Origin: Candidatus Parcubacteria bacterium
Lineage (GTDB): Bacteria > Patescibacteriota > Patescibacteriia > UBA1558 > GWA2-36-10
Length of the DNA stretch: 64,000 nucleotides
Assembly (NCBI GenBank): GCA_018664825.1
Contig: JABJNO010000006.1
Location: 15,157-79,156 of the forward strand
Direction of reading: 5' to 3'
Under the pieces are notes generated by a model that ran no database searches, had not been told where the DNA came from, and saw only the letters and a list, made by a program, of their open reading frames with translations. The position numbers and the translations under genes are program-made. Shown here piece after piece: positions 1 to 64,000 of this stretch. Within the stretch, counting starts at the first letter, position 1, and every line of letters begins with the position of its first letter.

Positions 1-597
1 ACTGCTGTAGCTGCCGGTCGTAAGGAAGCCGCTTCTGCCAATCAGGCAGAGATGGTAGCCCAAGCTGCTGGTAAGCAGGCCGATCTGCTGGCCGATGCTG
101 CTGGTGTCGAAGCTGCTGGTAAAGCTGTCGGTGCGGCCATTCTGGCCAAGCTGGGTGCTGAAGCTGATGGCGCAGACAAGAAGAACAAGGCTCTGGCCAA
201 CCTGTCCGATGGTGCCAAGCTGATCATGGTCTTGGAGAAGCTGCCGACTATCATCGAAGAGATCGGTGAAGCTGGCGAACGCGTCGTGGGTTCGGCCTTT
301 GAGCATGTTGGCTCTGGCCTGGCTGGTATCGATGGCGTCAAGATCGTGGACTTCGGTGGTGGCGGTGGTAACGGTTCCGCTGTTGCCGATCATGCTCTGA
401 ATATCCCCCGAATCGTCTTCAAGACGATGGCGGGATTGAAGGAACTGGGCATCAACCCTGAAGATCTGTTCTCCAAGCTGGGCATCGATATGTCCCAGGT
501 GGAAAACATTCTCAGTGGTGCTCTTACGACCAACAAAGATGTGACTCCTGCTCCCGAGCAGGAGACCGAGACCGAGACCGCTCCGGTCGAAGCTTAG
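1..597 (+). CDS. Flotillin-like (SPFH/band-7, YqiK/FloT-type) protein, C-terminal fragment. The ORF is open from nt 1, so it is 5'-partial.
   Basis: Frame 1 is open from position 1 to a TAG at 595-597. Ala/Glu-rich coiled-coil tail followed by the segment LIMVLEKLPTIIEEIGEAGERVV...GGGGGNG...LNIPRIVFKTMAGLKELGI. This resembles flotillin C-termini (compare E. coli YqiK ...LLEKLPEIA...GGNGG...). GC about 60%, unlike most of the window. Confidence 0.5.
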   Translation, partial: TAVAAGRKEAASANQAEMVAQAAGKQADLLADAAGVEAAGKAVGAAILAKLGAEADGADKKNKALANLSDGAKLIMVLEKLPTIIEEIGEAGERVVGSAFEHVGSGLAGIDGVKIVDFGGGGGNGSAVADHALNIPRIVFKTMAGLKELGINPEDLFSKLGIDMSQVENILSGALTTNKDVTPAPEQETETETAPVEA

Positions 598-675
598 TCC
601 AAGCTGGACTATATCCGTAAGGGAGTTGGTCTCCAGACCAACTCCCTCACTCAATCCTCCAGCAAGGAGTAAGTC

Positions 676-1473
676 ATGAGAGAACGTGAATCTGGTCGTC
701 GTGGTCTACGCGACAATGATCGTGGAAGCGATCGACGTCGTAATGATCACACCGACGATCCTCCTCCTCCCCGTGAGGAAGTGGATACGCATCATGAGGA
801 GCGTAGAACCACTACTGCTCCCCGCCGAAACACTGAATCCGAAAGGGTCACTCCTCCGCCAACTGAGCGCGTTGCTCCAGTTGCAGCAAAAGTTGCTGAG
901 GAAGAGCCGACCAATTCTGTCATCAGTGCTGATGAACTGGCTCGCAACGGCTATACCAGTGAAGCTCCCTGGGAAAATCTTCCCGCGGACGTCGTGGTAA
1001 TCTGCTGTAGCGATCAGCGATTTGGTCGTCAAAACCGTGAATTCCTGCGAGCCCTGGGTTTCCAGAGTCCGCATTTCATCCAGATTCCTTCGGGACTGGC
1101 TGTATTCCACGGTCTGGCCGCGGTAAGTGGATTTTTGCCCAAAGGCATGAATCTTCTGCTCGATAAGGCGATCGATCTGACTGGCGTCAAAGACGTCATC
1201 TGTATCGCTCACCATGACTGTGGTGGCTACAAAGCTGGTCGCTTCGAAGTGATCGGCAAGCTGACTCGCCGTCTGGCTGGCATGGACATCCAAGATGTCC
1301 AGACCGAACAGCTCCACAGAGCTGCTCGTGACGTCCAACTCAGAATGGGCAATGACACGACTGTTCGTGCATTCTACTCCGACGTAGTCGGAAACGAAGG
1401 CGACCAGCAGGTCAAGTTCAGCGAAATTGATCTGATTCAGCGTAGTCTACGCAAAAAGCGCAAGGCAAGCTAA
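676..1473 (+). CDS. Beta-carbonic-anhydrase-like protein with an Arg/Asp/Pro-rich disordered N-terminal extension
   Basis: The two beta-CA zinc-ligand and dyad motifs are in the right order and spacing: VVICCSDQRF (C-x-D-x-R) and ICIAHHDCGGYKAG (H-x-x-C-G). The first 90 aa are low complexity (RRGLRDNDRGSDRRRND, PPPPREE). GC-rich. The internal ORFs 686..1000 and 706..1338 are antisense or out of frame and are ignored. Confidence 0.4.
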   Translation: MRERESGRRGLRDNDRGSDRRRNDHTDDPPPPREEVDTHHEERRTTTAPRRNTESERVTPPPTERVAPVAAKVAEEEPTNSVISADELARNGYTSEAPWENLPADVVVICCSDQRFGRQNREFLRALGFQSPHFIQIPSGLAVFHGLAAVSGFLPKGMNLLLDKAIDLTGVKDVICIAHHDCGGYKAGRFEVIGKLTRRLAGMDIQDVQTEQLHRAARDVQLRMGNDTTVRAFYSDVVGNEGDQQVKFSEIDLIQRSLRKKRKAS

Positions 1474-1506
1474 GTCAATCAAGTTTCTTGAAAAAGCAAC
1501 AACAAA

Positions 1507-1546
1507 GGCCCGGGAAGTAAAACTTCTCGGGCCTCTTTATTTTCCC
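1507..1546 (+). terminator. Intrinsic terminator for the GC-rich gene pair
   Basis: ggcccgggaag-taaaa-cttctcgggcc stem-loop (11-bp stem) followed by tctttattttcc. Confidence 0.6.
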
Positions 1547-1578
1547 GTCCTGAGCGTAGTCGAATGGACGGTTTTTTA
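1545..1578 (+). repeat. Hairpin repeat copy A (ccgtcc-TGAGCGTAGTCGAAT-ggacgg, then T6)
   Basis: 6-bp GC stem closing a 15-nt loop. The loop sequence recurs at about 60897, 63177 and 12173-12231 with different compensating stems. It lies exactly at the boundary between the GC-rich start of the window and the AT-rich remainder. Confidence 0.6.
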
Positions 1579-1580
1579 TT

Positions 1581-3545
1581 TTAAAAAATTACTTGATAAC
1601 CATCACTAACATTAGCATCTTCATCTACTACAAATAAATAAGCTGTACCGCCATCAAGGCTTCCAATATTGGCTGTAAATTGAATCGCCGTATCACCCCA
1701 GCTAGAATAGGACTGTATTTCACAGTGGGTAGCTAAATCTTTATTTTGATTATTACAAAGTTCAACTCTAGACCAGGAGCTATCAACATAAATATCATCA
1801 ATATAAAAATCATCACGATCAGTCCCAGAGTCCCACCAAGAATTGTAAAAACCAACAATAAATGGTCGTTTTAATTCTGAGAAATCTTCTCGTGTTTTGA
1901 TAGTAGTATCTTCCAGAATCAAATTGCCATCTCTCCACATTCGAATAACTCCATTATTGATATTGACGTCTGATTCTTGATATTCAAACTGAAAAAGATG
2001 CCAAGCATCAAGTGATATGTTGTCTATATTATCAAAACTTCCACCAAAACCATCAGTCACGTGTTCGGTGCTATAAATAAGACCTCCTCCTCCATAGCCC
2101 TGACTAGCTATGACAAAGTTTTCATTTATACTTCCTGGATTCCATAAACGGAAAAATTTCACATTAGCCAAAGAAGCATCGTAGCTCTCATCTCTTTCTT
2201 CGTTTGGCAACCAACCATCTCTTCCCCAGTCCCAGTTTTCATCCAATTTGAACCAATATTGTACAAACCATTTTTCAGACAAAGGACTGCCAGCACCCTT
2301 AAAGTAACCAAGGCCCTCTTGTAGGTTTCCTTGAAAATTATGAGTCCCACTGTATTGAGAATTTATATGCCTAGCTTCTGTGCCCACACTCAAATGATTT
2401 ATTGATCCCCAATTCTCACTAAAAGAACCCGACTCTACATCGTCCCAAACAACAGGACTATCCGTTGTCTTGGTAGTAAATGCACTACCACCAATAGTAT
2501 AACTCTGACCATGACTCAAGGTATCAGCAGACAAAGAGCTGATACTTGGCTCATCTGGAGTTGGGCAAGACAAGTCACTACCACTACAATCCTCATCCAC
2601 GCCATTGCCACAAATATCAGTAGCTCCTGGATTTATACTGGCATTATTATCATTGCAATCCAATGAAACATTGTAACCATCTGAATCACCATCGCACAAA
2701 CCACAGTCAGTAGAACAAGATGAACAGCTTTCTGTAGCGTTGCAAATATTATCACCGCAGTATGGGCCAGGAGTTGGCTCTGGATCTGGGTCTGGAATAG
2801 GATCTGGGTCTGGGTCTGGTTCGGGGTCAGGAGTTGGCCCTGGTGTTGGAGGTGGAGAAAAATAATAAGCTGGCATATAACCAGATAAGTTTATTTCTTC
2901 TCCTGTGATTGTCTCGCCAATAGAATAATCCACCAAACTATCAATTTCTATTACATTTGAAAGATTAAAATTGTTGGCTCCAAAAACATTCATACTGTTA
3001 AATTTACGAACATTGCCAACTTCAGAGACATAATATATGTCACCATCTTTTTTTATCAATGTTCCTCTTGGATATAAGTTTGATAAGTCTATATCCACTC
3101 GATAACTTGATGCAAAATACCCGGGAATAACATCCATAACCTTTGTATACCAATTCGCTCCATAAAGTGACTCAGCTATTTCGGCTGTAGGTATCCAATG
3201 GATAGCACCATCAAGATCAACTGCGTAAATTTTGGCTGTATTTTGATGGGTAATCAATTTTGTTCCTGCTCTATAAGGAATAGCTCCGCCATCTGGATAC
3301 TTATCAAGTTCAGTCACACTTACCCTGACCACATCATCAAAATTTTCATGCCAAGTAAAATATGTTTTATCATCTGGGAAGATATACTTTGCGCCATCTG
3401 AGCCAACATAATAAACAGCTGTACTCTCAACGCCCTCCAGAGCAAGTAAAGACCCTGGCCCATAGTTACCTTCTGCTTTGGTGGTAACTATCTGAAATGC
3501 ACCAAGGCTAAAAATAATAACTACTAATAAAATTAATTTTTTCAT
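1581..3545 (-). CDS. Secreted multidomain protein. It has a signal peptide, a Pro/Asp-rich linker, a Cys-rich Asp-rich metal-binding-like module and a C-terminal domain of unknown fold (possibly lectin/glycoside-hydrolase-like).
   Basis: The likely start is the internal MKKLILLVVIIFSLGA signal peptide. This avoids overlap with the neighbouring gene; the track start is 3575. Linker PPPTPGPTPDPEPDPDPDPIPDPDPEPTPGP. Cys cluster CGDNICNATESCSSCSTDCGLCDGDSDGYNVSLDCNDN...CGNGVDEDCSGSDLSC. No SD. Confidence 0.5.
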   Translation of the reverse strand: MKKLILLVVIIFSLGAFQIVTTKAEGNYGPGSLLALEGVESTAVYYVGSDGAKYIFPDDKTYFTWHENFDDVVRVSVTELDKYPDGGAIPYRAGTKLITHQNTAKIYAVDLDGAIHWIPTAEIAESLYGANWYTKVMDVIPGYFASSYRVDIDLSNLYPRGTLIKKDGDIYYVSEVGNVRKFNSMNVFGANNFNLSNVIEIDSLVDYSIGETITGEEINLSGYMPAYYFSPPPTPGPTPDPEPDPDPDPIPDPDPEPTPGPYCGDNICNATESCSSCSTDCGLCDGDSDGYNVSLDCNDNNASINPGATDICGNGVDEDCSGSDLSCPTPDEPSISSLSADTLSHGQSYTIGGSAFTTKTTDSPVVWDDVESGSFSENWGSINHLSVGTEARHINSQYSGTHNFQGNLQEGLGYFKGAGSPLSEKWFVQYWFKLDENWDWGRDGWLPNEERDESYDASLANVKFFRLWNPGSINENFVIASQGYGGGGLIYSTEHVTDGFGGSFDNIDNISLDAWHLFQFEYQESDVNINNGVIRMWRDGNLILEDTTIKTREDFSELKRPFIVGFYNSWWDSGTDRDDFYIDDIYVDSSWSRVELCNNQNKDLATHCEIQSYSSWGDTAIQFTANIGSLDGGTAYLFVVDEDANVSDGYQVIF

Positions 3546-3549
3546 ATTT

Positions 3550-4233
3550 TTATTCTTTTCTTTCTGCCACAACATAAATGATAAAAGCTCCTAAAATAAC
3601 AACGATAAATATTCCTAGCATAAAATAAAGCATTTTTGTATTTGAATCTTGCACCGGATCTTGCTGAAATACCAAAGGATCCTCTTCACCAGAATCATCT
3701 AGATGTATCACGTTGGGAGCAGACGGCATCATTTGTCTTTTGTCATTTTGTCTTTCGTTATTAGGATAAATTGGCTTACTTGGTGCATCTATCTGCTCTT
3801 CTCGAGTTTCAATAGTAAAATAAAGTTTTACAGCAGCTGAAATTTTTAGACCTCCTTGAGTAATAGGAGTAGCCTCAAGAAAAGCAAAATAATCACCCTC
3901 TTTTGCATCAGTTGGCAAATCTAGAAAAATATTTACTTCTCTTTTATCTCCTGCTTCAAGGAAAAAAATTTCAGGATCAAATTTTATCCATGACTCATCT
4001 GGTTGCAGCTCTTCTGCACTATCAGAAAAAGAAACGCTCATCTGAAAATCAACAGGATCGCTTCCTGTATTCAATACCTGTACTGCTTCCAGCTGGTATG
4101 TATCCCCTGCCTGGAGATTTTTGTCCAAATCAATTTTACCAGTACCAACTCCTACTCCTACTCCTAAACCAGCCAAAGATGCTATAGGGATAGCAATGGC
4201 CAATAAAGTTGTAATTAAAAATAATTTTTTCAT
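3550..4233 (-). CDS. Cell-surface protein with N-terminal signal peptide and C-terminal transmembrane anchor
   Basis: MKKLFLITTLLAIAIPIASLA signal peptide. Gly-Val repeat GLGVGVGVGTG. C-terminal hydrophobic helix MLYFMLGIFIVVILGAFIIYVV followed by ERKE. Confidence 0.45.
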   Translation of the reverse strand: MKKLFLITTLLAIAIPIASLAGLGVGVGVGTGKIDLDKNLQAGDTYQLEAVQVLNTGSDPVDFQMSVSFSDSAEELQPDESWIKFDPEIFFLEAGDKREVNIFLDLPTDAKEGDYFAFLEATPITQGGLKISAAVKLYFTIETREEQIDAPSKPIYPNNERQNDKRQMMPSAPNVIHLDDSGEEDPLVFQQDPVQDSNTKMLYFMLGIFIVVILGAFIIYVVAERKE

Positions 4234-4235
4234 AA

Positions 4236-4299
4236 TTTTATTTAATAATATGTTTTTATTGTACCAAAAAATCGCCTATTCGGCGATTTTTATAATTTA
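4236..4299 (-). terminator. Terminator plus extended -10 promoter module, read on the minus strand
   Basis: Minus-strand reading: atcgcc-gaat-aggcgat hairpin, T6, then TGGTACAAT about 25 nt upstream of the 4233 start codon. Confidence 0.5.
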
Positions 4300-5061
4300 T
4301 TAGCTGTGTGGCAAAATAATACCGACAAAATACATCAGTAATACTCCTACTACTAGCCAAATTGAATGAGAAATAATATTTTTCTTGTTTTCTCCATGAT
4401 GAAGCTCTGGAATCAAATCAGCAGTAGCCAAGTATATAAAATTACCAGCTGCAAAAGCCAAAACGAGTGGAATAATATTTTGCAAAGTACTACCAAAATA
4501 ATAAAATAATAAAGCTCCAAGCACAGCTATCAGGGCTGTCACTAGATTATAAAAAATTGCCTTAGCCTTTGATAATCCTGCATAAAGTAAGACTCCAAAA
4601 TCAGAAATTTCTTGGGGTATCTCATGAAGTACTACCGCCAAAGTGACCATCAGGCCAGCATGAAAATCTATCAAAAAAGCAGAGGCTATCAAAGCACCGT
4701 CAACAAAATTGTGAATACCATCACCCACCAAGTTGATAAGGGCCAAATTCTTTTTATCTTTTGTGTTTGGCTTGCCGTGATCCTCACAATGACAATGATG
4801 CCAGTGAAATACTCTTTCTAATAAAAAGAAAAATACAATACTAACAAGTACAACCATCATGATTTGATGAACATCGTAAATTTCTGCCTCAATGGCCTCG
4901 GGCAACATATCCAAAAGAGAAACAGAAAGTAGTGCTCCAGCTGCCACAGAAATCAAGGCTTTGAGAAAACTCTTTTTATTGTCTTTTTTGAAAATGACTA
5001 AAATCCCTACCAATGAGATAAGGCTGACAAAAATTGTAGCTAACAAAATGTTTAATAACAT
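4300..5061 (-). CDS. zupT: ZIP family zinc/iron permease
   Basis: Eight predicted TM helices. His-rich loop HWHHCHCEDHG. Conserved HNFVDGALIASAF and LHEIPQEISDFGVLL (ZIP HExPxE signature). Confidence 0.8.
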   Translation of the reverse strand: MLLNILLATIFVSLISLVGILVIFKKDNKKSFLKALISVAAGALLSVSLLDMLPEAIEAEIYDVHQIMMVVLVSIVFFFLLERVFHWHHCHCEDHGKPNTKDKKNLALINLVGDGIHNFVDGALIASAFLIDFHAGLMVTLAVVLHEIPQEISDFGVLLYAGLSKAKAIFYNLVTALIAVLGALLFYYFGSTLQNIIPLVLAFAAGNFIYLATADLIPELHHGENKKNIISHSIWLVVGVLLMYFVGIILPHS

Positions 5062-5088
5062 GAACTATCTTATCTTAATAATAACTTG

Positions 5089-5127
5089 GCCCAGGCCACC
5101 CTCTCTGGCTCCGCCACTCACCTTGCC
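5089..5127 (-). promoter_or_regulatory. GC-rich structured 5' leader element, copy 1, upstream of zupT
   Basis: ggcccaggccaccctctctggctccgccactcaccttgc. This is an about 39-nt GC-rich island in AT-rich DNA, between the extended -10 and the start codon. It is nearly identical at 6744-6782. It contains the ggcca-ccctctc-tggcc hairpin. Confidence 0.45.
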
Positions 5128-5175
5128 TTTATTATATCAAAAAACCCCGCCAGAAGCGAGGTTTGAATATTTTCA
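5128..5175 (-). terminator. Terminator-promoter cassette copy 1 (hairpin CCTCGCTTCTGGCGGGG + T6 + TGATATAAT)
   Basis: Minus strand: aaacctcgcttctggcggggttttttgatataat. A nearly identical cassette lies at about 9241-9290 and 11803-11870, with a related one at 10176-10262. Confidence 0.55.
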
Positions 5176-5185
5176 TTGCCTATAA

Positions 5186-5437
5186 TCAAGTATTGCTATT
5201 TTTTTCTTTCTCTATAGCCTCTTCGATAAGCTTAATTTTATCTATCCACTCTTGTGGTGCGCTTCCTTTTGTTTCTTCTCTTACTATTTTTGCAGCTTGA
5301 AGTGATCCATTTTTATTTCTCAGCCATTTCAAATACCCACCTCCTGAATATTTGGTCCTGTTGATTTCTAAGGTTTCAGGTGTAATTTCATCAAATTTAT
5401 CTTCGTCGCTTTTGAATAATGATTTAAAAAAATTCAT
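5186..5437 (-). CDS. Small conserved hypothetical protein (about 83 aa), copy 1 of a duplicated gene
   Basis: MNFFKSLFKSDEDKFDEITPETLEINRTKYSGGGYLKWLRNKNGSLQAAKIVREETKGSAPQEWIDKIKLIEEAIEKEKNSNT. About 90% DNA identity to 9297..9548, including its downstream terminator. The start is taken at the Met conserved in both copies; the track start is 5467. Confidence 0.6.
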   Translation of the reverse strand: MNFFKSLFKSDEDKFDEITPETLEINRTKYSGGGYLKWLRNKNGSLQAAKIVREETKGSAPQEWIDKIKLIEEAIEKEKNSNT

Positions 5438-5442
5438 ATTTT

Positions 5443-6156
5443 TTATTTTAATATTGTACCTCCCCACTCTACAACAGCAAAACCTTCTCTGTTGAATGTT
5501 TCTATTGTTTGTGGTTGCAACTCTACCATTTCATCCAATGATTTAAATACTACAAAAACACGCAAAACTGAATCCGGCTTAGGATCTATATCCAATTCTG
5601 CTCTGTCATGATATTCCTCCTTAGTAGCAAAATGAACTAAATTATATTTATTATTCAATAATTGTGGTAACCAATAAACAATAAATTCATTATACTCTTT
5701 TGGAGTTAGGCCGATTTCAGCTAACTTTTCTTGTAGAAAAAATACTGTTTCCTCTCCACTCACAACAAAGCCCGTAGACAAATCATAGTCCACATCTTTG
5801 TTGGATTCTCCCTCCCAAAAAAGATAACTATATTCTCTGTTGTCTTTTAGGTTGATGATTTTACTATCTGGATAAGCAAAGACATTCCAACCATTTTCAT
5901 ATTCTGGATATGTAACTGTAAAAGTGCCCTGATAATTTAGTTGAACATCAATATTTTGAGCTTGAGTTGGATAAAGATAAATAACCGGCTTCCACTCATC
6001 ATAAGGGCCTCCCGGAGGCGAAGATGGTGGCGTAGTTGAGCTCACCTCTTGGACTGGTGGGCTTATCGGCTCTATGTTTTCTGGTTCACTTGTATCTGTT
6101 GTACAAGCTGCACCCATCAGTAATGGAATGATTAAAACTAATAATAATTTTTTCAT
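5443..6156 (-). CDS. Putative lipoprotein
   Basis: Likely start MKKLLLVLIIPLLMGAAC with a lipobox-like LMGAAC. The mature part is Pro/Ser-rich and then globular. This start avoids overlap with the upstream NYN gene. Confidence 0.45.
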   Translation of the reverse strand: MKKLLLVLIIPLLMGAACTTDTSEPENIEPISPPVQEVSSTTPPSSPPGGPYDEWKPVIYLYPTQAQNIDVQLNYQGTFTVTYPEYENGWNVFAYPDSKIINLKDNREYSYLFWEGESNKDVDYDLSTGFVVSGEETVFFLQEKLAEIGLTPKEYNEFIVYWLPQLLNNKYNLVHFATKEEYHDRAELDIDPKPDSVLRVFVVFKSLDEMVELQPQTIETFNREGFAVVEWGGTILK

Positions 6157-6178
6157 GATTTTATTTTGAAAACACCTT

Positions 6179-6724
6179 TTATTTTTTATTAATATATTTC
6201 CTAGGAGCTTTATATACAAACCAGTCTTCTTTGGTTATCTCATAAAAATAATCCGCTTCTTCAACTAATATTCTTGCTGCAGTTTTCTTTACGGCTGCTA
6301 TTTCTACTCTGACTCCCTCACCCTTCAGATGAGACACCAGATCTACATAATCAGAATCTCCAGACATTATTATGATAGTATCAACTTTTGAAGCAAGCTG
6401 TGTAGCTTTGATAGTCAAAGGTATATCTGCTGATTTATGACATGGTATCACTGACCCATAATAATTTTCATGTAACCTTTCTGCAAATTTGGATGAGATG
6501 GATTTCCCTTCACGAAAATATAACAACCTATTCAAACCCCTGCCATTCAATAATTTTGGAATAACTTTATCAAAATCAATCATTGCGCTTTTATTTTTAG
6601 AAACATCGTGAATACTTCTCTCGATATTATTTCCATCACAAAGTATGGCCACAGATTGGTTTATGACCTGTTGTCTTACTTCTGGAATTAAATCGTTGGA
6701 TACTTGATTATTTTTTATCATCAT
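6179..6724 (-). CDS. NYN/LabA-like (DUF88-type) PIN-fold domain protein
   Basis: VAILCDGNNIERS ... IIIMSGDSDYVDLVSHLKGEGVRVEIAAV pattern, typical of LabA/NYN domains. Confidence 0.5.
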   Translation of the reverse strand: MMIKNNQVSNDLIPEVRQQVINQSVAILCDGNNIERSIHDVSKNKSAMIDFDKVIPKLLNGRGLNRLLYFREGKSISSKFAERLHENYYGSVIPCHKSADIPLTIKATQLASKVDTIIIMSGDSDYVDLVSHLKGEGVRVEIAAVKKTAARILVEEADYFYEITKEDWFVYKAPRKYINKK

Positions 6725-6743
6725 AATATTTATTTAATAACAT

Positions 6744-6782
6744 GGCCCAGGCCACCCTCTCTGGCCTTGCCATTCACCTTGC
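6744..6782 (-). promoter_or_regulatory. GC-rich structured 5' leader element, copy 2, upstream of the NYN gene
   Basis: ggcccaggccaccctctctggccttgccattcaccttgc. It is followed on the plus-strand side by the T-tract/TATATCA promoter motif, the same arrangement as copy 1. Confidence 0.45.
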
Positions 6783-6861
6783 GTTCAGTATATCAAAAAA
6801 CCATCCTAAGCGATAGCCGAATGGATGATTCTTTGATTGGTCTCATATAGACGCAAATATA

Positions 6862-8268
6862 TTACCCACCAATACCTTGTCCTTCATAAAGAATTGTACC
6901 AATATCATCTCGTAATATATGGACCTCATACCAAAGGTCGTCTGTGTTTTCAATAGAAAAAAGCGCCTTCCAATACCAATCACCTTCATTTGAACCAGTT
7001 TCTACAGAATATTCAATATCACCCAAATTTTCATATTTGTTAATAAAATCTGCCAATACCTTACTTTTTCTTCTGGCCCAAATTGTAGCATCGGTTGAAT
7101 TATTTATTGGTAAAACAATTTCCTTGGGATACAAATCATGGCATTCATAAAAATCAACTTCCGCATCACGGCAATCATCATAGGTTGTATCTGTTTCTGT
7201 TATTTTTCCATTGTCATATATATACGCTCCATACTCATTCGTTGTGTTCCTTTTTATCTTTACAACATAACAATTTACACAATCCAATGACTCAGCTGAA
7301 AGTATAGTAGCATCACCGGTCCATCCTAAGTGCTCTGCTACAAATCTCAAAACATCCTTTGGCTCTTTTTTCCATGCACGTAAACATACCCGGGCTTCCT
7401 CGGTCCATCTATAGCCTGCCAAATAATCACATCCATATTTCTCATCATTGGATTTGCGTTCTTCTACTTTTACTTTTTGTTGAATTTTTTTGTAGCTACC
7501 ATAATATACAATACCAGCCTCTATTATCTGAATAACAAATAACATTAGGAAAAGAATAATCAATGCATTTATTACTTTTCGTCTACTTTTTGTAAGAATC
7601 GCAATTGTGCCAATGATCCAAATTAAATAAACCATTGTCTCAATCCAAGACCCAACCACTCTTTCTTCGGTACAATCATCACCACTAATCGGGCAAAGCA
7701 GAGTAAGTGGAGCATAAAAAATATTTAATACTGGGAGCTCATACAATCGTAATAATATATTCTTTTCTTCAGGCCAATAAATATCATTGGATCTTTTTAT
7801 GTGCCTTATATAATAATCATACATGTATTTTTTGTACACGCCTTCAGTGTCTGTGGCAAAATATTTTTTCTCCTCAAGATATTCATCAGAAGGATTACCA
7901 GATATTGTAACAAGGGGTACGGCATAAGGATCAAATACCATAATCTCTTCTCCTGCAGATAACTTTGGAGAATGTATGTCAGATTTGATTATAACATCTT
8001 TTGAATCAACGCTTGCAGTGTAAAAATCACCCAAGCCTCCTTCATATTTTTCGTCTTGCAAAACTTCCAGAATCTTCATTTCCTTGATATCCTCTTCTGG
8101 CGCATCATATACTATAGGAGTGATAATTAAAGGAAAAATAATAACAAGCAAAGTCAAAATCAAAATAATTATTTTTTTATTAAAAAATTTAAATTTATTA
8201 TTTTCCATTAGCTCCTCTTGAGGTGCTGGATTGTACTCTTGTTGAATTTTAAATTCTTGTTCTTCCAT
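6862..8268 (-). CDS. Membrane-anchored hypothetical protein, paralogous at its N-terminus to 12267..13802
   Basis: The likely start MEEQEFKIQQEYNPAPQEE matches MEEQNQNLEQEPQIQQEYKPVPQEG of the other gene. It is followed by one TM helix. There are two more TM helices mid-protein. Co-oriented 14 nt downstream of corA. Confidence 0.5.
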   Translation of the reverse strand: MEEQEFKIQQEYNPAPQEELMENNKFKFFNKKIIILILTLLVIIFPLIITPIVYDAPEEDIKEMKILEVLQDEKYEGGLGDFYTASVDSKDVIIKSDIHSPKLSAGEEIMVFDPYAVPLVTISGNPSDEYLEEKKYFATDTEGVYKKYMYDYYIRHIKRSNDIYWPEEKNILLRLYELPVLNIFYAPLTLLCPISGDDCTEERVVGSWIETMVYLIWIIGTIAILTKSRRKVINALIILFLMLFVIQIIEAGIVYYGSYKKIQQKVKVEERKSNDEKYGCDYLAGYRWTEEARVCLRAWKKEPKDVLRFVAEHLGWTGDATILSAESLDCVNCYVVKIKRNTTNEYGAYIYDNGKITETDTTYDDCRDAEVDFYECHDLYPKEIVLPINNSTDATIWARRKSKVLADFINKYENLGDIEYSVETGSNEGDWYWKALFSIENTDDLWYEVHILRDDIGTILYEGQGIGG

Positions 8269-8282
8269 GTTTTTATTTTTAA

Positions 8283-9212
8283 TTATAGCCACTTTTTTTT
8301 ATAAAATAAGAAAAGAAAAGCTGCTATTCCAAATGAGGAAAAAAACAAAACATAGAGAAAAGCAAACTTGCTGCCCGCTAAAGGCAGCTCAACATTCATA
8401 CCATAAAGACTAGCTATAATAGTTGGGATAGTCATAACAATAGTGAAGGCTGTAAGAAACTGGATAATTTTATTTAAACGATTAGTAAAAAGAATCTGAT
8501 AAGATTCCCGCAAACTCTTAATACTTTTTAGGTTAACCTGACAAATGTCTACTGATTGTCGAATACTATTTAACATATCATCAAACAAATCCTGGTCTTC
8601 TCTATAAAATTTTAGATAACTACTACTCATTAAATTTTCAAATAAATTTCTCATGGGTATCAAAGCTGAGATATATTGATTGAGAACATCTTCGTGGTTG
8701 ATTAGTTCACTAATATCAGAATTTTTAATATTCTCAATATGCTTCTTTTTGGACAAAACCTCATAACTAATCTCTTTAACTCTATTAGTAAAACTTCTAG
8801 AAACTTTTAGGAGCACATAAACCAACATCTTACCTCTTTGAGTAGTAGCAATTGATAGGCTGTTTTTTTGTATTTCTTTTATTATACTATTCTTTTCAGC
8901 AGAAATAGTAATAAAATATTTACTATTAATAATAATAGCCAATGGTACAGTATGAATAAATTTATGATCACTATTTTTTATTATCGGTGTCCTAATAAAT
9001 AAAATTATGCTCTTATTGTGCCTTTCCATACGAGGCAACTCTTGTAAATCTAAGGTATCTTGTAAATCTAAAAGACTTAAATCAGTTAATTTGGTTATAT
9101 CCTCTAAATCATTATGCTCTGCATGATTAATATTTATCCAAGAACCTTCCCGAATTTTTTGAACTTTTTTTAACCTTTTACTTTGAGCCGTTTTAAAATA
9201 TACTTTCAACAT
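8283..9212 (-). CDS. corA: CorA-family Mg2+/Co2+ transporter
   Basis: C-terminal YGMNVELP (GMN signature) followed by two TM helices. Length about 310 aa is typical of CorA. Confidence 0.75.
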   Translation of the reverse strand: MLKVYFKTAQSKRLKKVQKIREGSWININHAEHNDLEDITKLTDLSLLDLQDTLDLQELPRMERHNKSIILFIRTPIIKNSDHKFIHTVPLAIIINSKYFITISAEKNSIIKEIQKNSLSIATTQRGKMLVYVLLKVSRSFTNRVKEISYEVLSKKKHIENIKNSDISELINHEDVLNQYISALIPMRNLFENLMSSSYLKFYREDQDLFDDMLNSIRQSVDICQVNLKSIKSLRESYQILFTNRLNKIIQFLTAFTIVMTIPTIIASLYGMNVELPLAGSKFAFLYVLFFSSFGIAAFLFLFYKKKWL

Positions 9213-9240
9213 GTTTATCTTTTTATTTTAATATTACTCT

Positions 9241-9292
9241 CAGTATATCAAAAAACCCCACCAGAAGCGAGGTTTAAATATTTTCATTGGCT
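9241..9292 (-). terminator. Terminator-promoter cassette copy 2
   Basis: Minus strand: aaacctcgcttctggtggggttttttgatatact. This is the same cassette as at 5128. Confidence 0.55.
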
Positions 9293-9296
9293 ATAA

Positions 9297-9548
9297 TCAA
9301 ATATTGTTATTTTTTTCTTTCTCTATAGCCTCTTCGATAAGTTTAATTTTATCTATCCACTCTTGTGGTGCGCTTCCCTTTGTTTCTTCCCTTATTATCT
9401 TTGCAGCTTGAAGTGGCCCATTTTTATTTTGCAGCCATTTCAAATATCCACCACCTGAATATTTAATCCTATTGATTTCTAATGTTTCTGGTGTAATTTC
9501 ATCAAACTTATCTTTGTCGCTTTTGAATAATGATTTAAAAATATTCAT
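9297..9548 (-). CDS. Small conserved hypothetical protein (about 83 aa), copy 2 of the duplicated gene
   Basis: MNIFKSLFKSDKDKFDEITPETLEINRIKYSGGGYLKWLQNKNGPLQAAKIIREETKGSAPQEWIDKIKLIEEAIEKEKNNNI. Duplicate of 5186..5437. Confidence 0.6.
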   Translation of the reverse strand: MNIFKSLFKSDKDKFDEITPETLEINRIKYSGGGYLKWLQNKNGPLQAAKIIREETKGSAPQEWIDKIKLIEEAIEKEKNNNI

Positions 9549-9737
9549 AATTTTATTTTGTCTTCCCAAATAATTTTAAAAGTATTTCTTCTGGACCAAG
9601 ATCATACCCAGAAAGTAGGCCCATTGATAGTAACAACAAAAATATTAAAATCAAAATAAGTATTATAATTAATATTTTCATAATCTAAATTTAATAAAAA
9701 TAATTAGAACATCTACCAGGTTCTATAAATTATTTTT

Positions 9738-10172
9738 CTATGATTCCAAAATTCCTAACAGGTCCCTAGCCAACTCCGGAGCATCCGTAGGCCTTGCCTC
9801 TTTTTCTACCATACGCAAATCCTGTGGTACGTCCCTATACTGTTCTTTGAGTGATTGGATGACATATCTAAGTTCCGTTGTTTTGGCTTTCCATTCAGCT
9901 TGAACGGCCTCATCTGCATCTACGCCGTGAAAAGCTGATTCGGCATTATGCAAAAAATCCCACATTTCTTCTGGGGTAGCATGGCCTTTTTCTACACCAT
10001 CTATTATTTTTTGCAGCTCAAATTTTACGACTTCTTCTTTTTTAATTTCAGCCCTTTCAACCACTGGTTTTTCTGTGGTATTTGGCTGTTTTTCTTCTTT
10101 ATTTTCTGGTTGTGAAGATGTTTCTGGATCAAATCCTGGCATAATTTTATTATTAAATAATCTTATTTTCAT
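9738..10172 (-). CDS. Hypothetical protein
   Basis: ORF only. Followed by a terminator/TGGTATAAT module. No recognisable domain. Confidence 0.4.
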   Translation of the reverse strand: MKIRLFNNKIMPGFDPETSSQPENKEEKQPNTTEKPVVERAEIKKEEVVKFELQKIIDGVEKGHATPEEMWDFLHNAESAFHGVDADEAVQAEWKAKTTELRYVIQSLKEQYRDVPQDLRMVEKEARPTDAPELARDLLGILES

Positions 10173-10175
10173 TAT

Positions 10176-10262
10176 ACCAAAAAACCGCCTTTAGGGCGAT
10201 TTCTTTGGGCGGGGCACTTTCAGAACTTTTTGTTATGAAAATCCTGACTTTGATATTCTTAA
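10176..10262 (-). terminator. Terminator-promoter cassette (cgcc-ctaaa-ggcg hairpin + T6 + TGGTATAAT). It shares the ttttcataacaaaaagttctga segment with the cassette at 11803-11870.
   Basis: Minus strand: ...cataacaaaaagttctgaaagtgccccgcccaaagaaatcgccctaaaggcggttttttggtataat. Confidence 0.5.
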
Positions 10263-10276
10263 ACTATGATTTGTAA

Positions 10277-11785
10277 CTATTTTTTATCTTGAACTATCTT
10301 TTCTAAAGCTTTTTTAAATAAGCCCTCCCATTTTTCCATCGGCTGACTTATAATCATAGGCTTCAACATTTTACGTAATTCATCACTGTGTTCGCCAGCT
10401 TCTTGGTCAATTTTTCTAAAAAATTCCAAACCATCTTCTGTGCTTTGTGAACAATTTTCTTCAAAATGATCCAGAGCCTCTTCAGCCTTTGCTAAACTCC
10501 TGCCAATTGCATCCTCATCTTTTTTACCACGAGGAGTTCCTTTTGTCTCAATACGAAGTTGTCTAAAACTAAGAGTAAGTCTTCTATGCTCAGGATTCTC
10601 CACGCCAAGTTCCTCTAATAAATCATTTGGATAATATTTTAATAACATTTTTTCAAAAGTCAAACGAATATTTCCTACGGCAGCTTTTAACTTTGTTACA
10701 TAAATTGGAATTATATCATTAATATCTTCATTGGATGTTCCTGAAAAATAATAAGCTAATAACTCTTCTTTAACAGTTGCCTCTATAGATGTTTTTTGAA
10801 AATAAGCTACTATTTCTTCTAGCTTGGCCGCAATTTCTTCTAATGATTTTTCAAACGCTTGTTTTAACTTTTCTCTTTGCTCAGCTTTTAGATGTTGGGC
10901 AAATATTTCTTGTATCTCGTCTGGCAAAAGTACCCCCTTACTTTCTTTTGCCTTGGTTATTTCTTGTTGAACTTCTAGAGTTTCTATTTCTAATGTTTGA
11001 ATCATTATCTCCAAGCCATCCACGGACTCCGAAATAACTTTTTGCGGCCCCTCCATTTGTCTACGAGGCCTTAAATACAAACTATTTTCAGCGTGTTGCT
11101 TTTCATGCTCAACTATTTTATCAATATCAGATTCTGTATCCCCTTCTTCAAAGCCGCTTTTGTTTATCAAAATAACCATTTCGCTCACAGAACCAACTTC
11201 TTCTAGATCTAAATCAGGATCGGCAAAAAAAGCACCCAAGGGCAAACCCATGTCACTTGATGAAGGTAATTCTTCGAGAGACATTTCGGATTCTTCAAAA
11301 TCTGCATAAACATCGCCCTCTTTGTGGATGCCCTGAGCTACATCAAGATGATGGTCACACATAAATATTAGACTGTCTTTATCTGGGATTAATGTAATAT
11401 CTCCAAATGTGCCAGAAGAAGAAAATATTTCTTTAAACATAGCTTCTTCATATTCTTCTTCACCAAAACGCTCTTTGTAAACATCAATAGCTCTGGCAAT
11501 TGTTTCACGTTTATTAAAAAGAGTCTCAATCCCTTTTAAAAAATATTCGTGTTGTCTTTTTGTAAATTCATGATTTTCCAAAACAGCTATAACCTCTTGA
11601 CGACTAGCTTCGGGGTTTTCTTGCATAAAATTTTGTACATCACGTACAGCCTCACTAAAATCTGCCAATTGTTCAAAAACCTGCTCTTCTAGTGGAAGAT
11701 TATCTTTGTCTTTTATTTTTTGTTCTGATTCTGCCGTGTCTTCCGTTTCAGAGACCTGATTTCCTTGTTCTAATAATTTTTTCAT
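10277..11785 (-). CDS. Acidic, coiled-coil-rich hypothetical protein
   Basis: 502-aa ORF rich in Glu/Lys. No recognisable catalytic motif. Confidence 0.45.
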   Translation of the reverse strand: MKKLLEQGNQVSETEDTAESEQKIKDKDNLPLEEQVFEQLADFSEAVRDVQNFMQENPEASRQEVIAVLENHEFTKRQHEYFLKGIETLFNKRETIARAIDVYKERFGEEEYEEAMFKEIFSSSGTFGDITLIPDKDSLIFMCDHHLDVAQGIHKEGDVYADFEESEMSLEELPSSSDMGLPLGAFFADPDLDLEEVGSVSEMVILINKSGFEEGDTESDIDKIVEHEKQHAENSLYLRPRRQMEGPQKVISESVDGLEIMIQTLEIETLEVQQEITKAKESKGVLLPDEIQEIFAQHLKAEQREKLKQAFEKSLEEIAAKLEEIVAYFQKTSIEATVKEELLAYYFSGTSNEDINDIIPIYVTKLKAAVGNIRLTFEKMLLKYYPNDLLEELGVENPEHRRLTLSFRQLRIETKGTPRGKKDEDAIGRSLAKAEEALDHFEENCSQSTEDGLEFFRKIDQEAGEHSDELRKMLKPMIISQPMEKWEGLFKKALEKIVQDKK

Positions 11786-11802
11786 GAAAATTGTATTATT
11801 AA

Positions 11803-11870
11803 TATAATTTGATTATATCAAAAAACCCCGCCAGAAGCGAGGTCAGAACTTTTTGTTATGAAAACCCTGT
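11803..11870 (-). terminator. Terminator-promoter cassette copy 3 (CCTCGCTTCTGGCGGGG + T6 + TGATATAAT)
   Basis: Minus strand: ...cataacaaaaagttctgacctcgcttctggcggggttttttgatataatcaaattat. Confidence 0.55.
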
Positions 11871-11872
11871 TT

Positions 11873-12046
11873 TTAATTTTTCTTACTTGCTATAAATGCT
11901 TCTACCATTAAACCTAGACCTAAACCAATCATAATAGGGCCAATGAAAAATAAAGGACTAAGATGCAAAAATAAAAAACCTACCCCGACACCCATAAGAA
12001 CACCTCCGCCAATAGCTAAACCACCTTGATTTTTTTTGTCTGACAT
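11873..12046 (-). CDS. Small glycine-zipper membrane protein
   Basis: MSDKKNQGGLAIGGGVLMGVGVGFLFLHLSPLFFIGPIMIGLGLGLMVEAFIASKKN. The start is taken at an internal Met; the track start is 12094. Confidence 0.35.
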   Translation of the reverse strand: MSDKKNQGGLAIGGGVLMGVGVGFLFLHLSPLFFIGPIMIGLGLGLMVEAFIASKKN

Positions 12047-12122
12047 AATTTTAAAATTAAAAATAAACAACATCTTCATTATACCACAAAACAAAAAACG
12101 AGCTAAGGTTAGCTCACTTTTT

Positions 12123-12231
12123 GACCCCTCGACTCGTTACACTCGCTCAGGACAAGTTGGGTCTCTATCGTAGACCCTGAGCGATTAAAAGGAGTCGAAT
12201 GGGTCGTAGACCCTGAGCGAAGCCGAAGGGT
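12123..12231 (+). repeat. Cluster of three copies of the TGAGCG...TCGAA hairpin repeat: one inverted (12123-12156) and two direct (12173-12205 and 12210-12231)
   Basis: Inverted copy gacccctcgactcgttacactcgctcaggac. Direct copies gaccc-TGAGCGATTAAAAGGAGTCGAAT-gggtc and accc-TGAGCGAAGCCGAA-gggt. A GC-rich patch in an AT-rich spacer. Confidence 0.55.
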
Positions 12232-12266
12232 GGGGTCCTTACGGACCTTAGTTATAACTTAATTAT

Positions 12267-13802
12267 TTATGGACAAAATGTATCACTTACTTGGAAACTA
12301 GTTTCTTTTGGTTGATAATCACTATTTACGCACCAGTACTTATCTTCGGCCAATTTAACAGAGGCAGCCCAAGCCTCAAATTCAGAAACACAAGAAAAAT
12401 TTATTACCCCTAAATCACTCTCTATGATATTAACTTCTGAACTCACACAAAAATCTAAATAAGTTAAATTATCATCATAATAGATTGTACTCAAATTTAA
12501 TAACTCACTAATCTTTGATTTTCTAGAAGCTTGTTCTTCACTAGATACTCCCCAATCATTTAATTCACCCGTGGTCAAAACACCCTCTCCTAAAGGATTA
12601 TAACCATTCTCTACCTCAGCACCATCTAAATAACCATCTCCGTCGGTATCTGGATTATTTGGATCGGTACCATGCATCGCCTCTAAAACATCATTCAAGC
12701 CATCTCCGTCGGTATCAATATTGTCTAAATCAGCATCAAAGAATACATTATCATTATTTATTAAAACAGTATCTTCGTCAATATCACTATCAATATTTTC
12801 TATGCACTCATAACTTATCACATCCATATAATAACCAAGGTAATTTTTGTCTGCATCATATTTTGGTTTTAAGCCATATAAATTACCTTCTGCACTTGCA
12901 TATTGTGGACAAAATATTTTTTCATTAGTATAAAGCACTATCTGACCATATTCAGTGTTTAAATAATGTTCTATTGGATTATCATTTATTCTCATATTAT
13001 GAGAATAATTATATTCCGGATACAAAACTTTTTCTTCAGTTAAGACGCCTTGTAATATAACAATCCCCTGACTAGCTTTACTAATCTGATTGTCAAGGCC
13101 AGTAGCCGCTGGCTCAAAAAACTTAAAAGTATCCACTATACTATGATTTTTTATTCTCTGTCTTTCTATATCTTCATTTTTATCTAATAGAAATAAAATA
13201 CTAACCACATGATCATTTTTTATAAACATAAAATGCTCTTTCATGCCACGATATAATACTCTATCCTCTGGATAATCCATAATAAAATTATAAACATACA
13301 TATCGTTTATTATTATAACCTTCCCTTCAACAAATTCTTCTGATAATTCAAACTGTTGCACTAGTAACTCATAACTTTCTGGGTCTGAAAAATCAACAAT
13401 AATGTCAGAACCTCCCATGGTCATAAAAAATGACTTATCGTCTTCAGACTTCCAACCATCATGATCGCCAATTTTAATAATCTTTAAATCCTCAGGGAAA
13501 GACATATTAAAGGCCCAATAAGTATCTTCTATTTCATGCCATCCTAATTTATCTATTTTATCTTTTTCCTCATTTAAAACTATTTCATTTTTTTGATCTA
13601 CTTCTTCTGCTTCTATGACTACTGTTTTATTAGCTTGTAACCACCAAAAAATCCCTCCCCCAACTAACACTAAAAATATAACAACCACCCCAATTATCAA
13701 TGGCCAATTATTTTTCTTTTGCACTACCCCCTCTTGAGGTACAGGTTTATACTCTTGTTGAATTTGAGGTTCTTGTTCAAGATTTTGATTTTGCTCTTCC
13801 AT
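12267..13802 (-). CDS. Membrane-anchored surface protein with a TSP3-like Ca-binding module
   Basis: N-terminal TM helix. Motif DTDGDGLNDVLEAMHGTDPNNPDTDGDGYLDGAEVENGYNPLGEG, shared with the genes at 18869 and 45985. N-terminus paralogous to the gene at 6862. Confidence 0.5.
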   Translation of the reverse strand: MEEQNQNLEQEPQIQQEYKPVPQEGVVQKKNNWPLIIGVVVIFLVLVGGGIFWWLQANKTVVIEAEEVDQKNEIVLNEEKDKIDKLGWHEIEDTYWAFNMSFPEDLKIIKIGDHDGWKSEDDKSFFMTMGGSDIIVDFSDPESYELLVQQFELSEEFVEGKVIIINDMYVYNFIMDYPEDRVLYRGMKEHFMFIKNDHVVSILFLLDKNEDIERQRIKNHSIVDTFKFFEPAATGLDNQISKASQGIVILQGVLTEEKVLYPEYNYSHNMRINDNPIEHYLNTEYGQIVLYTNEKIFCPQYASAEGNLYGLKPKYDADKNYLGYYMDVISYECIENIDSDIDEDTVLINNDNVFFDADLDNIDTDGDGLNDVLEAMHGTDPNNPDTDGDGYLDGAEVENGYNPLGEGVLTTGELNDWGVSSEEQASRKSKISELLNLSTIYYDDNLTYLDFCVSSEVNIIESDLGVINFSCVSEFEAWAASVKLAEDKYWCVNSDYQPKETSFQVSDTFCP

Positions 13803-13863
13803 AATTTTATTTTAATATATTTAGTATATCAAAAAACCACTTGTTTATAAAGTGATTCTTTGA

Positions 13864-13940
13864 TGGGGTGATAGATGGGGCTTGAACCCACGACCGCCGG
13901 AACCACAATCCGGTGCTCTACCAACTGAGCTACTACCACC
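13864..13940 (-). tRNA. tRNA-His (anticodon GTG), with G-1 and an encoded CCA
   Basis: Reverse complement gGTGGTAGTAGCTCAGTTGGTAGAGCACCGGATTGTGGTTCCGGCGGTCGTGGGTTCAAGCCCCATCTATCACCCCA. Cloverleaf, anticodon loop TTGTGGT, G-1:C73. Confidence 0.85.
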
Positions 13941-13976
13941 ACGTAAATAAATTTTGAAACAATGAAAACAATAAAA

Positions 13977-14051
13977 TGGTACCCCGGCCAGGGATCGAAC
14001 CTGAATCTAAAGCTTAGAAGGCTTTTGTTCTATCCATTGAACTACCGGGGC
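13977..14051 (-). tRNA. tRNA-Arg (anticodon TCT)
   Basis: Reverse complement GCCCCGGTAGTTCAATGGATAGAACAAAAGCCTTCTAAGCTTTAGATTCAGGTTCGATCCCTGGCCGGGGTACCA. Anticodon loop CTTCTAA. Confidence 0.8.
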
Positions 14052-14104
14052 TTATATAAAAACACAGACAACTATACCAAAAAATAAGGGCTCCGTCAAG
14101 ACTT

Positions 14105-15853
14105 TTACTCCTCTAGAGAAGCTTGTTGGCGCCACAAAGCAGCATAAAGCCCAGCTTTTGTGACCAACTCACCATGCTTACCTTTTTCTATTATCCTACC
14201 TTTTTCCAATACATATATCTTCTCAGCATGAGCAATAGTAGATAGACGATGAGCTACCAATATAGTAATCAAGTCAGGGCGTGTTTTTTCTATTTCCAAA
14301 ATAGTCTTGGTAATTTCTTGTTCAGTAAGAGAATCCAGAGAAGAAGTAGCTTCATCAAAAATAATAATATTTGGATTGCGAAGCAATGCTCTGGCAATAG
14401 CCAGTCTTTGTCTTTCGCCGCCAGATAGCTTCATACCGCCTTCACCTATTTTTGTATCTAGACCTTTTTCTCCTCTATCAAGTATGTTGGCAACTGCCGC
14501 TGACCCCAAGGCTTCCATACAATCCTTGTCGCTTGCTTTTGGACTGACAAACAAAAGATTTTCTCTAATAGTTCCTGAAAATAGCTGAGTCTCTTGAGAT
14601 ACTAGGCCTATTCTTTTTCTAAATTTTTCAAAATCAATCTTGGTAAAATCAGTCTCGTTGTTTATGAGCATTTTTCCATTGGTCGGTTTGTACAAACCTA
14701 CCAAAAGTTTTATCAATGTAGTTTTACCAGATCCAGATGGCCCAACAAAGGCCACGGTCTCTCCTGCCTTGATATTTATATTTATATTTTCAACAGCTGA
14801 CTTGGTGTTGCTATCATAATTGAAATCTACATCCTTAAAATTCAAAGATTTTATAGAATCCACTTTTGTTGGATTGGCTGGTTTTGACTCTGGTGGCATA
14901 TTGAGCACTTCCTCTAGGGCTGAGTTGCTAGCCTTGGCTTGTTGATACTGTTCGGCTACTCTACTCAGCTCGGCCAGTGGACTAAACAAGAAAAAACTAT
15001 AAAACAACAATGTAAAAAACTCACCCAAAGAAATATTACCCTCAAACATCAGCCACAACATAGCAAACATAATCAAGGCTCGTAATCCATTGAGCAATGT
15101 ACCTTGGATAAAGCTCATTGTTCTGACTAGTTTTACTCTTTGCAACTCTAGTTTCAATATATTGTCATTTACTTTGTTGAGACGATTTATTTCTTGCACT
15201 TCTAGGCCTAGACTTTTTACCAATTCTACATTACGTAAAGTCTCGGTAGTATATCCAGCTAGTGATGCCTGCTCTTTGACTACTTTTGCTTGGACTCTTC
15301 TGATTCTCTTACTGATGAGAAAAATAGTAGTCCCCAAAAGAGGTACGATAAGAAATATAATAGCACCTATCATCCAGTGCACCCAAAAAGCATAAAGCAA
15401 TACAAAGGTAATGCCTAGAATATATACAAAGAGTAAATTTATCAAACTAGTAATCAAAGCTTGGATATCATCTCTGGCTTTTTGCATCTTACGCAAGACT
15501 TCTCCTGAGCTCTGGTCTTCAAAAACTCGATAAGGCAAAGAAAGTGAGTGTTTGACGCTCTTTGCATAAAGACGAGTCCCAAGACGATGAGTAATTACAT
15601 TGACATAATAGTCTTGAAAATTTTTGGCTATCCGAGACACTAGGGCTACACCCACAAATCCCACCATCAATAATCCTACTCCCTGAAAAAAAGTATCCCT
15701 ATCCATCTCGGTGACTTTTGATGCATAATTGTCTATCAACATCCGGAAAATCTGAGGATCAAGTAGAGAAAATATCTGATTTATGGCAGCCAAGACCAGT
15801 GTACCCGCCAAAAGCTTTTTATAATCTTTTAAATATGTAAATAAAAATTTCAT
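14105..15853 (-). CDS. ABC transporter, fused permease/ATPase (MsbA/MdlB-type exporter)
   Basis: N-terminal six-helix TMD. NBD with Walker A GPSGSGKTT, ABC signature LSGGERQRLAIARAL and Walker B IIIFDEATSSLD. Confidence 0.85.
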   Translation of the reverse strand: MKFLFTYLKDYKKLLAGTLVLAAINQIFSLLDPQIFRMLIDNYASKVTEMDRDTFFQGVGLLMVGFVGVALVSRIAKNFQDYYVNVITHRLGTRLYAKSVKHSLSLPYRVFEDQSSGEVLRKMQKARDDIQALITSLINLLFVYILGITFVLLYAFWVHWMIGAIIFLIVPLLGTTIFLISKRIRRVQAKVVKEQASLAGYTTETLRNVELVKSLGLEVQEINRLNKVNDNILKLELQRVKLVRTMSFIQGTLLNGLRALIMFAMLWLMFEGNISLGEFFTLLFYSFFLFSPLAELSRVAEQYQQAKASNSALEEVLNMPPESKPANPTKVDSIKSLNFKDVDFNYDSNTKSAVENININIKAGETVAFVGPSGSGKTTLIKLLVGLYKPTNGKMLINNETDFTKIDFEKFRKRIGLVSQETQLFSGTIRENLLFVSPKASDKDCMEALGSAAVANILDRGEKGLDTKIGEGGMKLSGGERQRLAIARALLRNPNIIIFDEATSSLDSLTEQEITKTILEIEKTRPDLITILVAHRLSTIAHAEKIYVLEKGRIIEKGKHGELVTKAGLYAALWRQQASLEE

Positions 15854-15922
15854 AGTTTTATATTTAGAAAAGTTATCTTACCATTATCATTAGTTTATAA
15901 CAAATCAAAAATATGGTAAAAT

Positions 15923-16315
15923 ATGAACATGAAACAAACAAAATCAGAAATGAAAATTTGGAGATTCTTGGCAAATTTTTGGGGATTGTTTACTGCTATA
16001 TTTTTTGTCCTCAATTTTCTCAAAATATTTGACCTTGACCAAGCTCTCAAAACCCTAGCTGTAATCTATATCTCTGTATTATCAATTTTTACAGGAATAA
16101 AAGAATACAATCGTTGGGTCGCCAAAAAATTTCTCTCCCGTCACAATGGTGAAATATTTATTATCCTCTGGACCACCCTAATGGTCGGCTTTATATTGTT
16201 TAATGCTTATGACCCAGATAGATACAATATCTCCGGAGAGTTTACAGCTACCTATCTTTCTATCCTTGGCGTCTTTGCTATTAGTTTAAAATCAAAAAAT
16301 TTAAAACAACGATAA
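15923..16315 (+). CDS. Small integral membrane protein (4 TM), hypothetical
   Basis: Hydrophobicity pattern only. Confidence 0.4.
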   Translation: MNMKQTKSEMKIWRFLANFWGLFTAIFFVLNFLKIFDLDQALKTLAVIYISVLSIFTGIKEYNRWVAKKFLSRHNGEIFIILWTTLMVGFILFNAYDPDRYNISGEFTATYLSILGVFAISLKSKNLKQR

Positions 16316-16374
16316 TATTTACCCCGTTAGAAAATTCACAAAATTATACGGGGTACAAAAGTAAAATTATTACT

Positions 16375-16845
16375 ATGAAAAATACTAAAATTTCTAATGG
16401 GGAGACAATTTACTTAGGAGCAGATCACAATGGCTTTAAGCTAAAAGAACACCTGGCCAAACACCTGGCCAAAAAAGGTCACCAGGTGATAGATATGGGC
16501 AATAAAAAACTGGACCTCAAAGATGATTATCCTGACTTTGGTAAAAAAGTAGCCAAAAAAGTATCCGCTGACAAAAAATCTTTGGGAATACTCCTTTGTG
16601 GCAGTGGCCAAGGGATGTGCATAGTAGCCAACAAGTACAAAAACGTCAGAGCAGCTCTGGGCTGGTCTACTGGTGCTGCCAAAAAATCTCGTCATGATGA
16701 TGATTCAAATATATTATGCCTACCTAGCTGGCGGATATCTGACGATCAGGCTATTCGGATTATAAACGGCTGGCTCAATACTCCTTTTTCAAAAATAGCT
16801 AGACACAAAAGAAGGATAAAAAAAATAAATGTCAAAAAAAATTAA
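16375..16845 (+). CDS. rpiB: Ribose-5-phosphate isomerase B
   Basis: IYLGADHNGFKLKEHL ... GILLCGSGQGMCIVANKYKNVRAAL matches the RpiB/LacAB family signature. Confidence 0.8.
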   Translation: MKNTKISNGETIYLGADHNGFKLKEHLAKHLAKKGHQVIDMGNKKLDLKDDYPDFGKKVAKKVSADKKSLGILLCGSGQGMCIVANKYKNVRAALGWSTGAAKKSRHDDDSNILCLPSWRISDDQAIRIINGWLNTPFSKIARHKRRIKKINVKKN

Positions 16846-17476
16846 AATAGTTCCATCTATATTGGTAAAAAATAAAGATGGTTTCAAAAGACAACTTGAT
16901 AAAATAAAAAATATATCCAAGTATATCCAAATAGATATTATGGATGGAGTTTTGGTATCTACCAAAAATAGCGTCTCCCCCAAAAGCATCTCCCCTCTGA
17001 CACGAGGCTACAAAATGGAGATCCACTTAATGGTCAAAGATGTACCGCGCTATATAGAGCAATGGAAAAAGCTCTCTAATGTCAAAAAAATAATCTGGCA
17101 CTACGAAGCAGAAAAAAACAACAAAGCAATAATCTACCTAGCCAAAAAATTGCGAAAAAATAAAATAAAGCCAGGCCTAGCGATCAATCCAAATACTTCA
17201 CTATCCAAAATAAAAGATATTATAAAATATTTTGATACTATCCAGGTGATGGGTGTCACTCCTGGTAAACAAGGACAAAAATTCCAGCCCAAGGTCCTAA
17301 AAAAAATAAAAGGCCTACACCAAAAATACCCCAAGCTAAATATAGCTATTGATGGTGGAGTAAATGAAAAAAATTTTTCTGCAATCAAAAAAGCAGGGGC
17401 AAATATCATAGGCCTCGGCTCCTACCTCCAAAAATCACCCGACCCAAAACAAAGTTTAAAAAAACTGCCTCGCTAG
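16829..17476 (+). CDS. rpe: Ribulose-phosphate 3-epimerase (divergent)
   Basis: KIVPSILVKN, IQIDIMDGVLV, EIHLMV, IIWHYEA, GLAINPNT, VMGVTPGKQGQKF and IAIDGGV follow the Rpe TIM-barrel motif order. Overlaps rpiB by 17 nt (operon). Confidence 0.7.
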   Translation: MSKKIKIVPSILVKNKDGFKRQLDKIKNISKYIQIDIMDGVLVSTKNSVSPKSISPLTRGYKMEIHLMVKDVPRYIEQWKKLSNVKKIIWHYEAEKNNKAIIYLAKKLRKNKIKPGLAINPNTSLSKIKDIIKYFDTIQVMGVTPGKQGQKFQPKVLKKIKGLHQKYPKLNIAIDGGVNEKNFSAIKKAGANIIGLGSYLQKSPDPKQSLKKLPR

Positions 17477-18867
17477 GCAGTTTTCTTTATATTCTTTGTT
17501 TCTTTTATTTTATGAATTTTGGGATCATATATCGGTACAGTAAAATAAAATTGACTACCTACATGTTTGATACTATCTACAAATATTTTACCACCCATCA
17601 ATTCTACTAGTTGCTTGGTAATCCAAAGTCCCAAGCCAGTTCCGACAATTCCTCTGGTTTCGTTACTTTGAATACGATAAAATTTATCAAACAATTTTTC
17701 TCTATCCTCGGCTGACATTCCTATGCCCGTGTCTTTGATGGTGATGGTCACAAACTTATCATCTTTTTCAACGATTAATTCAACTTCTCCTTCTTTTGTA
17801 TATTTTACAGAGTTACCTATCAAATTTACCAAAATCTGACGAAGCTTGTCCTCATCTACAAATACTTTTGGCAAGTCATCGGGTATATTTGGCTTCAAGG
17901 CTAGGCCTTTTTCTTTTATTCTCAACTCAAACTCATCCACTATACTACCCAAGAGGCCGGGCAATTCAATCGGAACTCCATTTACTGCCAATCTATTTTG
18001 TTCAATTCTAGATACATTGAGTAGGTCTTCTACGAGGTTGCCCAGTCTATTGACTGAAGCTTCCATTATTTTAAACCCCTTTTGTCCACCTTCATTGAGC
18101 TCACCATAGTCACCATCCAGAGCCATAGACAAATATCCTTTTAATGTAGTGATTGGAGTCCTAAGTTCGTGGGAAGCAATAGATATAAACTCATCTTTCA
18201 TCTTATCTACTTCTTTGAGCTTTCGAAATAATATAGCATGCTCAAAAAGCCTAGTGTTGAGTGCCAAAAGTAATATAACTATCAAAACCGTAACTACCAA
18301 AAAGAAATATGATTTTGCCAGAGTTGCCTTCGTTAGATCATCCATTATCTTGAGAGACATCCGCATACTCAAAACGGCTTGTTTTTCATTTTCTGAGTTA
18401 GACAACGGCATGACCAGCTCCCAAAAACGCTCCTCTTCTGTACCTGTCTCTACTTTACCAGATACCAAAGTAGCAATTGCTTCGTTTTTGTGCCAAGAAA
18501 TTATATAATTTAGGTCATCAGAAGAACGTCCAATAGCAGTATGATCCATACTAGCAACAATTCGGAATCTTTCTCCTTCTTTTTCCAAAACCTCGAGAGT
18601 TTCCAACTCCAAGGTAGCCTTTTTTAATAAATCAATTTTATTCTGCAAATCCTGATCATTTTCAGCATTTTGATAAATAGAATAATTAAACATCTTACCA
18701 ATGTTGTATGCTTGCCGTTGCAAACTCAAGTCTGTGGTGTATTGAGAAGTTTTTACTGACCAAATCGTATTGAGGATGATAGCCAAAGGAATCAAAAGAA
18801 TCAGGATGATAGCATAGACCACCTGATAATCCCTTTTCAAAAATAAACTTGTTTTTTTGCTTGCCAT
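17473..18867 (-). CDS. Sensor histidine kinase (membrane)
   Basis: Two N-terminal TM helices flank a periplasmic domain. H-box ASHELRTPITTLKGY, N-box and G-boxes GIGMSAEDREKLFDKFYR and GTGLGLWITKQLVELMGGKI. No response regulator is adjacent. Confidence 0.8.
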   Translation of the reverse strand: MASKKTSLFLKRDYQVVYAIILILLIPLAIILNTIWSVKTSQYTTDLSLQRQAYNIGKMFNYSIYQNAENDQDLQNKIDLLKKATLELETLEVLEKEGERFRIVASMDHTAIGRSSDDLNYIISWHKNEAIATLVSGKVETGTEEERFWELVMPLSNSENEKQAVLSMRMSLKIMDDLTKATLAKSYFFLVVTVLIVILLLALNTRLFEHAILFRKLKEVDKMKDEFISIASHELRTPITTLKGYLSMALDGDYGELNEGGQKGFKIMEASVNRLGNLVEDLLNVSRIEQNRLAVNGVPIELPGLLGSIVDEFELRIKEKGLALKPNIPDDLPKVFVDEDKLRQILVNLIGNSVKYTKEGEVELIVEKDDKFVTITIKDTGIGMSAEDREKLFDKFYRIQSNETRGIVGTGLGLWITKQLVELMGGKIFVDSIKHVGSQFYFTVPIYDPKIHKIKETKNIKKTA

Positions 18868-18868
18868 T

Positions 18869-21800
18869 TTAAGCTTCTATTTCTTCTCTCTTTCTTTGAT
18901 GCAAAAATATAATAACTATCAACGCAATGATAATGAGTACCGCTGCTCCTATAATATAATAAACTACCATGTTGTTTACATTGTTTGGGACAGTGGCATT
19001 ATCAAAATAATCATCAGCTGTCACCGCTTGGGCAGATTTGACCAAAAAAGAAGTTGGGTTTGATTGTTTTACTATCTTGCCAGTGTCATCATTGACCGTC
19101 ACATAGACCCGATGATGTCCATCAGCCAAAGAATGTTGTATGTCATACGTCCAGTTACCACTAGCGTCTGTCTTGGTGGTCATCACTAAAGGCAAATCAC
19201 TATACAAGAAAAGTGTCACCCAAGTATTTGGTGTTGCTTTACCTCCAAACTTTACATTTTTATCTTGGCTATTGATGTTATTAACATCAAAATTTTTATC
19301 AATCTTTTTTGATTTTACTCTCGGCTGTTCAATCATCTCACCAGCTGCAATAGCCTGCTCCAAATCATTTCTCGTGATTTCTAGCCTGCCTGGCCCCAAA
19401 GGATCATAGCCATTTTTTATTTCCTGACCATCTAGATAGCCATCTCCATCGGTGTCTGGATTGTTTGGATCGGTATCATAATATACTTCCAAGTCATCAC
19501 TCAAGCCATCCTCATCAGTATCAACCATCAAAATAGCCTGATTTACGATAGTCAATCTATCAGTATCTTCCAAAACTGTCTCTGATTTTGATTGAGCAAT
19601 GTATACATTTGTTTCTGCTTCTTCGAGTGGAGTCAGTGGAATAATTTCTTCATCTATACCTCCTTCATTCAAAGTAGCGTTGAGCTCGCCGACTGTCATC
19701 ACCTGTCCTATCAAAGGACTCAAAATATTATTGATATTAGTGGTTTGTCTTTGCCCAATAACCAAACGATTTAAGTATTCATCTCTCAATATATCATTAC
19801 AAATACTGATATCATCAAGCTGACAATCTACTGCGCTTCCATATTCTTCCAAGAGATAGTCTTTGCACTGATTGATATCTACAATACCCTTGTCCTGACA
19901 CTCCGTGTCCACATGAACTCTATTGAGATAGTCTTCACAAGAAATAGCATCATATATACCCTGTTCAATACACTCGTCAGCCAACGAGTCTATAGTCGCT
20001 CGAAATAAACGACAATTTTCTTCATCGCTAATGCCAGCTTCTATACAACTGGTATAAATAGTTACCGCCACACTAGCCCCTGAATCAGAAATTTCCTCTT
20101 CTTGCTCTGGAATATCCTCGGGCTCTACATCCTCATCTTCTACTTCATCCTCTACCTCGTCTTCTACCTCAGAAACAACAACATTTCCCTGCTCAATAGA
20201 AAAATAAATACGCTCTGTTTGTAAGGTTCCGTTTATCAATTCGATATAAAAATAATAATCTCCATCCTCTATCAACTGATTACCGTCTTCATCTTCAGAA
20301 TAAAATGTATATAACAACTTGTTGCTGATATTTGGATTATCTTCTTCATCTATGCTCCATGGCTCCAAAGATTCCCAATCTATCGTATAATTATTCCCCG
20401 TTTTATCAGAAACCTCTTCACCATCAACATAAAATAAATGCTGAACTGAAGCAAATGAATTTAATGATGTTAAAAATGGAAAACCGAGAGTAGCCCTTCC
20501 TTCTCTTCCTTCAAAAATACGCGGAGCGTGCAAATCAAAAATAACATCTTCCGGCACTTCCTGATTCTGACCTTCATTAACTATCTCTATATTTTCCAAA
20601 ATATTACTAGTCACCCATGGAATATACATATTACCCTCTGCCGAATGTTGGAGCCAAGCATCATAGATACCAGAAGTCAGGCCACCTAAACCATCCAAAT
20701 GGGCAGGATCTTTTGCATAAGCATAATCTGCGTCTGGAAAATTATCTCTATTTATTCCGTAGCCTTCAAGCTGACTCCAATCAGCTAAATCAGCTGAAAA
20801 ATAATATTTACTTTCATCAGCTTGATTTTCAAATACAAAATAAACCATCTGATTGTTCAGATCTACATTGGAACTCCCCATCAAAGTCACATCACCCTCC
20901 ATAAAAGATTCAGTATTGTGAAAATTGAGAACCACGTCATCCGGTGGCGGTGGTGGCAAATCCGGATCTTCTGTTTCTGCCACAATCAAGTTGTAGCCAT
21001 AGGTCGGCAGTCCTCCGCCTTCAAGCTCATATATAGTTCCGTCTTCTTTGGTGATTTCAAAAATCAAGTCATAGTTTCCTGATGGAAAAATATCGTCCCA
21101 AAAGTCGAGTATTATTCCACCTCCCCAAATATAACTATCTGGCTGTACCTGCGCAAGAACACCACCTCCGGCAATAGCGGCATCATCTTGATAAACAAAC
21201 TCGATCCCAACATCTGTAGCTATAAAATCTAATTCGATCTCAATATCAATTGGTATTATACCGTTGGAAATCAAATCACTACCTGGCACAGGAGCGATTA
21301 TGACGACCTCTTCTACTTCTGGTTGTTCTGTCAAATTACTCACTGCATATGACTCCAAAACAAACAGTGGTTCGTCTAGAGAAATTCCATTGATCTCCTC
21401 ATAAATTTTTACACTGTACGTACTATTTTGGTACAATGGTGTCCCATCAGCTCGGGCAACTGTAGTATCCCAATAACCAGAATACATCAATACACCATCA
21501 GCATCTGAAGAAAAAAGATCAACAGACCCTACATAATAATCAAAGACGTTAAAAATTTTGGCTGTTAGCTTAATGTTATCCCCCAATGGTCTGTTTATTT
21601 CAAATGCCAAAAGTACTTCTCCTGACAAGTCGGTCTCAGTAGGAGAAATAACACTTACTATTTCCAAAGGTACTATTTCTGGAATATCGACAGCAGGAGG
21701 AACTATAGAAAATCTTACATAATTACTAATCGCACCGGTGGGTCCTTCTTCGCCACTACTGCCATCAAGATCAGCTTGCATTATTATCTGATATTCACCA

Positions 21801-22573
21801 TCCGCCAAGCTCGATATATCATAATCGCGTACTCCCCATGTACCATAGACTAGGTCAAGTTGTTGACCATGAATATCTTCTACCAATGCTGGCACAACAA
21901 TAATTCCATTGTTATCAACTTCATGAATATCAAAAAAAATGTTGTTCAAATATTCAGTACCTTCAAATTCAAATATTATATCCATTGTATCATCAGTAAT
22001 CTCCATATCCGTCAATGGATTAAGAAACGTTGTATCACCCCCAATATCATACTGCTGTGGGTCTTGATTTCTAGATGCCAACAAGACAAAACTTTCCAAA
22101 GGTGACTCTATCTCATCAGACAAAAGACCATTGTTGTCAAATATCTGAGCAGTTACTTTCAAATAATAGTCTCCAGCTGGAAAATCAGCGGTATCCCAAC
22201 TAGAAATAGCTTTCCAACTACCATCACTCTGCAGTTCAGCTGGAAACTCTAGGTTTGTTATAGTCCCCAAAAGAGTAAAGTGTGCATGTGTAAAACCCTG
22301 ATTAGGTCCAATGTTGGCCTGAATATTTAGAACCGTGCCCCCTGGTATATCTACGCCCTGAACAGGATCGATATAAGTAGCCGACAGTTGTGGCAATTGT
22401 GGAGGGTCAATAATCTGAGCTCGTGTAGCCACAAAGACCAAGCCATACATTAGAGACAAAGCGATAACAAAAGTTATCATCAAATGATGTTGTACTCTTT
22501 CTAAAATCATAAAAAAAAATTTGTATTTAACTGAGTTTATTATACCACAAATCAATACAAATAAAAAAATCAC
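18869..22573 (-). CDS. Giant (1234 aa) cell-surface protein with signal/TM N-terminus, acidic tandem repeats, TSP3-like Ca-binding module and C-terminal TM anchor
   Basis: VEDEVEDEVEDEDVEPEDIPEQEEE repeats. Cys-rich segment CIEAGISDEENC...CIEQGIYDAISCEDY...CQDKGIVDINQCKDY. DTDEDGLSDDLEVYYDTDPNNPDTDGDGYLDGQEIKNGYDPLGPG motif. C-terminal helix VVYYIIGAAVLIIIALIVIIF then LHQRKREE. Confidence 0.55.
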   Translation of the reverse strand: MIFLFVLICGIINSVKYKFFFMILERVQHHLMITFVIALSLMYGLVFVATRAQIIDPPQLPQLSATYIDPVQGVDIPGGTVLNIQANIGPNQGFTHAHFTLLGTITNLEFPAELQSDGSWKAISSWDTADFPAGDYYLKVTAQIFDNNGLLSDEIESPLESFVLLASRNQDPQQYDIGGDTTFLNPLTDMEITDDTMDIIFEFEGTEYLNNIFFDIHEVDNNGIIVVPALVEDIHGQQLDLVYGTWGVRDYDISSLADGEYQIIMQADLDGSSGEEGPTGAISNYVRFSIVPPAVDIPEIVPLEIVSVISPTETDLSGEVLLAFEINRPLGDNIKLTAKIFNVFDYYVGSVDLFSSDADGVLMYSGYWDTTVARADGTPLYQNSTYSVKIYEEINGISLDEPLFVLESYAVSNLTEQPEVEEVVIIAPVPGSDLISNGIIPIDIEIELDFIATDVGIEFVYQDDAAIAGGGVLAQVQPDSYIWGGGIILDFWDDIFPSGNYDLIFEITKEDGTIYELEGGGLPTYGYNLIVAETEDPDLPPPPPDDVVLNFHNTESFMEGDVTLMGSSNVDLNNQMVYFVFENQADESKYYFSADLADWSQLEGYGINRDNFPDADYAYAKDPAHLDGLGGLTSGIYDAWLQHSAEGNMYIPWVTSNILENIEIVNEGQNQEVPEDVIFDLHAPRIFEGREGRATLGFPFLTSLNSFASVQHLFYVDGEEVSDKTGNNYTIDWESLEPWSIDEEDNPNISNKLLYTFYSEDEDGNQLIEDGDYYFYIELINGTLQTERIYFSIEQGNVVVSEVEDEVEDEVEDEDVEPEDIPEQEEEISDSGASVAVTIYTSCIEAGISDEENCRLFRATIDSLADECIEQGIYDAISCEDYLNRVHVDTECQDKGIVDINQCKDYLLEEYGSAVDCQLDDISICNDILRDEYLNRLVIGQRQTTNINNILSPLIGQVMTVGELNATLNEGGIDEEIIPLTPLEEAETNVYIAQSKSETVLEDTDRLTIVNQAILMVDTDEDGLSDDLEVYYDTDPNNPDTDGDGYLDGQEIKNGYDPLGPGRLEITRNDLEQAIAAGEMIEQPRVKSKKIDKNFDVNNINSQDKNVKFGGKATPNTWVTLFLYSDLPLVMTTKTDASGNWTYDIQHSLADGHHRVYVTVNDDTGKIVKQSNPTSFLVKSAQAVTADDYFDNATVPNNVNNMVVYYIIGAAVLIIIALIVIIFLHQRKREEIEA

Positions 22574-22603
22574 CCAAAATAAACTTGAATGAAATAAAAA
22601 AAT

Positions 22604-23407
22604 TTATTCACAAGGACAAAGATTGCTATAGCCAGCTACATTGAAGTCACAAGGGAAAATATCTGTACGGTAAGAACAGATGATTCCACCACCGGCATGT
22701 GCCGGAGAATAATCTTGATAAGTTGGGTCATTGCCAAGGAAACAAGCGGAGCTACAAGCCGCACCAAAAGCCTTGTTTAGAGCACAATAACCAGTATCTC
22801 CAGAATCTACATCTGAAGCATATCTGATAGTTTCCACACAGATAAAACCATTGTCCGAACAAACGGTGTCACAACTTTTGGTAGTTGCATCTGCTTCATA
22901 CCAACAATAACCCCCAGCATAAGCTGGGCAACTTACTTGAATAGTAGTAGTACTGACGACATCTGCCGTACCATAGGTACTACACGCCCCTACTACCAAC
23001 TGATTATTTTCTCCTTTTTTAAAATAATACCCCGTGTCTTGATTACTTGTCTTGTCAGGATCAATCGGTAATGTTGGTAGGTATTCAACATAAAAATCTG
23101 AATCAGCAATTCGCAAACAATGAGCGCTGTTGCCGTCACAAGTTACATCAGCAGCACCTTGTTCTGTGCAGATTACTGTTTTTGCAGTTGGTACTGCCCC
23201 CAATACCGGCAAAGCCCCCCTGTGATCTTTGACATATGCATCTACTGCTCTGACAATTTCCAAAACCTCTTTGGTTCTTTGCCTGTCTTTGGCTTGACCT
23301 ATTTTGGCCACAGGATCAATCCAAACAAAAACCGAAGCCGCCAATACAGAGATTACAGCTACGGTTATTATCAATCTTGCCAGTGTAAATCCTTTCATGC
23401 TATGCAA
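22604..23407 (-). CDS. Type IV pilin-like (prepilin-type N-terminus) Cys-rich secreted protein
   Basis: MHSMKGFTLARLIITVAVISVLAASVFV resembles the prepilin leader plus hydrophobic alpha1-N. Position +5 is R, not the usual E. 18 Cys in the globular part. Confidence 0.4.
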   Translation of the reverse strand: MHSMKGFTLARLIITVAVISVLAASVFVWIDPVAKIGQAKDRQRTKEVLEIVRAVDAYVKDHRGALPVLGAVPTAKTVICTEQGAADVTCDGNSAHCLRIADSDFYVEYLPTLPIDPDKTSNQDTGYYFKKGENNQLVVGACSTYGTADVVSTTTIQVSCPAYAGGYCWYEADATTKSCDTVCSDNGFICVETIRYASDVDSGDTGYCALNKAFGAACSSACFLGNDPTYQDYSPAHAGGGIICSYRTDIFPCDFNVAGYSNLCPCE

Positions 23408-24257
23408 ATTCTTTGGTAAGTTTATCCAAATTTCTAGTTGTTATTTTTCTTTTACTCAAAGCCTGTCCTTTTAGTTGAGGTAGGTTGCTGCCATAGGTAT
23501 CTCTCTTTGCTTTATACAAAACTCCATAAGGTATTTTTTTGCCCCATTCTTGAGTTTTTCCAAAAGCAGCCATCTTGTCTGTATTTTTATAAGTAGCATC
23601 ATCATCAACATTGTATACTCTATCAAAAAACCACTCAAAAGTATTTATTTTGTTGAAAGTAACACAAGGTTGGAATACATCAACAAAAGAAAATCCTTTG
23701 TGAGTAATAGCCTGCTTAAATAAACCCTTGAGATGTTTGGCATTTCCTGAAAAACCCCTAGATACAAATGTCCCGCCATTGGTCACGGCCAATGATGTTG
23801 GGTTTACTGGTACTTCGATGATGCCCGCTGGAGTTGATTTTGCTTTGTAGCCTTTGTCTGCAGTTGGCGCTGCTTGTCCAGTAGTCAATCCATAAACATG
23901 ATTATCATGTACTACATAAGTAATGTCTGCATTGCCACGGATTGCATGGAGAAAGTGTCCTAGTCCTTCACCAAAAGCATCACCATCACCAGCCATCACA
24001 ATCACCGTCAAATCTTTGTTGGCTAGTTTTGCTCCAATTGCACTAGGTACTGCTCGACCATGTAGTGAATGCCATGTATATGATTTGGTAAAATTGGCTC
24101 CGTTTCCAGAACAACCAATTCCATAAAAAATCAACACATTTTCGGGTTTAAGCCCTAGTTCTGCCAAGGCTCCGCGCATAGCAATCCAAATCGCATGATT
24201 ACCACAACCCGGACACCAAGTAGGTTTATAATTTGTTTCAAAATCTTTTAAATTCAT
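23400..24257 (-). CDS. korB: 2-oxoacid:ferredoxin oxidoreductase beta subunit (TPP-binding)
   Basis: N-terminal WCPGCGNHAI Cys motif. TPP-binding GDGD...N motif. Confidence 0.8.
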   Translation of the reverse strand: MNLKDFETNYKPTWCPGCGNHAIWIAMRGALAELGLKPENVLIFYGIGCSGNGANFTKSYTWHSLHGRAVPSAIGAKLANKDLTVIVMAGDGDAFGEGLGHFLHAIRGNADITYVVHDNHVYGLTTGQAAPTADKGYKAKSTPAGIIEVPVNPTSLAVTNGGTFVSRGFSGNAKHLKGLFKQAITHKGFSFVDVFQPCVTFNKINTFEWFFDRVYNVDDDATYKNTDKMAAFGKTQEWGKKIPYGVLYKAKRDTYGSNLPQLKGQALSKRKITTRNLDKLTKEFA

Positions 24258-24258
24258 A

Positions 24259-25998
24259 TTAAAATTTCTTTAAAGCTTTAGTTATTTCTTCTCTAAAAAA
24301 TGGTCGCCCATCATATTTTAATAACTTATTTTTTATTTTTATTCCTGTTTCCTGAGCTATCAAGTTGCCCAATTGAGCATTGCTGTTGTTTTCTATCAAC
24401 AAAACATCTTTGGAAGTCTCCAAAACGTGGCTGACAAATTTCCCAGCAAAAGGCCAGATATATTGTACCTGCATTATTCGGATTTTCTTTTTTATACTTT
24501 CAGGAAGCTGGACATAAGCATCCAAAATCACTCCTTTGGTAGATCCCCAAATCACAACTGTCTTTTTGGCTTTTGGATTTCCATAGATTAGTGGTGTTGG
24601 CATACTCTTCATAAAAGTATCTAGCTTGGACTGACGTTTGTCTACTTGCTCAATCCTATTTTTTGATCCTTCAAAGGAAAATCCATAAGAATCATGCTCA
24701 TCACTATTGGCAATATACAAACCGCCCTTCATGCCAGGCACAGTACGTGGCGAAATACCGTCGGCTGACAATTTGTAGCGACGATATTCCTTTATCTTGT
24801 TGAGCTGTGCCTGAGTCAAGAGCTTCCCTCTATTTATTTTTATATTATTGGTTTTAAATTTTGGTACAGTACTGTTTCCTTCAGCGATAAACTTGTCAGA
24901 AATAATAATCACTGGAGTTTGGTATACCTCGGCTATATTCATAGCCTGAGCACCAAGATCAAAAGCTTCTCCAGCATCTCCAGGAGCCAAAATCACTCTT
25001 GGGAAATCACCCTGAGCAGCATGAAGCATAAATTGTAAATCTCCCTGCTCAGTCCAAGTAGGAATACCAGTAGCTGGTCCTCCTCTTTGGACGTTGACCA
25101 TGACGACTGGCGTTTCGGTCAAGGCAGCTAGCCCAAGAGATTCGGTCATCAAGGCAAATCCTCCACCAGAAGTACCGACCATTGCTCGCGCACCAGTGTG
25201 AGCTGCTCCCAAGGCCATATTTATTACCGCTATTTCATCTTCGGCATGTTTGACTACTGTGCCGGTTTTCTCAGCTACGCTAGCCAAATAATGCAAAATA
25301 GATGAAGAAGGAGTCATTGGATAAGCTACATAAAAATTCAATCCTGCGGCAAGAGCTCCCATAGCTAGTGACTCATTGGCTGAAATCAAAATATTGTCCT
25401 TTGGTTTTAAAGTAGGCAGATCACAAGGAAAATCTTTTTTGTATTCTTTGATTACAAAATCAAATCCCGCCTTTACAGCTTTGAGATTGTTAGCAATTAT
25501 TTTTGGACCTTTGTTTTTAAAATTTTCTCGAATTACTTTGTTGGCAATTAGCAATTTTTGATCTACCAAAGCCAAAGTTGCTCCCAAGGCCACCACATTT
25601 CTCATCACCTCTCCACCTGATTCTTTGGCAAAAGTTGTCAGTGGTATTCCAATACCATCTACCTTGGCATTTTTTAGTTTGGCTGAAGATATCTTTATCT
25701 TGTCAGTGTCATATATCAAAACTCCTCCTGATGCCAAATCATCAAAATTTTCTTTGATAGTATTTTGATTTAGAGCCACTAGAACATCGATTTTTTCAGT
25801 CACACTATTGACCGGCCTAGTGTCGACGATCAATTGGAAGACATTGTGCCCTCCTCTGATTAGAGATGGATACTCTGTATAGTCAAACAATTCGTAGCCT
25901 GCTCGCATAAAAATCTTGCCGAGCATCATACCAGCTGATTTGATTCCAAAGCCTGCCTCACCGGCAATCTTCCAACTCAAGTTATTTTTTTGTTTCAT
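24259..25998 (-). CDS. korA: 2-oxoacid:ferredoxin oxidoreductase alpha subunit (fused gamma-alpha type)
   Basis: 579 aa. Pyruvate/2-oxoglutarate flavodoxin/ferredoxin oxidoreductase domain order. Lies 1 nt upstream of korB. Confidence 0.75.
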   Translation of the reverse strand: MKQKNNLSWKIAGEAGFGIKSAGMMLGKIFMRAGYELFDYTEYPSLIRGGHNVFQLIVDTRPVNSVTEKIDVLVALNQNTIKENFDDLASGGVLIYDTDKIKISSAKLKNAKVDGIGIPLTTFAKESGGEVMRNVVALGATLALVDQKLLIANKVIRENFKNKGPKIIANNLKAVKAGFDFVIKEYKKDFPCDLPTLKPKDNILISANESLAMGALAAGLNFYVAYPMTPSSSILHYLASVAEKTGTVVKHAEDEIAVINMALGAAHTGARAMVGTSGGGFALMTESLGLAALTETPVVMVNVQRGGPATGIPTWTEQGDLQFMLHAAQGDFPRVILAPGDAGEAFDLGAQAMNIAEVYQTPVIIISDKFIAEGNSTVPKFKTNNIKINRGKLLTQAQLNKIKEYRRYKLSADGISPRTVPGMKGGLYIANSDEHDSYGFSFEGSKNRIEQVDKRQSKLDTFMKSMPTPLIYGNPKAKKTVVIWGSTKGVILDAYVQLPESIKKKIRIMQVQYIWPFAGKFVSHVLETSKDVLLIENNSNAQLGNLIAQETGIKIKNKLLKYDGRPFFREEITKALKKF

Positions 25999-26090
25999 TT
26001 TATTTTGTTAGATTGTTTTCATTATTATTATAACATTTTTTCGCCAAAAATAAAAAGCACCCCCATTACAAAAGGGGGTGCTTCATTTAG
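25999..26090 (-). promoter_or_regulatory. kor operon promoter (TGTTATAAT extended -10) immediately preceded by a bidirectional terminator (gcaccccc-attacaaaa-gggggtgc)
   Basis: Minus strand: gcacccccttttgtaatgggggtgctttttatttttggcgaaaaaatgttataataat, then about 25 nt to the ATG. Confidence 0.55.
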
Positions 26091-26266
26091 ATTGGAGAGT
26101 CTTTGTTGCTATACTCTTCATGTTTTAAATTTTGTTCTTCACTTTGATCTTCGTTTTTTTCTACCACCATTAGATCATCAGGTGGAGCTTGTTGTAAATC
26201 ATGAGCTGGTTGCTTCATGATTTGTTTATTGTTGTTTAATCCCAACAACTTTTTCCAAAATGACAT
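26087..26266 (-). CDS. Small hypothetical protein (59 aa), not in the ORF track
   Basis: MSFWKKLLGLNNNKQIMKQPAHDLQQAPPDDLMVVEKNEDQSEEQNLKHEEYSNKDSPI, translated by hand. Just below the 60-aa track cutoff. Confidence 0.3.
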   Translation of the reverse strand: MSFWKKLLGLNNNKQIMKQPAHDLQQAPPDDLMVVEKNEDQSEEQNLKHEEYSNKDSPI

Positions 26267-26398
26267 AAATTTTAAAGTTCAATTTTTGTTTTTTAAAGTG
26301 TTTTAGCAATACATAGTATAGGGTGCCCAACTAAACATTACTAAAACATAAAGTGCTGTTTCCATTTTTTTGTTTTTATTTTTGTTTTTACTTAATGA

Positions 26399-26509
26399 TT
26401 ATCCGACTAGATATACTAGTCCTAGCAAGAATAAGGTCAATACAGACCAATTCTCATGACTTTCCACTTTGGGATCACGATAGAATCCCACTAATTGAAA
26501 TGACTTCAT
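26399..26509 (-). CDS. Small hydrophobic peptide (36 aa), paralogous to the adjacent peptide
   Basis: MKSFQLVGFYRDPKVESHENWSVLTLFLLGLVYLVG. Hand-translated and absent from the track. Confidence 0.35.
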   Translation of the reverse strand: MKSFQLVGFYRDPKVESHENWSVLTLFLLGLVYLVG

Positions 26510-26531
26510 TGCATTTTATTTTATTTAATTG

Positions 26532-26675
26532 TTAAATAGCTTGACCTACTACGAAAAAAAGAACGAAGGCTCCTCCAGCAACTAATGCCAAAATTGCCCA
26601 ATAATCACTGTTACGCAGCTTTTTGTCTCCTGGTTTTACAACCAGCTTAAATGAGTTTACGTTGTTATTTAGCAT
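26532..26675 (-). CDS. Small hydrophobic peptide (47 aa), paralogous to the adjacent peptide
   Basis: MLNNNVNSFKLVVKPGDKKLRNSDYWAILALVAGGAFVLFFVVGQAI. It shares the SF(K/Q)LV...W(S/A)(V/I)L(T/A)L...G pattern with the 36-aa peptide. Confidence 0.35.
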   Translation of the reverse strand: MLNNNVNSFKLVVKPGDKKLRNSDYWAILALVAGGAFVLFFVVGQAI

Positions 26676-26910
26676 AATACCTTTTTTATTATTTGGTACC
26701 ACATGGAAGTTTTTATTGTAAGGCTGTTTTATATGAAAACAAAAAAATTGGTCGCCAATGCCCCATTTCTAGGGTATTTGGTCTTACACCAATCTTAACT
26801 TACAAAGTAATGATAGCACAAAAAATCGCTTTTGTCAACCTAAGATATTTTACTTTTTATCTATAATTGATTATGTTATAATATACTGGTAATAATTAAT
26901 ACTTATATAT

Positions 26911-27123
26911 ATGAAAATAGAAGTAGATAGAGAACTTTGTACTAGTGTAGCTACCTGCGTAGCTGTTGCTCCAGGCACCTTTGAGCTAGATGATGAAGGA
27001 ATTGCTATTATAAAGGACTCAAAAGGAGATGTTGAAGACATTATTTTGAAAGCAGCCAAAAGCTGTCCTGTTGATGCTATCATCCTTTATGATGATGCCG
27101 GAAAACAAACTTGGCCAAAATAA
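26911..27123 (+). CDS. fdx: Small single-cluster ferredoxin
   Basis: 70 aa. ELCTSVATCVAVAP ... AAKSCPVDAI cysteine pattern of small Pyrococcus-type ferredoxins. TGTTATAAT extended -10 about 35 nt upstream. Divergent from korAB. Confidence 0.7.
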   Translation: MKIEVDRELCTSVATCVAVAPGTFELDDEGIAIIKDSKGDVEDIILKAAKSCPVDAIILYDDAGKQTWPK

Positions 27124-27197
27124 TAGCTTTTACAACAAAAACCATGTTTGAGGTGAATAACATCACCCCTGTTTTTATTAGATGATAAGAAATAAAT

Positions 27198-28439
27198 ATG
27201 CCCAATAATATATATTTAGACTATGCCTCTACCACTCCCACTGATCCGGAAGTGGTCAAAGCCATGCAACCTTATTGGAATGACGTCTACGGAAACCCCT
27301 CTAGTCTTTATTCTATGGGGCAAAAAAGTAAAAAAGCCTTGATTGCAGCTAGATCTGCTATAGCTGATACATTTAGTTGCCAACCAGAAGAGATAATCTT
27401 TACTGGTGGTGGCACCGAAAGTATCAATCTAGCTATCAAAGGGCTTTTTCAGTACCAAAAAGAGCCCCGTCATATGATCACATCGGCTATTGAGCACCAT
27501 GCTGTAATCGATTCTGCAGAAAGCATCACTCGCCAAGGACACGCCGTGTCTATTTTGCCAGTTGATGAAGATGGTTTGGTCAATCTAAAGGATTTGGAGA
27601 CTGCCATCAAAGACAATACTCTCCTCGTCAGCATCATGCTAGCCAACAACGAAGTCGGCACCATCCAAGATATCCGCGCTATTGGGAATTTTATAGAAAA
27701 ATTGAACAAAAAAAGAGTCGCCAAAGATTTGCCCAAGATATTTTTCCATACCGACGCTTGTCAGGCAGCAGGAGCTCTAGATCTCGACGTCCAAAAGCTC
27801 CACGTAGACATGATGACTATCAATGGTAGCAAAATATACGGACCAAAAGGCATTGGTGTGCTTTATAAAAAAAGAGATGTACCTCTTACTGCCCTAGTCA
27901 GTGGTGGTGGACAAGAAAGAAACTTACGCTCAGGTACAGAAAATGTCCCTGGCATCATAGGTTTGGCCAAAGCACTAGAGCTAGCTGAAAAAAACAAGAA
28001 AAAAGAAAATGCTCGCCTCAGTAAAATGCGTGATTGGTTGATCGAACAAATTTTGCAGATACCAAAAACAAGATTAAACGGACATCCTACAAAAAGATTA
28101 GCAAACAACATCAATATTTCTATATTAGATATCGAAGGCGAAGCCACTCTCCTCTACCTTGATGAGATTGGTGTCCAAGCCTCAACCGGCTCCGCCTGTA
28201 CCTCTGAATCCCTCGAACCAAGTCACGTCATCCGAGCCTTGGGTCGCCCTTATGAAGCTGCTCATGGCTCTATCCGCTTTACTCTAGGCAAACATACTAC
28301 TCAAAAAGACCTAAAATACTTGGTTTCCAAGCTACCAGATATAGTAGAACATCTCCGCAAGGCTTCTCCTGTTGATGTTGATATGGATACTTTGGATAAA
28401 TCAATAAAAACTTTTCCCCGTGAAATAACGGAATTATAA
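27198..28439 (+). CDS. iscS: Cysteine desulfurase (class V aminotransferase, IscS/NifS type)
   Basis: PLP-lysine region TINGSKIYGPKGIGVLY. Active-site loop SGTENVPGI. Catalytic Cys in STGSACTS. Confidence 0.85.
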   Translation: MPNNIYLDYASTTPTDPEVVKAMQPYWNDVYGNPSSLYSMGQKSKKALIAARSAIADTFSCQPEEIIFTGGGTESINLAIKGLFQYQKEPRHMITSAIEHHAVIDSAESITRQGHAVSILPVDEDGLVNLKDLETAIKDNTLLVSIMLANNEVGTIQDIRAIGNFIEKLNKKRVAKDLPKIFFHTDACQAAGALDLDVQKLHVDMMTINGSKIYGPKGIGVLYKKRDVPLTALVSGGGQERNLRSGTENVPGIIGLAKALELAEKNKKKENARLSKMRDWLIEQILQIPKTRLNGHPTKRLANNINISILDIEGEATLLYLDEIGVQASTGSACTSESLEPSHVIRALGRPYEAAHGSIRFTLGKHTTQKDLKYLVSKLPDIVEHLRKASPVDVDMDTLDKSIKTFPREITEL

Positions 28440-28464
28440 ATAACAATTAATAGAATTTATATAT

Positions 28465-29130
28465 ATGTCAAAGACAAAAAGTGTTGCTGCTGATGTGGAC
28501 ATTGTCCCCAAAGGCACCGACGAAGACTGGGTCTATACCCAGACAATAAAAGAACATTTTTTTAGCCCTCAAAACTTGATTACAGATGCTAGTAAAATGA
28601 AGGACTACGATGGCCTAGGTATGGTAGGAAGTCCTGCTTGTGGTGATATGATGAAGGTCTGGATCAGGGTGGATAAAAAAGCAGATAAAATCAAAGAGAT
28701 GAAGTGGCAAACTTTTGGTTGTGGCTCTGCTATCTCTGCCACCTCTATGCTTTCTGTCATGGTCAGCGAAAAAGGTGGCATGCAAATAGAAGATGCTCTC
28801 AAAATCAAACCCCAGGACATCACCGCTCGCCTAGGAGGTCTACCTACTCGCAAAATTCATTGTTCTGTACTAGGAGACAAAGCTTTGCTCAGTGCCATCA
28901 ATAACTATTTCCTAAAAAGCAAACAAAAAGATAGAGTAATAAAAGAAAGTAAAAGAATGATAGACAAAATAGCCAAGGTGACAGACCACGATATAGAAGA
29001 AGCTGTCCTCGAGGGCGCTCATGACTTGGCTGCTGTCCAGAAAAAAACAAAAGCTGGTATTGGCAATCCGTCTGTCATACCAGAAATCGAACAACTTATC
29101 AGATTTTACACCGAAAAATATTTCGGTTAA
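28465..29130 (+). CDS. nifU: NifU/IscU-like Fe-S cluster scaffold with extra C-terminal domain
   Basis: GSPACGDMMKVWI ... TFGCGSAISATSML ... HCSVLGDKAL (three scaffold Cys plus His). Confidence 0.8.
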   Translation: MSKTKSVAADVDIVPKGTDEDWVYTQTIKEHFFSPQNLITDASKMKDYDGLGMVGSPACGDMMKVWIRVDKKADKIKEMKWQTFGCGSAISATSMLSVMVSEKGGMQIEDALKIKPQDITARLGGLPTRKIHCSVLGDKALLSAINNYFLKSKQKDRVIKESKRMIDKIAKVTDHDIEEAVLEGAHDLAAVQKKTKAGIGNPSVIPEIEQLIRFYTEKYFG

Positions 29131-29162
29131 AATAAACACATAATAAATTAAATATAAAATAT

Positions 29163-29777
29163 ATGAATAAATTTGAAACACCTTCATTGCCTTATGACTA
29201 TAATGCTCTGGAGCCACATATAGATGAAGCAACTATGAAAATTCACCACGATAAACATCACGTTGCTTATACAACAAATTTTAACAAAGCCCTAGAGAGT
29301 GTCGCCAACCTAGATGGTAAATCAGCTGAAGATATTTTGAAAAATTTGGACTCTATACCAGAAGACGCTCGCAATGCAATCAAAAATCATGGCGGTGGAC
29401 ATGTCCATCACAGCTTTTTTTGGGAAATCATGCGACCAGGGCAAAACAACAATGCCCCTGAGGGTGAACTACTTGAAGCTATAAACAAAACATTTGGTAG
29501 CTTTGAAAAATTCCGTGAAGAATTTAGTCAATCTGCAATGACTGTCTTTGGCTCCGGCTGGGCCTGGCTAGTTGTAGATGGTGGAGACCTAAAAATCACT
29601 CAAACTTCAAAACAAGATAGCCCCTATTCACTAGGTCATATCCCTGTCTTGGGTATTGACGTTTGGGAGCATTCATATTATCTTAAATACGAAAATAAAA
29701 GAGCTGATTTTGTCGATGCCTTTTGGAATATAATCAACTGGACGAAGGTTGCTGAAAACTACTCAGCTAGTAAATAA
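29163..29777 (+). CDS. sodA: Fe/Mn superoxide dismutase
   Basis: HHDKHHVAYTTNFNKALE. Metal-ligand motif DVWEHSYYLKYENKRADFV. Length 204 aa. Confidence 0.9.
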   Translation: MNKFETPSLPYDYNALEPHIDEATMKIHHDKHHVAYTTNFNKALESVANLDGKSAEDILKNLDSIPEDARNAIKNHGGGHVHHSFFWEIMRPGQNNNAPEGELLEAINKTFGSFEKFREEFSQSAMTVFGSGWAWLVVDGGDLKITQTSKQDSPYSLGHIPVLGIDVWEHSYYLKYENKRADFVDAFWNIINWTKVAENYSASK

Positions 29778-29803
29778 CAAAGACTTAACTTATTGGCGAA
29801 TAA

Positions 29804-30682
29804 ATGGAAAGAGACACTATTATTATTGTTGAAGGAGGTACTATCCAAGGAGTATTTAGTGCTGGAGTTTTGACCCCTCTACAAGAACACAACTTTTATC
29901 CACGTATACATTCTGTATATGCTGTTTCGTCAGGAAGTCACAATGCTGCCTATTTTTTGGCCAAAAACATTGAAGTAAGCTCAACTCTATACTGTGATTA
30001 TCTAGCCAAAAGGCATGCTTTTTTCAAGCATCTTTCAGCCAAGGTAATAATCAAAAAACTATGGAGACTTGCTAGATATAGAGAAAGTTTTGATATTATA
30101 GATTTGGCCTATGTCGAAGATATAGAGAGAAATATCATGCCCATGGATGCAGAGACAATCAAAAACTCTCCAATCAAATTCTACGTACGCGTATTTGATC
30201 CCAAAACCAAAAAAACAAAATACTTAGATGCCAAAGAGGATACCATCACTCGTTGTATCCAATCATCAAAAGTACCGCCCTATGCTTATTCTAATGCCAA
30301 AGAAGATGTATACTTTGATGGCGGCATCATGCCTTGCAAAGATTTTTTGAAAACCGTCAAAGCCAATCCTGATAAAAAAATAATCTATATTTTCAATGAC
30401 AAAAAAACTCCCAAAAGAGTGACCCGTTATATAATGTCTGACCTACTAGATATCTTGTTCAAAACTGTCTATCTAGGATTGGACTATGGCTTGAAACATT
30501 TGTTCAATATTTATAACTACACTTATGTGCACGACCTAAAAAAGTATAAAAATGTACATATACTCTATGATGAAACCGGAAACTCCAAACGAGAAAAAAA
30601 TGTTGAAAAAATTACCGAAGCTTTTGAGCTCGGCAAAAAGAAAGGCGAACAACTTTTGAAAGATATAAATTTTATAAAATAA
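29804..30682 (+). CDS. Patatin-like phospholipase
   Basis: N-terminal oxyanion hole EGGTIQGVFSAGVL. Nucleophile elbow AVSSGSHNAAYF (GxSxG). D-G later (YFDGGIM). Confidence 0.6.
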   Translation: MERDTIIIVEGGTIQGVFSAGVLTPLQEHNFYPRIHSVYAVSSGSHNAAYFLAKNIEVSSTLYCDYLAKRHAFFKHLSAKVIIKKLWRLARYRESFDIIDLAYVEDIERNIMPMDAETIKNSPIKFYVRVFDPKTKKTKYLDAKEDTITRCIQSSKVPPYAYSNAKEDVYFDGGIMPCKDFLKTVKANPDKKIIYIFNDKKTPKRVTRYIMSDLLDILFKTVYLGLDYGLKHLFNIYNYTYVHDLKKYKNVHILYDETGNSKREKNVEKITEAFELGKKKGEQLLKDINFIK

Positions 30683-30700
30683 TTAATAACAAACAAATAT

Positions 30701-31312
30701 ATGGAAAAAGAACATGACTGCTGTGGCGGTGGAAACTGTGATAGCTACGAACTAAAAATAGGTAGCCCTGCTCCAAGTTTTGAAGCAGAAATCTATCATG
30801 AAGATGATACAAAAAAGATAAAGCTATCTGACTACAAAGGAAAATGGGTGATTCTATTTTTCTATCCAGCTGATTTTACTTTTGTCTGTCCAACTGAGCT
30901 AAGTGATATAGCTGATAGATATGAGGAAGTCAAAAAGCTCAACGGAGAGATATTGTCAGTCAGTACTGATACTGTCTTTAGCCACAAAGCTTGGCACAAT
31001 GAATCAGATACTATCAAAAAAATAAAATTCCCAATGGTAGCAGACCCAACTCACGAAATATCATACAAGTACAATGTTTTGATTGAAGATGAGGGCCTAG
31101 CTCTCAGGGGAACATTTATCATCGATCCTGAAGGCAATCTCAAAACTATGGAAGTACATGACAATGGTATTGGCCGAAGTGGTGACGAACTCATCCGCAA
31201 GCTGCAGGCCGCTCAATTTGTCCATAAGTATGGCGACCAAGTCTGCCCTGCCAATTGGCAACCAGGCAAAGACACGCTGAAACCCGGACTAGACCTAGTA
31301 GGAAAACTTTAA
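30701..31312 (+). CDS. ahpC: Typical 2-Cys peroxiredoxin (AhpC/Prx1) with a Cys-rich N-terminal extension
   Basis: FFYPADFTFVCPTEL peroxidatic Cys. Resolving Cys in QVCPANW. Extra N-terminus MEKEHDCCGGGNCDSYE. Confidence 0.85.
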   Translation: MEKEHDCCGGGNCDSYELKIGSPAPSFEAEIYHEDDTKKIKLSDYKGKWVILFFYPADFTFVCPTELSDIADRYEEVKKLNGEILSVSTDTVFSHKAWHNESDTIKKIKFPMVADPTHEISYKYNVLIEDEGLALRGTFIIDPEGNLKTMEVHDNGIGRSGDELIRKLQAAQFVHKYGDQVCPANWQPGKDTLKPGLDLVGKL

Positions 31313-31320
31313 ATCAATTT

Positions 31321-31352
31321 AAAAAGACCTCCCTTTGGAGGTCTTTTTTATT
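31321..31352 (+). terminator. Bidirectional intrinsic terminator between ahpC and the paralog array
   Basis: aaaaagacctccctttggaggtctttttta. A 9-bp stem flanked by A and T runs. Confidence 0.7.
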
Positions 31353-31944
31353 ATTCATATAATATTTTGTCTTTCAAGCCTCCTAGTCTTTTTATTCTAA
31401 AAGCTTCTTCCACCAAAGATGCATCTACATAAATATGACCATGCACAACCAAATCATCGGGCAACTCTTTTATCTTTGTTTTTTTCATATACAACACCCC
31501 TCCTACTTCCAGGCCTTTTGGCAGTTTTGTAATACCGTCATTGTCCAAGTATAGATCTCCTGTTGTAGTCAGATTGTCTGGTATTCTCGAATCAATATCT
31601 TCTGTATCTTTTAAATTTAAAAATCCCTGGACAGCTATTATTTTTATTTCTTCTCCATTTTTTATTCTAGTTTCAACTTTTACTTTTTCTCTAGGCTCAA
31701 CTTCTTCACCAATCTCCTTTGATTGAGCTATGACAGCCTCAACTGTAAACTTGTAGCCATTGATAACTCCTACTTCTTTTTTTAAAAAATCTAAACTTGG
31801 CTCCAACTGATGTTTTTTTAGTGACCTCAACAATCTAAAATCACAATCTTTTGAATCTGCCAAAAAATTGTTATCAAAATTTTGCTTACTTTCTTTGAGC
31901 TGAACAATTTCTCTTCTCAGGTTTTCACAATCTATTGCTTGCAT
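31351..31944 (-). CDS. LRR-like repeat protein, member 1 of a five-gene tandem paralog array (cytoplasmic, no signal peptide)
   Basis: C-terminal triple about-21-aa repeat IPDNLTTTGDLYL / ITKLPKGLEVGGVLYM / IKELPDDLVVHGHIYV. N-terminus MQAIDCENLR. DNA segments are shared with its neighbours. Confidence 0.55.
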   Translation of the reverse strand: MQAIDCENLRREIVQLKESKQNFDNNFLADSKDCDFRLLRSLKKHQLEPSLDFLKKEVGVINGYKFTVEAVIAQSKEIGEEVEPREKVKVETRIKNGEEIKIIAVQGFLNLKDTEDIDSRIPDNLTTTGDLYLDNDGITKLPKGLEVGGVLYMKKTKIKELPDDLVVHGHIYVDASLVEEAFRIKRLGGLKDKILYE

Positions 31945-31953
31945 AATTTTATC

Positions 31954-32529
31954 TTAATCTTCAAGGCCTACGTGTACTGAACCATATATGCCATTTATTC
32001 TAGTCACCTCATCCGTCAAAATGGGATCAATATAAATATCTCCATGTACTATCAAATCATCTGGTAGTTTTTTTATCTTGGTACGGTTGATATGCAGATT
32101 ACCTCCCACTACCAGTCCTCTTGGTAATTTTGTAATCTTTGTACCCTTAAAATTTAAATATTCTTTCACTTCTAAATTGTTGGGTATTTTTGAGTCTATA
32201 TCATTCATCATATCTAAGACTAATCCAATTTTTATGACAGTAATCTTTATACTAGCACCATCTCTATTTCTATACTTAAAATCTAATGACTTTTCTATAT
32301 CTCCTGGATTAAGCCTCATATCAATGGCCTCAATTGCAAACCTATACCCTTTAATAGCTTCCACTTCTGACCTCAAAGATTCTAAACGTTTTTCTAGGCT
32401 AGTTTTCCATAATCTGAGATCAACAAAATCCCACTTCTCTGAAGTGCCTCTACACCTTTCATCAAAACCATCTTTGTCCTCTTTGGTACGATGTATAAAT
32501 TTCCTCGTTTTTTCACAATCTATTGGCAT
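31954..32529 (-). CDS. LRR-like repeat protein, array member 2
   Basis: MPIDCEKTRK ... KEDKDGFD ... WDFVDLRLW ... KGYRF; C-terminus ITKLPRGLVVGGNLHINRTKIKKLPDDLIVHGDIYID. Confidence 0.55.
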   Translation of the reverse strand: MPIDCEKTRKFIHRTKEDKDGFDERCRGTSEKWDFVDLRLWKTSLEKRLESLRSEVEAIKGYRFAIEAIDMRLNPGDIEKSLDFKYRNRDGASIKITVIKIGLVLDMMNDIDSKIPNNLEVKEYLNFKGTKITKLPRGLVVGGNLHINRTKIKKLPDDLIVHGDIYIDPILTDEVTRINGIYGSVHVGLED

Positions 32530-32537
32530 GTTTTTAT

Positions 32538-33128
32538 TTATCCCATTAAATGTATATCTCCTCGTAAATTTCCTGCTTTACGTAATCGAACTACCTCGTC
32601 TCTCAAACTTTCGTCAAGATAAATATCTCCGTGAACCATCAAATCGTCTGGTAATTTTTTTATTTTGCTGTTATTGATATGCAGATTACCTCCCACTACC
32701 AAGCCTTTTGGTAATTCCGTAATATCTGAACCTTGTAAAAATATATTTTCCATCACAGTCATGTTTTCCGGTATTTTTCCATCCAAATTTTCTACTCTCT
32801 TTAAATTCAAAATATCTTTTACTACTATTGTTCTAATCTTTTCTCCACCCCTTAGCCCGCCCTCTACAAGTACTTTTTTTCTTGCTCCCTCAAAATCCTT
32901 GGGCTCACCTACACTAGCCATGACTACACTCACTATAAATTTATAACCTTTAACAAATTTTAACTCTCCCCTTAAAAAATCCAAACGCTGGCCCAGGGCA
33001 ATCCTCCATTGCCTCAAAGCAACGAAATCCCAATCGGCCACTTCACCAATACAAGATTTATCAAACCATCTTTTATCTTCCTTGGCGTGCTCTATGGTTA
33101 TTCTTATTTTTTCACAATCTATTATCAT
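32538..33128 (-). CDS. LRR-like repeat protein, array member 3
   Basis: MIIDCEKIRI ... KEDKRWFD ... WDFVALRQW ... KGYKF; C-terminus ITELPKGLVVGGNLHINNSKIKKLPDDLMVHGDIYLD. Identical 29-nt DNA stretch shared with member 2 (attgatatgcagattacctcccactacca). Confidence 0.55.
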   Translation of the reverse strand: MIIDCEKIRITIEHAKEDKRWFDKSCIGEVADWDFVALRQWRIALGQRLDFLRGELKFVKGYKFIVSVVMASVGEPKDFEGARKKVLVEGGLRGGEKIRTIVVKDILNLKRVENLDGKIPENMTVMENIFLQGSDITELPKGLVVGGNLHINNSKIKKLPDDLMVHGDIYLDESLRDEVVRLRKAGNLRGDIHLMG

Positions 33129-33130
33129 AT

Positions 33131-33721
33131 TTATGCTGCTACAAAGAGACTACGTATATTACCCTTTTTCTTTAGCTTGGTTATTTTATCTCCCAATAAA
33201 GGTAGTTGTTTTTGATTAATAACCAACTCTCCCTCAACTACAAGATCATCTGGAATATCCGTAATAAGAGTACCCCTAATATCCATATTACCACTTACTA
33301 GTAGATCACGAGGTATTTCTCTTACATTAAGATCTTTGATAAAAAAATTTCCATCTATTGTCCAGTCACCCGGAATCCTTACTGTCTTTTCACCAAATAT
33401 ATCTTTTCCGTTTTCTGTAAAATCCAAACCTCCTTTGTAGAGCATTCTTCCGTGTCTTTTAAATTCCATGAACTCTACCATAGATAAGAGATCTTCTCTA
33501 TCAGAACTTCTGATAAATTCCATCATATCAACCCCAATTACTTCTCCTTTGAGTTTTTCCAATGCTTCACTTATATTTATTTTTTTTTCTCTCAACTTGC
33601 CAAGATCCAAAGAATCATCGATAGCATCAAATTGATCCACAAAACCAGCAAAGGCTGGCTTTGTTACCTTTAGTAAATATCTCCATTGTTCACATTCTAC
33701 TTTGTTTTTATTTTTAAACAT
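33131..33721 (-). CDS. LRR-like repeat protein, array member 4 (divergent N-terminus)
   Basis: C-terminus IPGDWTIDGNFFIKDLNVREIPRDLLVSGNMDIRGTLITDIPDDLVVEGELVIN retains the repeat. Confidence 0.5.
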   Translation of the reverse strand: MFKNKNKVECEQWRYLLKVTKPAFAGFVDQFDAIDDSLDLGKLREKKINISEALEKLKGEVIGVDMMEFIRSSDREDLLSMVEFMEFKRHGRMLYKGGLDFTENGKDIFGEKTVRIPGDWTIDGNFFIKDLNVREIPRDLLVSGNMDIRGTLITDIPDDLVVEGELVINQKQLPLLGDKITKLKKKGNIRSLFVAA

Positions 33722-33725
33722 ACTT

Positions 33726-34319
33726 TTAATACAACATGCTTAATTTGCCACCTATCTGACCTTTGTCTTTTAATCTTTGCATCAGCTCTCTACGAGGATC
33801 ATTGGGATCAGAAAAAGTCAGATAACAATCTCCCTTGATGATAATATCTTCTGGAATATAATATCTATCGTCTTTATCAAATGAAAAATTACCATTCACT
33901 ACTAAACCTTTTGGTAAAAAACTAATATCTGTATTATTAATATTAAAATCCCCCTCAACAACCAAATTCTTTGGTAAAAATTTGATTGGCCTTCTAGATA
34001 AATCCAAATCTTCTTGATATATTATCTTTCTTTTTTCAAAACTAATTCCAAATCGTGGTAAAAAATATTTTCTATCATCTTCCGAACCTACCATGGCTAC
34101 CAATCTCCGTATTTGCTTTTGAGCAGGAACCATAAAAAGGGTTTCTTCAATATTTTTTTTCAACAAGCCAAAAGAATAGGTAGTATTTCCAATAGTAGCA
34201 AAATTTCTTGTTTTTATTGCATCTGGATATTGATCAGCAAAGTCAACTACAAAGCCCTTCATAGCTCCTAGGTCTCTCCTCAGTTCTTCACAATATTTTT
34301 TTGGTGTTTCTTGGCTCAT
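33726..34319 (-). CDS. LRR-like repeat protein, array member 5 (divergent N-terminus), first gene of the array
   Basis: C-terminus IKFLPKNLVVEGDFNINNTDISFLPKGLVVNGNFSFDKDDRYYIPEDIIIKGDCYL. Confidence 0.5.
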   Translation of the reverse strand: MSQETPKKYCEELRRDLGAMKGFVVDFADQYPDAIKTRNFATIGNTTYSFGLLKKNIEETLFMVPAQKQIRRLVAMVGSEDDRKYFLPRFGISFEKRKIIYQEDLDLSRRPIKFLPKNLVVEGDFNINNTDISFLPKGLVVNGNFSFDKDDRYYIPEDIIIKGDCYLTFSDPNDPRRELMQRLKDKGQIGGKLSMLY

Positions 34320-34415
34320 ATTCTTAAATTAGCAATAATTTCTATATTAATCAAATCTACTTAATTTTAGCATAAAATTTTAAAAAATGTTATAATCTTT
34401 ATATAAAAACAGCTT

Positions 34416-34994
34416 ATGAAAATAGAATACGAAGTAACATTTCCGGACATAAACAAAAATGAAATCAGAGCTCGCCTCAAAAAAGCAGGTGCCAAGATGA
34501 TTTATCCAGAATTTTTGATGAAAAGACATGTCTGGCTCTTGCCAGAAGGACACGAAATAGAAGGTAGTTGGGCTCGCGTCCGCCAAGAGGCTGACAAAGT
34601 AACTATGAGTGTCAAAATAGTAGCTGACAACAAAAAAATCGAAGATCAAAAAGAGATTTGTATCACAGTAGATAGTTTTGATACTGCCTGTGACATACTC
34701 AATACCCTAGGCTGTCAGGAAAAAGCCTATCAAGAAAGCAAACGAGAACTCTGGATACTAGATGGAGCCGAAGTGACTATAGATGAGTGGCCTTGGCTAG
34801 AACCTTTTGTAGAAGTCGAAGCCAAAACCGAGCACCGAGTAAAGCAAGTTTGTAAAAAACTAGACTTTGATTATTCTGAAGCACTCTTTGGATCAGTAGA
34901 CTTCCAATATGCCGACAAATATAATATAGATCTAGAAAAAATAAACGAAAGGACTCCCAATATTACTTTTGATATGCCGAATCCTTGGAAATAA
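34416..34994 (+). CDS. CYTH-domain protein (CyaB-like class IV adenylyl cyclase / triphosphate tunnel metalloenzyme family)
   Basis: N-terminal KIEYEVTF (the EXEXK start of CYTH). Alternating acidic beta-strand pattern WLLPEGHEIEGSWARVRQE ... WPWLEPFVEVEAKTE. Confidence 0.5.
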   Translation: MKIEYEVTFPDINKNEIRARLKKAGAKMIYPEFLMKRHVWLLPEGHEIEGSWARVRQEADKVTMSVKIVADNKKIEDQKEICITVDSFDTACDILNTLGCQEKAYQESKRELWILDGAEVTIDEWPWLEPFVEVEAKTEHRVKQVCKKLDFDYSEALFGSVDFQYADKYNIDLEKINERTPNITFDMPNPWK

Positions 34995-35006
34995 AAATAA
35001 AATAAA

Positions 35007-36365
35007 ATGCCAAAACTAAAACTAACATCATTTGGAGCCGCTGGTGAAGTGACTGGCTCTTGCCACCTTCTCAATATCGGAGGCTATCGCCTACTGGTCG
35101 ATTGTGGTATGTGGCAGGGTGGCCAAGAAGGTTATCTCAAAAACTGGGACAAATTTTTGTTTGATGTCAAAAGTATCGATGCTGTCATCCTCACTCACGC
35201 TCACCTAGATCACTGTGGTCGTCTAGCCAAGCTCTATGCTCATGGCTACAAAGGAAAAGTCTATGCCACTCCTCCTACTATCAAGCTAGCCGAAATCGTC
35301 CTGACTGATAGTTTCAATATAATGAAGGAAAAAGCTGCACGGAAAAAACTTCCCATGCTACATAGCTCACGGGACTTAAAAAGACTATACGAAAGCTGGA
35401 AGCCAACTCCATATTACAACCAAGTAAACCTGACTTCTGATATAAAATTCAAATTTCACAACGCTGGACATATCCTAGGCTCTGCAATAGTAGAGATCAC
35501 CGCTGGCGACAAGACCGTCGTGTTTTCTGGAGATATAGGTGGGCATGATATGCCCCTAGTCAAAGACATAGACTACGTCCCTCACGCTGACTATGTAGTC
35601 TGTGAAGGTACTTATGGTGATCGTGTACACGAACATCTCAAAGATAGAAACCAAAAACTAATCCAAGCAGTCCAAAACGTCACTTTGAACAACTCCACTC
35701 TACTGATTACAATCTTTGCGATCGAAAGAACTCAGGATATACTCAAAGTACTCAATGACTACTACGAAAGTCACCTAGACTTCCGCGTACCTGTCTATCT
35801 AGATAGTCCAATGGCCGCCACTGCTACCAAAGTATACAAACAAGAACTAGAACACCTAAATCCCGCCGCTCAAGAAACTCTAAAAAGAGATAAGGACATC
35901 TTTAATTTTCCTCATCTTGATATCACCAACAATATCCGTCAATCAAAAAAAATAAACAGTGCCTCGCCACCAAAGATAATCATGGCTGGTAGTGGTATGG
36001 CTGAAGGTGGACGAATGATTCATCATTTTGCTCACTACTTATCAAACAATAACAACCACGTCTTGTTTATGGGATTCCAAGTGCCTGGTACACTAGGACA
36101 CAAAATCCTCAATGGAGAAGGTGGTTTTAACTACTACGGCAAAGACATCCCTGTCCGTGCTCAAGTAGACCAGATAGATGGCTTTTCTGCTCATGGAGAC
36201 CTAAATGCTTTGATGGACTGGCTAGATCATTTTGAAAAACCTCAACGAATCGTCCTGGCTCACGGAGATCAAAGGGTATTGGAAAGTTTTGAAAAAACAA
36301 TAAACGATAAACTAGGATATCAAACAACGATATCTAGACAAAATATACCTATCAATTTAAATTAA
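35007..36365 (+). CDS. MBL-fold beta-CASP family ribonuclease (RNase J / CPSF-like)
   Basis: HxHxDH motif ILTHAHLDHCGRL, GD, the beta-CASP motifs and a C-terminal His (AHGD). 452 aa. Confidence 0.7.
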   Translation: MPKLKLTSFGAAGEVTGSCHLLNIGGYRLLVDCGMWQGGQEGYLKNWDKFLFDVKSIDAVILTHAHLDHCGRLAKLYAHGYKGKVYATPPTIKLAEIVLTDSFNIMKEKAARKKLPMLHSSRDLKRLYESWKPTPYYNQVNLTSDIKFKFHNAGHILGSAIVEITAGDKTVVFSGDIGGHDMPLVKDIDYVPHADYVVCEGTYGDRVHEHLKDRNQKLIQAVQNVTLNNSTLLITIFAIERTQDILKVLNDYYESHLDFRVPVYLDSPMAATATKVYKQELEHLNPAAQETLKRDKDIFNFPHLDITNNIRQSKKINSASPPKIIMAGSGMAEGGRMIHHFAHYLSNNNNHVLFMGFQVPGTLGHKILNGEGGFNYYGKDIPVRAQVDQIDGFSAHGDLNALMDWLDHFEKPQRIVLAHGDQRVLESFEKTINDKLGYQTTISRQNIPINLN

Positions 36366-36370
36366 AACTT

Positions 36371-37837
36371 ATGTTTAAACAAAAACATTTGGATTTTGCT
36401 CAAATCATGATCTATATCATGATAGCTTTTGTACTAGTCACCTACGTCGTACTGGTGGTCTGGTATTGGCAAAACAAAGTCGACAATAGTGGAGAGTATT
36501 TTAAAAATCCACTCTATTGTGAAAGTGTTTCTGATTGTACCTGGCAAGAAGAGTCTTGTAATAATTGCAAATGTCCAGAACCTAGAAATAAAACCAACTT
36601 ATTTGATTTGGACTGTAGTGTTGCAGACGCTAATCCGGTGTGCCTCCAAATATGTGAAACTGGAGAATTGGACTGTGTAAAAAATACCTGCGTAGCTAAA
36701 AAACAAAAAAAAGAATTTGATCAAAAATATCTCGATGATTCTCTGTATTGCGAAAATAAAGAAGATTGTATTTGGCAAACTACTGATTGCGGTGGCTGTA
36801 CTTGCCCAGAACCAGTCAACAAATACAATCAGACCAAGACCACTCTAGATTGCGCGGACTTTGACCCAGGTTTGAGTTGCGAATTGGCCTGTGAACATGC
36901 CAATCTAGAATGTATGAACAATACTTGTGTTGGTGCAAAACGTGGTGACGAAATCTTGGTGAGCTATCCCTGGAAAGACAACTCGGTCCCAAATTCTTTT
37001 ACTATCCGCGGACAAGCTCGAGGGTCTTGGTTTTTTGAAGGAAGCTTTCCTTTTGATATATACGACAAAGATGACAAGCTAATCCTCCAAAGCTACGTCA
37101 CGGCTACCGAAAATTGGATGACTGACGACTGGGTACCTTTTGAAGCTGAGGTAAATATAAACCCTAGTGACAAAAGAGGTTATATAATATTTAAAAAAGA
37201 TAACCCATCTGGATTACCCGAACACGATGATAGTCACTATCTATATATAAGGTTTGCTGAAGCAGACAAATTTGATTACAACCACCTACTAGCCGTACAT
37301 ATCAGCAAGGCCCATTACAAAACTTGGAAATTGGTGTCATATGAAACTATCGACAATGTGCAGATAGAAGTCTACAAACCAGAGCTAGGACTACTAGACG
37401 ATGAAATACTCAATGCCCCAAAAACCAAGACTCTATTTTTCCGAGAAGGTGGCAATTTTGCTACTTATGATGAAGATTATAAACAATCCCGACGAGTAGA
37501 CCCACTGACAGGTCAATGGGAAATAGAAGATAGGGTCAAAGCTATCCTATCCGTAGATATAGGAAATATTTATCAAGATAAATACGAAATTGTAGAGCTG
37601 GAAGATGATTTGCTAAAATTAAAACCTCTTGAATATTTAGACCCAAGCACTTATTGTACAGATGATTCCGAATGTGTCCTTCAGGCAACCTGCTCTTGCG
37701 GTTGTCCTACGGCAGTAAACAAAGAAAGCTACACTGACATACTCTGCCTTCAAGATGAAGAGTTTTGTGATTTGTGGTGCCCTGAGACAACACCAAAGTG
37801 TATAGCCAACAAATGTACTGCTATAAATGTAGAATAA
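36371..37837 (+). CDS. Membrane-anchored Cys-rich protein with a Gmad2-like immunoglobulin-like domain
   Basis: N-terminal TM helix. Three copies of C.W....C..C.CPEP.NK modules (CTWQEESCNNCKCPEPRNK; CIWQTTDCGGCTCPEPVNK; CVLQATCSCGCPTAVNK). Central SYPWKDNSVPNSFTIRGQARGSWFFEGSFPFDIYDKDDK...ENWMTDDWVPFEAEV resembles Gmad2. Confidence 0.45.
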   Translation: MFKQKHLDFAQIMIYIMIAFVLVTYVVLVVWYWQNKVDNSGEYFKNPLYCESVSDCTWQEESCNNCKCPEPRNKTNLFDLDCSVADANPVCLQICETGELDCVKNTCVAKKQKKEFDQKYLDDSLYCENKEDCIWQTTDCGGCTCPEPVNKYNQTKTTLDCADFDPGLSCELACEHANLECMNNTCVGAKRGDEILVSYPWKDNSVPNSFTIRGQARGSWFFEGSFPFDIYDKDDKLILQSYVTATENWMTDDWVPFEAEVNINPSDKRGYIIFKKDNPSGLPEHDDSHYLYIRFAEADKFDYNHLLAVHISKAHYKTWKLVSYETIDNVQIEVYKPELGLLDDEILNAPKTKTLFFREGGNFATYDEDYKQSRRVDPLTGQWEIEDRVKAILSVDIGNIYQDKYEIVELEDDLLKLKPLEYLDPSTYCTDDSECVLQATCSCGCPTAVNKESYTDILCLQDEEFCDLWCPETTPKCIANKCTAINVE

Positions 37838-37842
37838 AACAA

Positions 37843-37876
37843 ACTAAAAACACCCCAAAGTGGGGTGTTTTTTATT
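37843..37876 (+). terminator. Intrinsic terminator (acaccccaaagtggggtgt + T-run)
   Basis: 8-bp GC-rich stem, then tttttattttat. Confidence 0.65.
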
Positions 37877-38098
37877 TTATCGTTTATTGAGTGGATTTTC
37901 TATCTCTTCTTCTGGTTTTTTATCCTTTTTCTCATTTTCCAAAGGCAAAGTGGGATATACTTCTTTGTCCAGTCCTCCAATATACAAAACAGGATCTACT
38001 AGCTCTACTTTTTCGGTAGACTTAGCAGTTCTTGGGCCATGAGGACCTTTTTTGAAGAATGGTTTTTTCTTTTTTTTGAAAAATTTTGCCATGACCAT
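37877..38098 (-). CDS. Small Lys-rich hypothetical protein
   Basis: 73-aa ORF rich in KKKK. Weak evidence; it could be non-coding. Confidence 0.25.
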   Translation of the reverse strand: MVMAKFFKKKKKPFFKKGPHGPRTAKSTEKVELVDPVLYIGGLDKEVYPTLPLENEKKDKKPEEEIENPLNKR

Positions 38099-38208
38099 AT
38101 AGTATCAGAGTCTAAAAAAGCTGTCCAGAGCCCAAAATTGGACTTTTCTTTATCGTTGCATTATAATGAAATGACTCAAAAACAAACACAAAAATCGAAA
38201 ATTTAGCC

Positions 38209-38256
38209 AAACTACATCTTGTGTGCTATAATGATTTCAGACACTACATGTAGTGG
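38209..38256 (+). promoter_or_regulatory. nrdJ promoter (extended -10 TGCTATAAT at about 38224-38232) with two NrdR-box-like palindromes (38209-38224 and 38241-38256)
   Basis: Box 1 ACACTACATGTAGTGg is a near-perfect 14-bp palindrome. Box 2 aAACTACATCTTGTGT matches 12 of 16 positions. Box starts are 32 bp apart, bracketing the -10. The NrdR consensus is acaCwAtATaTwGtgt. Confidence 0.5.
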
Positions 38257-38323
38257 TTTAGTCCTAAATTTTGTACCGTGTTTCTTTTTTTGACCTAAAT
38301 TATTAAGCATAAAAACAAAACTC

Positions 38324-41260
38324 ATGCCTATCAATAAAGTCCAAAAACGTGGTGGACAAATCGAAAACTTTGATTTGGAAAAGCTAATCGCCTCATTCAA
38401 GCAGATACTAAAGAGTATAAACGCAAAAGACAATCCTGTTTCAGGAAAATTAGCCAAACAAACCATTGAATATATAGAAAACAACTACGACGGCGGAGAA
38501 TTTGTCACTACTGACGATATCCGTAGCGCCGTAAATATCGTTTTGTTGGAAAACGATATGCCAAAAGCTTCTATGGTCTACTTTAAGACTAGAGGCAAAA
38601 AAATACAGACTCAACAAACTATTTTCCCCGGCCTCACAAAGGTCCAAAAGCGCGACGGTACTGTCGTTGATTTTGATACTCACCGTATTTACAATGCTGT
38701 CTTAAAAGCTGGAGAAGCAAGTGGTGAACTCGACGAAGAACAAACAAAAATACTAGCCGACACAGCTATCTCCATCCTCGAGCACAAATATGACGAACAC
38801 AATATCCCGACAGTTGAAAATGTCCAAGATATTATCGAAATTTTGCTCATCCAAGGCAATTGGGCCAAAACCGCCAAGCACTTTATCCTCTACCGAGAAC
38901 AACGCAAAAAAATCAGACTAGAAAGAGGTAAACCAATCACTAGTGCTGAGGTCAAAAAACTAGAAGAACTAAGCATACCTCTTAGTAAACAAGCCAAACA
39001 TATATTAAACAATTCTACCAACTTTGATGAGCTTGGCAGAATCATATTTTTGGACAGATATAGCATCAAAGACAAAAGAGGTGATGTAGAAGAAGGTGAT
39101 CTAGTAATAGTAGTCACCAAAGAAGACAGAAAATATCCAAAAAAAGATCTTGGTATCATCAAAAAACTTCACGACAATGATAAGGCTACTCTACATATAC
39201 TGACTGGTGTCTACGCAGACGAAGCAAACAACTACGAATTCAAACAAGCTTTGACCAAGATAGACAAACCCCGTGAATCAATCGAAGATGCTCATCGTCG
39301 TATCGCCAAAGCAGTAGCTAGTGTCGAAGCTGATGAAAACCGTGAAAAATACTTTGAACTATTTTTTGAACAACTTCGTAAAAAACATATTCAACCTGGT
39401 GGACGTATCATGACCGGTGCCAATGTAGACAATCATGGCAACTATACTTCAAATTTGACTTTGTTTAACTGCTATGTCCTACCTAGTCCTCTAGATAGCA
39501 GGCAAGCCATAGTAAAAGACACCCTCCATCAAATGGTAGAGGTGATGTCTCGTGGTGGTGGAGTTGGAATGTCTCTTTCTGCTCTAAGGCCTCGATATGC
39601 CTATGTAAAAGGCGTACACGGCAAATCCTCTGGCTCTGTGTCATGGGCTGGGCTATTTTCCTATGCTACAGGCCTAATAGAGCAAGGCGGCTCACGTAGG
39701 GGCGCTCTGATGCTAATGCAATGGGACTGGCATCCAGATGTACTAGAGTTTATCTCTTCAAAATCAGTAGCCGGGCAAATAGAAAACGCCAATATTTCTG
39801 TGATGATTTCTGATGATTTTATGGAAGCTGTCAAAAATGACGGTGATTGGAACCTAGAATTCCCTGATTATGAAAATCCAGCTTACAAAGATATATATGA
39901 CAACACTTGGACTGGTGACTTGCATGCTTGGAAAGAAGCTGGCTACCCAGTCAAAATCTACAAAACACTCAAAGCTCGTGAAATTTGGAACAAAATCACA
40001 AAAAATGCCCACAGTAGTGCTGAGCCGGGTATAGTATTTATGGAAAGATACAACAAAACTTCAAATTCATACTATTTCAACAAAGTAATAGCTACCAACC
40101 CCTGTGGTGAACAAGGTTTGCCTGGTTGGGGAGTTTGCAACCTAGGGCATATATACTTGGCTTCATTTGCCAAAGAAGTAGACAACGACGATATCGGACC
40201 TATATATGAGATGGACTGGGCAGAGCTCAAAAAATCAGCTCGTATCTTGACCCGCTTCCTAGACAACGTCATCGACCTGACTCCATATCACTTCAAAGAA
40301 AACGAAGAAAATCAAAAAAACGAAAGAAGAATCGGTGGTGGTACTCTAGGACTTGGAGAACTCCTCATCAAGATGCGTTTGAGATATGGCTCTGATCAAA
40401 GCTTGGAATTTATCGACAAGATATACAAAACAATTACTACTCAGATGTATCATGAGTCTACCGAGCTAGCCGCCGAAAAAGGACCCTTTGCCAAATTCAA
40501 TACTGACAAATTTCTAGAATCTGGCTTTATGAAAACAATGCCAGTAGAAGTCCGCGATGCTGTCCGAGAAAACGGTATCCGCAACGTCACTCTGACTACC
40601 CAAGCTCCGACTGGTACAGTAGGATCTATGCTGGGTACTAGTACAGGAGTAGAGCCTTACTATGCTTTCAAATTTTTCCGCCAAAGTCGACTTGGCTTTC
40701 ACGAAGTATTTATTCCCCTGGCCGAACAGTATAGAGTCAACGGCAATCTACCAAAATTCTTTGCCTCTGCTATGGACCTCATCCCCCTAGAACATATCAA
40801 AGTCCAAGCAGCAGTCCAAAAATGGACAGACTCCTCTATTTCCAAGACAGCCAATGCTCCAGCAGACTTTACTGTCGAGCAGACAGCAGAGCTCTACGAG
40901 CAAGCCTATGAGCTAGGATGCAAAGGTGTGACTATCTACCGTGATTCTAGTCGTACCGAACAAGTACTGACAACAGACAAAGATACAGAAAAGAAAAATC
41001 TAGCCTACAACGGCGACAGCAAAAAAGAAAAAGAAGATACACCAAAACAAGAAACATTTGCTGAACCAGCCAAAGTAGAAATCACTGAAATGCAAAATCC
41101 TCTCAAACACGCTGAAAAGATAAAAGAAGAATCCAAGAAATATGGCACCGACGTCGGCCAAGTCTGCCCTCAATGTAAAGAAGGCGTAATGGTCAAACTG
41201 GGCGGCTGTACAGAATGTAGTAAACAGTGTGGAATGAAAGGCGCTTGTGATTTAAAATAA
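38324..41260 (+). CDS. nrdJ: Class II (adenosylcobalamin-dependent) ribonucleotide reductase with two N-terminal ATP-cone domains and a C-terminal zinc ribbon
   Basis: ATP cones KVQKRGGQIENFDLEKL and KVQKRDGTVVDFDTHRI. Catalytic NPCGEQGLPGWGVCNLGHIYL. C-terminal CPQCKEG...CTECSKQC. 978 aa. Confidence 0.85.
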   Translation: MPINKVQKRGGQIENFDLEKLIASFKQILKSINAKDNPVSGKLAKQTIEYIENNYDGGEFVTTDDIRSAVNIVLLENDMPKASMVYFKTRGKKIQTQQTIFPGLTKVQKRDGTVVDFDTHRIYNAVLKAGEASGELDEEQTKILADTAISILEHKYDEHNIPTVENVQDIIEILLIQGNWAKTAKHFILYREQRKKIRLERGKPITSAEVKKLEELSIPLSKQAKHILNNSTNFDELGRIIFLDRYSIKDKRGDVEEGDLVIVVTKEDRKYPKKDLGIIKKLHDNDKATLHILTGVYADEANNYEFKQALTKIDKPRESIEDAHRRIAKAVASVEADENREKYFELFFEQLRKKHIQPGGRIMTGANVDNHGNYTSNLTLFNCYVLPSPLDSRQAIVKDTLHQMVEVMSRGGGVGMSLSALRPRYAYVKGVHGKSSGSVSWAGLFSYATGLIEQGGSRRGALMLMQWDWHPDVLEFISSKSVAGQIENANISVMISDDFMEAVKNDGDWNLEFPDYENPAYKDIYDNTWTGDLHAWKEAGYPVKIYKTLKAREIWNKITKNAHSSAEPGIVFMERYNKTSNSYYFNKVIATNPCGEQGLPGWGVCNLGHIYLASFAKEVDNDDIGPIYEMDWAELKKSARILTRFLDNVIDLTPYHFKENEENQKNERRIGGGTLGLGELLIKMRLRYGSDQSLEFIDKIYKTITTQMYHESTELAAEKGPFAKFNTDKFLESGFMKTMPVEVRDAVRENGIRNVTLTTQAPTGTVGSMLGTSTGVEPYYAFKFFRQSRLGFHEVFIPLAEQYRVNGNLPKFFASAMDLIPLEHIKVQAAVQKWTDSSISKTANAPADFTVEQTAELYEQAYELGCKGVTIYRDSSRTEQVLTTDKDTEKKNLAYNGDSKKEKEDTPKQETFAEPAKVEITEMQNPLKHAEKIKEESKKYGTDVGQVCPQCKEGVMVKLGGCTECSKQCGMKGACDLK

Positions 41261-41270
41261 AGTTTATTTA

Positions 41271-41298
41271 AAACTCCACGAAAGTGGGGTTTTTTTAT
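41271..41298 (+). terminator. Intrinsic terminator after nrdJ
   Basis: ctccacgaaagtgggg, then ttttttt. Confidence 0.6.
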
Positions 41299-41356
41299 TG
41301 GACAAGTAATAAGAGTGCTGATAAGATTTAAATATACTTACTAATTAAATTACATT

Positions 41357-41974
41357 ATGGAAATTTTAAACAACCCCTGGATAATAACTATTGGAAGTGG
41401 CATAATTGTCGCTATATTTTCTTTTTTTATCCTAAGAAAAAAATCTGAGCCTATGCCTGCTAAAAAATTAACACAGGCAGGAAAACACAATCAATCTATT
41501 AATATTGATATAAAAGATGGGGACAACAAAATAAGTATCAACGAACGAGATAAAAATAGGAAAAAACATGACAACCAAATGGATATAGATAATCTAAAAA
41601 AAATAACAAACATACTATTTGTTGATGATGATCCCAATTACATGATTGTCAAAATATTAAAAAAGCAAGGCTGGATAAATACAAAAATTGTTACTGATAT
41701 CATTGATCCGGATAAATTTAATGACGTACATGTATTTTTTGTTGATATAAATGGGGTCGGTAAAAAAATGCACCTCAAAGATGAAGGCATGGGTTTAGCC
41801 TTGCTCTTAAAAGATAAGTTTGTAGATAAAAAGGTTATTTTATACTCTTCTGACACAAATAGAGATATGGCCCATCCAGTCTTCAAAAAAATAGATGGAA
41901 TTTTACCTGCAGATGCTCAAATTTATCAATTTACAAATATACTTGAACAATTTGCAAAAGAGATAAAAATTTAA
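41357..41974 (+). CDS. Membrane-anchored protein with a degenerate receiver (REC)-like domain
   Basis: N-terminal TM helix. NILFVDDDPNYMIVKILKKQGW ... VHVFFVDINGVG ... KVILYSSD follows the beta-alpha pattern of CheY-like domains (acidic pocket DDD, candidate phospho-Asp in FFVD). GC about 25%. Confidence 0.35.
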   Translation: MEILNNPWIITIGSGIIVAIFSFFILRKKSEPMPAKKLTQAGKHNQSINIDIKDGDNKISINERDKNRKKHDNQMDIDNLKKITNILFVDDDPNYMIVKILKKQGWINTKIVTDIIDPDKFNDVHVFFVDINGVGKKMHLKDEGMGLALLLKDKFVDKKVILYSSDTNRDMAHPVFKKIDGILPADAQIYQFTNILEQFAKEIKI

Positions 41975-41976
41975 AA

Positions 41977-42996
41977 ATGTTTTACTATCATCTACTCGAC
42001 AATAACAATGAACTAGTTTTATCTAATCTTCCTCCAGAATTAAAAAAATACTTTACAAAATGTAAAGATAAGAATAAGCTATCACGTTTTAATGGGCAAA
42101 AATGCAGAGAGGGTAAATTAGCTGATGGTACTATTGGAACTGCATATATACTCACAACAGATACTAATGAGGTTAATAGTTCAAAAATCTTCCAAGACAA
42201 ACTAGCATTATATTTAAAATTTATTCAAGAAATAATAAATATAAAAAATGATACTGTAAACAAAATATTACATGAAATAACCAAAATTAACGGCCATTGT
42301 TTACTGGAATTATTTGATATAATACCAAATGATATAAGTAAAACTAAAACTTATAAAAAACAAATTTTAAAAGTAGAAAAACAAATTATAGCCAAAACCA
42401 AGGATACAGCAAAAAGCTTATTTAGCCTACACAGAAAAATATTACACATAAAGACCACTTGCTCTAATTTAAAACTTTTATTTAGCAAAAAAATAACCGT
42501 AGATAAAGAAAGGCACGATATAGCAAACGCAATTAAACCTAGTTTACATGTTTATATTCCACACTTACAAGAAAAAGGTGTACACATAAATGTAAAAGAA
42601 AAAAATACAAAGAATATAAACATGAATTTTGAGTACTTCGAAGCTGCCATGGTACCTCTTTTAGATAATACACTTAAATATATCTTGCATGACTCTACTC
42701 TTCATATTTATTTTAAAAACTCCGAAGAGGGTTTCATAATAAACTTTGATATGATAAGCATGGCCATAACAAAAGAGGAAGAAGAAGATATTATGAAATA
42801 TGGGTTTTCTGGAATAAACGCAAAAAAGAATCAAAAAAATGGTAAAGGCATTGGAATGACTACTATAAAAGATTCATTAAAGGTTAATAATGCTAAAATA
42901 AAGTTTGAAAATAATGTTAATGGAAGAAGAGAAAAAAGATATAAAAACACCACCTATGAAAGGAATATATTTAAAATAATTTTTCTGGATCAGTAA
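41977..42996 (+). CDS. Soluble histidine-kinase-like ATPase (HATPase_c N-box and G2-box present)
   Basis: N-box MVPLLDNTLKYILH. G2-box GKGIGMTTIKD. Candidate H-box HEITKINGH. Starts 3 nt after the preceding stop. Extremely AT-rich. Confidence 0.4.
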   Translation: MFYYHLLDNNNELVLSNLPPELKKYFTKCKDKNKLSRFNGQKCREGKLADGTIGTAYILTTDTNEVNSSKIFQDKLALYLKFIQEIINIKNDTVNKILHEITKINGHCLLELFDIIPNDISKTKTYKKQILKVEKQIIAKTKDTAKSLFSLHRKILHIKTTCSNLKLLFSKKITVDKERHDIANAIKPSLHVYIPHLQEKGVHINVKEKNTKNINMNFEYFEAAMVPLLDNTLKYILHDSTLHIYFKNSEEGFIINFDMISMAITKEEEEDIMKYGFSGINAKKNQKNGKGIGMTTIKDSLKVNNAKIKFENNVNGRREKRYKNTTYERNIFKIIFLDQ

Positions 42997-43290
42997 TTTT
43001 TTATTAAAATCCGAGCTTATAAAGTTTGAATAAAATTTTACAGCAAAATGAAATGTCCTCCGCCAAAAGCGGAGGAATTTTTATTTGTTTGAGGACGTAG
43101 GACGAGTTATAAAAATTAATGGAGTTTTGCTGATACAAATTTATGAAAAGTTTATCTAGCGAGCCGCTTTTTTCTGCTACTTTTTTGGCGGGCAAAAAAG
43201 TGGCGAAAGAAACAAAAAAAAGTACAAGAAGAAAAGCTAGCTAAAGAAAAAAAATAATGATAATATAAAAGCATAAATTAAATTAAAACT

Positions 43291-44028
43291 ATGAAACTAT
43301 TTAAAAACCAAAAAGGATTTAATGACGTAATCACCCTCGCCATTATAGGTGGTATAATTGGCGCCTTATTTATAACAGGCACTTATATATGGCAAGAGAT
43401 GAAGCAGGGCGACAATTTTATAGTCTACAAAATAAACAAAGACTCCGAACCAGTTGAAAAAAAACTAGGAGATTTTATAGAATTTAGCATCCTGGATCTA
43501 GATGTAGAGGCTACCAAAAAATACATCCAAGAAAATAAAACATACAGCCAAACTTATAATATAAATAATGTAAGAAAAGTCATCCATAAAGACTTGGATG
43601 GAGATAGCATAAATGAAGCTATAGTTGAGTTTGACACTGACCCTTATAAGACAAGGGATCTATTGGAGCAACTTAGTAGAAAAATAATCAGACCCGCACA
43701 TGCAGGTGGCTGGCCTACAGCAAGTATCTTTGGAGTATTCAAATATAATACAACAGATAAAATATGGCGCCCAATATACATGGACTATGTTGCTATTGGT
43801 GTTTGGGGTTGTGCGGATGAAGTAGAAGATTGCTATGATGATATAAAAGGAAATAAAATTCCCGAAATAGTAAGAATAGAAATATTAAACAAACAATACG
43901 GAGTGACTCCTGAAAAACCACTAAAGACTGATATCCTGATTGAGAAACAATCTTGTAGCGGAACCACACCCTGCAAATACATACTACATTTTGAAAATTT
44001 AGAATTTACAAAAGAAGAAATAGAATAA
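43291..44028 (+). CDS. Membrane-anchored hypothetical protein
   Basis: N-terminal TM helix LAIIGGIIGALFITGTYIW. No recognised domain. Confidence 0.4.
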   Translation: MKLFKNQKGFNDVITLAIIGGIIGALFITGTYIWQEMKQGDNFIVYKINKDSEPVEKKLGDFIEFSILDLDVEATKKYIQENKTYSQTYNINNVRKVIHKDLDGDSINEAIVEFDTDPYKTRDLLEQLSRKIIRPAHAGGWPTASIFGVFKYNTTDKIWRPIYMDYVAIGVWGCADEVEDCYDDIKGNKIPEIVRIEILNKQYGVTPEKPLKTDILIEKQSCSGTTPCKYILHFENLEFTKEEIE

Positions 44029-44101
44029 AATAATACAATAACCAAAATAGACAAATAAACCCAAAAAAGCTAAAATAGACACATAAAATTAATTTAAAAC
44101 T

Positions 44102-44824
44102 ATGGCTGAAAAAACAAACAAATTTAAAGACTGCTCTTTCTGTTCTGAAAAGATCCTAGAAAGTGCAACAAAGTGTAAACATTGCGGAGAATGGCTAAAT
44201 AATACAGTGCCCCGTCCAGGTGTGACAATGCATGTCAGTGATAAAAACAAGAAAATCGGAATATTTTGGCTAGTCGCTCCCACCCTATCCATGGTAATGG
44301 TTTTGATGTTGTATGCTATTGCTAAATTTGCCTTTGGAGTAAATAACCCAGAAGAAATGACAACAACAATGGGAATAATCAATGTTGTCCTAGGATTCAT
44401 GGGTATAATATCTACCTTTGGAATACTCGCCGGAATACCAATAGGCATTGTCTTCCTAACCAAAAAAACTCCCGTAGACCCGAATATAAAATTTGACTCT
44501 CGTAGTGGTAAAGGTGATCTGTCAGAAATACCAGCCGAAATTCATGGCTGGAGCTGGGGAGCCGCAGGACTTACTTGGCTTTGGGGAATTAGCAATGGTG
44601 TCTGGCTTTCTCTTTTGATGTTTATCCCTTATTTTGGATTGATCTGGTGGATTGTCTTGGGTATAAAAGGAAACGAGTGGGCCTGGAAAGCAAGGCCATG
44701 GACAAGTACCGCTGAATTTATTGCCCATCAAAACAAATGGAAAATATGGGGAATTATAGTTTTCTTTTTACCATTACTGATGCTACTTATAAATATTCTC
44801 GTAGTAATAGCCGCTTTTTCATAA
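44102..44824 (+). CDS. Zinc-ribbon-fronted polytopic membrane protein
   Basis: CSFCSEKILESATKCKHCGEW zinc ribbon, then about 5 TM helices. Confidence 0.45.
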   Translation: MAEKTNKFKDCSFCSEKILESATKCKHCGEWLNNTVPRPGVTMHVSDKNKKIGIFWLVAPTLSMVMVLMLYAIAKFAFGVNNPEEMTTTMGIINVVLGFMGIISTFGILAGIPIGIVFLTKKTPVDPNIKFDSRSGKGDLSEIPAEIHGWSWGAAGLTWLWGISNGVWLSLLMFIPYFGLIWWIVLGIKGNEWAWKARPWTSTAEFIAHQNKWKIWGIIVFFLPLLMLLINILVVIAAFS

Positions 44825-44842
44825 AAAATCAATTTAAAATAA

Positions 44843-44876
44843 AAACCCCCTATTTTCATAGGGGGTTATTTTTTTA
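44843..44876 (+). terminator. Bidirectional terminator (aaccccct-attttcat-agggggtt)
   Basis: 8-bp stem flanked by A and T runs. Marks the left edge of a GC-rich island. Confidence 0.65.
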
Positions 44877-45149
44877 TACTTTTTTCAAAGTTTCGAGAAT
44901 ACGCTGAGGGACAAAACAGATTTCGTCGGCTTGGCTACGCACCCAAAGCACGGGGTCGCTGTGATTTACACAATCACATCGCATACCTTCGGGTATAGGC
45001 GCTGCTCCCAGCACAGTAGCTGGCTTGTCCATGTGCTCCTCAGGAGCAATCTGATCGCCGGCTTCAAAGCCAAACTGACTACAAGCCTCAGTATCGACCT
45101 CGATTGTTCCCCCGCCATCTTGCAGGGTGATTGTTTGCATCTTCGGCAT
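44874..45149 (-). CDS. Hypothetical protein in GC-rich island
   Basis: 91-aa ORF, GC about 52%. Contains CDCVNH. Third gene of a three-gene minus-strand set. Confidence 0.4.
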   Translation of the reverse strand: MPKMQTITLQDGGGTIEVDTEACSQFGFEAGDQIAPEEHMDKPATVLGAAPIPEGMRCDCVNHSDPVLWVRSQADEICFVPQRILETLKKV

Positions 45150-45172
45150 TACAAAACCTCCGTTTGTTTTGG

Positions 45173-45361
45173 TTACTTCTTTTTGGGTGGATAAACCGCG
45201 TTGTAACTTTTACGACCATTCTCATAAAAAACACCACGCCTCGCAATCAACAAAGCACCTTGAGCCTCTGGATTGAGATGCTCAAAAGCCACTTGGCTAG
45301 TTGGAATGTCCTTGTGCTGAGGACGCAGATCTTCTCGGTCAAACTCTACCTTCATAATCAA
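45173..45361 (-). CDS. Hypothetical small protein in GC-rich island
   Basis: 62 aa. Overlaps the upstream gene by 4 nt. Confidence 0.35.
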   Translation of the reverse strand: MIMKVEFDREDLRPQHKDIPTSQVAFEHLNPEAQGALLIARRGVFYENGRKSYNAVYPPKKK

Positions 45362-45567
45362 GCCTCTTCCTTTGGGTAGCTCTCAAGAATCCTCGCCCAG
45401 CCCCAATGGCTAGGATTTTCTAAAACAATATCCTCAATAGTCTCTCTTAGGGTGGGTGGTTCCTCTTTGAGATCGATGGTAAATCCAAGGGCAAACAAGC
45501 AAAGCAAGGCAACCCAGGAAATGACGAATCTCTTTGAACTCATATTATTCTCCTTGTTAGGGTACAA
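45358..45567 (-). CDS. Hypothetical small secreted/membrane protein in GC-rich island
   Basis: N-terminal hydrophobic segment FVISWVALLCLFALGF. Confidence 0.35.
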   Translation of the reverse strand: MYPNKENNMSSKRFVISWVALLCLFALGFTIDLKEEPPTLRETIEDIVLENPSHWGWARILESYPKEEA

Positions 45568-45732
45568 AAAACTACATTAGACAATACAATATTTCATGTA
45601 TTTTGTCAATATATAGCCTAAAAAAGCCTTTCTTTTGTAAAAAACAAGAAAAAACTTGATAAAAGGTTAAATCTATTATAATCTACCCTTAGTCCTTTAA
45701 AACTCATAGGAAAATAAACAAAGGAGATAAAG

Positions 45733-45894
45733 ATGGGCAATAAAGGAGCCTCCCCCGAATTTGTAAGGCAAGCCCGCGAAATCTCTGACCGCGCCAACAT
45801 GCGTCAAGCTGGCTATGGCCCTGGCGGACCTTCTCCTAGGCCTCCAATCCAAAGATCGCTCTGGCGTAAATTTCTCGACAGACTCTTTTCCTAA
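45733..45894 (+). CDS. Small protein (53 aa) with strong SD, not in the ORF track
   Basis: aaaggagataaagATG. Sequence MGNKGASPEFVRQAREISDRANMRQAGYGPGGPSPRPPIQRSLWRKFLDRLFS, hand-translated. A TTGATA...TATAAT promoter lies about 55 nt upstream. Followed by the terminator aagagggaac-tacg-gttccctctt + T6. The track's antisense ORF 45697..45900 is probably spurious. Confidence 0.45.
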   Translation: MGNKGASPEFVRQAREISDRANMRQAGYGPGGPSPRPPIQRSLWRKFLDRLFS

Positions 45895-45984
45895 ACACAC
45901 CCAAAGAGGGAACTACGGTTCCCTCTTTTTTATTACCCTCAAAAATGCTAAAATAAGTACGTAAATAAAATAAAAACACTCAAA

Positions 45985-47643
45985 ATGCCAAAACAAAAAA
46001 TAAAATTCTTGTTTTTGATAATTACTGGGTATTTTTTTATTTTTGCCAAGCCAGCCAAGGCTGTCATACCGCCTGATTTTATATTTAGCATTACTGCCCA
46101 AATAGTCCAATTTTTTTCAATCATAATGATATTTTTGGCTACTATTTTAGGAACTTTGGTTCAATTTTTTAAAACGAAATACTACACTATCAGACACAAA
46201 AAAACTATCCTGACCTTGATAATAATCGGTATTGTCTTGGTCTCTTTTGTTTCTTCCTACTTTTATGCTACCCACAAACAAGAAGTCGAATATCAAAAAT
46301 GGCTAAACGAAAGTGAAAAATACAATATAGTAGAAATGGAGAACGAAGACATGGACTCTGATGGTGATGGACTGACAGATCTAGAAGAAGTCACCTACGG
46401 CACAAATCCTCACAACGCAGACACTGACGGAGACTCCTACTCAGACGGAGAAGAAGTCGCCAATGGCTATGATCCCCTGGGAAGTGGCAAGACCAAAGAA
46501 AATATAGAAAAAGGAGATGCAAACGATCAGCTAGCAATCGGTGCTCAAGCAAATGAAAATATCGATACTTCCGACAATACATTTGTATCCAATGTAGAGA
46601 TCACTGATGCTTCTACTAGTTTTATAAATGAGTATTATAGCAACATGGCCAACAGCAAACTAACCGAGGCCTATGAAATGTCAAAAAAATCTGTCAGCTA
46701 CTCAACATTTGAAAGCTGGTATCTAGAAACTACCAAAATTACTATTGATAAACTCATCAGAATAGACGAAACAAAATCATCCATAGAGCTCACTTTGTTT
46801 GAAGGAGAAAAATTTACTAGATATGGTGTCTTGATGGCTTTGGAGTTGAGAAATGAAATCCCACAAAGAGTAGCTAGCTCCAATGTAAAAATACTAGCCG
46901 AAGGAACTATCCAAAATCAAATTGTATCTATAGACGAACAAAAACTTTCTGATGAATATGCTTTTTTTGATGAACATAAAAACAAAAATCTCCTCTTCGG
47001 CAACCAAGAGCTACAAGACTTGATATCTAGTAGCGCCCAAGACTATATCATCTTGGATGCCAGAGAAGATATCGAATATGAAAATGGATATTTTCCTGCT
47101 AGTGAACATATACGCTTTGCAGATCTCAAGGCCGGACAATGGATAGAAATACCAGATGATAAATTTGTCTATGTCCTCTGCTGGTCAGGTATCCGTGGCA
47201 AAGAAGTAGCCGAATTTTTGAGAACCAAAAAAATAGTTGCCTCATACCTAGAAGAAGGAGCCAATGGCTGGGTAGAATTTGGTGGACACTGGATAGGTAG
47301 TATAAAATTTGGAGCACAATACAACGAATCAAGATATCAAATAGTATTTGATACTGATGATGTCAGACAAAAAGTACGAGATGGTGCCTTTTTGGTAGAT
47401 ACTAGAGAGCCCTACAAATTTAAACAAACCCACATAACAGGCAGTGTAAATATACCTATCATGTACACTCCTACTGTAAATATCGAAAATGTTTTTGCCC
47501 AAGTGCCAGCCAACAGCCAAATAATCACTGTCTGCGATGGTTATGTAAATTGTTTTGATGCAAAAATAACTGGCGTAGAACTAGAAAGACGTGGACATCA
47601 GTTTTTGGGAAGATACAATAAACCCTGGGAATATGAAAATTAA
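45985..47643 (+). CDS. Membrane-anchored protein with TSP3-like Ca-binding module and two C-terminal rhodanese domains
   Basis: Signal/TM N-terminus. DSDGDGLTDLEEVTYGTNPHNADTDGDSYSDGEEVANGYDPLGSG. Rhodanese 1 active-site loop LCWSGIRGKE. Rhodanese 2 ITVCDGYVNC. Confidence 0.55.
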   Translation: MPKQKIKFLFLIITGYFFIFAKPAKAVIPPDFIFSITAQIVQFFSIIMIFLATILGTLVQFFKTKYYTIRHKKTILTLIIIGIVLVSFVSSYFYATHKQEVEYQKWLNESEKYNIVEMENEDMDSDGDGLTDLEEVTYGTNPHNADTDGDSYSDGEEVANGYDPLGSGKTKENIEKGDANDQLAIGAQANENIDTSDNTFVSNVEITDASTSFINEYYSNMANSKLTEAYEMSKKSVSYSTFESWYLETTKITIDKLIRIDETKSSIELTLFEGEKFTRYGVLMALELRNEIPQRVASSNVKILAEGTIQNQIVSIDEQKLSDEYAFFDEHKNKNLLFGNQELQDLISSSAQDYIILDAREDIEYENGYFPASEHIRFADLKAGQWIEIPDDKFVYVLCWSGIRGKEVAEFLRTKKIVASYLEEGANGWVEFGGHWIGSIKFGAQYNESRYQIVFDTDDVRQKVRDGAFLVDTREPYKFKQTHITGSVNIPIMYTPTVNIENVFAQVPANSQIITVCDGYVNCFDAKITGVELERRGHQFLGRYNKPWEYEN

Positions 47644-48547
47644 AACTTCAAAAGTCATAATACTTTGGTTACTGGTCGTTATTTTGTCCATTGCTGTACC
47701 TCTTAGCTATTTGTTGTTCAACAAATCACTATACTTTTCTGATAGAATAATTGTATTGTTCAATGACGAAAACAATGCCAATCATGCCTTGATAGTTGAG
47801 CTAGTTAGTTATGAGATGGCGCCTTATTATTATCATCATACTTATTTTGCAATTTTGCTGGATGAGAAAAAAAATAGCCATACCAAGTCACACGAGTTCA
47901 ATTCTTTCAACGGTGATTTTCAAGCCAAAGATTTTATAAAAAATATCAAAAAAGAAAACAACGAAAATATCCTAGACGAAGACTATCTTATCAGCTTACA
48001 AATCAATAACAAAAATATCGAAATTGATTTGACTGACTTACGTGGAGATTTTTTGATAAACAACTCTTTGGACAGATTTACTTATATGAATCTAGGCAAT
48101 ACCGAGATAAAAATAAACGGACAAGGGCAACAAGCCGACTTTGCAATGAATAGGACATCATCCATAAACCACGGCAAGCTGATGTTGTCTCAAAATGTCA
48201 GAGCAAAAGGTCAGGCTGTATTTTTGGCAGACAAAGATGGCGCTTTGTACTACACCGACATAACCAATGTCCCCGAAAATAGCACAAACTATATGTCCCA
48301 TGCTTGGTCTATAAACAAACACGACAATGTATTGCGCAAAGATGTCAGCGAACGAATAAATATAACCGACATAGACCAAGAAAGTTATATTTTGGATTTG
48401 CCACACTTTGATAACGCTTATATAAAAATAAACAAGACATTTATCTATCCTGGTATAATAGACTACGCCCTACTCCGAGGCGAGCTGATAGATAATCATG
48501 GTGAAAAAATAATACGTGGTTTTAGTATGCAATATGACTACCGATAA
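47633..48547 (+). CDS. Membrane-anchored hypothetical protein
   Basis: Start chosen at the MKIKTSKVIILWLLVV Met, which overlaps the upstream stop (ATGAAAATTAA). The track start is 47591. Confidence 0.4.
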   Translation: MKIKTSKVIILWLLVVILSIAVPLSYLLFNKSLYFSDRIIVLFNDENNANHALIVELVSYEMAPYYYHHTYFAILLDEKKNSHTKSHEFNSFNGDFQAKDFIKNIKKENNENILDEDYLISLQINNKNIEIDLTDLRGDFLINNSLDRFTYMNLGNTEIKINGQGQQADFAMNRTSSINHGKLMLSQNVRAKGQAVFLADKDGALYYTDITNVPENSTNYMSHAWSINKHDNVLRKDVSERINITDIDQESYILDLPHFDNAYIKINKTFIYPGIIDYALLRGELIDNHGEKIIRGFSMQYDYR

Positions 48548-50576
48548 AAGTCTCATTTCTATACAAGAAATTGACTCTTACAAAAAATTTATTGGCAACA
48601 AAACTCTAAATTTAAAAAAGTGTTCTGATTTTGGATTCAATGTTCCAAAATTTTTGGCTATCCCCAGTACAGTTACTAGTATTTTGTTGACCAACCCCAG
48701 TGCACGCAAAGATATCGCCAAAAAAATTGTACACACACTTCCCAGTGAAAAATACGCTATCCGCTCTAGTGGACTTTTGGAAGATAGTCAGAGTCAGTCA
48801 TTTGCTGGCCAATTTTTGACCAAAACAAATGTCAGGCCAAGTGGCCTCGAAGACGCTATCCGCCAAGTCCTAGAACATGCTGACAAATACCTAAAAGGGC
48901 AGATAGATAAATTTTCTATAATAATACAAGAATACATAAACCCTCAGATGGCAGGCGTCACTTTTACTAGAAATCCAAACGGTAGTAGAGAGATGATAAT
49001 CGAATATGGATATTGTGAGGGCGAAAAGATAGTCAGTGGAGAAATAAAGCCAAAAAAAGTTTCTTTTTATTGGTCAGAGCAAACACCAAAAAAGCTCCCA
49101 GAATCATTTGTAGATCAAAAAGTTATTGAACAGTTCAAAGATATAGAGACAAAAAACAACTGGCCACAAGATATAGAGTGGTGCTTCAAAGACGAGACTT
49201 TTTATATATTACAAAATAGGCCGATCACTACCATCTCTCCAGAAAAATATCAGGAAAGTACTTTTTTGGACAACAATTTGGCAAAGCAAAAAAAATACTA
49301 CTTTGAAAAAACTGAAATATCCGAAATAGCACCAAAACCCAACACTATTACGCTAGATATACTCAAAAAAATATACAGCCCAAAAGGTCCTGTAACCAAT
49401 ATCTACAAAAAATATAATGTAGCTTACAAAGATACTGATTTTTTAAAAATTGTTGGCAATGATCTATATGTAGACAAAGAAAAAGAAATACAAAGTCTCT
49501 TACCTGCTTATAGCTATCTACAAAACAATACTTATTCTGCCAAATTCAGAAAATATTCCAAAACTTTGATAACTCTAAAAAATCTCCTCCACCTAAACAA
49601 AATCAAAACTGATGATTATGAGTACATTTTTGATAACCTAAAAAACAAAATCGAAGAGACAACACCTGAGCTAAATATAAAAGAAATTTTGGAGAAATTT
49701 TTGACAGACTATGAGATTATTTTCCAAGCAAATCTTTTGTCTGGTATGGCTATCAAAAAACTAGAGGCTATTTTGAAAAACGAAAAAATAAATCTACCCG
49801 AAATCATAGAGAGTTCCTCTACTTTTGTTGATCTTGATAAATACAAAATAAATCTACCCCAAAACCTACAGGGAAACTCTATTGATATAGCTGACAAATC
49901 AGAATTTGCTACTAGTGTAAAAAATAGCCAAGAAAATAAAGATACAAAAGAGTGGTGGCAAAAAATATCTAGCTACAAAAAGAAAGTTTTTGAAAAAAAG
50001 ATAGAAGAAGGTATTTTTTATAACTACTTACGAGAAGTAGGCCGCTACCTAACAGTAAAAAATATCAATCTACTACGACAATCTTTACTCAATATCGCCA
50101 AACAAAATAATTTTGCCAATCCAGAAGACATATACTTTACCAATCTTGAAAATGTCTTGGAAAACAAAATAAATGAAGAAAAATGCATTGCTAATAAAAA
50201 CAATTATCTAAAATACAAAGATTTTGAGTTTCCAAGCACCCTGACTTCATCTGTGCCCAATATAAAAAACAAAATAATGGGCGTATCAGCAGGCGTGGCT
50301 ACTGGTATTTTGCAAACCGCTGATATGATCAAAAATACAGGAGACAAAAATATTATATTGTATACCAAAATGTTATCTCCTGATCTGACTACCTATTTTG
50401 ATAAAATATCTGGCATAGTCTCAAACAACGGTGGCCTACTGTCCCATCTAGCCATAGTTGCCCGTGAAAGTAACATCCCTGTGATCGTAGGTGTATCACT
50501 AAACACCACCCAGATAAAAATCGGAGACAAAATACAAATAGACGGTAGCCAAGGTAAAATTTCTAAAATAAATTAA
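48534..50576 (+). CDS. PEP-utilising enzyme family protein (PPDK_N-like ATP-grasp plus mobile phospho-His domain; PEP synthase / rifampicin-phosphotransferase-like)
   Basis: C-terminal ILYTKMLSPDLTTYFDKISGIVSNNGGLLSHLAIVARESNIPVIVGV matches the mobile domain GG..SHaAIvARE..iP.VvG. N-terminal half is an ATP-grasp-like nucleotide-binding domain. Confidence 0.55.
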   Translation: MTTDKSLISIQEIDSYKKFIGNKTLNLKKCSDFGFNVPKFLAIPSTVTSILLTNPSARKDIAKKIVHTLPSEKYAIRSSGLLEDSQSQSFAGQFLTKTNVRPSGLEDAIRQVLEHADKYLKGQIDKFSIIIQEYINPQMAGVTFTRNPNGSREMIIEYGYCEGEKIVSGEIKPKKVSFYWSEQTPKKLPESFVDQKVIEQFKDIETKNNWPQDIEWCFKDETFYILQNRPITTISPEKYQESTFLDNNLAKQKKYYFEKTEISEIAPKPNTITLDILKKIYSPKGPVTNIYKKYNVAYKDTDFLKIVGNDLYVDKEKEIQSLLPAYSYLQNNTYSAKFRKYSKTLITLKNLLHLNKIKTDDYEYIFDNLKNKIEETTPELNIKEILEKFLTDYEIIFQANLLSGMAIKKLEAILKNEKINLPEIIESSSTFVDLDKYKINLPQNLQGNSIDIADKSEFATSVKNSQENKDTKEWWQKISSYKKKVFEKKIEEGIFYNYLREVGRYLTVKNINLLRQSLLNIAKQNNFANPEDIYFTNLENVLENKINEEKCIANKNNYLKYKDFEFPSTLTSSVPNIKNKIMGVSAGVATGILQTADMIKNTGDKNIILYTKMLSPDLTTYFDKISGIVSNNGGLLSHLAIVARESNIPVIVGVSLNTTQIKIGDKIQIDGSQGKISKIN

Positions 50577-50592
50577 ATTTAAACCCAAAAAT

Positions 50593-51174
50593 ATGAATTC
50601 AAGACAAATCATCCTAGCATCTACCTCCCCTCGTCGCAAAGAAATACTATCTTTGACTGGTTTAAAGTTTGAAACAGTTGCCAGTGACTACGAAGAGGAT
50701 ATGACTCTAGACCTCGAACCACTAGAGCTAGCCAAACTCCTTTCTAGAGGAAAGGCCGAGGCCGTGGCAAAAGACTATAAAGATAGTATAGTTATCGGTG
50801 CTGATACTTTTGTTGTGCTAAACAACGAACTCCTAGGCAAACCACATGATGCAGATACTGCTACCAAAATGCTAGAAAAAATAAGCAATCAAGCAGTTTC
50901 ATTGATAACTGGCTATACTATCATCGATACAGCCAATAATAAAAATATATCCGAAACAGTAGAAACCAAAATATACATAAAAGAGCTTTCAGACCAAGAG
51001 ATCAAGGGCTACGTCGCAACAAAAGAGCCTCTCGATAAAGCAGGGGCATTTGCTATACAGGGTATAGGTGCAATATTTATCAAAAAAATTGAAGGTGACT
51101 TCTTTGGGGCTATGGGTTTACCACTTTTTGACCTATCAAAAGCTCTAAAAAAATTTGGAATCTCTATTTTATAA
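50593..51174 (+). CDS. maf: Maf-like nucleoside triphosphate pyrophosphatase
   Basis: IILASTSPRRKEILSLTGLKF ... VIGADTFVVLNNELLGKP ... AFAIQGIGAIFIKKIEGDFFGAMGLP. Confidence 0.85.
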   Translation: MNSRQIILASTSPRRKEILSLTGLKFETVASDYEEDMTLDLEPLELAKLLSRGKAEAVAKDYKDSIVIGADTFVVLNNELLGKPHDADTATKMLEKISNQAVSLITGYTIIDTANNKNISETVETKIYIKELSDQEIKGYVATKEPLDKAGAFAIQGIGAIFIKKIEGDFFGAMGLPLFDLSKALKKFGISIL

Positions 51175-51177
51175 AAC

Positions 51178-51987
51178 TTGCCTAATATAAAATTTAAATC
51201 TAAAATTATGAAAACAATCTTTTCCTTATTCCTCTTGGTGGTGCTGGCTGGTGCTGGCTATATCTGGTGGCAAAACAGTCAAACAGTCAAAACTACAGAA
51301 CCAGATCAACAAATCCAACAAGAAGTTTCAGAAGAACAAATCAGTCCAGAAGAACAAGAATTCAATGACAGTGGCCAAGCCAAAGCCATAGAAGATGAGA
51401 GCGATCTCTGGCCATTTTATAATAACCCAGCAGTTGGCATTTCATTTAACCACCCTCCTGATATAATTCTCTTGGAAGATGGTGTTGTGATGGATGATGC
51501 AGAACAAATCTATCTAGAAGTAGAAATAAAAAATATCGGAGAACAAGTAGAACCTATAGATTTTGACTATGATGAAGCTATGGAAAATATCCAAGACCTA
51601 TCCGGTGGAGAGTTTGGCCTAGCTCACGGTTTTCCTTTTGAAAATTCCCAACAAGTAAAGTCCGTCGGCTTTCTTTTTGCCCAAGACTATATGGTCCTAG
51701 CTCGCTTTGAAGTCTGTGATGTGGCCTTAGAAAGAAAACTTCGTTTTTATTTCAACAACAAACAAATTACTTTGACTTTGTTTGGCCCTGAAGATACGTT
51801 GACCAAAACTATGTCCAAATACTTTACTGTTGACCCTGACAATTGTGGAGATTACAAAATGTGGGATTTTGATAAACAAGCTGATTTTTACCAAGAACTA
51901 CTAGATGGTACTGCTTCACCTGAAGTCCAAAAATGGTTTGATAGTTTTGATGATATAGCCGAAAAAATAATTTTTGCTCACCGATAA
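51178..51987 (+). CDS. Membrane-anchored acidic hypothetical protein
   Basis: N-terminal TM helix. Glu/Asp-rich. No recognised domain. Confidence 0.4.
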   Translation: MPNIKFKSKIMKTIFSLFLLVVLAGAGYIWWQNSQTVKTTEPDQQIQQEVSEEQISPEEQEFNDSGQAKAIEDESDLWPFYNNPAVGISFNHPPDIILLEDGVVMDDAEQIYLEVEIKNIGEQVEPIDFDYDEAMENIQDLSGGEFGLAHGFPFENSQQVKSVGFLFAQDYMVLARFEVCDVALERKLRFYFNNKQITLTLFGPEDTLTKTMSKYFTVDPDNCGDYKMWDFDKQADFYQELLDGTASPEVQKWFDSFDDIAEKIIFAHR

Positions 51988-52213
51988 AAATAAACACATG
52001 AAAAAATATACACTTCCTATTATTATTTTTATTCTTGGCATCATCTCTTTTATTACCTTTGGCCTTATTGGTTCCGAAGTTTCAGAAGATGGGATGCTTA
52101 TAGAACAATTCGGACTTATACCTATTGGTTATTTATTGATAACTATCAGTATAATATGGAGCATAATTATTTTAATTATCCCCATGTTTCAAAAGACAAA
52201 TAAAAAACCCTAG
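51974..52213 (+). CDS. Small two-TM membrane protein
   Basis: 79 aa with two hydrophobic helices. Overlaps the upstream stop. Confidence 0.35.
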   Translation: MLTDKNKHMKKYTLPIIIFILGIISFITFGLIGSEVSEDGMLIEQFGLIPIGYLLITISIIWSIIILIIPMFQKTNKKP

Positions 52214-52229
52214 ATTAAAATCTAGGGTT
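52206..52229 (+). terminator. Bidirectional terminator (aaccctagatt-aa-aatctagggtt)
   Basis: Perfect 11-bp palindromic stem between convergent genes. Confidence 0.65.
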
Positions 52230-52236
52230 TTGTTTA

Positions 52237-52578
52237 TTAACAGGCTTTTTCCCTCTGCCACATGATAAAAAAATATGTGAGCATAAACAAAAAGAAACAG
52301 GGAAAAATAAAGCCAACTGCTGTGATTTTGGCAATGGCAAAATGAATCACCAGGTACAAGGCCGCTAATAAAATAGCCGCTCCCGACCAATTGATACGCT
52401 TGCCTATAATACCTCCAGCCACAATGCCAGCAATCAGCCCAAAGGCAAACCCTATCAAACAGCCCAAATAAGCTCTCTGCTGATCTTGCTCTCCTAGGGC
52501 TTCAACCCAAGAAAAAAAGAATCTTTGCACAATCAGACTAGCTGATGAGACCAAGATGATAGGAATCAGGTTACGCAT
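52237..52578 (-). CDS. Integral membrane protein (3-4 TM), hypothetical; strong SD
   Basis: aaaagggagataatcATG. A TTGACA -35 lies upstream. Confidence 0.45.
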   Translation of the reverse strand: MRNLIPIILVSSASLIVQRFFFSWVEALGEQDQQRAYLGCLIGFAFGLIAGIVAGGIIGKRINWSGAAILLAALYLVIHFAIAKITAVGFIFPCFFLFMLTYFFIMWQREKAC

Positions 52579-52695
52579 GATTATCTCCCTTTTTTAAAAG
52601 ATCAAAGTTTGAATTTAACGATTGATATTATTATATATAATCATCTTTGTCAATAAATAAACCCCCTAGATAAAAATATAGGGGGTTTTATAATA

Positions 52696-52775
52696 AGGGA
52701 GCAGGAACTCACCGGAAGAGCTAGGCTCCTCACGAACTCCGTAGAGCCCGCTGGGCGAGAGAGCCCCTACTCCAC
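52696..52775 (+). ncRNA. GC-rich highly structured element of about 80 nt (candidate small RNA or repeat); strand uncertain
   Basis: GGGAGCAGGAACUCACCGGAAGAGCUAGGCUCC forms nested helices (GGAGC/GCUCC and CUC/GAG around ACCGGAA). Then CUCCGUAGAG and GGGCGAGAGAGCCC hairpins. A long-range GGAGCAGG/CCUACUCC pairing is possible. About 65% GC in AT-rich surroundings. No family recognised. Confidence 0.25.
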
Positions 52776-52780
52776 ACTGA

Positions 52781-53149
52781 TTATTCTTTACTATCAGCCA
52801 AATTGACCTCAGGCCAACTCAAGACTTCTTCGGGAATTGGACTCCCCCCTTCTCTTGCTTGCCTAGCCAAAATCCGACGTAGATGAAAATTTTGGCAAGC
52901 TATCATATTGTGCATATGGCAAATATTGCTACTGCGAAAAACTCCCAAGATGCCAGGACAATCAGAATAATGTATCCGACCACTATTTTCACCTATGCGA
53001 AAAGGTGGAAAACTACCCAATGTCCACGTACCTCTTTCTTCATTTACTTTTACATTGCGCGGACACTTGCCAGTGACTTTGATTTCATTACCTTCTCTAA
53101 TTAGAAAAAGTAATCCTGACCATTTTTTTCTGGTTTTTTTCATAGTCAT
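52781..53149 (-). CDS. Cys/His-rich small protein, possible zinc-dependent nuclease-like (HNH/Vsr-like motif uncertain)
   Basis: SDCPGILGVFRSSNICHMHNMIACQNFHLRR. GC-richer. N-terminal basic segment. Confidence 0.3.
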   Translation of the reverse strand: MTMKKTRKKWSGLLFLIREGNEIKVTGKCPRNVKVNEERGTWTLGSFPPFRIGENSGRIHYSDCPGILGVFRSSNICHMHNMIACQNFHLRRILARQAREGGSPIPEEVLSWPEVNLADSKE

Positions 53150-53322
53150 CTTATACTCCTTATTTTGGGTTTAAAAGTACTATCTCAATAATCAAAAATT
53201 ACTACTTAACATAACAATTGTCAAATATCATTGACAAAATACCTTCAAAATACTAATATTTAGTGTAATTCACCTAGGTAAAAATCCTATAAAATGTACC
53301 CTAAAACAAAAGAGGTTTCCAA

Positions 53323-53703
53323 ATGAACAACAAAGTGCGCCGTTTTCTTTTGATCTTGTTATTGATCCTCATCTACATCCCTGTCCGTGGTATCGACAAC
53401 ATCAACGGTGATCTCCGATTTATAGGCTTCTGCCCCAACTGTACGGATTCCTATTATTGGAAAGAATCCAGCTCTCTGACTTATTGGAAAGCCGAAGATC
53501 AAACTTCGTTTGGCCACACATCCTCAGCAGTGATGATCTGTAAAAAATGTATGGATGACCCCGAGGGGCTGAGTCCCAACCGAATCGGCTTTATGCTCTG
53601 GTGGCCACTTGGAATAGGTGGCTGGGACAAAGAAGGCACAGACATGGTCAAGGATGCTGTACGTCAGTACAAACAAGGTGACGCAAGTCTTCGGTCAATC
53701 TAA
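53323..53703 (+). CDS. Secreted/membrane-anchored zinc-ribbon protein (CxxC...CxxC), hypothetical
   Basis: SD caaaagaggtttccaaATG. Motifs FCPNCTD and ICKKCMDDPEG. N-terminal hydrophobic helix. Confidence 0.4.
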   Translation: MNNKVRRFLLILLLILIYIPVRGIDNINGDLRFIGFCPNCTDSYYWKESSSLTYWKAEDQTSFGHTSSAVMICKKCMDDPEGLSPNRIGFMLWWPLGIGGWDKEGTDMVKDAVRQYKQGDASLRSI

Positions 53704-53750
53704 AGCCCAAAACAAACACACCGATTTCTCCCCAACCGAAAGGAAAGACT

Positions 53751-53993
53751 ATGTGGTTGATACGATTCAATCAATGGTACGACCAACTATCCCCCGATCC
53801 TCGTTTCATTTTATTCCTGCTCTTCATCGCCATAATCGGCATTGGGTCGATTAGCTTTGGTCTGAATCTCAATCAGCCCAAGCTAGCTCTATTTGGCACT
53901 GTCTGGATTGCCATCTTTGGTGGCCAAAGAGCGATTTACTTCCTTCTCAATCGAAGAGTTGTTCGTTCCAGAGTCCAAAAACCTAGAGGTTAA
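53751..53993 (+). CDS. Small two-TM membrane protein
   Basis: 80 aa. Followed by a terminator (ccctcg...cggggg + T-run). Confidence 0.35.
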   Translation: MWLIRFNQWYDQLSPDPRFILFLLFIAIIGIGSISFGLNLNQPKLALFGTVWIAIFGGQRAIYFLLNRRVVRSRVQKPRG

Positions 53994-54066
53994 ACCTCAC
54001 TCACCCTCGTTTTTTTAAACGGGGGTTTTATTTTACAAAAATATCTAAAAGGATTAAGATTATCTT

Positions 54067-54741
54067 ATGGAAAATAATAAACTAGAAGATTGTAAAAAAC
54101 TAAAGGAATACCTGGCCAATGCCAAATCGGGTCTTGAAAAAATTGATGAATTACTAGCTTCTAGTGAAATTGCTTTTGCTGGACCTGCAAAAAACTCTTT
54201 AGATTTTTTTATAGCTGAAATAAAAAAACTTTTAGATTGCTACAAAGAAATATCTTTTATTGAATATACTACTCTAGCAGAACTTGATAAAAATGATTTT
54301 CATAGCACAGAATCTTTTAAAGCCAACATATCACAACAAATAATTTTGGCAATGCTAAATGGCTATGCAGAAGGACGATATCATGCGGGTAACTCTAACT
54401 ATATAGAAGATAAAGAATCCGATAAGATAATAGGCATATCCTATAATGCACGTGGGTTTAAAGATCCTGAAAAAGATTTTGCTGGTTTTGCAGAATATAT
54501 CAAAAAAAATATTCGTCTCATCCCCTCCGACCTAAGAGATCATTTTACCATACATATTGGTCATAACTTTGGTGATGCCTGTGGTATATTGATAAAAGGA
54601 GATGAAATAAAAATAATAGACCAAGACGTAATAAACGATCAGGGAATGACCATAGGCAACAAGGGAATTACTTATTATGATTATAATAACGAACAGCTAA
54701 AAAAAATCTACAAGAAAGTGACAGAAGAACTAAGTAAATAA
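54067..54741 (+). CDS. Hypothetical protein with a helical N-terminus related to the next gene
   Basis: KLEDCKKLKEYLANAKSGLEKIDELL versus KKDCETMAENLDDAKGALELIKKVL in the downstream gene. GC about 30%. Confidence 0.4.
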   Translation: MENNKLEDCKKLKEYLANAKSGLEKIDELLASSEIAFAGPAKNSLDFFIAEIKKLLDCYKEISFIEYTTLAELDKNDFHSTESFKANISQQIILAMLNGYAEGRYHAGNSNYIEDKESDKIIGISYNARGFKDPEKDFAGFAEYIKKNIRLIPSDLRDHFTIHIGHNFGDACGILIKGDEIKIIDQDVINDQGMTIGNKGITYYDYNNEQLKKIYKKVTEELSK

Positions 54742-54742
54742 T

Positions 54743-55201
54743 GTGATGAAAAAAGCTACAAAAAAAGATTGTGAAACAATGGCGGAAAATCTAGATGATG
54801 CCAAAGGTGCTTTGGAGCTAATAAAAAAAGTATTGGAAGACAAGCTGAACAACCATCCTAAATGGCCTGACCCCGAATCCTTTACAACAGCCTTTGATTC
54901 TCATACCAGGGAAATAAGGAAGATATTAGAAAATTACGGCATCTTTACATTTGAAGAACATAGTTTTGAATTAGACGGAAATGGATTTATTGAGTTTGGC
55001 TCACTATCCAGAAGAGTAATGAAAAAACAATGCCAATATGGTAGCCGTTATATTGACGGCAAGCTAGATGATTACCCTAACCTAGGTGAGGGTTTACGCT
55101 TTGAAGGAGATACTTCGGATTATCATTTTATCAAAATACACAAAGACGATGTAACTGAATTTATCAAAAGAGTCCGCGAATACCAATCACAATATACATA
55201 A
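54743..55201 (+). CDS. Hypothetical protein (paralog-like N-terminus)
   Basis: Starts 2 nt after the upstream stop. Followed by the bidirectional terminator aaccccatactatatagtatggggtt. Confidence 0.4.
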   Translation: MMKKATKKDCETMAENLDDAKGALELIKKVLEDKLNNHPKWPDPESFTTAFDSHTREIRKILENYGIFTFEEHSFELDGNGFIEFGSLSRRVMKKQCQYGSRYIDGKLDDYPNLGEGLRFEGDTSDYHFIKIHKDDVTEFIKRVREYQSQYT

Positions 55202-55238
55202 AATAAAAACCCCATACTATATAGTATGGGGTTTTAAA

Positions 55239-55787
55239 TTATATTTTTAATGCCGGCGGATGATATCCTCCAGACGCTGCAGCTGCTGCTGTCGTACCAC
55301 TGGTCGAAGAATCTCTCCCTTTGACACCACCACCTGCTCCACTAGGATCATATGTAGCGCCACCTGTTCTTGAATTGTCCAAAAAATCAAGTGCGCCCCC
55401 GGTACTTCTACGAGGATCTTTGTGAAGTTGTGCTTTTTTGGCCTCCGTTCTAGAAGGCTTCGCGTTTTTGGCAGCTGTTTTACTAGCTGCCTTTGCGGCA
55501 TTACCCTTGCTCAAATGAGTCAACATTTGTCTAAGCTCTCTTTTGCCCTGATTACTCATACCACTGATAGAGCGAAGATCGCTGTCCACTTGTGACTTAC
55601 TATACTTACCTTTTTGTATGGCAGTTTGTCTTTTTTTGGCCAATTTTATGATTGCCTCCTGACTAGCCTTGAGTTGGTTTAGCCCTCCTGCAGAAGCCGC
55701 GTGTCTAAATTTACTTTGTAAACTACCAGAGCCAGATGTAGCTTTAAATTTTGCACCAGTTGGCAGTCTTTTTATAATATCACCCAT
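55239..55787 (-). CDS. Basic low-complexity hypothetical protein (Ala/Gly/Ser/Lys-rich)
   Basis: 182-aa ORF with GC about 48%. No catalytic motifs. Confidence 0.35.
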   Translation of the reverse strand: MGDIIKRLPTGAKFKATSGSGSLQSKFRHAASAGGLNQLKASQEAIIKLAKKRQTAIQKGKYSKSQVDSDLRSISGMSNQGKRELRQMLTHLSKGNAAKAASKTAAKNAKPSRTEAKKAQLHKDPRRSTGGALDFLDNSRTGGATYDPSGAGGGVKGRDSSTSGTTAAAAASGGYHPPALKI

Positions 55788-55863
55788 ATTTTTATCTTAA
55801 TAATATAGTTAAGAATAGCATATTTTAAAAATTCTCGACAATCCAAAATATTTAAGCTAATAT

Positions 55864-56397
55864 ATGAATATGGACATAATTACTATACAACATCTTTGCG
55901 CAGTAATGAGAGAAAATATAAGTAAATCTAAATTTACTCTTGAAACTATTGAAGAAAAAATTCAATCTAACAATTTCAACTGTTTGACTGAAAAACAATC
56001 TCTAAGCGCAAATATAAAAAACTCCCAAGAACTCCTAGAAGTAAGCAAAGAAACAACTACTGGCTTACGTCTCGTTAGACAAAGCTATACCAATCTTAAG
56101 AACAAAAAAATTACTCCTGAACCAGATATTTTGGAAGCAAACATACCTCGATTCGGTAAGGATATCAAAGTTGGTACTCAAATGAGGGTTTTTTTTGATG
56201 ATTTTAAACCAACAGTAGAAGAGAGCACGGTTTGTACGGTAGTAGGTTTTAGGAGAACCAAAAAACCTCTGATTGGTAAAAAACCAAAAGATGATCTTGA
56301 AATAATACTTTTGTATGAAGATAAACACAACAAAGGAAAAGTAACCACGGTGGGTCTTTCTGAAAGATTTTTTAATCAATGCGACCTTATAGAATAA
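55864..56397 (+). CDS. Hypothetical protein
   Basis: 177-aa ORF; no motif recognised. Confidence 0.4.
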   Translation: MNMDIITIQHLCAVMRENISKSKFTLETIEEKIQSNNFNCLTEKQSLSANIKNSQELLEVSKETTTGLRLVRQSYTNLKNKKITPEPDILEANIPRFGKDIKVGTQMRVFFDDFKPTVEESTVCTVVGFRRTKKPLIGKKPKDDLEIILLYEDKHNKGKVTTVGLSERFFNQCDLIE

Positions 56398-56401
56398 ACA
56401 T

Positions 56402-56791
56402 ATGAAACAATCAAACATTTCTTTCAACGAATTAGTCAGCAAGCTAGACGACTTTGACAAAGCTAGAGACTGGATTGGCCTAGACCCTGCAGATCTAGCA
56501 AAGTCTATCGCCCTAGAGGCTTCCGAGCTTTTGGAGTTTTATCAATGGGACAACAGTCTGACTGCCAAAGGCAAAAAAATACCAAAAAAGGATAAAGAAG
56601 AAATAGGTTTTGAGGTAGCTGATATTTTGATCTATTTACTCAAATTTTGCCGAGAGACAAAGATAGATATTGTAGGCGCTACTTTCAAAAAACTAGAGCA
56701 CAACAACAAAAAATATCCCGCCAACTACAAAGACAAGGGCGGGCACGAAGAATATGAAAGAATAAAAAAATCTTATCGTAATAAAAAATAA
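56402..56791 (+). CDS. MazG-like nucleotide pyrophosphohydrolase
   Basis: DWIGLDPADLAKSIALEASELLEFYQW ... EEIGFEVADILIYLLKFCRETKIDI (EExxE/D metal-binding helix pair). Confidence 0.65.
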   Translation: MKQSNISFNELVSKLDDFDKARDWIGLDPADLAKSIALEASELLEFYQWDNSLTAKGKKIPKKDKEEIGFEVADILIYLLKFCRETKIDIVGATFKKLEHNNKKYPANYKDKGGHEEYERIKKSYRNKK

Positions 56792-56795
56792 TTTT

Positions 56796-57197
56796 ATGAA
56801 AAAAGAATACTTAGAATTAATAAAAAAAGCTTCTGCATTGGCCAAGGCCAAAAGACACAATGACTCCATAACATCGGGCTACGTTGGTTGTGCATTACTC
56901 ACTGATCAGGGCAATACCTACACTGGGGTAAGTATTGATGCTGATTGTGCTATTGGATTTTGTGGTGAACACAGTGCTATTGCTCAGATGATTACCGCCG
57001 GCGAAGATCGCATCAAAGCAATCGTAGCTGTGGCTGATGAAAAAGACATCCTGCCCCCTTGTGGTCGTTGTAGAGAACTTATTTATCAAACAAACTACGC
57101 CAACCTAGATACCGAGGTTATCCTTTCCAAGGATAAAACAATCCCCCTTGGAGAATTACTCCCTTACAATTGGCAAAATCATTCTAATAAAAAATAA
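56796..57197 (+). CDS. cdd: Cytidine deaminase
   Basis: Zinc ligands in CGEHSAIAQ (C/H-x-E) and PCGRCRELI (PCGxCRQ). Confidence 0.8.
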   Translation: MKKEYLELIKKASALAKAKRHNDSITSGYVGCALLTDQGNTYTGVSIDADCAIGFCGEHSAIAQMITAGEDRIKAIVAVADEKDILPPCGRCRELIYQTNYANLDTEVILSKDKTIPLGELLPYNWQNHSNKK

Positions 57198-57340
57198 TTA
57201 GAAAAATATACATTCAAAAAACCCACTAGCTCATTTAGTGGGTTTTGTTATTATGATTGACAAAAGTCTTCAAATACACTTAAATACAAGCAGAATGATC
57301 TTTTTAATGAGTAAAAACCATAAACCAAGGAGAGTTTATA

Positions 57341-57637
57341 GTGAAAAGCAATGGAGAAACCGTCCAAATGACAAGGTCTGATGGAAAGCTAGGAGTTGAG
57401 TTTAACCCCCCTGAAGAATTGCAAAGATTTCTAGATTTTGTCATAAAATCCGAAGACCCCTACATGGAGCACTACCCTCAAATCCTCCGAAATGGAGGCA
57501 TCATTCCTTTGGACGATCCTGAATTTATGAAAATGTTGGATAGAAAAGGAATTACTCCTTATACTATCCCCAACACAATGCGAGCTGACTATTTGGTAGC
57601 CTTTCAAAAAAATAAGGCCTCCCAGTCAACTACATAA
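57341..57637 (+). CDS. Hypothetical protein, GTG start with SD
   Basis: ccaaggagagtttataGTG. 98 aa. Followed by the terminator aaaagtctaatcttttaagattagacttttt. Confidence 0.4.
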   Translation: MKSNGETVQMTRSDGKLGVEFNPPEELQRFLDFVIKSEDPYMEHYPQILRNGGIIPLDDPEFMKMLDRKGITPYTIPNTMRADYLVAFQKNKASQSTT

Positions 57638-57706
57638 AAGTCTAATCTTTTAAGATTAGACTTTTTTATTTAAAATAAAAAAAGCGGAGTTGTCTCCGCT
57701 CTTGTC

Positions 57707-58018
57707 TCACGAAAAAAAAGTAGGGAATTGACCTTTGATTAGATTGGCCAAAGCTATTGAAACCACAAACATCGGTAAAAAAAATACTGTGAACCGCCTG
57801 GGATATTCAACTCTTCTTTTTAGAAAACCCCAAAATATACTCAGGCCAAAAAACATAATAACATTATTCCAAAATCCAGTATGATCATAATGATTTGCCC
57901 AGAGCATATGAGTAATAAACACCAATGTAAATAAGATCGTCACCAGGGTGACATAAACCGTATTGTTTGGTTTGATTTTCACGTCTACCTCCTTGTTCCC
58001 TAAGTTTGTAACGTACAA
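57707..58018 (-). CDS. Small integral membrane protein (3 TM)
   Basis: Followed on the minus strand by the terminator agcggagacaactccgct + T7. The overlapping track ORF 57885..58124 is rejected. Confidence 0.45.
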   Translation of the reverse strand: MYVTNLGNKEVDVKIKPNNTVYVTLVTILFTLVFITHMLWANHYDHTGFWNNVIMFFGLSIFWGFLKRRVEYPRRFTVFFLPMFVVSIALANLIKGQFPTFFS

Positions 58019-58124
58019 AAGAACGCTTATTTTTACTATATATTTGAATATTTGTCAATAATAGGGTAAAATACAAGCTAAAGAGGGCCCCCTGGGCCAA
58101 CAATGATATTATTAAAAAAATCAT

Positions 58125-58397
58125 ATGGATGCTGATGACAAAAAGAAAATAAAAGATTATTTAAACAGTCCTGATACTGAACTTTTAAATATTATCCGTA
58201 GCCAATATGACACTCCCAATGCAGACCTCGCCAAATGGACTCTCAATTATAGGCTCTACGATACTATGGTGAGCCTCAACCATAGTATAAAAGCAAACAG
58301 TAAAAATGCTGCTCGTTATAATAGATATATGTTTTGGATTGCCATCTTCATGGCCACAATGACTGCTCTTAATATGATATTTATTATTTCTCTATAA
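58125..58397 (+). CDS. Hypothetical protein with C-terminal TM helix
   Basis: 90 aa. Followed by the terminator aaacccccgttgttttaacgggggttttttg. Confidence 0.4.
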   Translation: MDADDKKKIKDYLNSPDTELLNIIRSQYDTPNADLAKWTLNYRLYDTMVSLNHSIKANSKNAARYNRYMFWIAIFMATMTALNMIFIISL

Positions 58398-58428
58398 AAT
58401 AAATTACAAAAAATAAACCCCCGTTGTT

Positions 58429-58608
58429 TTAACGGGGGTTTTTTGAATACCTCTTCAGAGATTGCATAAACTTTTTCCGCTTCTGCGGACAAATTTCAGT
58501 ATCTCCGATTTCACGAATATGATTTCTGATCCCTATGATCATAAAGGTAAAAATACCTACAAAAATCAAACCAGCGACTACAGCCACGATGATTTCTTTG
58601 ATTTCCAT
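58429..58608 (-). CDS. Small membrane protein (59 aa) with textbook sigma70 promoter and SD; not in track
   Basis: TTGACA-17-TATAGT upstream, then aaaaaggagaccaagATG. Protein MEIKEIIVAVVAGLIFVGIFTFMIIGIRNHIREIGDTEICPQKRKKFMQSLKRYSKNPR, hand-translated. Its stop lies within the downstream terminator hairpin. Confidence 0.4.
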   Translation of the reverse strand: MEIKEIIVAVVAGLIFVGIFTFMIIGIRNHIREIGDTEICPQKRKKFMQSLKRYSKNPR

Positions 58609-58769
58609 CTTGGTCTCCTTTTTCCAGAGTTTTAAGGTTCAAAAATATTCTAAATACTATATCATAAAAATCTGTTTTTGTCAACAGATTCGACAAGCTC
58701 ACTACAAGTAAATAAAAACCCACCTCAATCTTTTGAAGATATATTGGTGGGTTATAGTCGGGGGTACAT

Positions 58770-59060
58770 CTACAGTTGACCTCCTGTGTAGAGCCTGGTA
58801 CTAATCCAGACATAAAAGACAACCGAGCCTATGATAAGTAAGCACGTAACCACCGCTACCGGAAAACTCAATCGACTAAGATTGGGATAATCTTTACGAT
58901 TATAGACTTCCAGTCTACTAATAAACAGGGAAAGTACTCCCACAGCAGTACCAGCGATTAGCTTGGACTTTACACCAGGCATAACGGCCACCAACAGCAC
59001 CATCAGGACAAGGGCCACAACGGCCCAGACAAAGGGGTTATACAACAGCTTTTTCATCAC
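58770..59060 (-). CDS. Integral membrane protein (3 TM) with SD
   Basis: gggaaggaagaggtgATG. GC about 50%. Followed on the minus strand by the terminator cccacc...ggtggg + T5. Confidence 0.45.
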   Translation of the reverse strand: MMKKLLYNPFVWAVVALVLMVLLVAVMPGVKSKLIAGTAVGVLSLFISRLEVYNRKDYPNLSRLSFPVAVVTCLLIIGSVVFYVWISTRLYTGGQL

Positions 59061-59087
59061 CTCTTCCTTCCCGGGGGATACGGGATT

Positions 59088-59222
59088 TTAAGCTACCTTG
59101 ACTATGGACATTAGTAGAAGAGCCAAAATGCAAAACAATAAACCCAGATCAAGCCAGTAGGCCTTGTTTGTTTCTAATGGCTCTTCTTCTCGACGATCAC
59201 GTCCTCTTTTTCCACTCATTGC
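59088..59222 (-). CDS. Small membrane protein (about 44 aa) with SD and TTGACA-17-TATATT promoter
   Basis: gggaggaatggcaATG. Protein MSGKRGRDRREEEPLETNKAYWLDLGLLFCILALLLMSIVKVA. The track's longer version (to 59333) includes the promoter region and is unlikely. Confidence 0.4.
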   Translation of the reverse strand, partial: AMSGKRGRDRREEEPLETNKAYWLDLGLLFCILALLLMSIVKVA

Positions 59223-59289
59223 CATTCCTCCCTGTTCAATGTAAAATAAAGGGTACAAAAACATCTTAATATAATTTATTATATCAGTT

Positions 59290-59847
59290 ATGTCAAATAT
59301 AGAAAATAGGCACAAATTAGGTAAAATACACATCTATACTGGAGATGGTAAAGGCAAGACTACTGCAGCCCTAGGATTGGCCGTCCGAGCTCTAGGCAAT
59401 GGCCTCCGAGTTGGTATTATTTATTTTGACAAAGGTGGAGATTATTACAATGAAAGAAAAATCCTAGACAAGCTAAAGCCAGATGGTCTAGAATACAAGG
59501 CTTTTGGCCAAACAAGAATGGTAGAAAAAAAAGGTTTTCGTTTTGAAAATGTACCAGCTGACTTTGCTGATGCCGAAGATGCTATCCTAACTGCTGAAAA
59601 ATGGATGAAAAAAAGGCTTGATTTGATGATTTTGGATGAGATCAATACTACCGTCAAAACGGGCTTGCTAAAAGTTGAAAAAATTGTTAATTTACTAGGG
59701 CAGAAACCAGCTCATTTAGAACTGATTTTGACTGGCCGTTATGCTCCAGATGAAGTTTTAAAATTCGGTGACTTGATTACCGAAATGACTATGGTCAAAC
59801 ATTATATGAGTGAGGGTATTCCTGCTAGAAAAGGGATTGAATTCTAA
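59290..59847 (+). CDS. cobO: Cob(I)alamin adenosyltransferase (CobO/BtuR/CobA type)
   Basis: P-loop-like HIYTGDGKGKTTAALGLAVRALGNGLRVGIIYFDKGG, then LDE. Confidence 0.8.
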   Translation: MSNIENRHKLGKIHIYTGDGKGKTTAALGLAVRALGNGLRVGIIYFDKGGDYYNERKILDKLKPDGLEYKAFGQTRMVEKKGFRFENVPADFADAEDAILTAEKWMKKRLDLMILDEINTTVKTGLLKVEKIVNLLGQKPAHLELILTGRYAPDEVLKFGDLITEMTMVKHYMSEGIPARKGIEF

Positions 59848-59872
59848 TAATTATACTGAGCTTTATTAAAAT

Positions 59873-60304
59873 ATGAAAAAAATTATATCTTTTATCTTCT
59901 TTATTGTAGCCATTGCTATTATTGTGCTAATATTAAGAAACAATGGTCTCCCAAATATTGGTAACAACACAATCGACGAAGGACCTATAAAAAAATATAT
60001 CGGCATAGAGTTCCTATTTACTGAAGACGACAAAATTTTTGTCCAATATGAACACATTGATCCCCCTCAAGATCTATTTACTATCACTCAGGATATAGCC
60101 CTACAACAAAACTGGGAATTTGCTTCTGAGGACTATGGAGAGATGGGCATCTTGGTTGAAAAAATAAAAGACAAAGAAAACGGAGAGAGCAAAAAATACT
60201 GGCAATACTTTATGGACCTACAACAACCCCAAGTATCTGCTGAAAAGTTTTATCCTACACCAGGACAATACATACAATGGAAATTTCAAGCGTCTGAATT
60301 TTAA
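59873..60304 (+). CDS. Membrane-anchored/secreted small protein, hypothetical
   Basis: N-terminal TM/signal. 143 aa. No motif recognised. Confidence 0.4.
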   Translation: MKKIISFIFFIVAIAIIVLILRNNGLPNIGNNTIDEGPIKKYIGIEFLFTEDDKIFVQYEHIDPPQDLFTITQDIALQQNWEFASEDYGEMGILVEKIKDKENGESKKYWQYFMDLQQPQVSAEKFYPTPGQYIQWKFQASEF

Positions 60305-60328
60305 AAAATATATTTAGTTTATCAAAAT

Positions 60329-60853
60329 ATGAAAAAAACAAACCTATTACTTATAGTAGCAATTAGTCTAATACTCTTACTTGCTAGATTGATTCCACAT
60401 GTACCAAATTTTTCTCCTTTGGCTAGTGTACTACTTTTTGCTGGAGTATACGCCAAAGACAAAAGATATCTTTTGATTCCTCTAGTTGCCTTATTTGTCT
60501 CTGACTTGTTTCTTGGTTTTTATAAACTAGAAATCATGCTATCTGTTTATATCTCCTTGGCATTGATAGGATTGGTTGGCGTCATAGTCAAAAAAAACAA
60601 AAATATTTTGAACATTATTACCGGCTCTATGGGAGCAGCTATATTATTTTTCCTAGTCACTAACTTTGCTGTTTGGTATTTTGGCGCCTGGTATCCAAAT
60701 ACTCTTTCCGGATTAGCTCTGTGCTATAGTCTGGCAATTCCTTTTTTCAAAAGTACTTTAATCAGCAATTTATTTTATACAAGTGTACTGTTTGGCACTT
60801 ATGAAATGGCCTTATATTTTTACCAACAAAGAATTCTAGCCAAATCCCGTTAA
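60329..60853 (+). CDS. Small polytopic membrane protein (5-6 TM), possible transporter substrate-capture-like component
   Basis: 174 aa with six hydrophobic segments. No ATPase nearby. Function not determinable. Confidence 0.35.
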   Translation: MKKTNLLLIVAISLILLLARLIPHVPNFSPLASVLLFAGVYAKDKRYLLIPLVALFVSDLFLGFYKLEIMLSVYISLALIGLVGVIVKKNKNILNIITGSMGAAILFFLVTNFAVWYFGAWYPNTLSGLALCYSLAIPFFKSTLISNLFYTSVLFGTYEMALYFYQQRILAKSR

Positions 60854-60896
60854 AAAATTTCTAGCCAAAATAAACAATAATTTTTTTTAAAACAAA

Positions 60897-60929
60897 TTGT
60901 CTTGAGCGTAGTCGAAAGGCGATTTTTTT
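60897..60929 (+). repeat. Hairpin repeat copy B (ttgtct-TGAGCGTAGTCGAA-aggcga + T7), acting as terminator of the upstream gene
   Basis: Same loop as copy A. The stem forms with two G-U wobbles, which works only in RNA and in this orientation. Followed by ttttttt. Confidence 0.5.
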
Positions 60930-60981
60930 AATTGTCAAAAAAATGGTATAATAATAATAGTAAAAATTATTACACACAAAA

Positions 60982-62025
60982 ATGGACAAAAAAATAAACA
61001 TCAACGATTTATTTAAAAAAGCAACCGAAAAAAAAGCCTCTGACTTACACATCATTGCTGGTAAACCACCTATCTTGAGAATTGACGGAGAACTAAAGGT
61101 AATTGCGGATTATCCTATTATTACTAGAACATCTGGAAAAGAAATGGTTTTTAGTATTCTTACTGAAAGACAAAGAATAAAGTTCGAAGAAGAAAGAGAA
61201 CTAGATATTTCTTATGAAATTCCCAAATTTTCTCGTTATCGTGTCAATCTACATTGGGAGAAAGACAATGTTGGTCTAGTAGCTAGGGTCATTTCAAATG
61301 AGGTCCCTTCTATAGACACACTTGGCCTACCTCCAATAGCCCTAGAGCTGATCTCCAAAACTAGTGGGCTACTCCTAGTGACCGGTCCTACTGGCTGTGG
61401 TAAATCCACCACTCTAGCCGCTATGGTAGAAAAAATAAACCAAATGCGCTTTGCTAATATTATTACCCTTGAGGATCCTATTGAGTTTATCCATAAACCA
61501 GTCAAAAGTATTATCAAGCAAAGACAACTAGGCAATGACATGCTGACTTTTGAAGGAGCCTTGCGACATGTCTTGAGACAAGATCCAAATGTAATCATGG
61601 TCGGTGAGGTCAGAGATCTAGAAACAATGGCAGCGACTATTACCCTAGCTGAAACCGGTCACCTAGTACTAGCCACTCTACATACTCACAATGCCGCCCA
61701 AACAATTGATCGTATTATCGACGTCTTCCCCCCTCATCAACAGGCCCAAGTCAGACTTCAGTTGTCTATTTCTTTGAGCGGTATCATCTCCCAACAATTA
61801 TTACCTAGAGTTGGTGGAGGTCGTATTGCAGCCAGAGAGATACTACTAAACACTCCAGCAGTAGCAAATATTATTCGCGAGAACAAAGTACCTCAAATCA
61901 AAAGCGTCATTCAAACTAGCGCTGAAGAAGGTATGTTTACAATGGAACAAAATATCAAGGAGTTATTAAGTCAAAACTTGATTGAAGAAACTACTGCTAT
62001 GGCTTATTTGAGTAACTTTCAATAA
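60982..62025 (+). CDS. pilT: Type IV pilus retraction ATPase PilT
   Basis: Walker A GPTGCGKSTT. Asp box, Walker B and His box VIMVGEVRDLET ... HLVLATLHT. 347 aa. Confidence 0.85.
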   Translation: MDKKININDLFKKATEKKASDLHIIAGKPPILRIDGELKVIADYPIITRTSGKEMVFSILTERQRIKFEEERELDISYEIPKFSRYRVNLHWEKDNVGLVARVISNEVPSIDTLGLPPIALELISKTSGLLLVTGPTGCGKSTTLAAMVEKINQMRFANIITLEDPIEFIHKPVKSIIKQRQLGNDMLTFEGALRHVLRQDPNVIMVGEVRDLETMAATITLAETGHLVLATLHTHNAAQTIDRIIDVFPPHQQAQVRLQLSISLSGIISQQLLPRVGGGRIAAREILLNTPAVANIIRENKVPQIKSVIQTSAEEGMFTMEQNIKELLSQNLIEETTAMAYLSNFQ

Positions 62026-62969
62026 TGAACAAAGCTATTCTCTCACAAATAAGTTTATTTAAAAATCTAAGCCCCAAAGAAATTTCAATAGTGGCTGATT
62101 TTTTGATAGACAAACAATACAACCAGGGTGACAAAATATTTAAAGTGGGAACTGTTCGAGATAAAATAATAATAATCACCGATGGTATGGCCGCCCTAAA
62201 GACAGGTCTTGATAGCGAACAAACCATTGCTCTTTTCAAAAAATATGACTCTCTAGGAGAAATGGCCTTGGTGTCAAAAGCCAGCACTCATCAATATGGA
62301 CTAGAAGTAGATACTCCAAAACTAAAAACCCTTGAACTATCTGTCTACAATTGGGCTACCATCTTAAAAAATCATCCCAAAATTGCCAACAAAATATACC
62401 AAAATATTTCCATCACAATCAAAGATCGCCTCAATCATGCCAACAATAAATTAGTGGCTCTGTTTGCTGCCGGTCAAATAATCAGTGGCCTGGATGATCT
62501 AAAAACTACCCTATCCTCTATCCTAAATATCATCCTCAAAATTATTCCTTCCGAAAAAGCTGCCTTTGCCACTTATTCAAAAGATATCCAAAAGGTTCAT
62601 ATCTATGAAAGCGTTGGTTTTAAAAATATAATAGATAACAAAAGTTATGATATAAACAAAGATCCCTTATTGACTTTTGTAGCATCTGAAGCAAAGACTA
62701 CTATCTTGGAAAAAAACAATTGGCCCAAAGAATATCAAACACTGCCCTACAAATGTGACACCCTGATTGTCTGCCCAATCAAAATACAAAAAAATGTAAT
62801 TGGTTTTATAATTTTGGGAGACAAGAGTAATGGCAGGGACTTTAGTACCAACAATAAAATACTATTAGAGTCACTTTCTAGCCAAGCTGCTCCGGCCATT
62901 TATTATATATCTTCCCAAAAAATAAAAAAAGCAGCCCAAGATATAAAAAGAGAATATATTGATCTCTAG
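62025..62969 (+). CDS. Cyclic-nucleotide-binding-domain plus GAF-like domain regulatory protein
   Basis: N-terminal cNMP-binding-like segment LFKNLSPKEISIVADFL...GDKIFKVGTV...GEMAL. C-terminal GAF-like region. Start overlaps the pilT stop (TAATG). Confidence 0.5.
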   Translation: MNKAILSQISLFKNLSPKEISIVADFLIDKQYNQGDKIFKVGTVRDKIIIITDGMAALKTGLDSEQTIALFKKYDSLGEMALVSKASTHQYGLEVDTPKLKTLELSVYNWATILKNHPKIANKIYQNISITIKDRLNHANNKLVALFAAGQIISGLDDLKTTLSSILNIILKIIPSEKAAFATYSKDIQKVHIYESVGFKNIIDNKSYDINKDPLLTFVASEAKTTILEKNNWPKEYQTLPYKCDTLIVCPIKIQKNVIGFIILGDKSNGRDFSTNNKILLESLSSQAAPAIYYISSQKIKKAAQDIKREYIDL

Positions 62970-63050
62970 TCACTACTATTGAAATATCTTTTATTCTGTG
63001 TTATATTGTTTTGGCTTATAGCTTATCAGGCTATTTTTTAATATAAATCT

Positions 63051-63126
63051 GCGGTCGTAGCTCAATGGATAGAGCACTTGGCTTCGGACCAAGGGGTTGT
63101 AGGTTCGACTCCTACCGGCCGCACCA
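63051..63126 (+). tRNA. tRNA-Arg (anticodon TCG), CCA encoded
   Basis: GCGGTCGTAGCTCAATGGATAGAGCACTTGGCTTCGGACCAAGGGGTTGTAGGTTCGACTCCTACCGGCCGCACCA. Anticodon loop CTTCGGA. Confidence 0.85.
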
Positions 63127-63202
63127 TTCGACTCGCTTCGCTCGCTCATGGCCTACGGCCAGAATATGCGAGGCGAATGTCCTGAGCCTAGTCGAAGGAC
63201 AT
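63124..63202 (+). repeat. Inter-tRNA copy of the hairpin repeat: one inverted half (63124-63152) and one direct hairpin C (63177-63202: atgtcc-TGAGCCTAGTCGAA-ggacat)
   Basis: The stem atgtcc/ggacat covaries with ccgtcc/ggacgg of copy A while the loop is conserved. The inverted half begins at the tRNA CCA end. Confidence 0.55.
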
Positions 63203-63219
63203 CAATCATTATCAAGTCC

Positions 63220-63295
63220 GCCCTTATAGCTCAGTCGGTAGAGCAGTTGCCTCTTAAGCAAACGGTCGGGGGTTCAAGTCCCTCTGAGGGCACCA
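63220..63295 (+). tRNA. tRNA-Lys (anticodon CTT), CCA encoded
   Basis: GCCCTTATAGCTCAGTCGGTAGAGCAGTTGCCTCTTAAGCAAACGGTCGGGGGTTCAAGTCCCTCTGAGGGCACCA. Anticodon loop CTCTTAA. Confidence 0.85.
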
Positions 63296-63402
63296 CTAAA
63301 ATAACCTTTTCTACAGGGTTGTTTTTAATTTGACAGCTTTGGAGATTAGCCCTAAGATAAATACGATTTGTTGTACCCTACGACTCAAAAAGGAGAGAGG
63401 AA

Positions 63403-63633
63403 GTGAAAAACACTCGTGTCATAATCGTCACCAATGGTGAACCACTACCCACAGAAATCACTCAACAACTAGAAGCTGGCTACCAGGAGGTAATTGTTAC
63501 TGAAGACATGGATATTGGAGATGTTCTCCGAGATTGCTTTTTTACTAGGATTGGCTATTATAGCCCTCTACACCGACAGTTTGTTGGTGAGCTACTCAGC
63601 CACCTAAAAAGACACAATACAAGGCCTTCCTAA
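63403..63633 (+). CDS. Hypothetical small protein, GTG start with SD
   Basis: aaaggagagaggaaGTG. 76 aa. GC about 48%. Confidence 0.35.
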   Translation: MKNTRVIIVTNGEPLPTEITQQLEAGYQEVIVTEDMDIGDVLRDCFFTRIGYYSPLHRQFVGELLSHLKRHNTRPS

Positions 63634-63767
63634 AGCCCCAATCTATCAAGATTGGGGCTTTTATTGTATAATATTGACATACTATCCCAATATTGGTAGT
63701 ATAAACAATCGTTTCGTTTCGTACTTTTCATTCACATCTCAAAAGGAGGTGAAATAATGAGTTCCTA

Positions 63768-64000
63768 CTCACACGGACAGATGATCTGTCACATTAAAGA
63801 CAAAGAACCTACTCTTCTCACTACTCTACAAGGAGCCTTCAACCAAGACGTTACGTCTTTTATAAGACATATTATTGAAGTTGATCAAAATATCTCTCTG
63901 GGTATCCCCCAAAGAAAATTCAAAGGCTTTGTTTTTGACCTCTCTGAGGTCACTGCCGTAGGTAGAGAGCTAGAAGTTTTTTTGGCAACCTTATCTCAAC
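63768..64000 (+). CDS. Hypothetical protein, 3'-partial (runs off window end), strong SD
   Basis: aaaggaggtgaaataATG. The ORF MSSYSHGQMICHIKDKEPTLL... stays open to the window end. Not in the track. Confidence 0.4.

Follow-up and report, generated by a model that had tools for sequence, protein, structure and literature searches.

Shine-Dalgarno-led small-gene cassettes interspersed among Shine-Dalgarno-less backbone genes in a Parcubacteria chromosome

The window analysed here, a stretch of 64,000 nucleotides from a Candidatus Parcubacteria bacterium, raises the question of whether genes with two different styles of expression signals have two different origins. The sequence-only reading had listed five GC-richer islands (44866-45940, 52230-54035, 57341-57637, 58400-59290 and 63400-64000, here islands 1 to 5) among the backbone genes, and regarded them as foreign: mobile element, phage or other horizontally transferred DNA, the small size of about 1 kb each being taken to argue for insertion rather than for contaminating or chimeric fragments.

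In the per-gene table of the window, a strong Shine-Dalgarno (SD) sequence centred at -9 preceded 16 of the 79 genes and the other 63 had none, which bore out the proposed contrast of SD-less backbone genes and islands with AGGAG-type SDs; the two styles coincided with a separate gene class. Among the 16 island genes, G occupied -9 in 94%, GGAG or GAGG lay 5-10 nt ahead of the start, and the SDs of the cassettes reached into GGAGGTGA, a match to the canonical 16S tail. The leaders of the 63 backbone genes were AU-rich, G-poor and unstructured: G did not exceed 17% anywhere between -15 and -1, A made up 60-73% at -11, -10 and -6 to -3, and U accounted for 68% of position -1. A+U over -20 to -1 was 84% in backbone genes versus 59% in island genes, and the mean MFE over -30 to +30 was -3.25 kcal/mol versus -7.9 kcal/mol in cassette genes (p=1e-7). 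Backbone starts in L030, L040 and L041 were likewise SD-less, A-rich and unstructured. The SD genes were clustered: at 1.5-44.8 kb no gene out of 45 was SD-led versus 15 of 33 at 44.8-64 kb, and they formed 11 runs where 26.5 were expected (P<5e-5). The SD cassettes are densest over the 20 kb upstream of an rRNA operon that begins ~5 kb past the window end, with its 16S gene ~8-9 kb past it on the minus strand; the contigs with DNA at this locus all end inside the 23S gene.

The promoters were divided in the same way, as had been claimed. TGnTATAAT occurred 18 times (5.8 expected), mainly in backbone intergenic DNA and often right behind a terminator T-run, and TTGACA-N17-TAnnnT nine times (1.3 expected), eight of them upstream of SD genes. 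By consensus matches, all 11 SD transcription units (TU) at 44.8-64 kb had a TTGAYA -35 box (10 TTGACA, one TTGATA) and a -10 box, and each had a 40-55 nt leader and a predicted terminator of hairpin and T-run; the arrangement by which morons are recognised, a small ORF flanked by its own predicted promoter and terminator, was found in 11 units. The extended promoter ATTGACAAA was common to the cassettes, and the leader motif TGTACCCT had five copies (1.3 expected), four at the same place in cassette leaders. The features were as follows.

1-1473, plus strand: left-edge GC-rich SD island, in which an NfeD-like / flotillin / 265-aa operon ends; 3' part of the flotillin/Band_7 gene (to 597) and 265-aa gene (676-1473), SD AAGGAG or AGGAG ahead of both
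1581-44824: backbone stretch of 45 genes (kor, iscS/nifU, RNase J, RNR, CorA, ZIP, ABC transporter, others), no SD
44844-45609, minus strand: TU1; promoter TTGACA-N17-TATTGT 45581-45609; leader TGTACCCT 45559-45566; genes 45358-45543 (61 aa, signal/TM), 45173-45355 (60 aa) and 44874-45149 (91 aa), GC 0.45-0.51, SDs AGGAG, GGAAGAGG and GGAGG; bidirectional terminator 44844-44867
45656-45928, plus strand: TU2; TTGATA / TATAAT promoter; leader CTACCCTTAG; 53-aa gene 45733-45894, SD AAGGAG at -11 to -6, GC 0.54; terminator 45903-45928
52204-52653, minus strand: TU3; promoter 52625-52653; 113-aa multi-TM gene 52237-52578, SD GGGAG; bidirectional terminator 52204-52231
52660-53224, minus strand: TU4; promoter 53196-53224; 122-aa Cys/His-rich gene 52781-53149, SD AAGGAG; terminator ~52660-52690
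52696-52778, minus strand: conserved structured RNA element of TU4 (~93% identical in sister species L044; MFE -42.5 kcal/mol, z -3.6; one compensatory G-C to A-U pair)
53231-54026, plus strand: TU5; promoter 53231-53259; leader TGTACCCT 53295-53302; 126-aa secreted Cys-rich gene 53323-53703 and 80-aa 2-TM ORF 53751-53993 (weak SD, uncalled by JGI); terminator 54003-54026
57257-57665, plus strand: TU6; TTGACA-N17-TTAAAT promoter; 98-aa gene 57341-57637, GTG start, SD AAGGAG; terminator 57636-57665
57680-58058, minus strand: TU7; TTGACA promoter 58029-58058; leader TTTTGTACGTT; 91-aa 3-TM gene 57707-57982, GTG start, SD AGGAGG 5 nt ahead of the GTG; terminator 57680-57703
58415-58684, minus strand: TU8; promoter TTGACA-N17-TATAGT 58656-58684; 59-aa single-TM gene 58429-58608, SD AAGGAG; terminator 58415-58441
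58722-59296, minus strand: TU9; promoter TTGACA-N17-TATATT 59268-59296; leader TGTACCCT 59250-59257; 43-aa tail-anchored ORF 59088-59219 and 95-aa 3-TM gene 58770-59057, SDs GGGAGG and GAAGAGGTG; hairpin terminator ~58722-58752
63330-63661, plus strand: TU10; promoter TTGACA-N17-TAAGAT; leader TGTACCCT 63372-63379; 76-aa gene 63403-63633, GTG start, SD AAGGAGAGAGG; terminator 63632-63661
63674-64000, plus strand: TU11; promoter TTGACA-N17-TAGTAT; leader CGTACTTTT; start of a 194-aa gene (63757 to ~64341, past the window end), SD AAGGAGGTGA (-13.1 kcal/mol)

The island coordinates were correct as first listed, but island 3 also holds the convergent SD gene at 57707-57982 on the minus strand and so spans ~57241-58062, island 5 runs on past the window end to ~64341, and a far stronger island at 1-1500 had been left off the list. 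TU7 had been overlooked by the sequence-only reading and was miscalled by JGI.

The higher GC content of the islands held as a per-gene mean, 0.44 in SD genes versus 0.36 in backbone genes (p=3e-6), and extended to GC1 (0.52 versus 0.46), GC2 (0.40 versus 0.32) and GC3 (0.41 versus 0.31), a rise at all three codon positions that is expected from a different mutational history. As regions, however, three of the five listed islands were indistinguishable from the backbone (57241-58062, GC 0.348; 58400-59290, 0.393; 63300-64000, 0.391). Region 52230-54035 (0.409) was marginal, 3.8% of backbone windows being equally GC-rich, and 44866-45940 (0.439) was the sole listed island above every same-size backbone window; region 1-1500 reached 0.545, above every backbone window. 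An exception to the link between SD and GC is a lysine-rich gene just past the window, with 24-29% GC and a perfect SD. The gradient from the flotillin operon (0.54-0.59) through island 1 (0.44) to the 194-aa gene, whose GC3 is 0.32-0.42 across four species and in the window species (0.32) already at backbone level, fits amelioration.

Concerning foreign origin, the NfeD-like / flotillin / 265-aa operon (54-59% GC, SD-led) had a syntenic homologue with 38, 54 and 48% amino acid identity in L043, an SD-using 6.78-Mb contig of 62% GC, and further homologues on several 2-7 Mb contigs. By homology and synteny, a foreign source is supported for this operon only, which lies outside the islands first called foreign. 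For the small-island proteins searched we found no donor and no homologue beyond sister Parcubacteria: the 194-aa and 126-aa proteins, the two that were searched, had relatives there only. By this search the small islands encode lineage-restricted orphan proteins. In the distant relatives L040 and L041 (rhodanese protein 67% identical), none of 43 genes over ~40 kb was SD-led, which is compatible with acquisition of the SD class in a sub-lineage ancestor.

Islands 2, 4 and 5 had same-position counterparts in sister species. The window and L030 had all backbone genes in common (52-83% amino acid identity); among the island genes one was 76% identical, two were 29-35% identical and the rest were swapped for other SD-led genes, and by this comparison island content turns over at fixed positions. 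The two weaker matches were syntenic homologues, of the 95-aa gene of TU9 in L030 (29%) and of the 76-aa gene of TU10 in L030, L031 and L032 (35%). Across four species the orthologues of the 194-aa gene were 73-76% identical and kept their position, with dN of 0.15-0.20, saturated dS and dN/dS of 0.04-0.12; this gene, under purifying selection, is conserved as much as backbone genes.

We consider that the cassettes may be old, moron-like accessory genes, acquired horizontally and since inherited vertically in a Parcubacteria (CPR) chromosome, a reading to which we give an even chance. Core genes would depend on extended -10 promoters (TGnTATAAT), which often abut the preceding terminator, and their translation would start without SD on leaders that are short, A/U-rich and unstructured. 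The interspersed, autonomous cassettes would each run from a consensus sigma-70 -35/-10 promoter through a leader of 40-55 nt and a strong SD to between one and three small ORFs, closed by an intrinsic terminator. The small cassettes would be foreign as well, gained most likely at different times from SD-using, GC-richer sources and inherited vertically from before the split of the sister species, the older ones having drifted toward genome GC.

Phage morons of lambdoid phages are autonomous promoter-gene-terminator cassettes with GC unlike their flanks. The cassettes resemble them in bringing their own sigma-70-type promoter and intrinsic terminator to one or a few small ORFs, in standing between genes of another transcription unit, in being partly GC-atypical and in content that varies among relatives at the same position; unlike morons, they lie in a bacterial chromosome without prophage context and without PHROG or viral relatives, and at least some were vertically inherited over saturating divergence. 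In the model of Lawrence and Ochman, horizontally acquired genomic islets undergo compositional amelioration. With such islets the cassettes share GC and GC3 above the genome, enrichment in orphan genes, an apparently age-related GC gradient and, in the 1-1500 operon, a syntenic relative from a large genome of high GC, but they differ in the absence of mobility genes and repeats, the lack of a donor for the small islets, the three of five listed islets that are no longer GC-atypical, and a common promoter and leader style.

Several observations sit poorly with acquisition: the absent donor for the small-island proteins tested, the backbone-like GC of three islands and one cassette leader almost unchanged in a sister species. 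The shared promoter and leader motif, moreover, would be unpredicted by acquisition from many different donors. The cassettes could instead form a native regulon of lineage-specific, co-regulated genes for small proteins that may act at the surface or in host interaction; such genes would have a promoter type of their own, a shared leader operator, SD-dependent translation and a composition held by selection (e.g. on mRNA stability or structure). We regard this as possible, though doubtful. It would account for the architecture common to 11 transcription units, for the 126-aa gene of TU5, whose coding sequence has diverged more between species than its promoter and leader (the promoter is mostly kept in L044, and the final 36 leader nt differ at one base only), for an SD conserved in four species and used by an AT-rich native gene too, and for the own-lineage homologues of both searched proteins. 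About half of the cassette products are membrane or secreted, and one has a predicted STAS (partner-switching) fold: in the N-terminal half of the 194-aa protein, the 36 best Foldseek PDB matches were nearly all STAS-domain proteins or SLC26/SulP STAS domains (best E=3e-4; target TM-score 0.55-0.76 for stand-alone STAS proteins), with a low-confidence model of pLDDT 57 overall and ~70 in that half, so the fold is best called STAS-like. This protein had no Pfam match and carries VGRE in place of the DSSG phosphorylation motif. A class-wide switch of SD initiation could resemble the Bacteroidia, where initiation is SD-independent with A-rich 'Kozak-like' leaders, the anti-SD is occluded by bS21/bS18/bS6 and SD is retained on rpsU. 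The A-rich, G-poor backbone leaders and the small SD-led minority are alike, but the SD-led genes here are orphan cassettes, clustered and under another type of promoter, and not ribosomal genes. Against a native regulon stand the GC rise at all codon positions, which selection on proteins alone would not give, the swapping of island content between sister species, and the relatives that SD island 1-1500, the largest, has in a large genome of high GC; a regulator and its binding site were not found, and the leader motif is known from few copies.

That mobile DNA of an SD-using donor was inserted recently, as a prophage remnant, integrative element or transposon cargo, is improbable, and the mobile-element or phage interpretation was not upheld. 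GC and SD unlike the flanks and the moron-like architecture would suit it. Island 5 also adjoins tRNA-Arg and tRNA-Lys genes, as does the orthologous locus in L030, and L022, a contig of a closely related strain, departs from the window exactly at tRNA-His, with an SD-led 367-aa gene there. However, the called genes included neither an integrase nor a transposase, and no flanking or att-like repeat was found around the islands. PADLOC, IMG/VR and the phage and plasmid records gave no match; in PHROGs no match was significant, the best having E=0.028 and the rest E of 0.07 or more. Among ~30 population contigs, which were identical across whichever of islands 1, 3, 4 and 5 they cover, no empty site was found. 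Because sister species, at saturated dS, keep islands at the same positions, the islands are not recent insertions.

Assembly of another organism's fragments into the contig, which the compositional contrast and nothing more would suggest, is so improbable that we rejected it for four of the five islands, since the borders of islands 1, 3, 4 and 5 are spanned at 99-100% identity by ~20 contigs from more than 10 samples (SPAdes, MEGAHIT, JGI, NCBI MAG and Logan assemblies), island 2 being supported by the gene order of a 254-kb contig only (the retrieved DNA excludes 48.3-56.8 kb), terminators are used jointly by island and backbone genes, and a sister species shows the same mosaic.

Returning to the reading of the cassettes as old acquisitions, their SD would have been kept because the host ribosome can use it and because structured, less A/U-rich starts need it; the SD may thus compensate for start-region structure. 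The SD of the 194-aa gene, AGGAGGTGA, is unchanged in four species despite saturated dS, and GAAAGGAGGTGAAAA is the same in two species ahead of the AT-rich lysine-rich gene. Because AGGAGGTGA is invariant while dS of its gene is saturated, the SD very probably works in the host organism, rather than being a leftover of the donor. About half of Parcubacteria are reportedly without the anti-SD motif, a loss described for a subgroup (PMC9297842). The conserved AGGAGGTGA argues, as indirect evidence, against the host belonging to these anti-SD-less Parcubacteria, and its 16S rRNA would carry a functional anti-SD.

Gene coordinates were taken from the public gene calls, with a few corrected, and GC, GC3, upstream sequence and Shine-Dalgarno (SD) pairing energy were tabulated for each gene. 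GGAG or GAGG was found 5-10 nt upstream of the start codon in 16 of the 79 genes, and 94% of this class (the cassette genes) had G at position -9. In the other 63 genes (the backbone), G reached at most 17% at every position from -15 to -1, and the leaders were A-rich, with 60-73% A at -11, -10 and -6 to -3 and U at -1 in 68%. SD-led genes were absent from 1.5-44.8 kb (0 of 45 genes) and made up 15 of 33 genes at 44.8-64 kb, forming 11 runs against 26.5 expected (P<5e-5). Two more distant relatives (L040 and L041, ~40 kb), one of which is labelled Magasanikbacteria, contained no SD among 43 genes; identity at the rhodanese protein is 67%.

The promoters followed the same division. TTGACA-N17-TAnnnT occurred nine times against 1.3 expected, and eight of these copies preceded SD genes by 66-92 nt. 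Each of the eleven SD transcription units between 44866 and 64000 had a TTGAYA -35 box, which read TTGACA in ten units and TTGATA in one. TGnTATAAT, with 18 copies against 5.8 expected, was found mainly in backbone intergenic DNA, often right after the T-run of a terminator, and terminator-like hairpins (35 against 14 expected) were present at almost all island borders. The proposal of two expression styles in one window, made in the sequence-only reading, is thus borne out by the sharp per-gene SD split, its clustering and the different promoter types. Statistical support is strong for the expression signals; for GC it is weaker.

The cassette promoters were alike beyond their hexamers (ATTGACAAA...), and the leaders shared a further motif. 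Five copies of TGTACCCT stand in the window (1.3 expected), and none of 100 shuffles reached that number. Four of the copies occupied the same position in cassette leaders, about 11-14 nt after the -10 box (35 nt in the unit of the 126-aa gene) and 20-35 nt upstream of the start, and the variants GTACGTT, GTACTTT or GAACCTT were found in three or four further leaders. This shared style points to a common source or a common regulation. Pairing of TGTACCCT with the SD, which would sequester it, was considered and rejected, inspection by eye having revealed no convincing complementarity. Outside the islands there is a single consensus TTGACA-N17-TAnnnT promoter, at 26740-26838 (-); the ~60 nt that follow it, ahead of any ORF, contain hairpins and a T-run, and it may belong to a small RNA gene.

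The islands and the corrections to them are as follows.

44866-45940: island 1.
52230-54035: island 2, with the transcription unit of the 126-aa gene at 53231-54026 (+).
57241-58062: island 3, first listed as 57341-57637.
57707-57982 (-): extra convergent SD gene of island 3, with AGGAGG SD and TTGACA promoter.
58400-59290: island 4.
59219: most likely start of a short ORF upstream of the 95-aa gene, behind GGGAGG.
63300-64000 and onward: island 5, extending past the window end as the 194-aa gene with AAGGAGGTGA.
1-1500: additional, much stronger island, absent from the first list.

Because the two styles are mixed, gene callers mis-start or mis-call genes. Public calls were misled at 9738-10172 (-), 11873-12079 (-) and 57885-58124 (-), the last of which overlaps the better-supported SD gene 57707-57982 and is probably spurious. 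Two public starts use the ATG within the TGGTATAATG promoter box, and sister contigs place these starts ~30 nt further downstream.

Mean GC was 0.44 in SD genes and 0.36 in backbone genes (p=3e-6), a difference seen at all three codon positions, in a window of 36.7% GC. The claim that the islands are GC-richer held for these gene averages, for 44866-45940 (0.439, the sole listed island above all backbone windows of equal size) and marginally for 52230-54035 (0.409, equalled by 3.8% of backbone windows), but the remaining three, at 0.35-0.39, were ordinary. GC alone was therefore ruled out as an island marker, three of the five listed islands not being atypical. Furthermore, a gene for a lysine-rich small protein with a GC of only 0.24-0.29 carries the perfect SD GAAAGGAGGTGAAAA, the same in two species (L010, a sequence reaching past the window end, 7555-7788 (+); sister species L030, 14143-14502 (+)), so SD use is not confined to GC-rich genes.

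Rfam families in the window comprised four tRNA genes and no further family. Five head-to-tail tandem paralogues of 191-197 aa, all backbone-style without SD, are located at 31351-34319 (-). A 317-bp segment spanning two 83-aa paralogues (MNIFKSLFKSD... and MNFFKSLFKSD...) is duplicated with ~92% identity at 5133-5449 and 9244-9559.

The islands are best read as old. In the sister species L030 (GCA_018669975.1), whose backbone proteins are 52-83% identical to those of the window, we found the same mosaic: SD-less backbone genes including rplS with GC of 0.31-0.38, and SD-led genes with GC of 0.42-0.50 at the same intergenic positions. The 194-aa gene of island 5 was syntenic in four species, between a cNMP-binding gene with its tRNAs and rluA, with 73-76% identity, dN of 0.15-0.20, dN/dS of 0.04-0.12 and saturated synonymous sites; its GC3 falls to 0.32 in the window species, and its SD AGGAGGTGA was the same in all four despite a diverged surrounding leader. 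The 126-aa gene of island 2 had a 72%-identical orthologue in the sister-species MAG L044 with the promoter largely kept, and the last 36 nt of its leader, including TGTACCCT and the SD, differed by one base. Other island genes were 29-35% identical between species or were replaced by different SD-led genes, which indicates that island positions are stable while their content turns over. Recent insertion is contradicted by the same-position islands and by the saturated synonymous sites of the 194-aa gene, and an SD together with slightly higher GC should not be taken to prove that foreign DNA arrived recently. The cassettes are best described as a class of old, autonomous accessory units, SD-led and clustered, within a CPR genome that is otherwise SD-independent.

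As to the source of this class, a serious rival to foreign origin is that the cassettes are a natively regulated class and not foreign at all. In an extended form, which we consider rather improbable, they would be separately controlled in both translation and transcription, as a regulon whose small, lineage-specific products are membrane or secreted proteins and whose genes are marked by the common promoter, the TGTACCCT-type leader element and the strong SD. Production of all these proteins could be switched together (e.g. by anti-SD availability or a leader-binding factor), perhaps during host-cell contact. A more radical variant, in which the cassette genes carry "host-style" signals for expression inside the host cell, is supported by nothing in these data.

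Foreign origin of the small islands is plausible but unproven. Their proteins had no significant match in Pfam, PHROGs, PADLOC or NCBIfam, and the homologue search with the 194-aa and 126-aa proteins found relatives in sister Parcubacteria only. No relatives of the islands were found in IMG/VR, phage records or plasmid records, a weak negative since these searches reach close relatives only. At the islands we found no integrases, transposases, flanking repeats or att sites, the repeats seen being promoter-to-promoter similarities only; with neither mobility genes nor phage or plasmid relatives, an origin as mobile element or phage is not supported. The left edge is different: an operon of NfeD-like, flotillin (Band_7) and 265-aa protein genes at 1-1473 (+) (also at 14109-17299 of L022, a contig of a closely related strain) has SDs and a GC of 54-59%. 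Homologues of the 265-aa protein are located on contigs of 2-7 Mb, and the whole operon is syntenic on a 6.78-Mb contig of 62% GC (L043, 1680-4588) with 38, 54 and 48% amino acid identity. This operon is very probably of foreign origin, and nothing else in the window speaks as clearly for horizontal transfer. Thus the foreign-DNA claim stands for one operon, outside the 44866-64000 range for which it was made, but not as recent insertion, mobile elements or non-functional SDs.

Assembly artefact was ruled out for islands 1, 3, 4 and 5, since ~20 independent contigs from different samples and assemblers span their borders at 99-100% identity, which disposes of contaminating or chimeric fragments there. 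Island 2 is supported by the gene order of a 254-kb JGI contig alone, as the retrieved DNA excludes 48.3-56.8 kb; the window gene order recurs on this contig and on many short ones. By exact protein matches the window belongs to a population of 'Candidatus Parcubacteria bacterium' (CPR/Patescibacteria), whose NCBI MAG proteins carry the locus tags HON36_ and HN859_; GCA_018669975.1 and GCA_018670855.1 are sister MAGs. Scanning GTDB genomes with the PPDK-like protein revealed no close genomes, only relatives of 27-32% identity, most of them archaeal. As far as tRNA-His (3' end 13869), L022 matches the window at 99.99% identity; beyond that point the two diverge completely (L022 1-1712), and L022 has an SD-led 367-aa gene (GC 0.44) in place of the tRNAs and ABC transporter. 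The difference reflects either an assembly join or a strain-level event, namely a rearrangement or an island at the tRNA.

Start regions (-30 to +30) had a mean MFE of -3.25 kcal/mol in the backbone versus -7.9 kcal/mol in the cassettes (p=1e-7). A+U amounted to 84% at -20 to -1 in the backbone, and cassette start regions were less A/U-rich. Translation of core genes would accordingly initiate without an SD, and that of cassette genes would rely on SD pairing. Because full-length SDs are conserved across species, and because the same GAAAGGAGGTGAAAA precedes the AT-rich lysine-rich gene in two of them, the sequences argue for a usable canonical anti-SD in the 16S rRNA of this organism. The locus predicts that a functional anti-SD is retained in the lineage, and a 16S 3' tail with CCUCC, ideally UCACCUCCU, would fit. 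The rRNA operon (5S and 23S, minus strand) begins ~5 kb past the window end (L010 9243-9852 (-); L030 15959-16618 (-)), and the public assemblies with DNA all stop within the 23S gene, short of the 16S gene; one metagenome scan for a 23S pattern specific to the lineage gave only two contigs, both running away from it. The 3' end of the 16S gene is placed ~8-9 kb past the window end, on the minus strand of the 254-kb contig (JGI sample 3300072015). An anti-SD motif was detected in just 48% of Parcubacteria 16S genes (PMC9297842).

Two further features were observed in the islands. Just 3' of the 122-aa gene, an 83-nt GC-rich non-coding element at 52696-52778 (-) is followed by a terminator at ~52660-52690 (-). 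It is ~93% identical in L044, where the adjacent gene differs, and one base pair has changed from G-C to A-U in a compensatory manner. The minus-strand fold is a three-way structure (-42.5 kcal/mol, z -3.6, none of 200 shuffles as stable). The element matches no Rfam family and may act as a small RNA or as part of a 3' UTR. The 194-aa protein (P0026; 63757-64000 and onward) gave a low-confidence structure prediction except for its STAS-like N-terminal half, for which a STAS/anti-sigma-antagonist fold is predicted, with VGRE in place of the usual phosphorylatable DSSG motif; the C-terminal half is modelled as a Cys-containing beta-rich domain without assigned type.

The backbone style is similar to the SD-independent initiation of Bacteroidia and consistent with the anti-SD loss or disuse reported for Parcubacteria. 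The cassettes share the anatomy of phage morons but fail the mobile-element and prophage tests, and they share the partly ameliorated composition of horizontally acquired islets but fail the test of recent acquisition. Our literature search, which paired Shine-Dalgarno with Parcubacteria, Patescibacteria or candidate phyla radiation, did not turn up any earlier account of this class.

CPR bacteria are uncultured, and to our knowledge almost nothing is known of how they control gene expression; the published work we know of reports no more than the lack of an anti-SD motif in many Parcubacteria. In the genome studied here, SD-independent initiation is the rule, and a minority of genes, which are conserved and clustered and encode small orphan proteins, keeps full-length SDs and a different promoter type. 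This gives a simple sequence signature for spotting accessory, and possibly host-interaction, genes in such genomes.

Follow-up and report, generated by a model that had tools for sequence, protein, structure and literature searches.

A conserved, structured element between a stop codon and a terminator in a Candidatus Parcubacteria genome is a candidate 3'-UTR-type small RNA

CPR bacteria have tiny genomes, and their post-transcriptional regulation is almost unstudied; a literature search revealed no described small regulatory RNA for these bacteria. In enterobacteria, CpxQ, SroC and DapZ are 3'-UTR-derived small RNAs that share a terminator with the transcript they come from. Another such molecule is RsmU of Xanthomonas (77-117 nt), which is processed from the comEA 3' UTR, carries 3-4 GGA motifs, is genus-restricted and is absent from Rfam (PMC7694677). 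The element described here resembles 3'-UTR-derived small RNAs in its placement between a stop codon and an intrinsic terminator, its size (~80 nt), its conservation (better than that of the upstream coding sequence), its narrow lineage and its absence from Rfam, and it has 3-4 GGA motifs, as does RsmU. It differs from them in being a compact three-way junction closed by a stem of 13-20 bp, whereas those RNAs consist of a single-stranded seed followed by a terminator. Moreover, its host is a CPR bacterium, and the ORF upstream of it is unconserved. On balance, we consider that it probably represents a new, narrowly distributed, terminator-sharing (3'-UTR-type) small RNA expressed from the minus strand.

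The analyzed window, i.e. the whole 64-kb stretch of DNA, belongs to a Candidatus Parcubacteria genome with a GC content of 36.7%. The features in and around the element are as follows (the basis of each assignment is given in parentheses):

52204..52231, both strands: bidirectional terminator at the left edge of the gene island (terminator scan)
52237..52578, minus strand: 113-aa hydrophobic ORF with a GGGAG SD (ORF list)
52645..52690, minus strand: intrinsic-terminator-like hairpin (AAACCCCCUAUAUUUUUAUCUAGGGGGUUU) with a U-rich tail (UUUAUUUAUU) (fold of 52645-52850(-))
52692..52780, core 52696-52775, minus strand: structured RNA element (fold, covariance models, homologues)
52781..53149, minus strand: 122-aa ORF with an AAGGAG SD (ORF list, family alignment)
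53208..53260, both strands: divergent promoter region (promoter scan)
53323..53703, plus strand: 126-aa gene (homologues and alignment)
53751..53993, plus strand: 80-aa ORF, predicted small membrane protein (ORF list, AGGAA SD-like motif)
54003..54026, plus strand: terminator of the 126-aa/80-aa unit (terminator scan)

All four ORFs proposed in an earlier note on this DNA were confirmed at these coordinates. The element begins 5 nt past the stop codon (52781-52783) of the 122-aa ORF. Its core is single-copy within the window and contains 63.7% GC, close to the figure of about 65% given in the note. The note also placed this segment between a terminator and a gene end, and indeed the stop codon was found on one side and a hairpin with a U-rich tail (52655-52690) on the other; this hairpin was called a terminator from its fold and was not flagged by a simple terminator scanner. 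The nested helices that the note had described form on the minus strand (-42.6 kcal/mol, z=-3.3, with 1 of 200 shuffles folding equally well) but not on the plus strand (-28.4 kcal/mol, z=-1.1). The minus-strand fold is composed of a 13-bp closing stem P1 (GGAGUAGGGGCUC/GAGUUCCUGCUCC) and two hairpins, P2 (8 bp, loop UACG) and P3 (7 bp, loop CUA), which together make up a three-way junction; it also has a UCUC bulge and a 3-bp extension, and it contains three GGAG motifs. Non-Watson-Crick pairs account for 8 of the 31 pairs, and all of them are G-U on the minus strand, whereas the opposite strand would have A-C mismatches at these sites.

Rfam and covariance searches, as proposed in the note for 52690-52780, revealed no known family. 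With Rfam 15 at the gathering threshold, only 4 tRNAs were found in the whole window and no family was assigned to the element, while permissive scans of 52500-52900 and of the homologous regions L062 8560-8800 and L006 400-700 (see below) returned only sub-threshold matches driven by the terminator hairpins, the best being Yfr10 (33.5 bits versus a threshold of 43). A tRNA search gave no match at the element. The covariance models R1 and R2 match the window element at 111 and 101 bits, respectively.

Two homologues of the element were identified, at L006 496-584(-) and L062 8635-8730(+). The first is closely related: L006 494-638 is 84% identical to window positions 52690-52837, and the element core (79 nt) carries 5 substitutions (~94% identity), whereas DNA identity is 74% in the adjacent 126-aa gene and the bodies of the upstream ORFs are non-homologous across the three loci. 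One compensatory pair in P2 (G-C to A-U), two single changes in P1 (U-G to U-A, G-U to G-C) and one in a loop make up these five. The second, more divergent homologue is the top non-self match of model R1 (16.7 bits, with ~660 kb searched). Its architecture is as in the window (-48.3 kcal/mol, z=-7.0), it retains the 3' strand of P1 (GAGUUCCUSCUCC) and the junction UCUCGCC, and it is directly preceded by a stop codon and followed by a terminator. Every substitution separating the three elements leaves the minus-strand pairs intact. The order of stop codon, element and terminator on one strand is the same in the window, L006 and L062.

Compared with dinucleotide shuffles, the three elements fold with z-scores of -3.3, -4.2 and -7.0, and they contain 3, 3 and 4 GGAG motifs, respectively, versus ~0.3 expected (p=0.002 to 5e-5, shuffles). 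RNAalifold independently predicts a consensus structure identical to that of the model. Aligning the three sequences gives 95.7% paired cells, versus 44-52% with slid partners, and 9 pairs are changed on both sides versus 1-3 when slid, although these counts are biased toward the structure because the model that placed L062 in the alignment derives from the other two sequences. A one-base register shift in P3 reduces five of the "compensatory" pairs to about one, and hence the number of robust compensatory pairs is roughly 3-4, not 9; these figures come from three distinct sequences, two of them closely related. Among the options raised in the earlier note for this segment, the small RNA is favored by a strand-specific fold kept in two homologous loci with compensatory or wobble-compatible changes.

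Pattern scans of metagenome and genome collections yielded no further members, but the L062 element itself would not match the patterns used; either the family is very narrow or the patterns were too strict. In ~100 kb of related CPR sequence no extra copies were found, and the element is single-copy there as well. L062 is collinear with the window at 52.8-61.2 kb. In all three loci, the element terminates a unit diverging from a gene of the 126-aa family, which is its constant syntenic partner. The ORF before the element differs, being the 122-aa ORF in the window, a 48-aa ORF in L006 and 131-aa plus 94-aa ORFs in L062. On the far side, the neighbors are the 113-aa gene (window), a 71-aa gene and csrA (L062), and the 113-aa ORF is absent beside the element in L006 and L062.

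The -35 boxes of the divergent promoter form a palindrome (TTGTCAA-N6-TTGACAA, 53218-53237), and this promoter would drive both the 122-aa unit (minus strand) and the 126-aa unit (plus strand); the plus-strand promoter and the 5' UTR of the 126-aa unit are conserved in L006 818-912. Neither a promoter scan nor inspection revealed a convincing promoter upstream of the element itself, and therefore a separate small RNA would need processing. Transcription would start at ~53208-53237, pass through the SD-led 122-aa ORF, enter the three-way-junction fold 5 nt past the stop codon and end at the hairpin and U-tract (52690-52645), which closes the predicted transcript of the 122-aa ORF and the element. 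The elements of L006 and L062 are likewise followed by hairpins (CCCCC...GGGGG) with U tails.

The sequences show the strand, fold, conservation and synteny of the element and its location between stop codon and terminator; from these we infer that it is transcribed, accumulates as a separate small RNA and has a binding partner. It would act as an RNA and not as a DNA site, most likely as an autonomous module rather than by controlling any single gene upstream, because its sequence and fold were kept while the preceding ORF was replaced. Its genomic partner is the divergently transcribed gene of the 126-aa CxxC...CxxC protein, and the GGAG motifs (one per helix, in conserved positions) together with the conserved junction UCUCGCC are probably what a protein or RNA partner recognizes. 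The element is thereby a concrete, testable candidate, a structured RNA that stays beside one gene while the ORF preceding it is swapped; its wider importance is uncertain, given three sequences and a seemingly very narrow family.

The same position may also be explained by a purely cis-acting 3'-end structure, which would shield the small-ORF mRNA from 3'-to-5' exonucleases, or aid termination and insulate the convergent neighbor. This reading, which we regard as possible though rather unlikely, agrees with the location between stop codon and terminator in 3 of 3 loci, with the lack of a detected own promoter and with the co-conservation of the ORF tail with the element in L006. However, protection needs stability and not a particular sequence, and identity is ~94% in the core but only 74% in the neighboring coding DNA. 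Even the divergent L062 copy retains the junction UCUCGCC and the placement of the GGAG motifs, the upstream ORFs of the three loci are non-homologous, and the L062 homologue of the 122-aa gene, which ends in a plain terminator, needs nothing more.

A more specific form of the small RNA explanation, and a lead only, is that of a decoy of the CsrA/RsmA type, in which 3-4 GGA(G) motifs would titrate the translational repressor CsrA, whose own targets would be the minority of genes with AAGGAG-like leaders. CsrA binds A(N)GGA, and the motifs at the loop-stem boundary of P2 (ACGGA in the window and L006, AAGGA in L062) fit this site. Furthermore, GGAG is enriched at least 10-fold in the elements, csrA (PF02599) is convergent in L062, ~40 nt beyond the terminator of the element, and RsmU of Xanthomonas offers a precedent (PMC7694677). 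The element thus resembles CsrB/RsmZ-type RNAs in its multiple GGA motifs, one of them an ANGGA at a hairpin loop, and in adjoining csrA in L062, but it has far fewer motifs (3-4), mostly in stems, and another architecture, and no match was obtained with the Rfam CsrB/Rsm models. The GGA motifs are mostly buried in predicted stems rather than placed in loops; only at P2 does one border a loop (UACG/GAG in the window, CAAAA/GGAG in L062). No csrA homologue is detectable within the 64-kb window, the leader of the 126-aa gene has GAGG and no GGA, and helices rich in GGAG/CUCC may merely reflect purine/pyrimidine-rich stems. Taken together, a CsrA decoy is doubtful. A slightly bolder version gains even less of our confidence: the element, released from the 3' UTR, might serve as a GGAG decoy for CsrA or for the anti-SD end of 16S rRNA and so control the SD-bearing minority of genes, in which case it would be the first regulatory small RNA of CPR/Patescibacteria. 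Its targets would then be SD-bearing genes, mostly small membrane or secreted orphans, in a host lineage that starts most genes without an SD.

We find it very improbable that the element functions at the DNA level, as a recombination or attachment site, an attC/REP-like hairpin or a miniature mobile relic. Such an origin would explain the differing flanking ORFs, and both the imperfect inverted-repeat architecture and the variation of adjacent ORFs and far-side neighbors across the three loci are compatible with it. However, neither the window nor ~100 kb of related CPR sequence contains more than a single copy of the element; there was no true match in viral scans and none in phage and plasmid searches, no integrase or transposase lies nearby, and terminal or target-site repeats were not observed. 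Every wobble pair is a G-U on the same strand, and the position beside the 126-aa gene is conserved, which indicates vertical inheritance. The suggestion of a recombination site or mobile-element relic in the earlier note was therefore not borne out: the element is a syntenic, single-copy sequence with no recombinase, no match in the viral, plasmid and phage collections and all of its non-Watson-Crick pairs G-U on one strand only.

Equally hard to credit is a chance GC-rich spacer or a decayed gene remnant that folds but has no function. Only three sequences are available, and GC-rich DNA folds well by composition alone, but the three z-scores given above were obtained against dinucleotide shuffles, the element is more conserved than the adjacent coding DNA and its substitutions preserve the structure, and the syntenic position is shared with a genome in which the 126-family protein has just 43% identity. 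Least probable of all is a 5' leader or riboswitch with the terminator as expression platform controlling the 113-aa membrane-protein gene: the minus-strand order (element, terminator hairpin, 113-aa gene) would allow it, but that ORF has its own promoter-like site (TTGACA-17-TAATAT, 52653-52625) beyond the terminator, no riboswitch family was matched, and the reading is largely refuted by L006 and L062, where the element is followed by a convergent gene, leaving nothing downstream to regulate.

The element is located within a run of five consecutive small genes with SD-like motifs (52237-54741, including a 224-aa gene at 54067). Such motifs precede only 13 of the 75 window ORFs of at least 70 aa, and the run has a permutation p of 0.005. 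The canonical SDs reported in the note correspond to the SD-like motifs GGGAG, AAGGAG, AGAGG and AGGAA, found 6-9 nt before the ATG of each of the four genes at 52237, 52781, 53323 and 53751, respectively. The anti-SD duplex energy of these genes is -7.0 to -9.8 kcal/mol versus a median of -1.9 kcal/mol. The GC content of SD-bearing ORFs is 42.2% versus 36.0% in the others (p=0.001); that of the four genes is 42.4, 39.6, 46.5 and 44.4%, i.e. 39.6-46.5% and not 45-50% as previously stated. The SD-using, GC-richer island is thus statistically supported, but the GC excess is modest (40.9% overall versus 36.7%, with most genes within 1 sd of the gene-level spread) and there is no sign of mobility. 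A horizontally acquired genomic island was rejected on account of this modest shift, partial synteny with a related genome and the island borders, at which neither an integrase nor a tRNA was found. The island is a cluster of small lineage-specific genes with SD motifs, unlike most genes of this genome. About half of Parcubacteria have been reported to lack the 16S anti-SD motif (PMC9297842). The sharp split within one genome, between a majority of genes without an SD and a clustered minority of small orphans with strong SDs, bears on that report.

Residues 1 to ~100 of the 122-aa protein constitute the domain of a small uncharacterized family (P0003-P0013; 12 sequences in the alignment). Residues ~103-119 (IPEEVLSWPEVNLAD, DNA 52784-52840) make up a disordered tail also conserved in L006, the changes being mostly synonymous. 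In L006, conservation of the element thus takes in the ~17 final codons of the upstream ORF, possibly reflecting a cis relationship with that ORF. Although the cluster string ICHMHNMIACQNFH is present in the protein, as the note stated, its nuclease-like nature was not supported. Within the family, P30, W42, G53, G69 and V70 are invariant and L16, R18, F71, C85, H89 and R91 nearly so, whereas in "CHMH" C76 and H80 are variable and two members have Gln in place of H78. Searches against Pfam, NCBIfam, PHROG, PADLOC and PDB sequences gave no match. The AlphaFold model (pLDDT 83.4) has a 5-6-strand sheet followed by a ~25-residue helix, and Foldseek detected no significant structural match (best E=6 in PDB and 0.6 in BFVD). 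The protein resembles HNH/Vsr-type nucleases in being small and in having a local Cys/His cluster in this one sequence, but its family has no conserved cluster, profile match or similar fold; the HNH/Vsr-like fold proposed for checking was therefore not supported, and a wrong annotation is avoided. As modeled, the 122-aa protein is an uncharacterized beta-sheet and long-helix protein and not a recognizable nuclease, and its family has a confidently predicted fold without a structural neighbor in the libraries searched.

The 126-aa protein has a hydrophobic N-terminal anchor and two CxxC pairs, CPNC (37-40) and C73-x2-C76, that are invariant in three homologues; these include P0002 (72% identical) and L062 7331-7726(-) (43% identical). 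No curated family matched it at threshold, and the similarity to Zn_ribbon_20 (E=0.14, 12.7 bits) is below the cut-off of 27. The two invariant pairs recall small zinc-ribbon proteins, from which it differs by its N-terminal membrane or signal anchor; because of this anchor, the cysteines may form extracytoplasmic disulfides rather than a zinc site. The zinc-ribbon proteins of the earlier note are reduced to this one, as the CxxC...CxxC pattern occurs in the 126-aa protein only. The 80-aa ORF is probably co-transcribed with the 126-aa gene. Its status as a real gene is less certain. Public collections include 5 contigs on which this ORF has been called, and a homologue was not found in L062. 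Both it and the 113-aa ORF encode products that resemble small membrane proteins without Cys pairs.

The GC-rich segment at 52696-52775 has a measured GC content of 63.7%, close to the 65% given in an earlier note, and forms the sharpest GC peak of the window (36.7% GC), once tRNAs and a small number of GC-rich coding regions are set aside. The nested helices previously described for it hold for the minus strand, whose fold reached -42.6 kcal/mol (z=-3.3), and not for the plus strand, whose fold (-28.4 kcal/mol, z=-1.1) was no better than those of shuffled sequences. The minus strand forms a three-way junction, made up of a 13-bp closing stem (P1) with a UCUC bulge and a 3-bp extension, and of hairpins P2 and P3. 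The element starts 5 nt past the 122-aa ORF's stop codon, and after it the predicted fold shows a hairpin (CCCCC...GGGGG) and a U-rich tail, in agreement with the flanking gene end and terminator noted before; beyond this terminator hairpin, on the same strand, lie a promoter-like site and then the 113-aa gene. Searches of the element region with ARAGORN and with Rfam (the latter proposed earlier), permissive thresholds included, gave no match. The features of the island are as follows, with anti-Shine-Dalgarno (anti-SD) duplex energies for the genes:

52237-52578 (-): 113-aa ORF, -9.0 kcal/mol
52696-52775 (-): structured element
52781-53149 (-): 122-aa ORF, -7.7 kcal/mol
53218-53237: palindrome of the divergent promoter
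53323-53703 (+): 126-aa ORF, -7.0 kcal/mol
53751-53993 (+): 80-aa ORF, -9.8 kcal/mol
54067: 224-aa gene, -7.3 kcal/mol

The 122-aa ORF has an identical counterpart among NCBI proteins, and several metagenomes carry the same locus on contigs that are 100% identical. More distant loci were reached through the island proteins. The sole relative of the 126-aa protein in a word-indexed protein search was P0002 (72% identity), encoded on the 1.3-kb contig L006, of which positions 494-638 align with window 52690-52837 at 84% identity. The 79-nt cores differ at five positions (~94% identity); DNA identity in the neighbouring 126-aa gene is 74%. One G-C pair of P2 has become A-U, which takes up two of the five changes; the closing stem has U-G to U-A and G-U to G-C, and the fifth change is in a loop. 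The minus-strand fold accommodates all five, whereas several would be mismatches on the plus strand. All eight non-Watson-Crick pairs of the element are G-U on the minus strand, a strand asymmetry that argues for selection at the RNA level.

A covariance model built from these two elements was searched against ~660 kb of sequence, 47 GC-rich decoys and 22 viral loci among it, and yielded one further candidate, at 8635-8730(+) of contig L062, with the top non-self score (16.7 bits). P0003, the 122-aa protein's closest homologue, led to this contig, which tblastx showed to be syntenic with the window at 52.8-61.2 kb. Its element folds alike on its own (a ~20-bp closing stem and two hairpins, -48.3 kcal/mol, z=-7.0), retains the junction string UCUCGCC and a nearly unchanged 3' strand of the closing stem, and lies immediately between a stop codon and a CCCCC...GGGGG terminator. 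In the three-sequence alignment, which was fitted to the covariance model so that pair counts call for caution, standard pairs occupy 95.7% of the pair cells versus 44-52% with slid partners. Both-side pair changes number nine versus 1-3 when slid, although five of the nine hang on a one-base register choice in P3, and the robust compensatory pairs would number 3-4. RNAalifold recovered the same structure from the three sequences. The conservation pattern of the element argues for specific recognition, beyond mere stability.

In all three loci the element closes a transcription unit diverging from a gene of the 126-aa family, while its other neighbours vary:

Window: 126-aa-family gene at 53323-53703(+); a 122-aa family protein between promoter and element; 113-aa gene beyond the element
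L006: 126-aa-family gene at 913-1290(+); an acidic 48-aa ORF between promoter and element; convergent 71-aa gene beyond
L062: 126-aa-family gene at 7331-7726(-); 131-aa and Cys-rich 94-aa ORFs between promoter and element; convergent csrA beyond

The ORFs before the element differ, which speaks against a function bound to any single one of them; the 122-aa-family gene of L062 is located 3.3 kb from the element, with only a plain terminator behind it. The genes beyond the element differ as well; a leader or riboswitch acting on the 113-aa gene is thereby ruled out. The persistence of the association with the 126-aa gene amid variable flanking ORFs points to an RNA module that is autonomous, with this gene and the shared divergent promoter as its stable partner. 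Opposed -35 boxes of this promoter form a perfect palindrome, TTGTCAA-N6-TTGACAA, the plus-strand half of which is conserved in L006. A similar ATTGTCAA-N4-TTGACAAT is found at L062 4907-4930, upstream of the 122-aa-family gene, and the palindrome could be an operator common to these small genes.

The element is most likely a structured RNA of the minus strand, placed at the 3' end of a small-ORF transcript with which it shares the terminator; 3'-UTR-derived small RNAs have the same layout. The small RNA suggested earlier is supported by the strand-specific fold, the conservation and the structure-preserving substitutions. A CsrA-type decoy, in which the GGAG motifs of the element would draw CsrA, is suggested by these motifs and by csrA beside the L062 copy. 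The motifs (where P1 begins, immediately 3' to the P2 loop as ACGGAG or AAGGAG, and in the P3 5' strand) number 3, 3 and 4 in the three elements versus ~0.3 expected, csrA (PF02599; 8773-8958(-)) adjoins the L062 element, convergent to it and ~40 nt past its terminator, and a precedent exists in RsmU of Xanthomonas, a 3'-UTR-processed, genus-restricted RNA of 77-117 nt with 3-4 GGA motifs that is not in Rfam (PMC7694677). However, most GGA motifs sit in stems, and we treat such a decoy as a lead of low probability; no csrA was detectable in the 64-kb window. A DNA-level element (attC, REP, MITE, or the recombination site or mobile relic entertained in the earlier note) is unlikely, as the segment is single-copy in the window, syntenic, without a recombinase nearby and without a match in viral, phage and plasmid collections. 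A new, narrowly distributed structured RNA, with three sequences behind it and a mechanism that we infer, appears credible. It provides a tangible entry point to RNA-based regulation in bacteria of the candidate phyla radiation and to their unusually divided use of SD motifs, although on thin evidence.

The RNA may extend 5' into the upstream ORF. The window and L006 ORFs share a conserved end of ~17 codons (IPEEVLxWPEVNL), in which most changes are synonymous (such as TTG to CTA and TTG to CTT), so in these two genomes a translated tail travels with the element; two sequences do not separate peptide from RNA constraint. The tail-coding stretch (window 52784-52840(-), L006 591-640(-)) contains a 7-9-bp hairpin, UUGGCC-NGA-GGUCAA, which encodes WPEVN, and a small hairpin around the stop codon with one compensatory U-A to C-G change.

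All non-overlapping ORFs of 70 aa or more in the window, 75 in number, were scored by duplex energy against an anti-SD probe; the median over all of them is -1.9 kcal/mol, and just 13 have an SD-like leader. This generally low usage fits a published survey, in which the 16S anti-SD motif was present in only 48% of Parcubacteria (PMC9297842). The four ORFs reported with SD-like motifs, at 52237, 52781, 53323 and 53751, do carry them, and the 113-, 122-, 126-, 80- and 224-aa genes constitute the sole run of five SD-bearing ORFs (permutation p 0.005). SD-bearing ORFs are richer in GC than the others (42.2% versus 36.0%, p=0.001), but the 45-50% claimed for the island genes was overstated (39.6-46.5% measured; whole island 40.9%). 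A Pfam scan of a subset of SD-bearing ORFs gave no family at the curated cut-off. AAGGAG-type leaders are also found on the L006 and L062 homologues, and the SD motif of the small genes is therefore conserved. The conserved flanking genes of the region encode a PEP-utilising enzyme and Maf, with a MazG-like gene and a dCMP deaminase farther right.

Relatives of the 122-aa protein (eight from an exhaustive representative search, three from a profile search) are all unannotated, mostly on short metagenomic contigs and in varied contexts (beside SecE-NusG, IleRS/RuvA and others). The conserved unit spans residues 1-~100, with P30, W42, G53, G69 and V70 invariant and L16, R18, F71, C85, H89 and R91 nearly so. 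AlphaFold, run on a 12-sequence alignment, modelled a sheet of five to six strands and a long helix (76-101), ending in a disordered tail (pLDDT 83.4, pTM 0.73). The idea of a small nuclease is unsupported, because the Cys and second His of 'CHMH' are peculiar to the window's sequence, profile libraries gave no match, and the Foldseek comparison with PDB and BFVD found nothing significant. Downstream of other family members lie a 5S rRNA gene (L014 1009-1116(-), 80.9 bits, ~80 nt away) and a GC-rich stretch with a T-arm-like GGTTCGAGTCC (L013 900-1163). In the 126-aa protein a hydrophobic anchor at the N-terminus is accompanied by two invariant CxxC pairs, which would suit a zinc ribbon or, equally, extracellular disulfides; for the hydrophobic 113- and 80-aa products no informative match was found.

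An apparent 140-nt deletion in the 126-aa gene of contig L004 (~window 53372-53512) is a scaffold gap (a run of 10 N), of which the 50-aa cluster 'representative' P0015 is an artefact. Contig L091 is identical to the window over 1195 nt and then switches, inside the 113-aa gene (window 52284), to unrelated low-complexity sequence (1196-1546). The switch is probably due to chimeric assembly rather than true variation.

Another group of small orphan ORFs, GC-richer and preceded by SD motifs, lies farther left in the window, at 44874-45935; its members encode 91 aa(-), 62 aa(-), 69 aa(-) and 53 aa(+). The 64% GC peak of this group (45742-45871) is not a second RNA element but codes for the 53-aa product. 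The terminator there (45886-45933) shares 85% identity with L006 159-203, only ~300 nt from the L006 element, and judging from this match the two islands may be contiguous in L006's genome. The first 1500 nt of the window, at 52-57% GC versus 36.7% for the genome, may be foreign DNA; of the two ORFs there (181 aa at 52-597; 265 aa at 676-1473, the latter led by AAGGAG), neither gave an above-threshold Pfam match, and no rRNA match was found. Five head-to-tail ORFs of near-equal length (197, 191, 196, 196 and 197 aa) at 31351-34319(-) look like a paralogous array.
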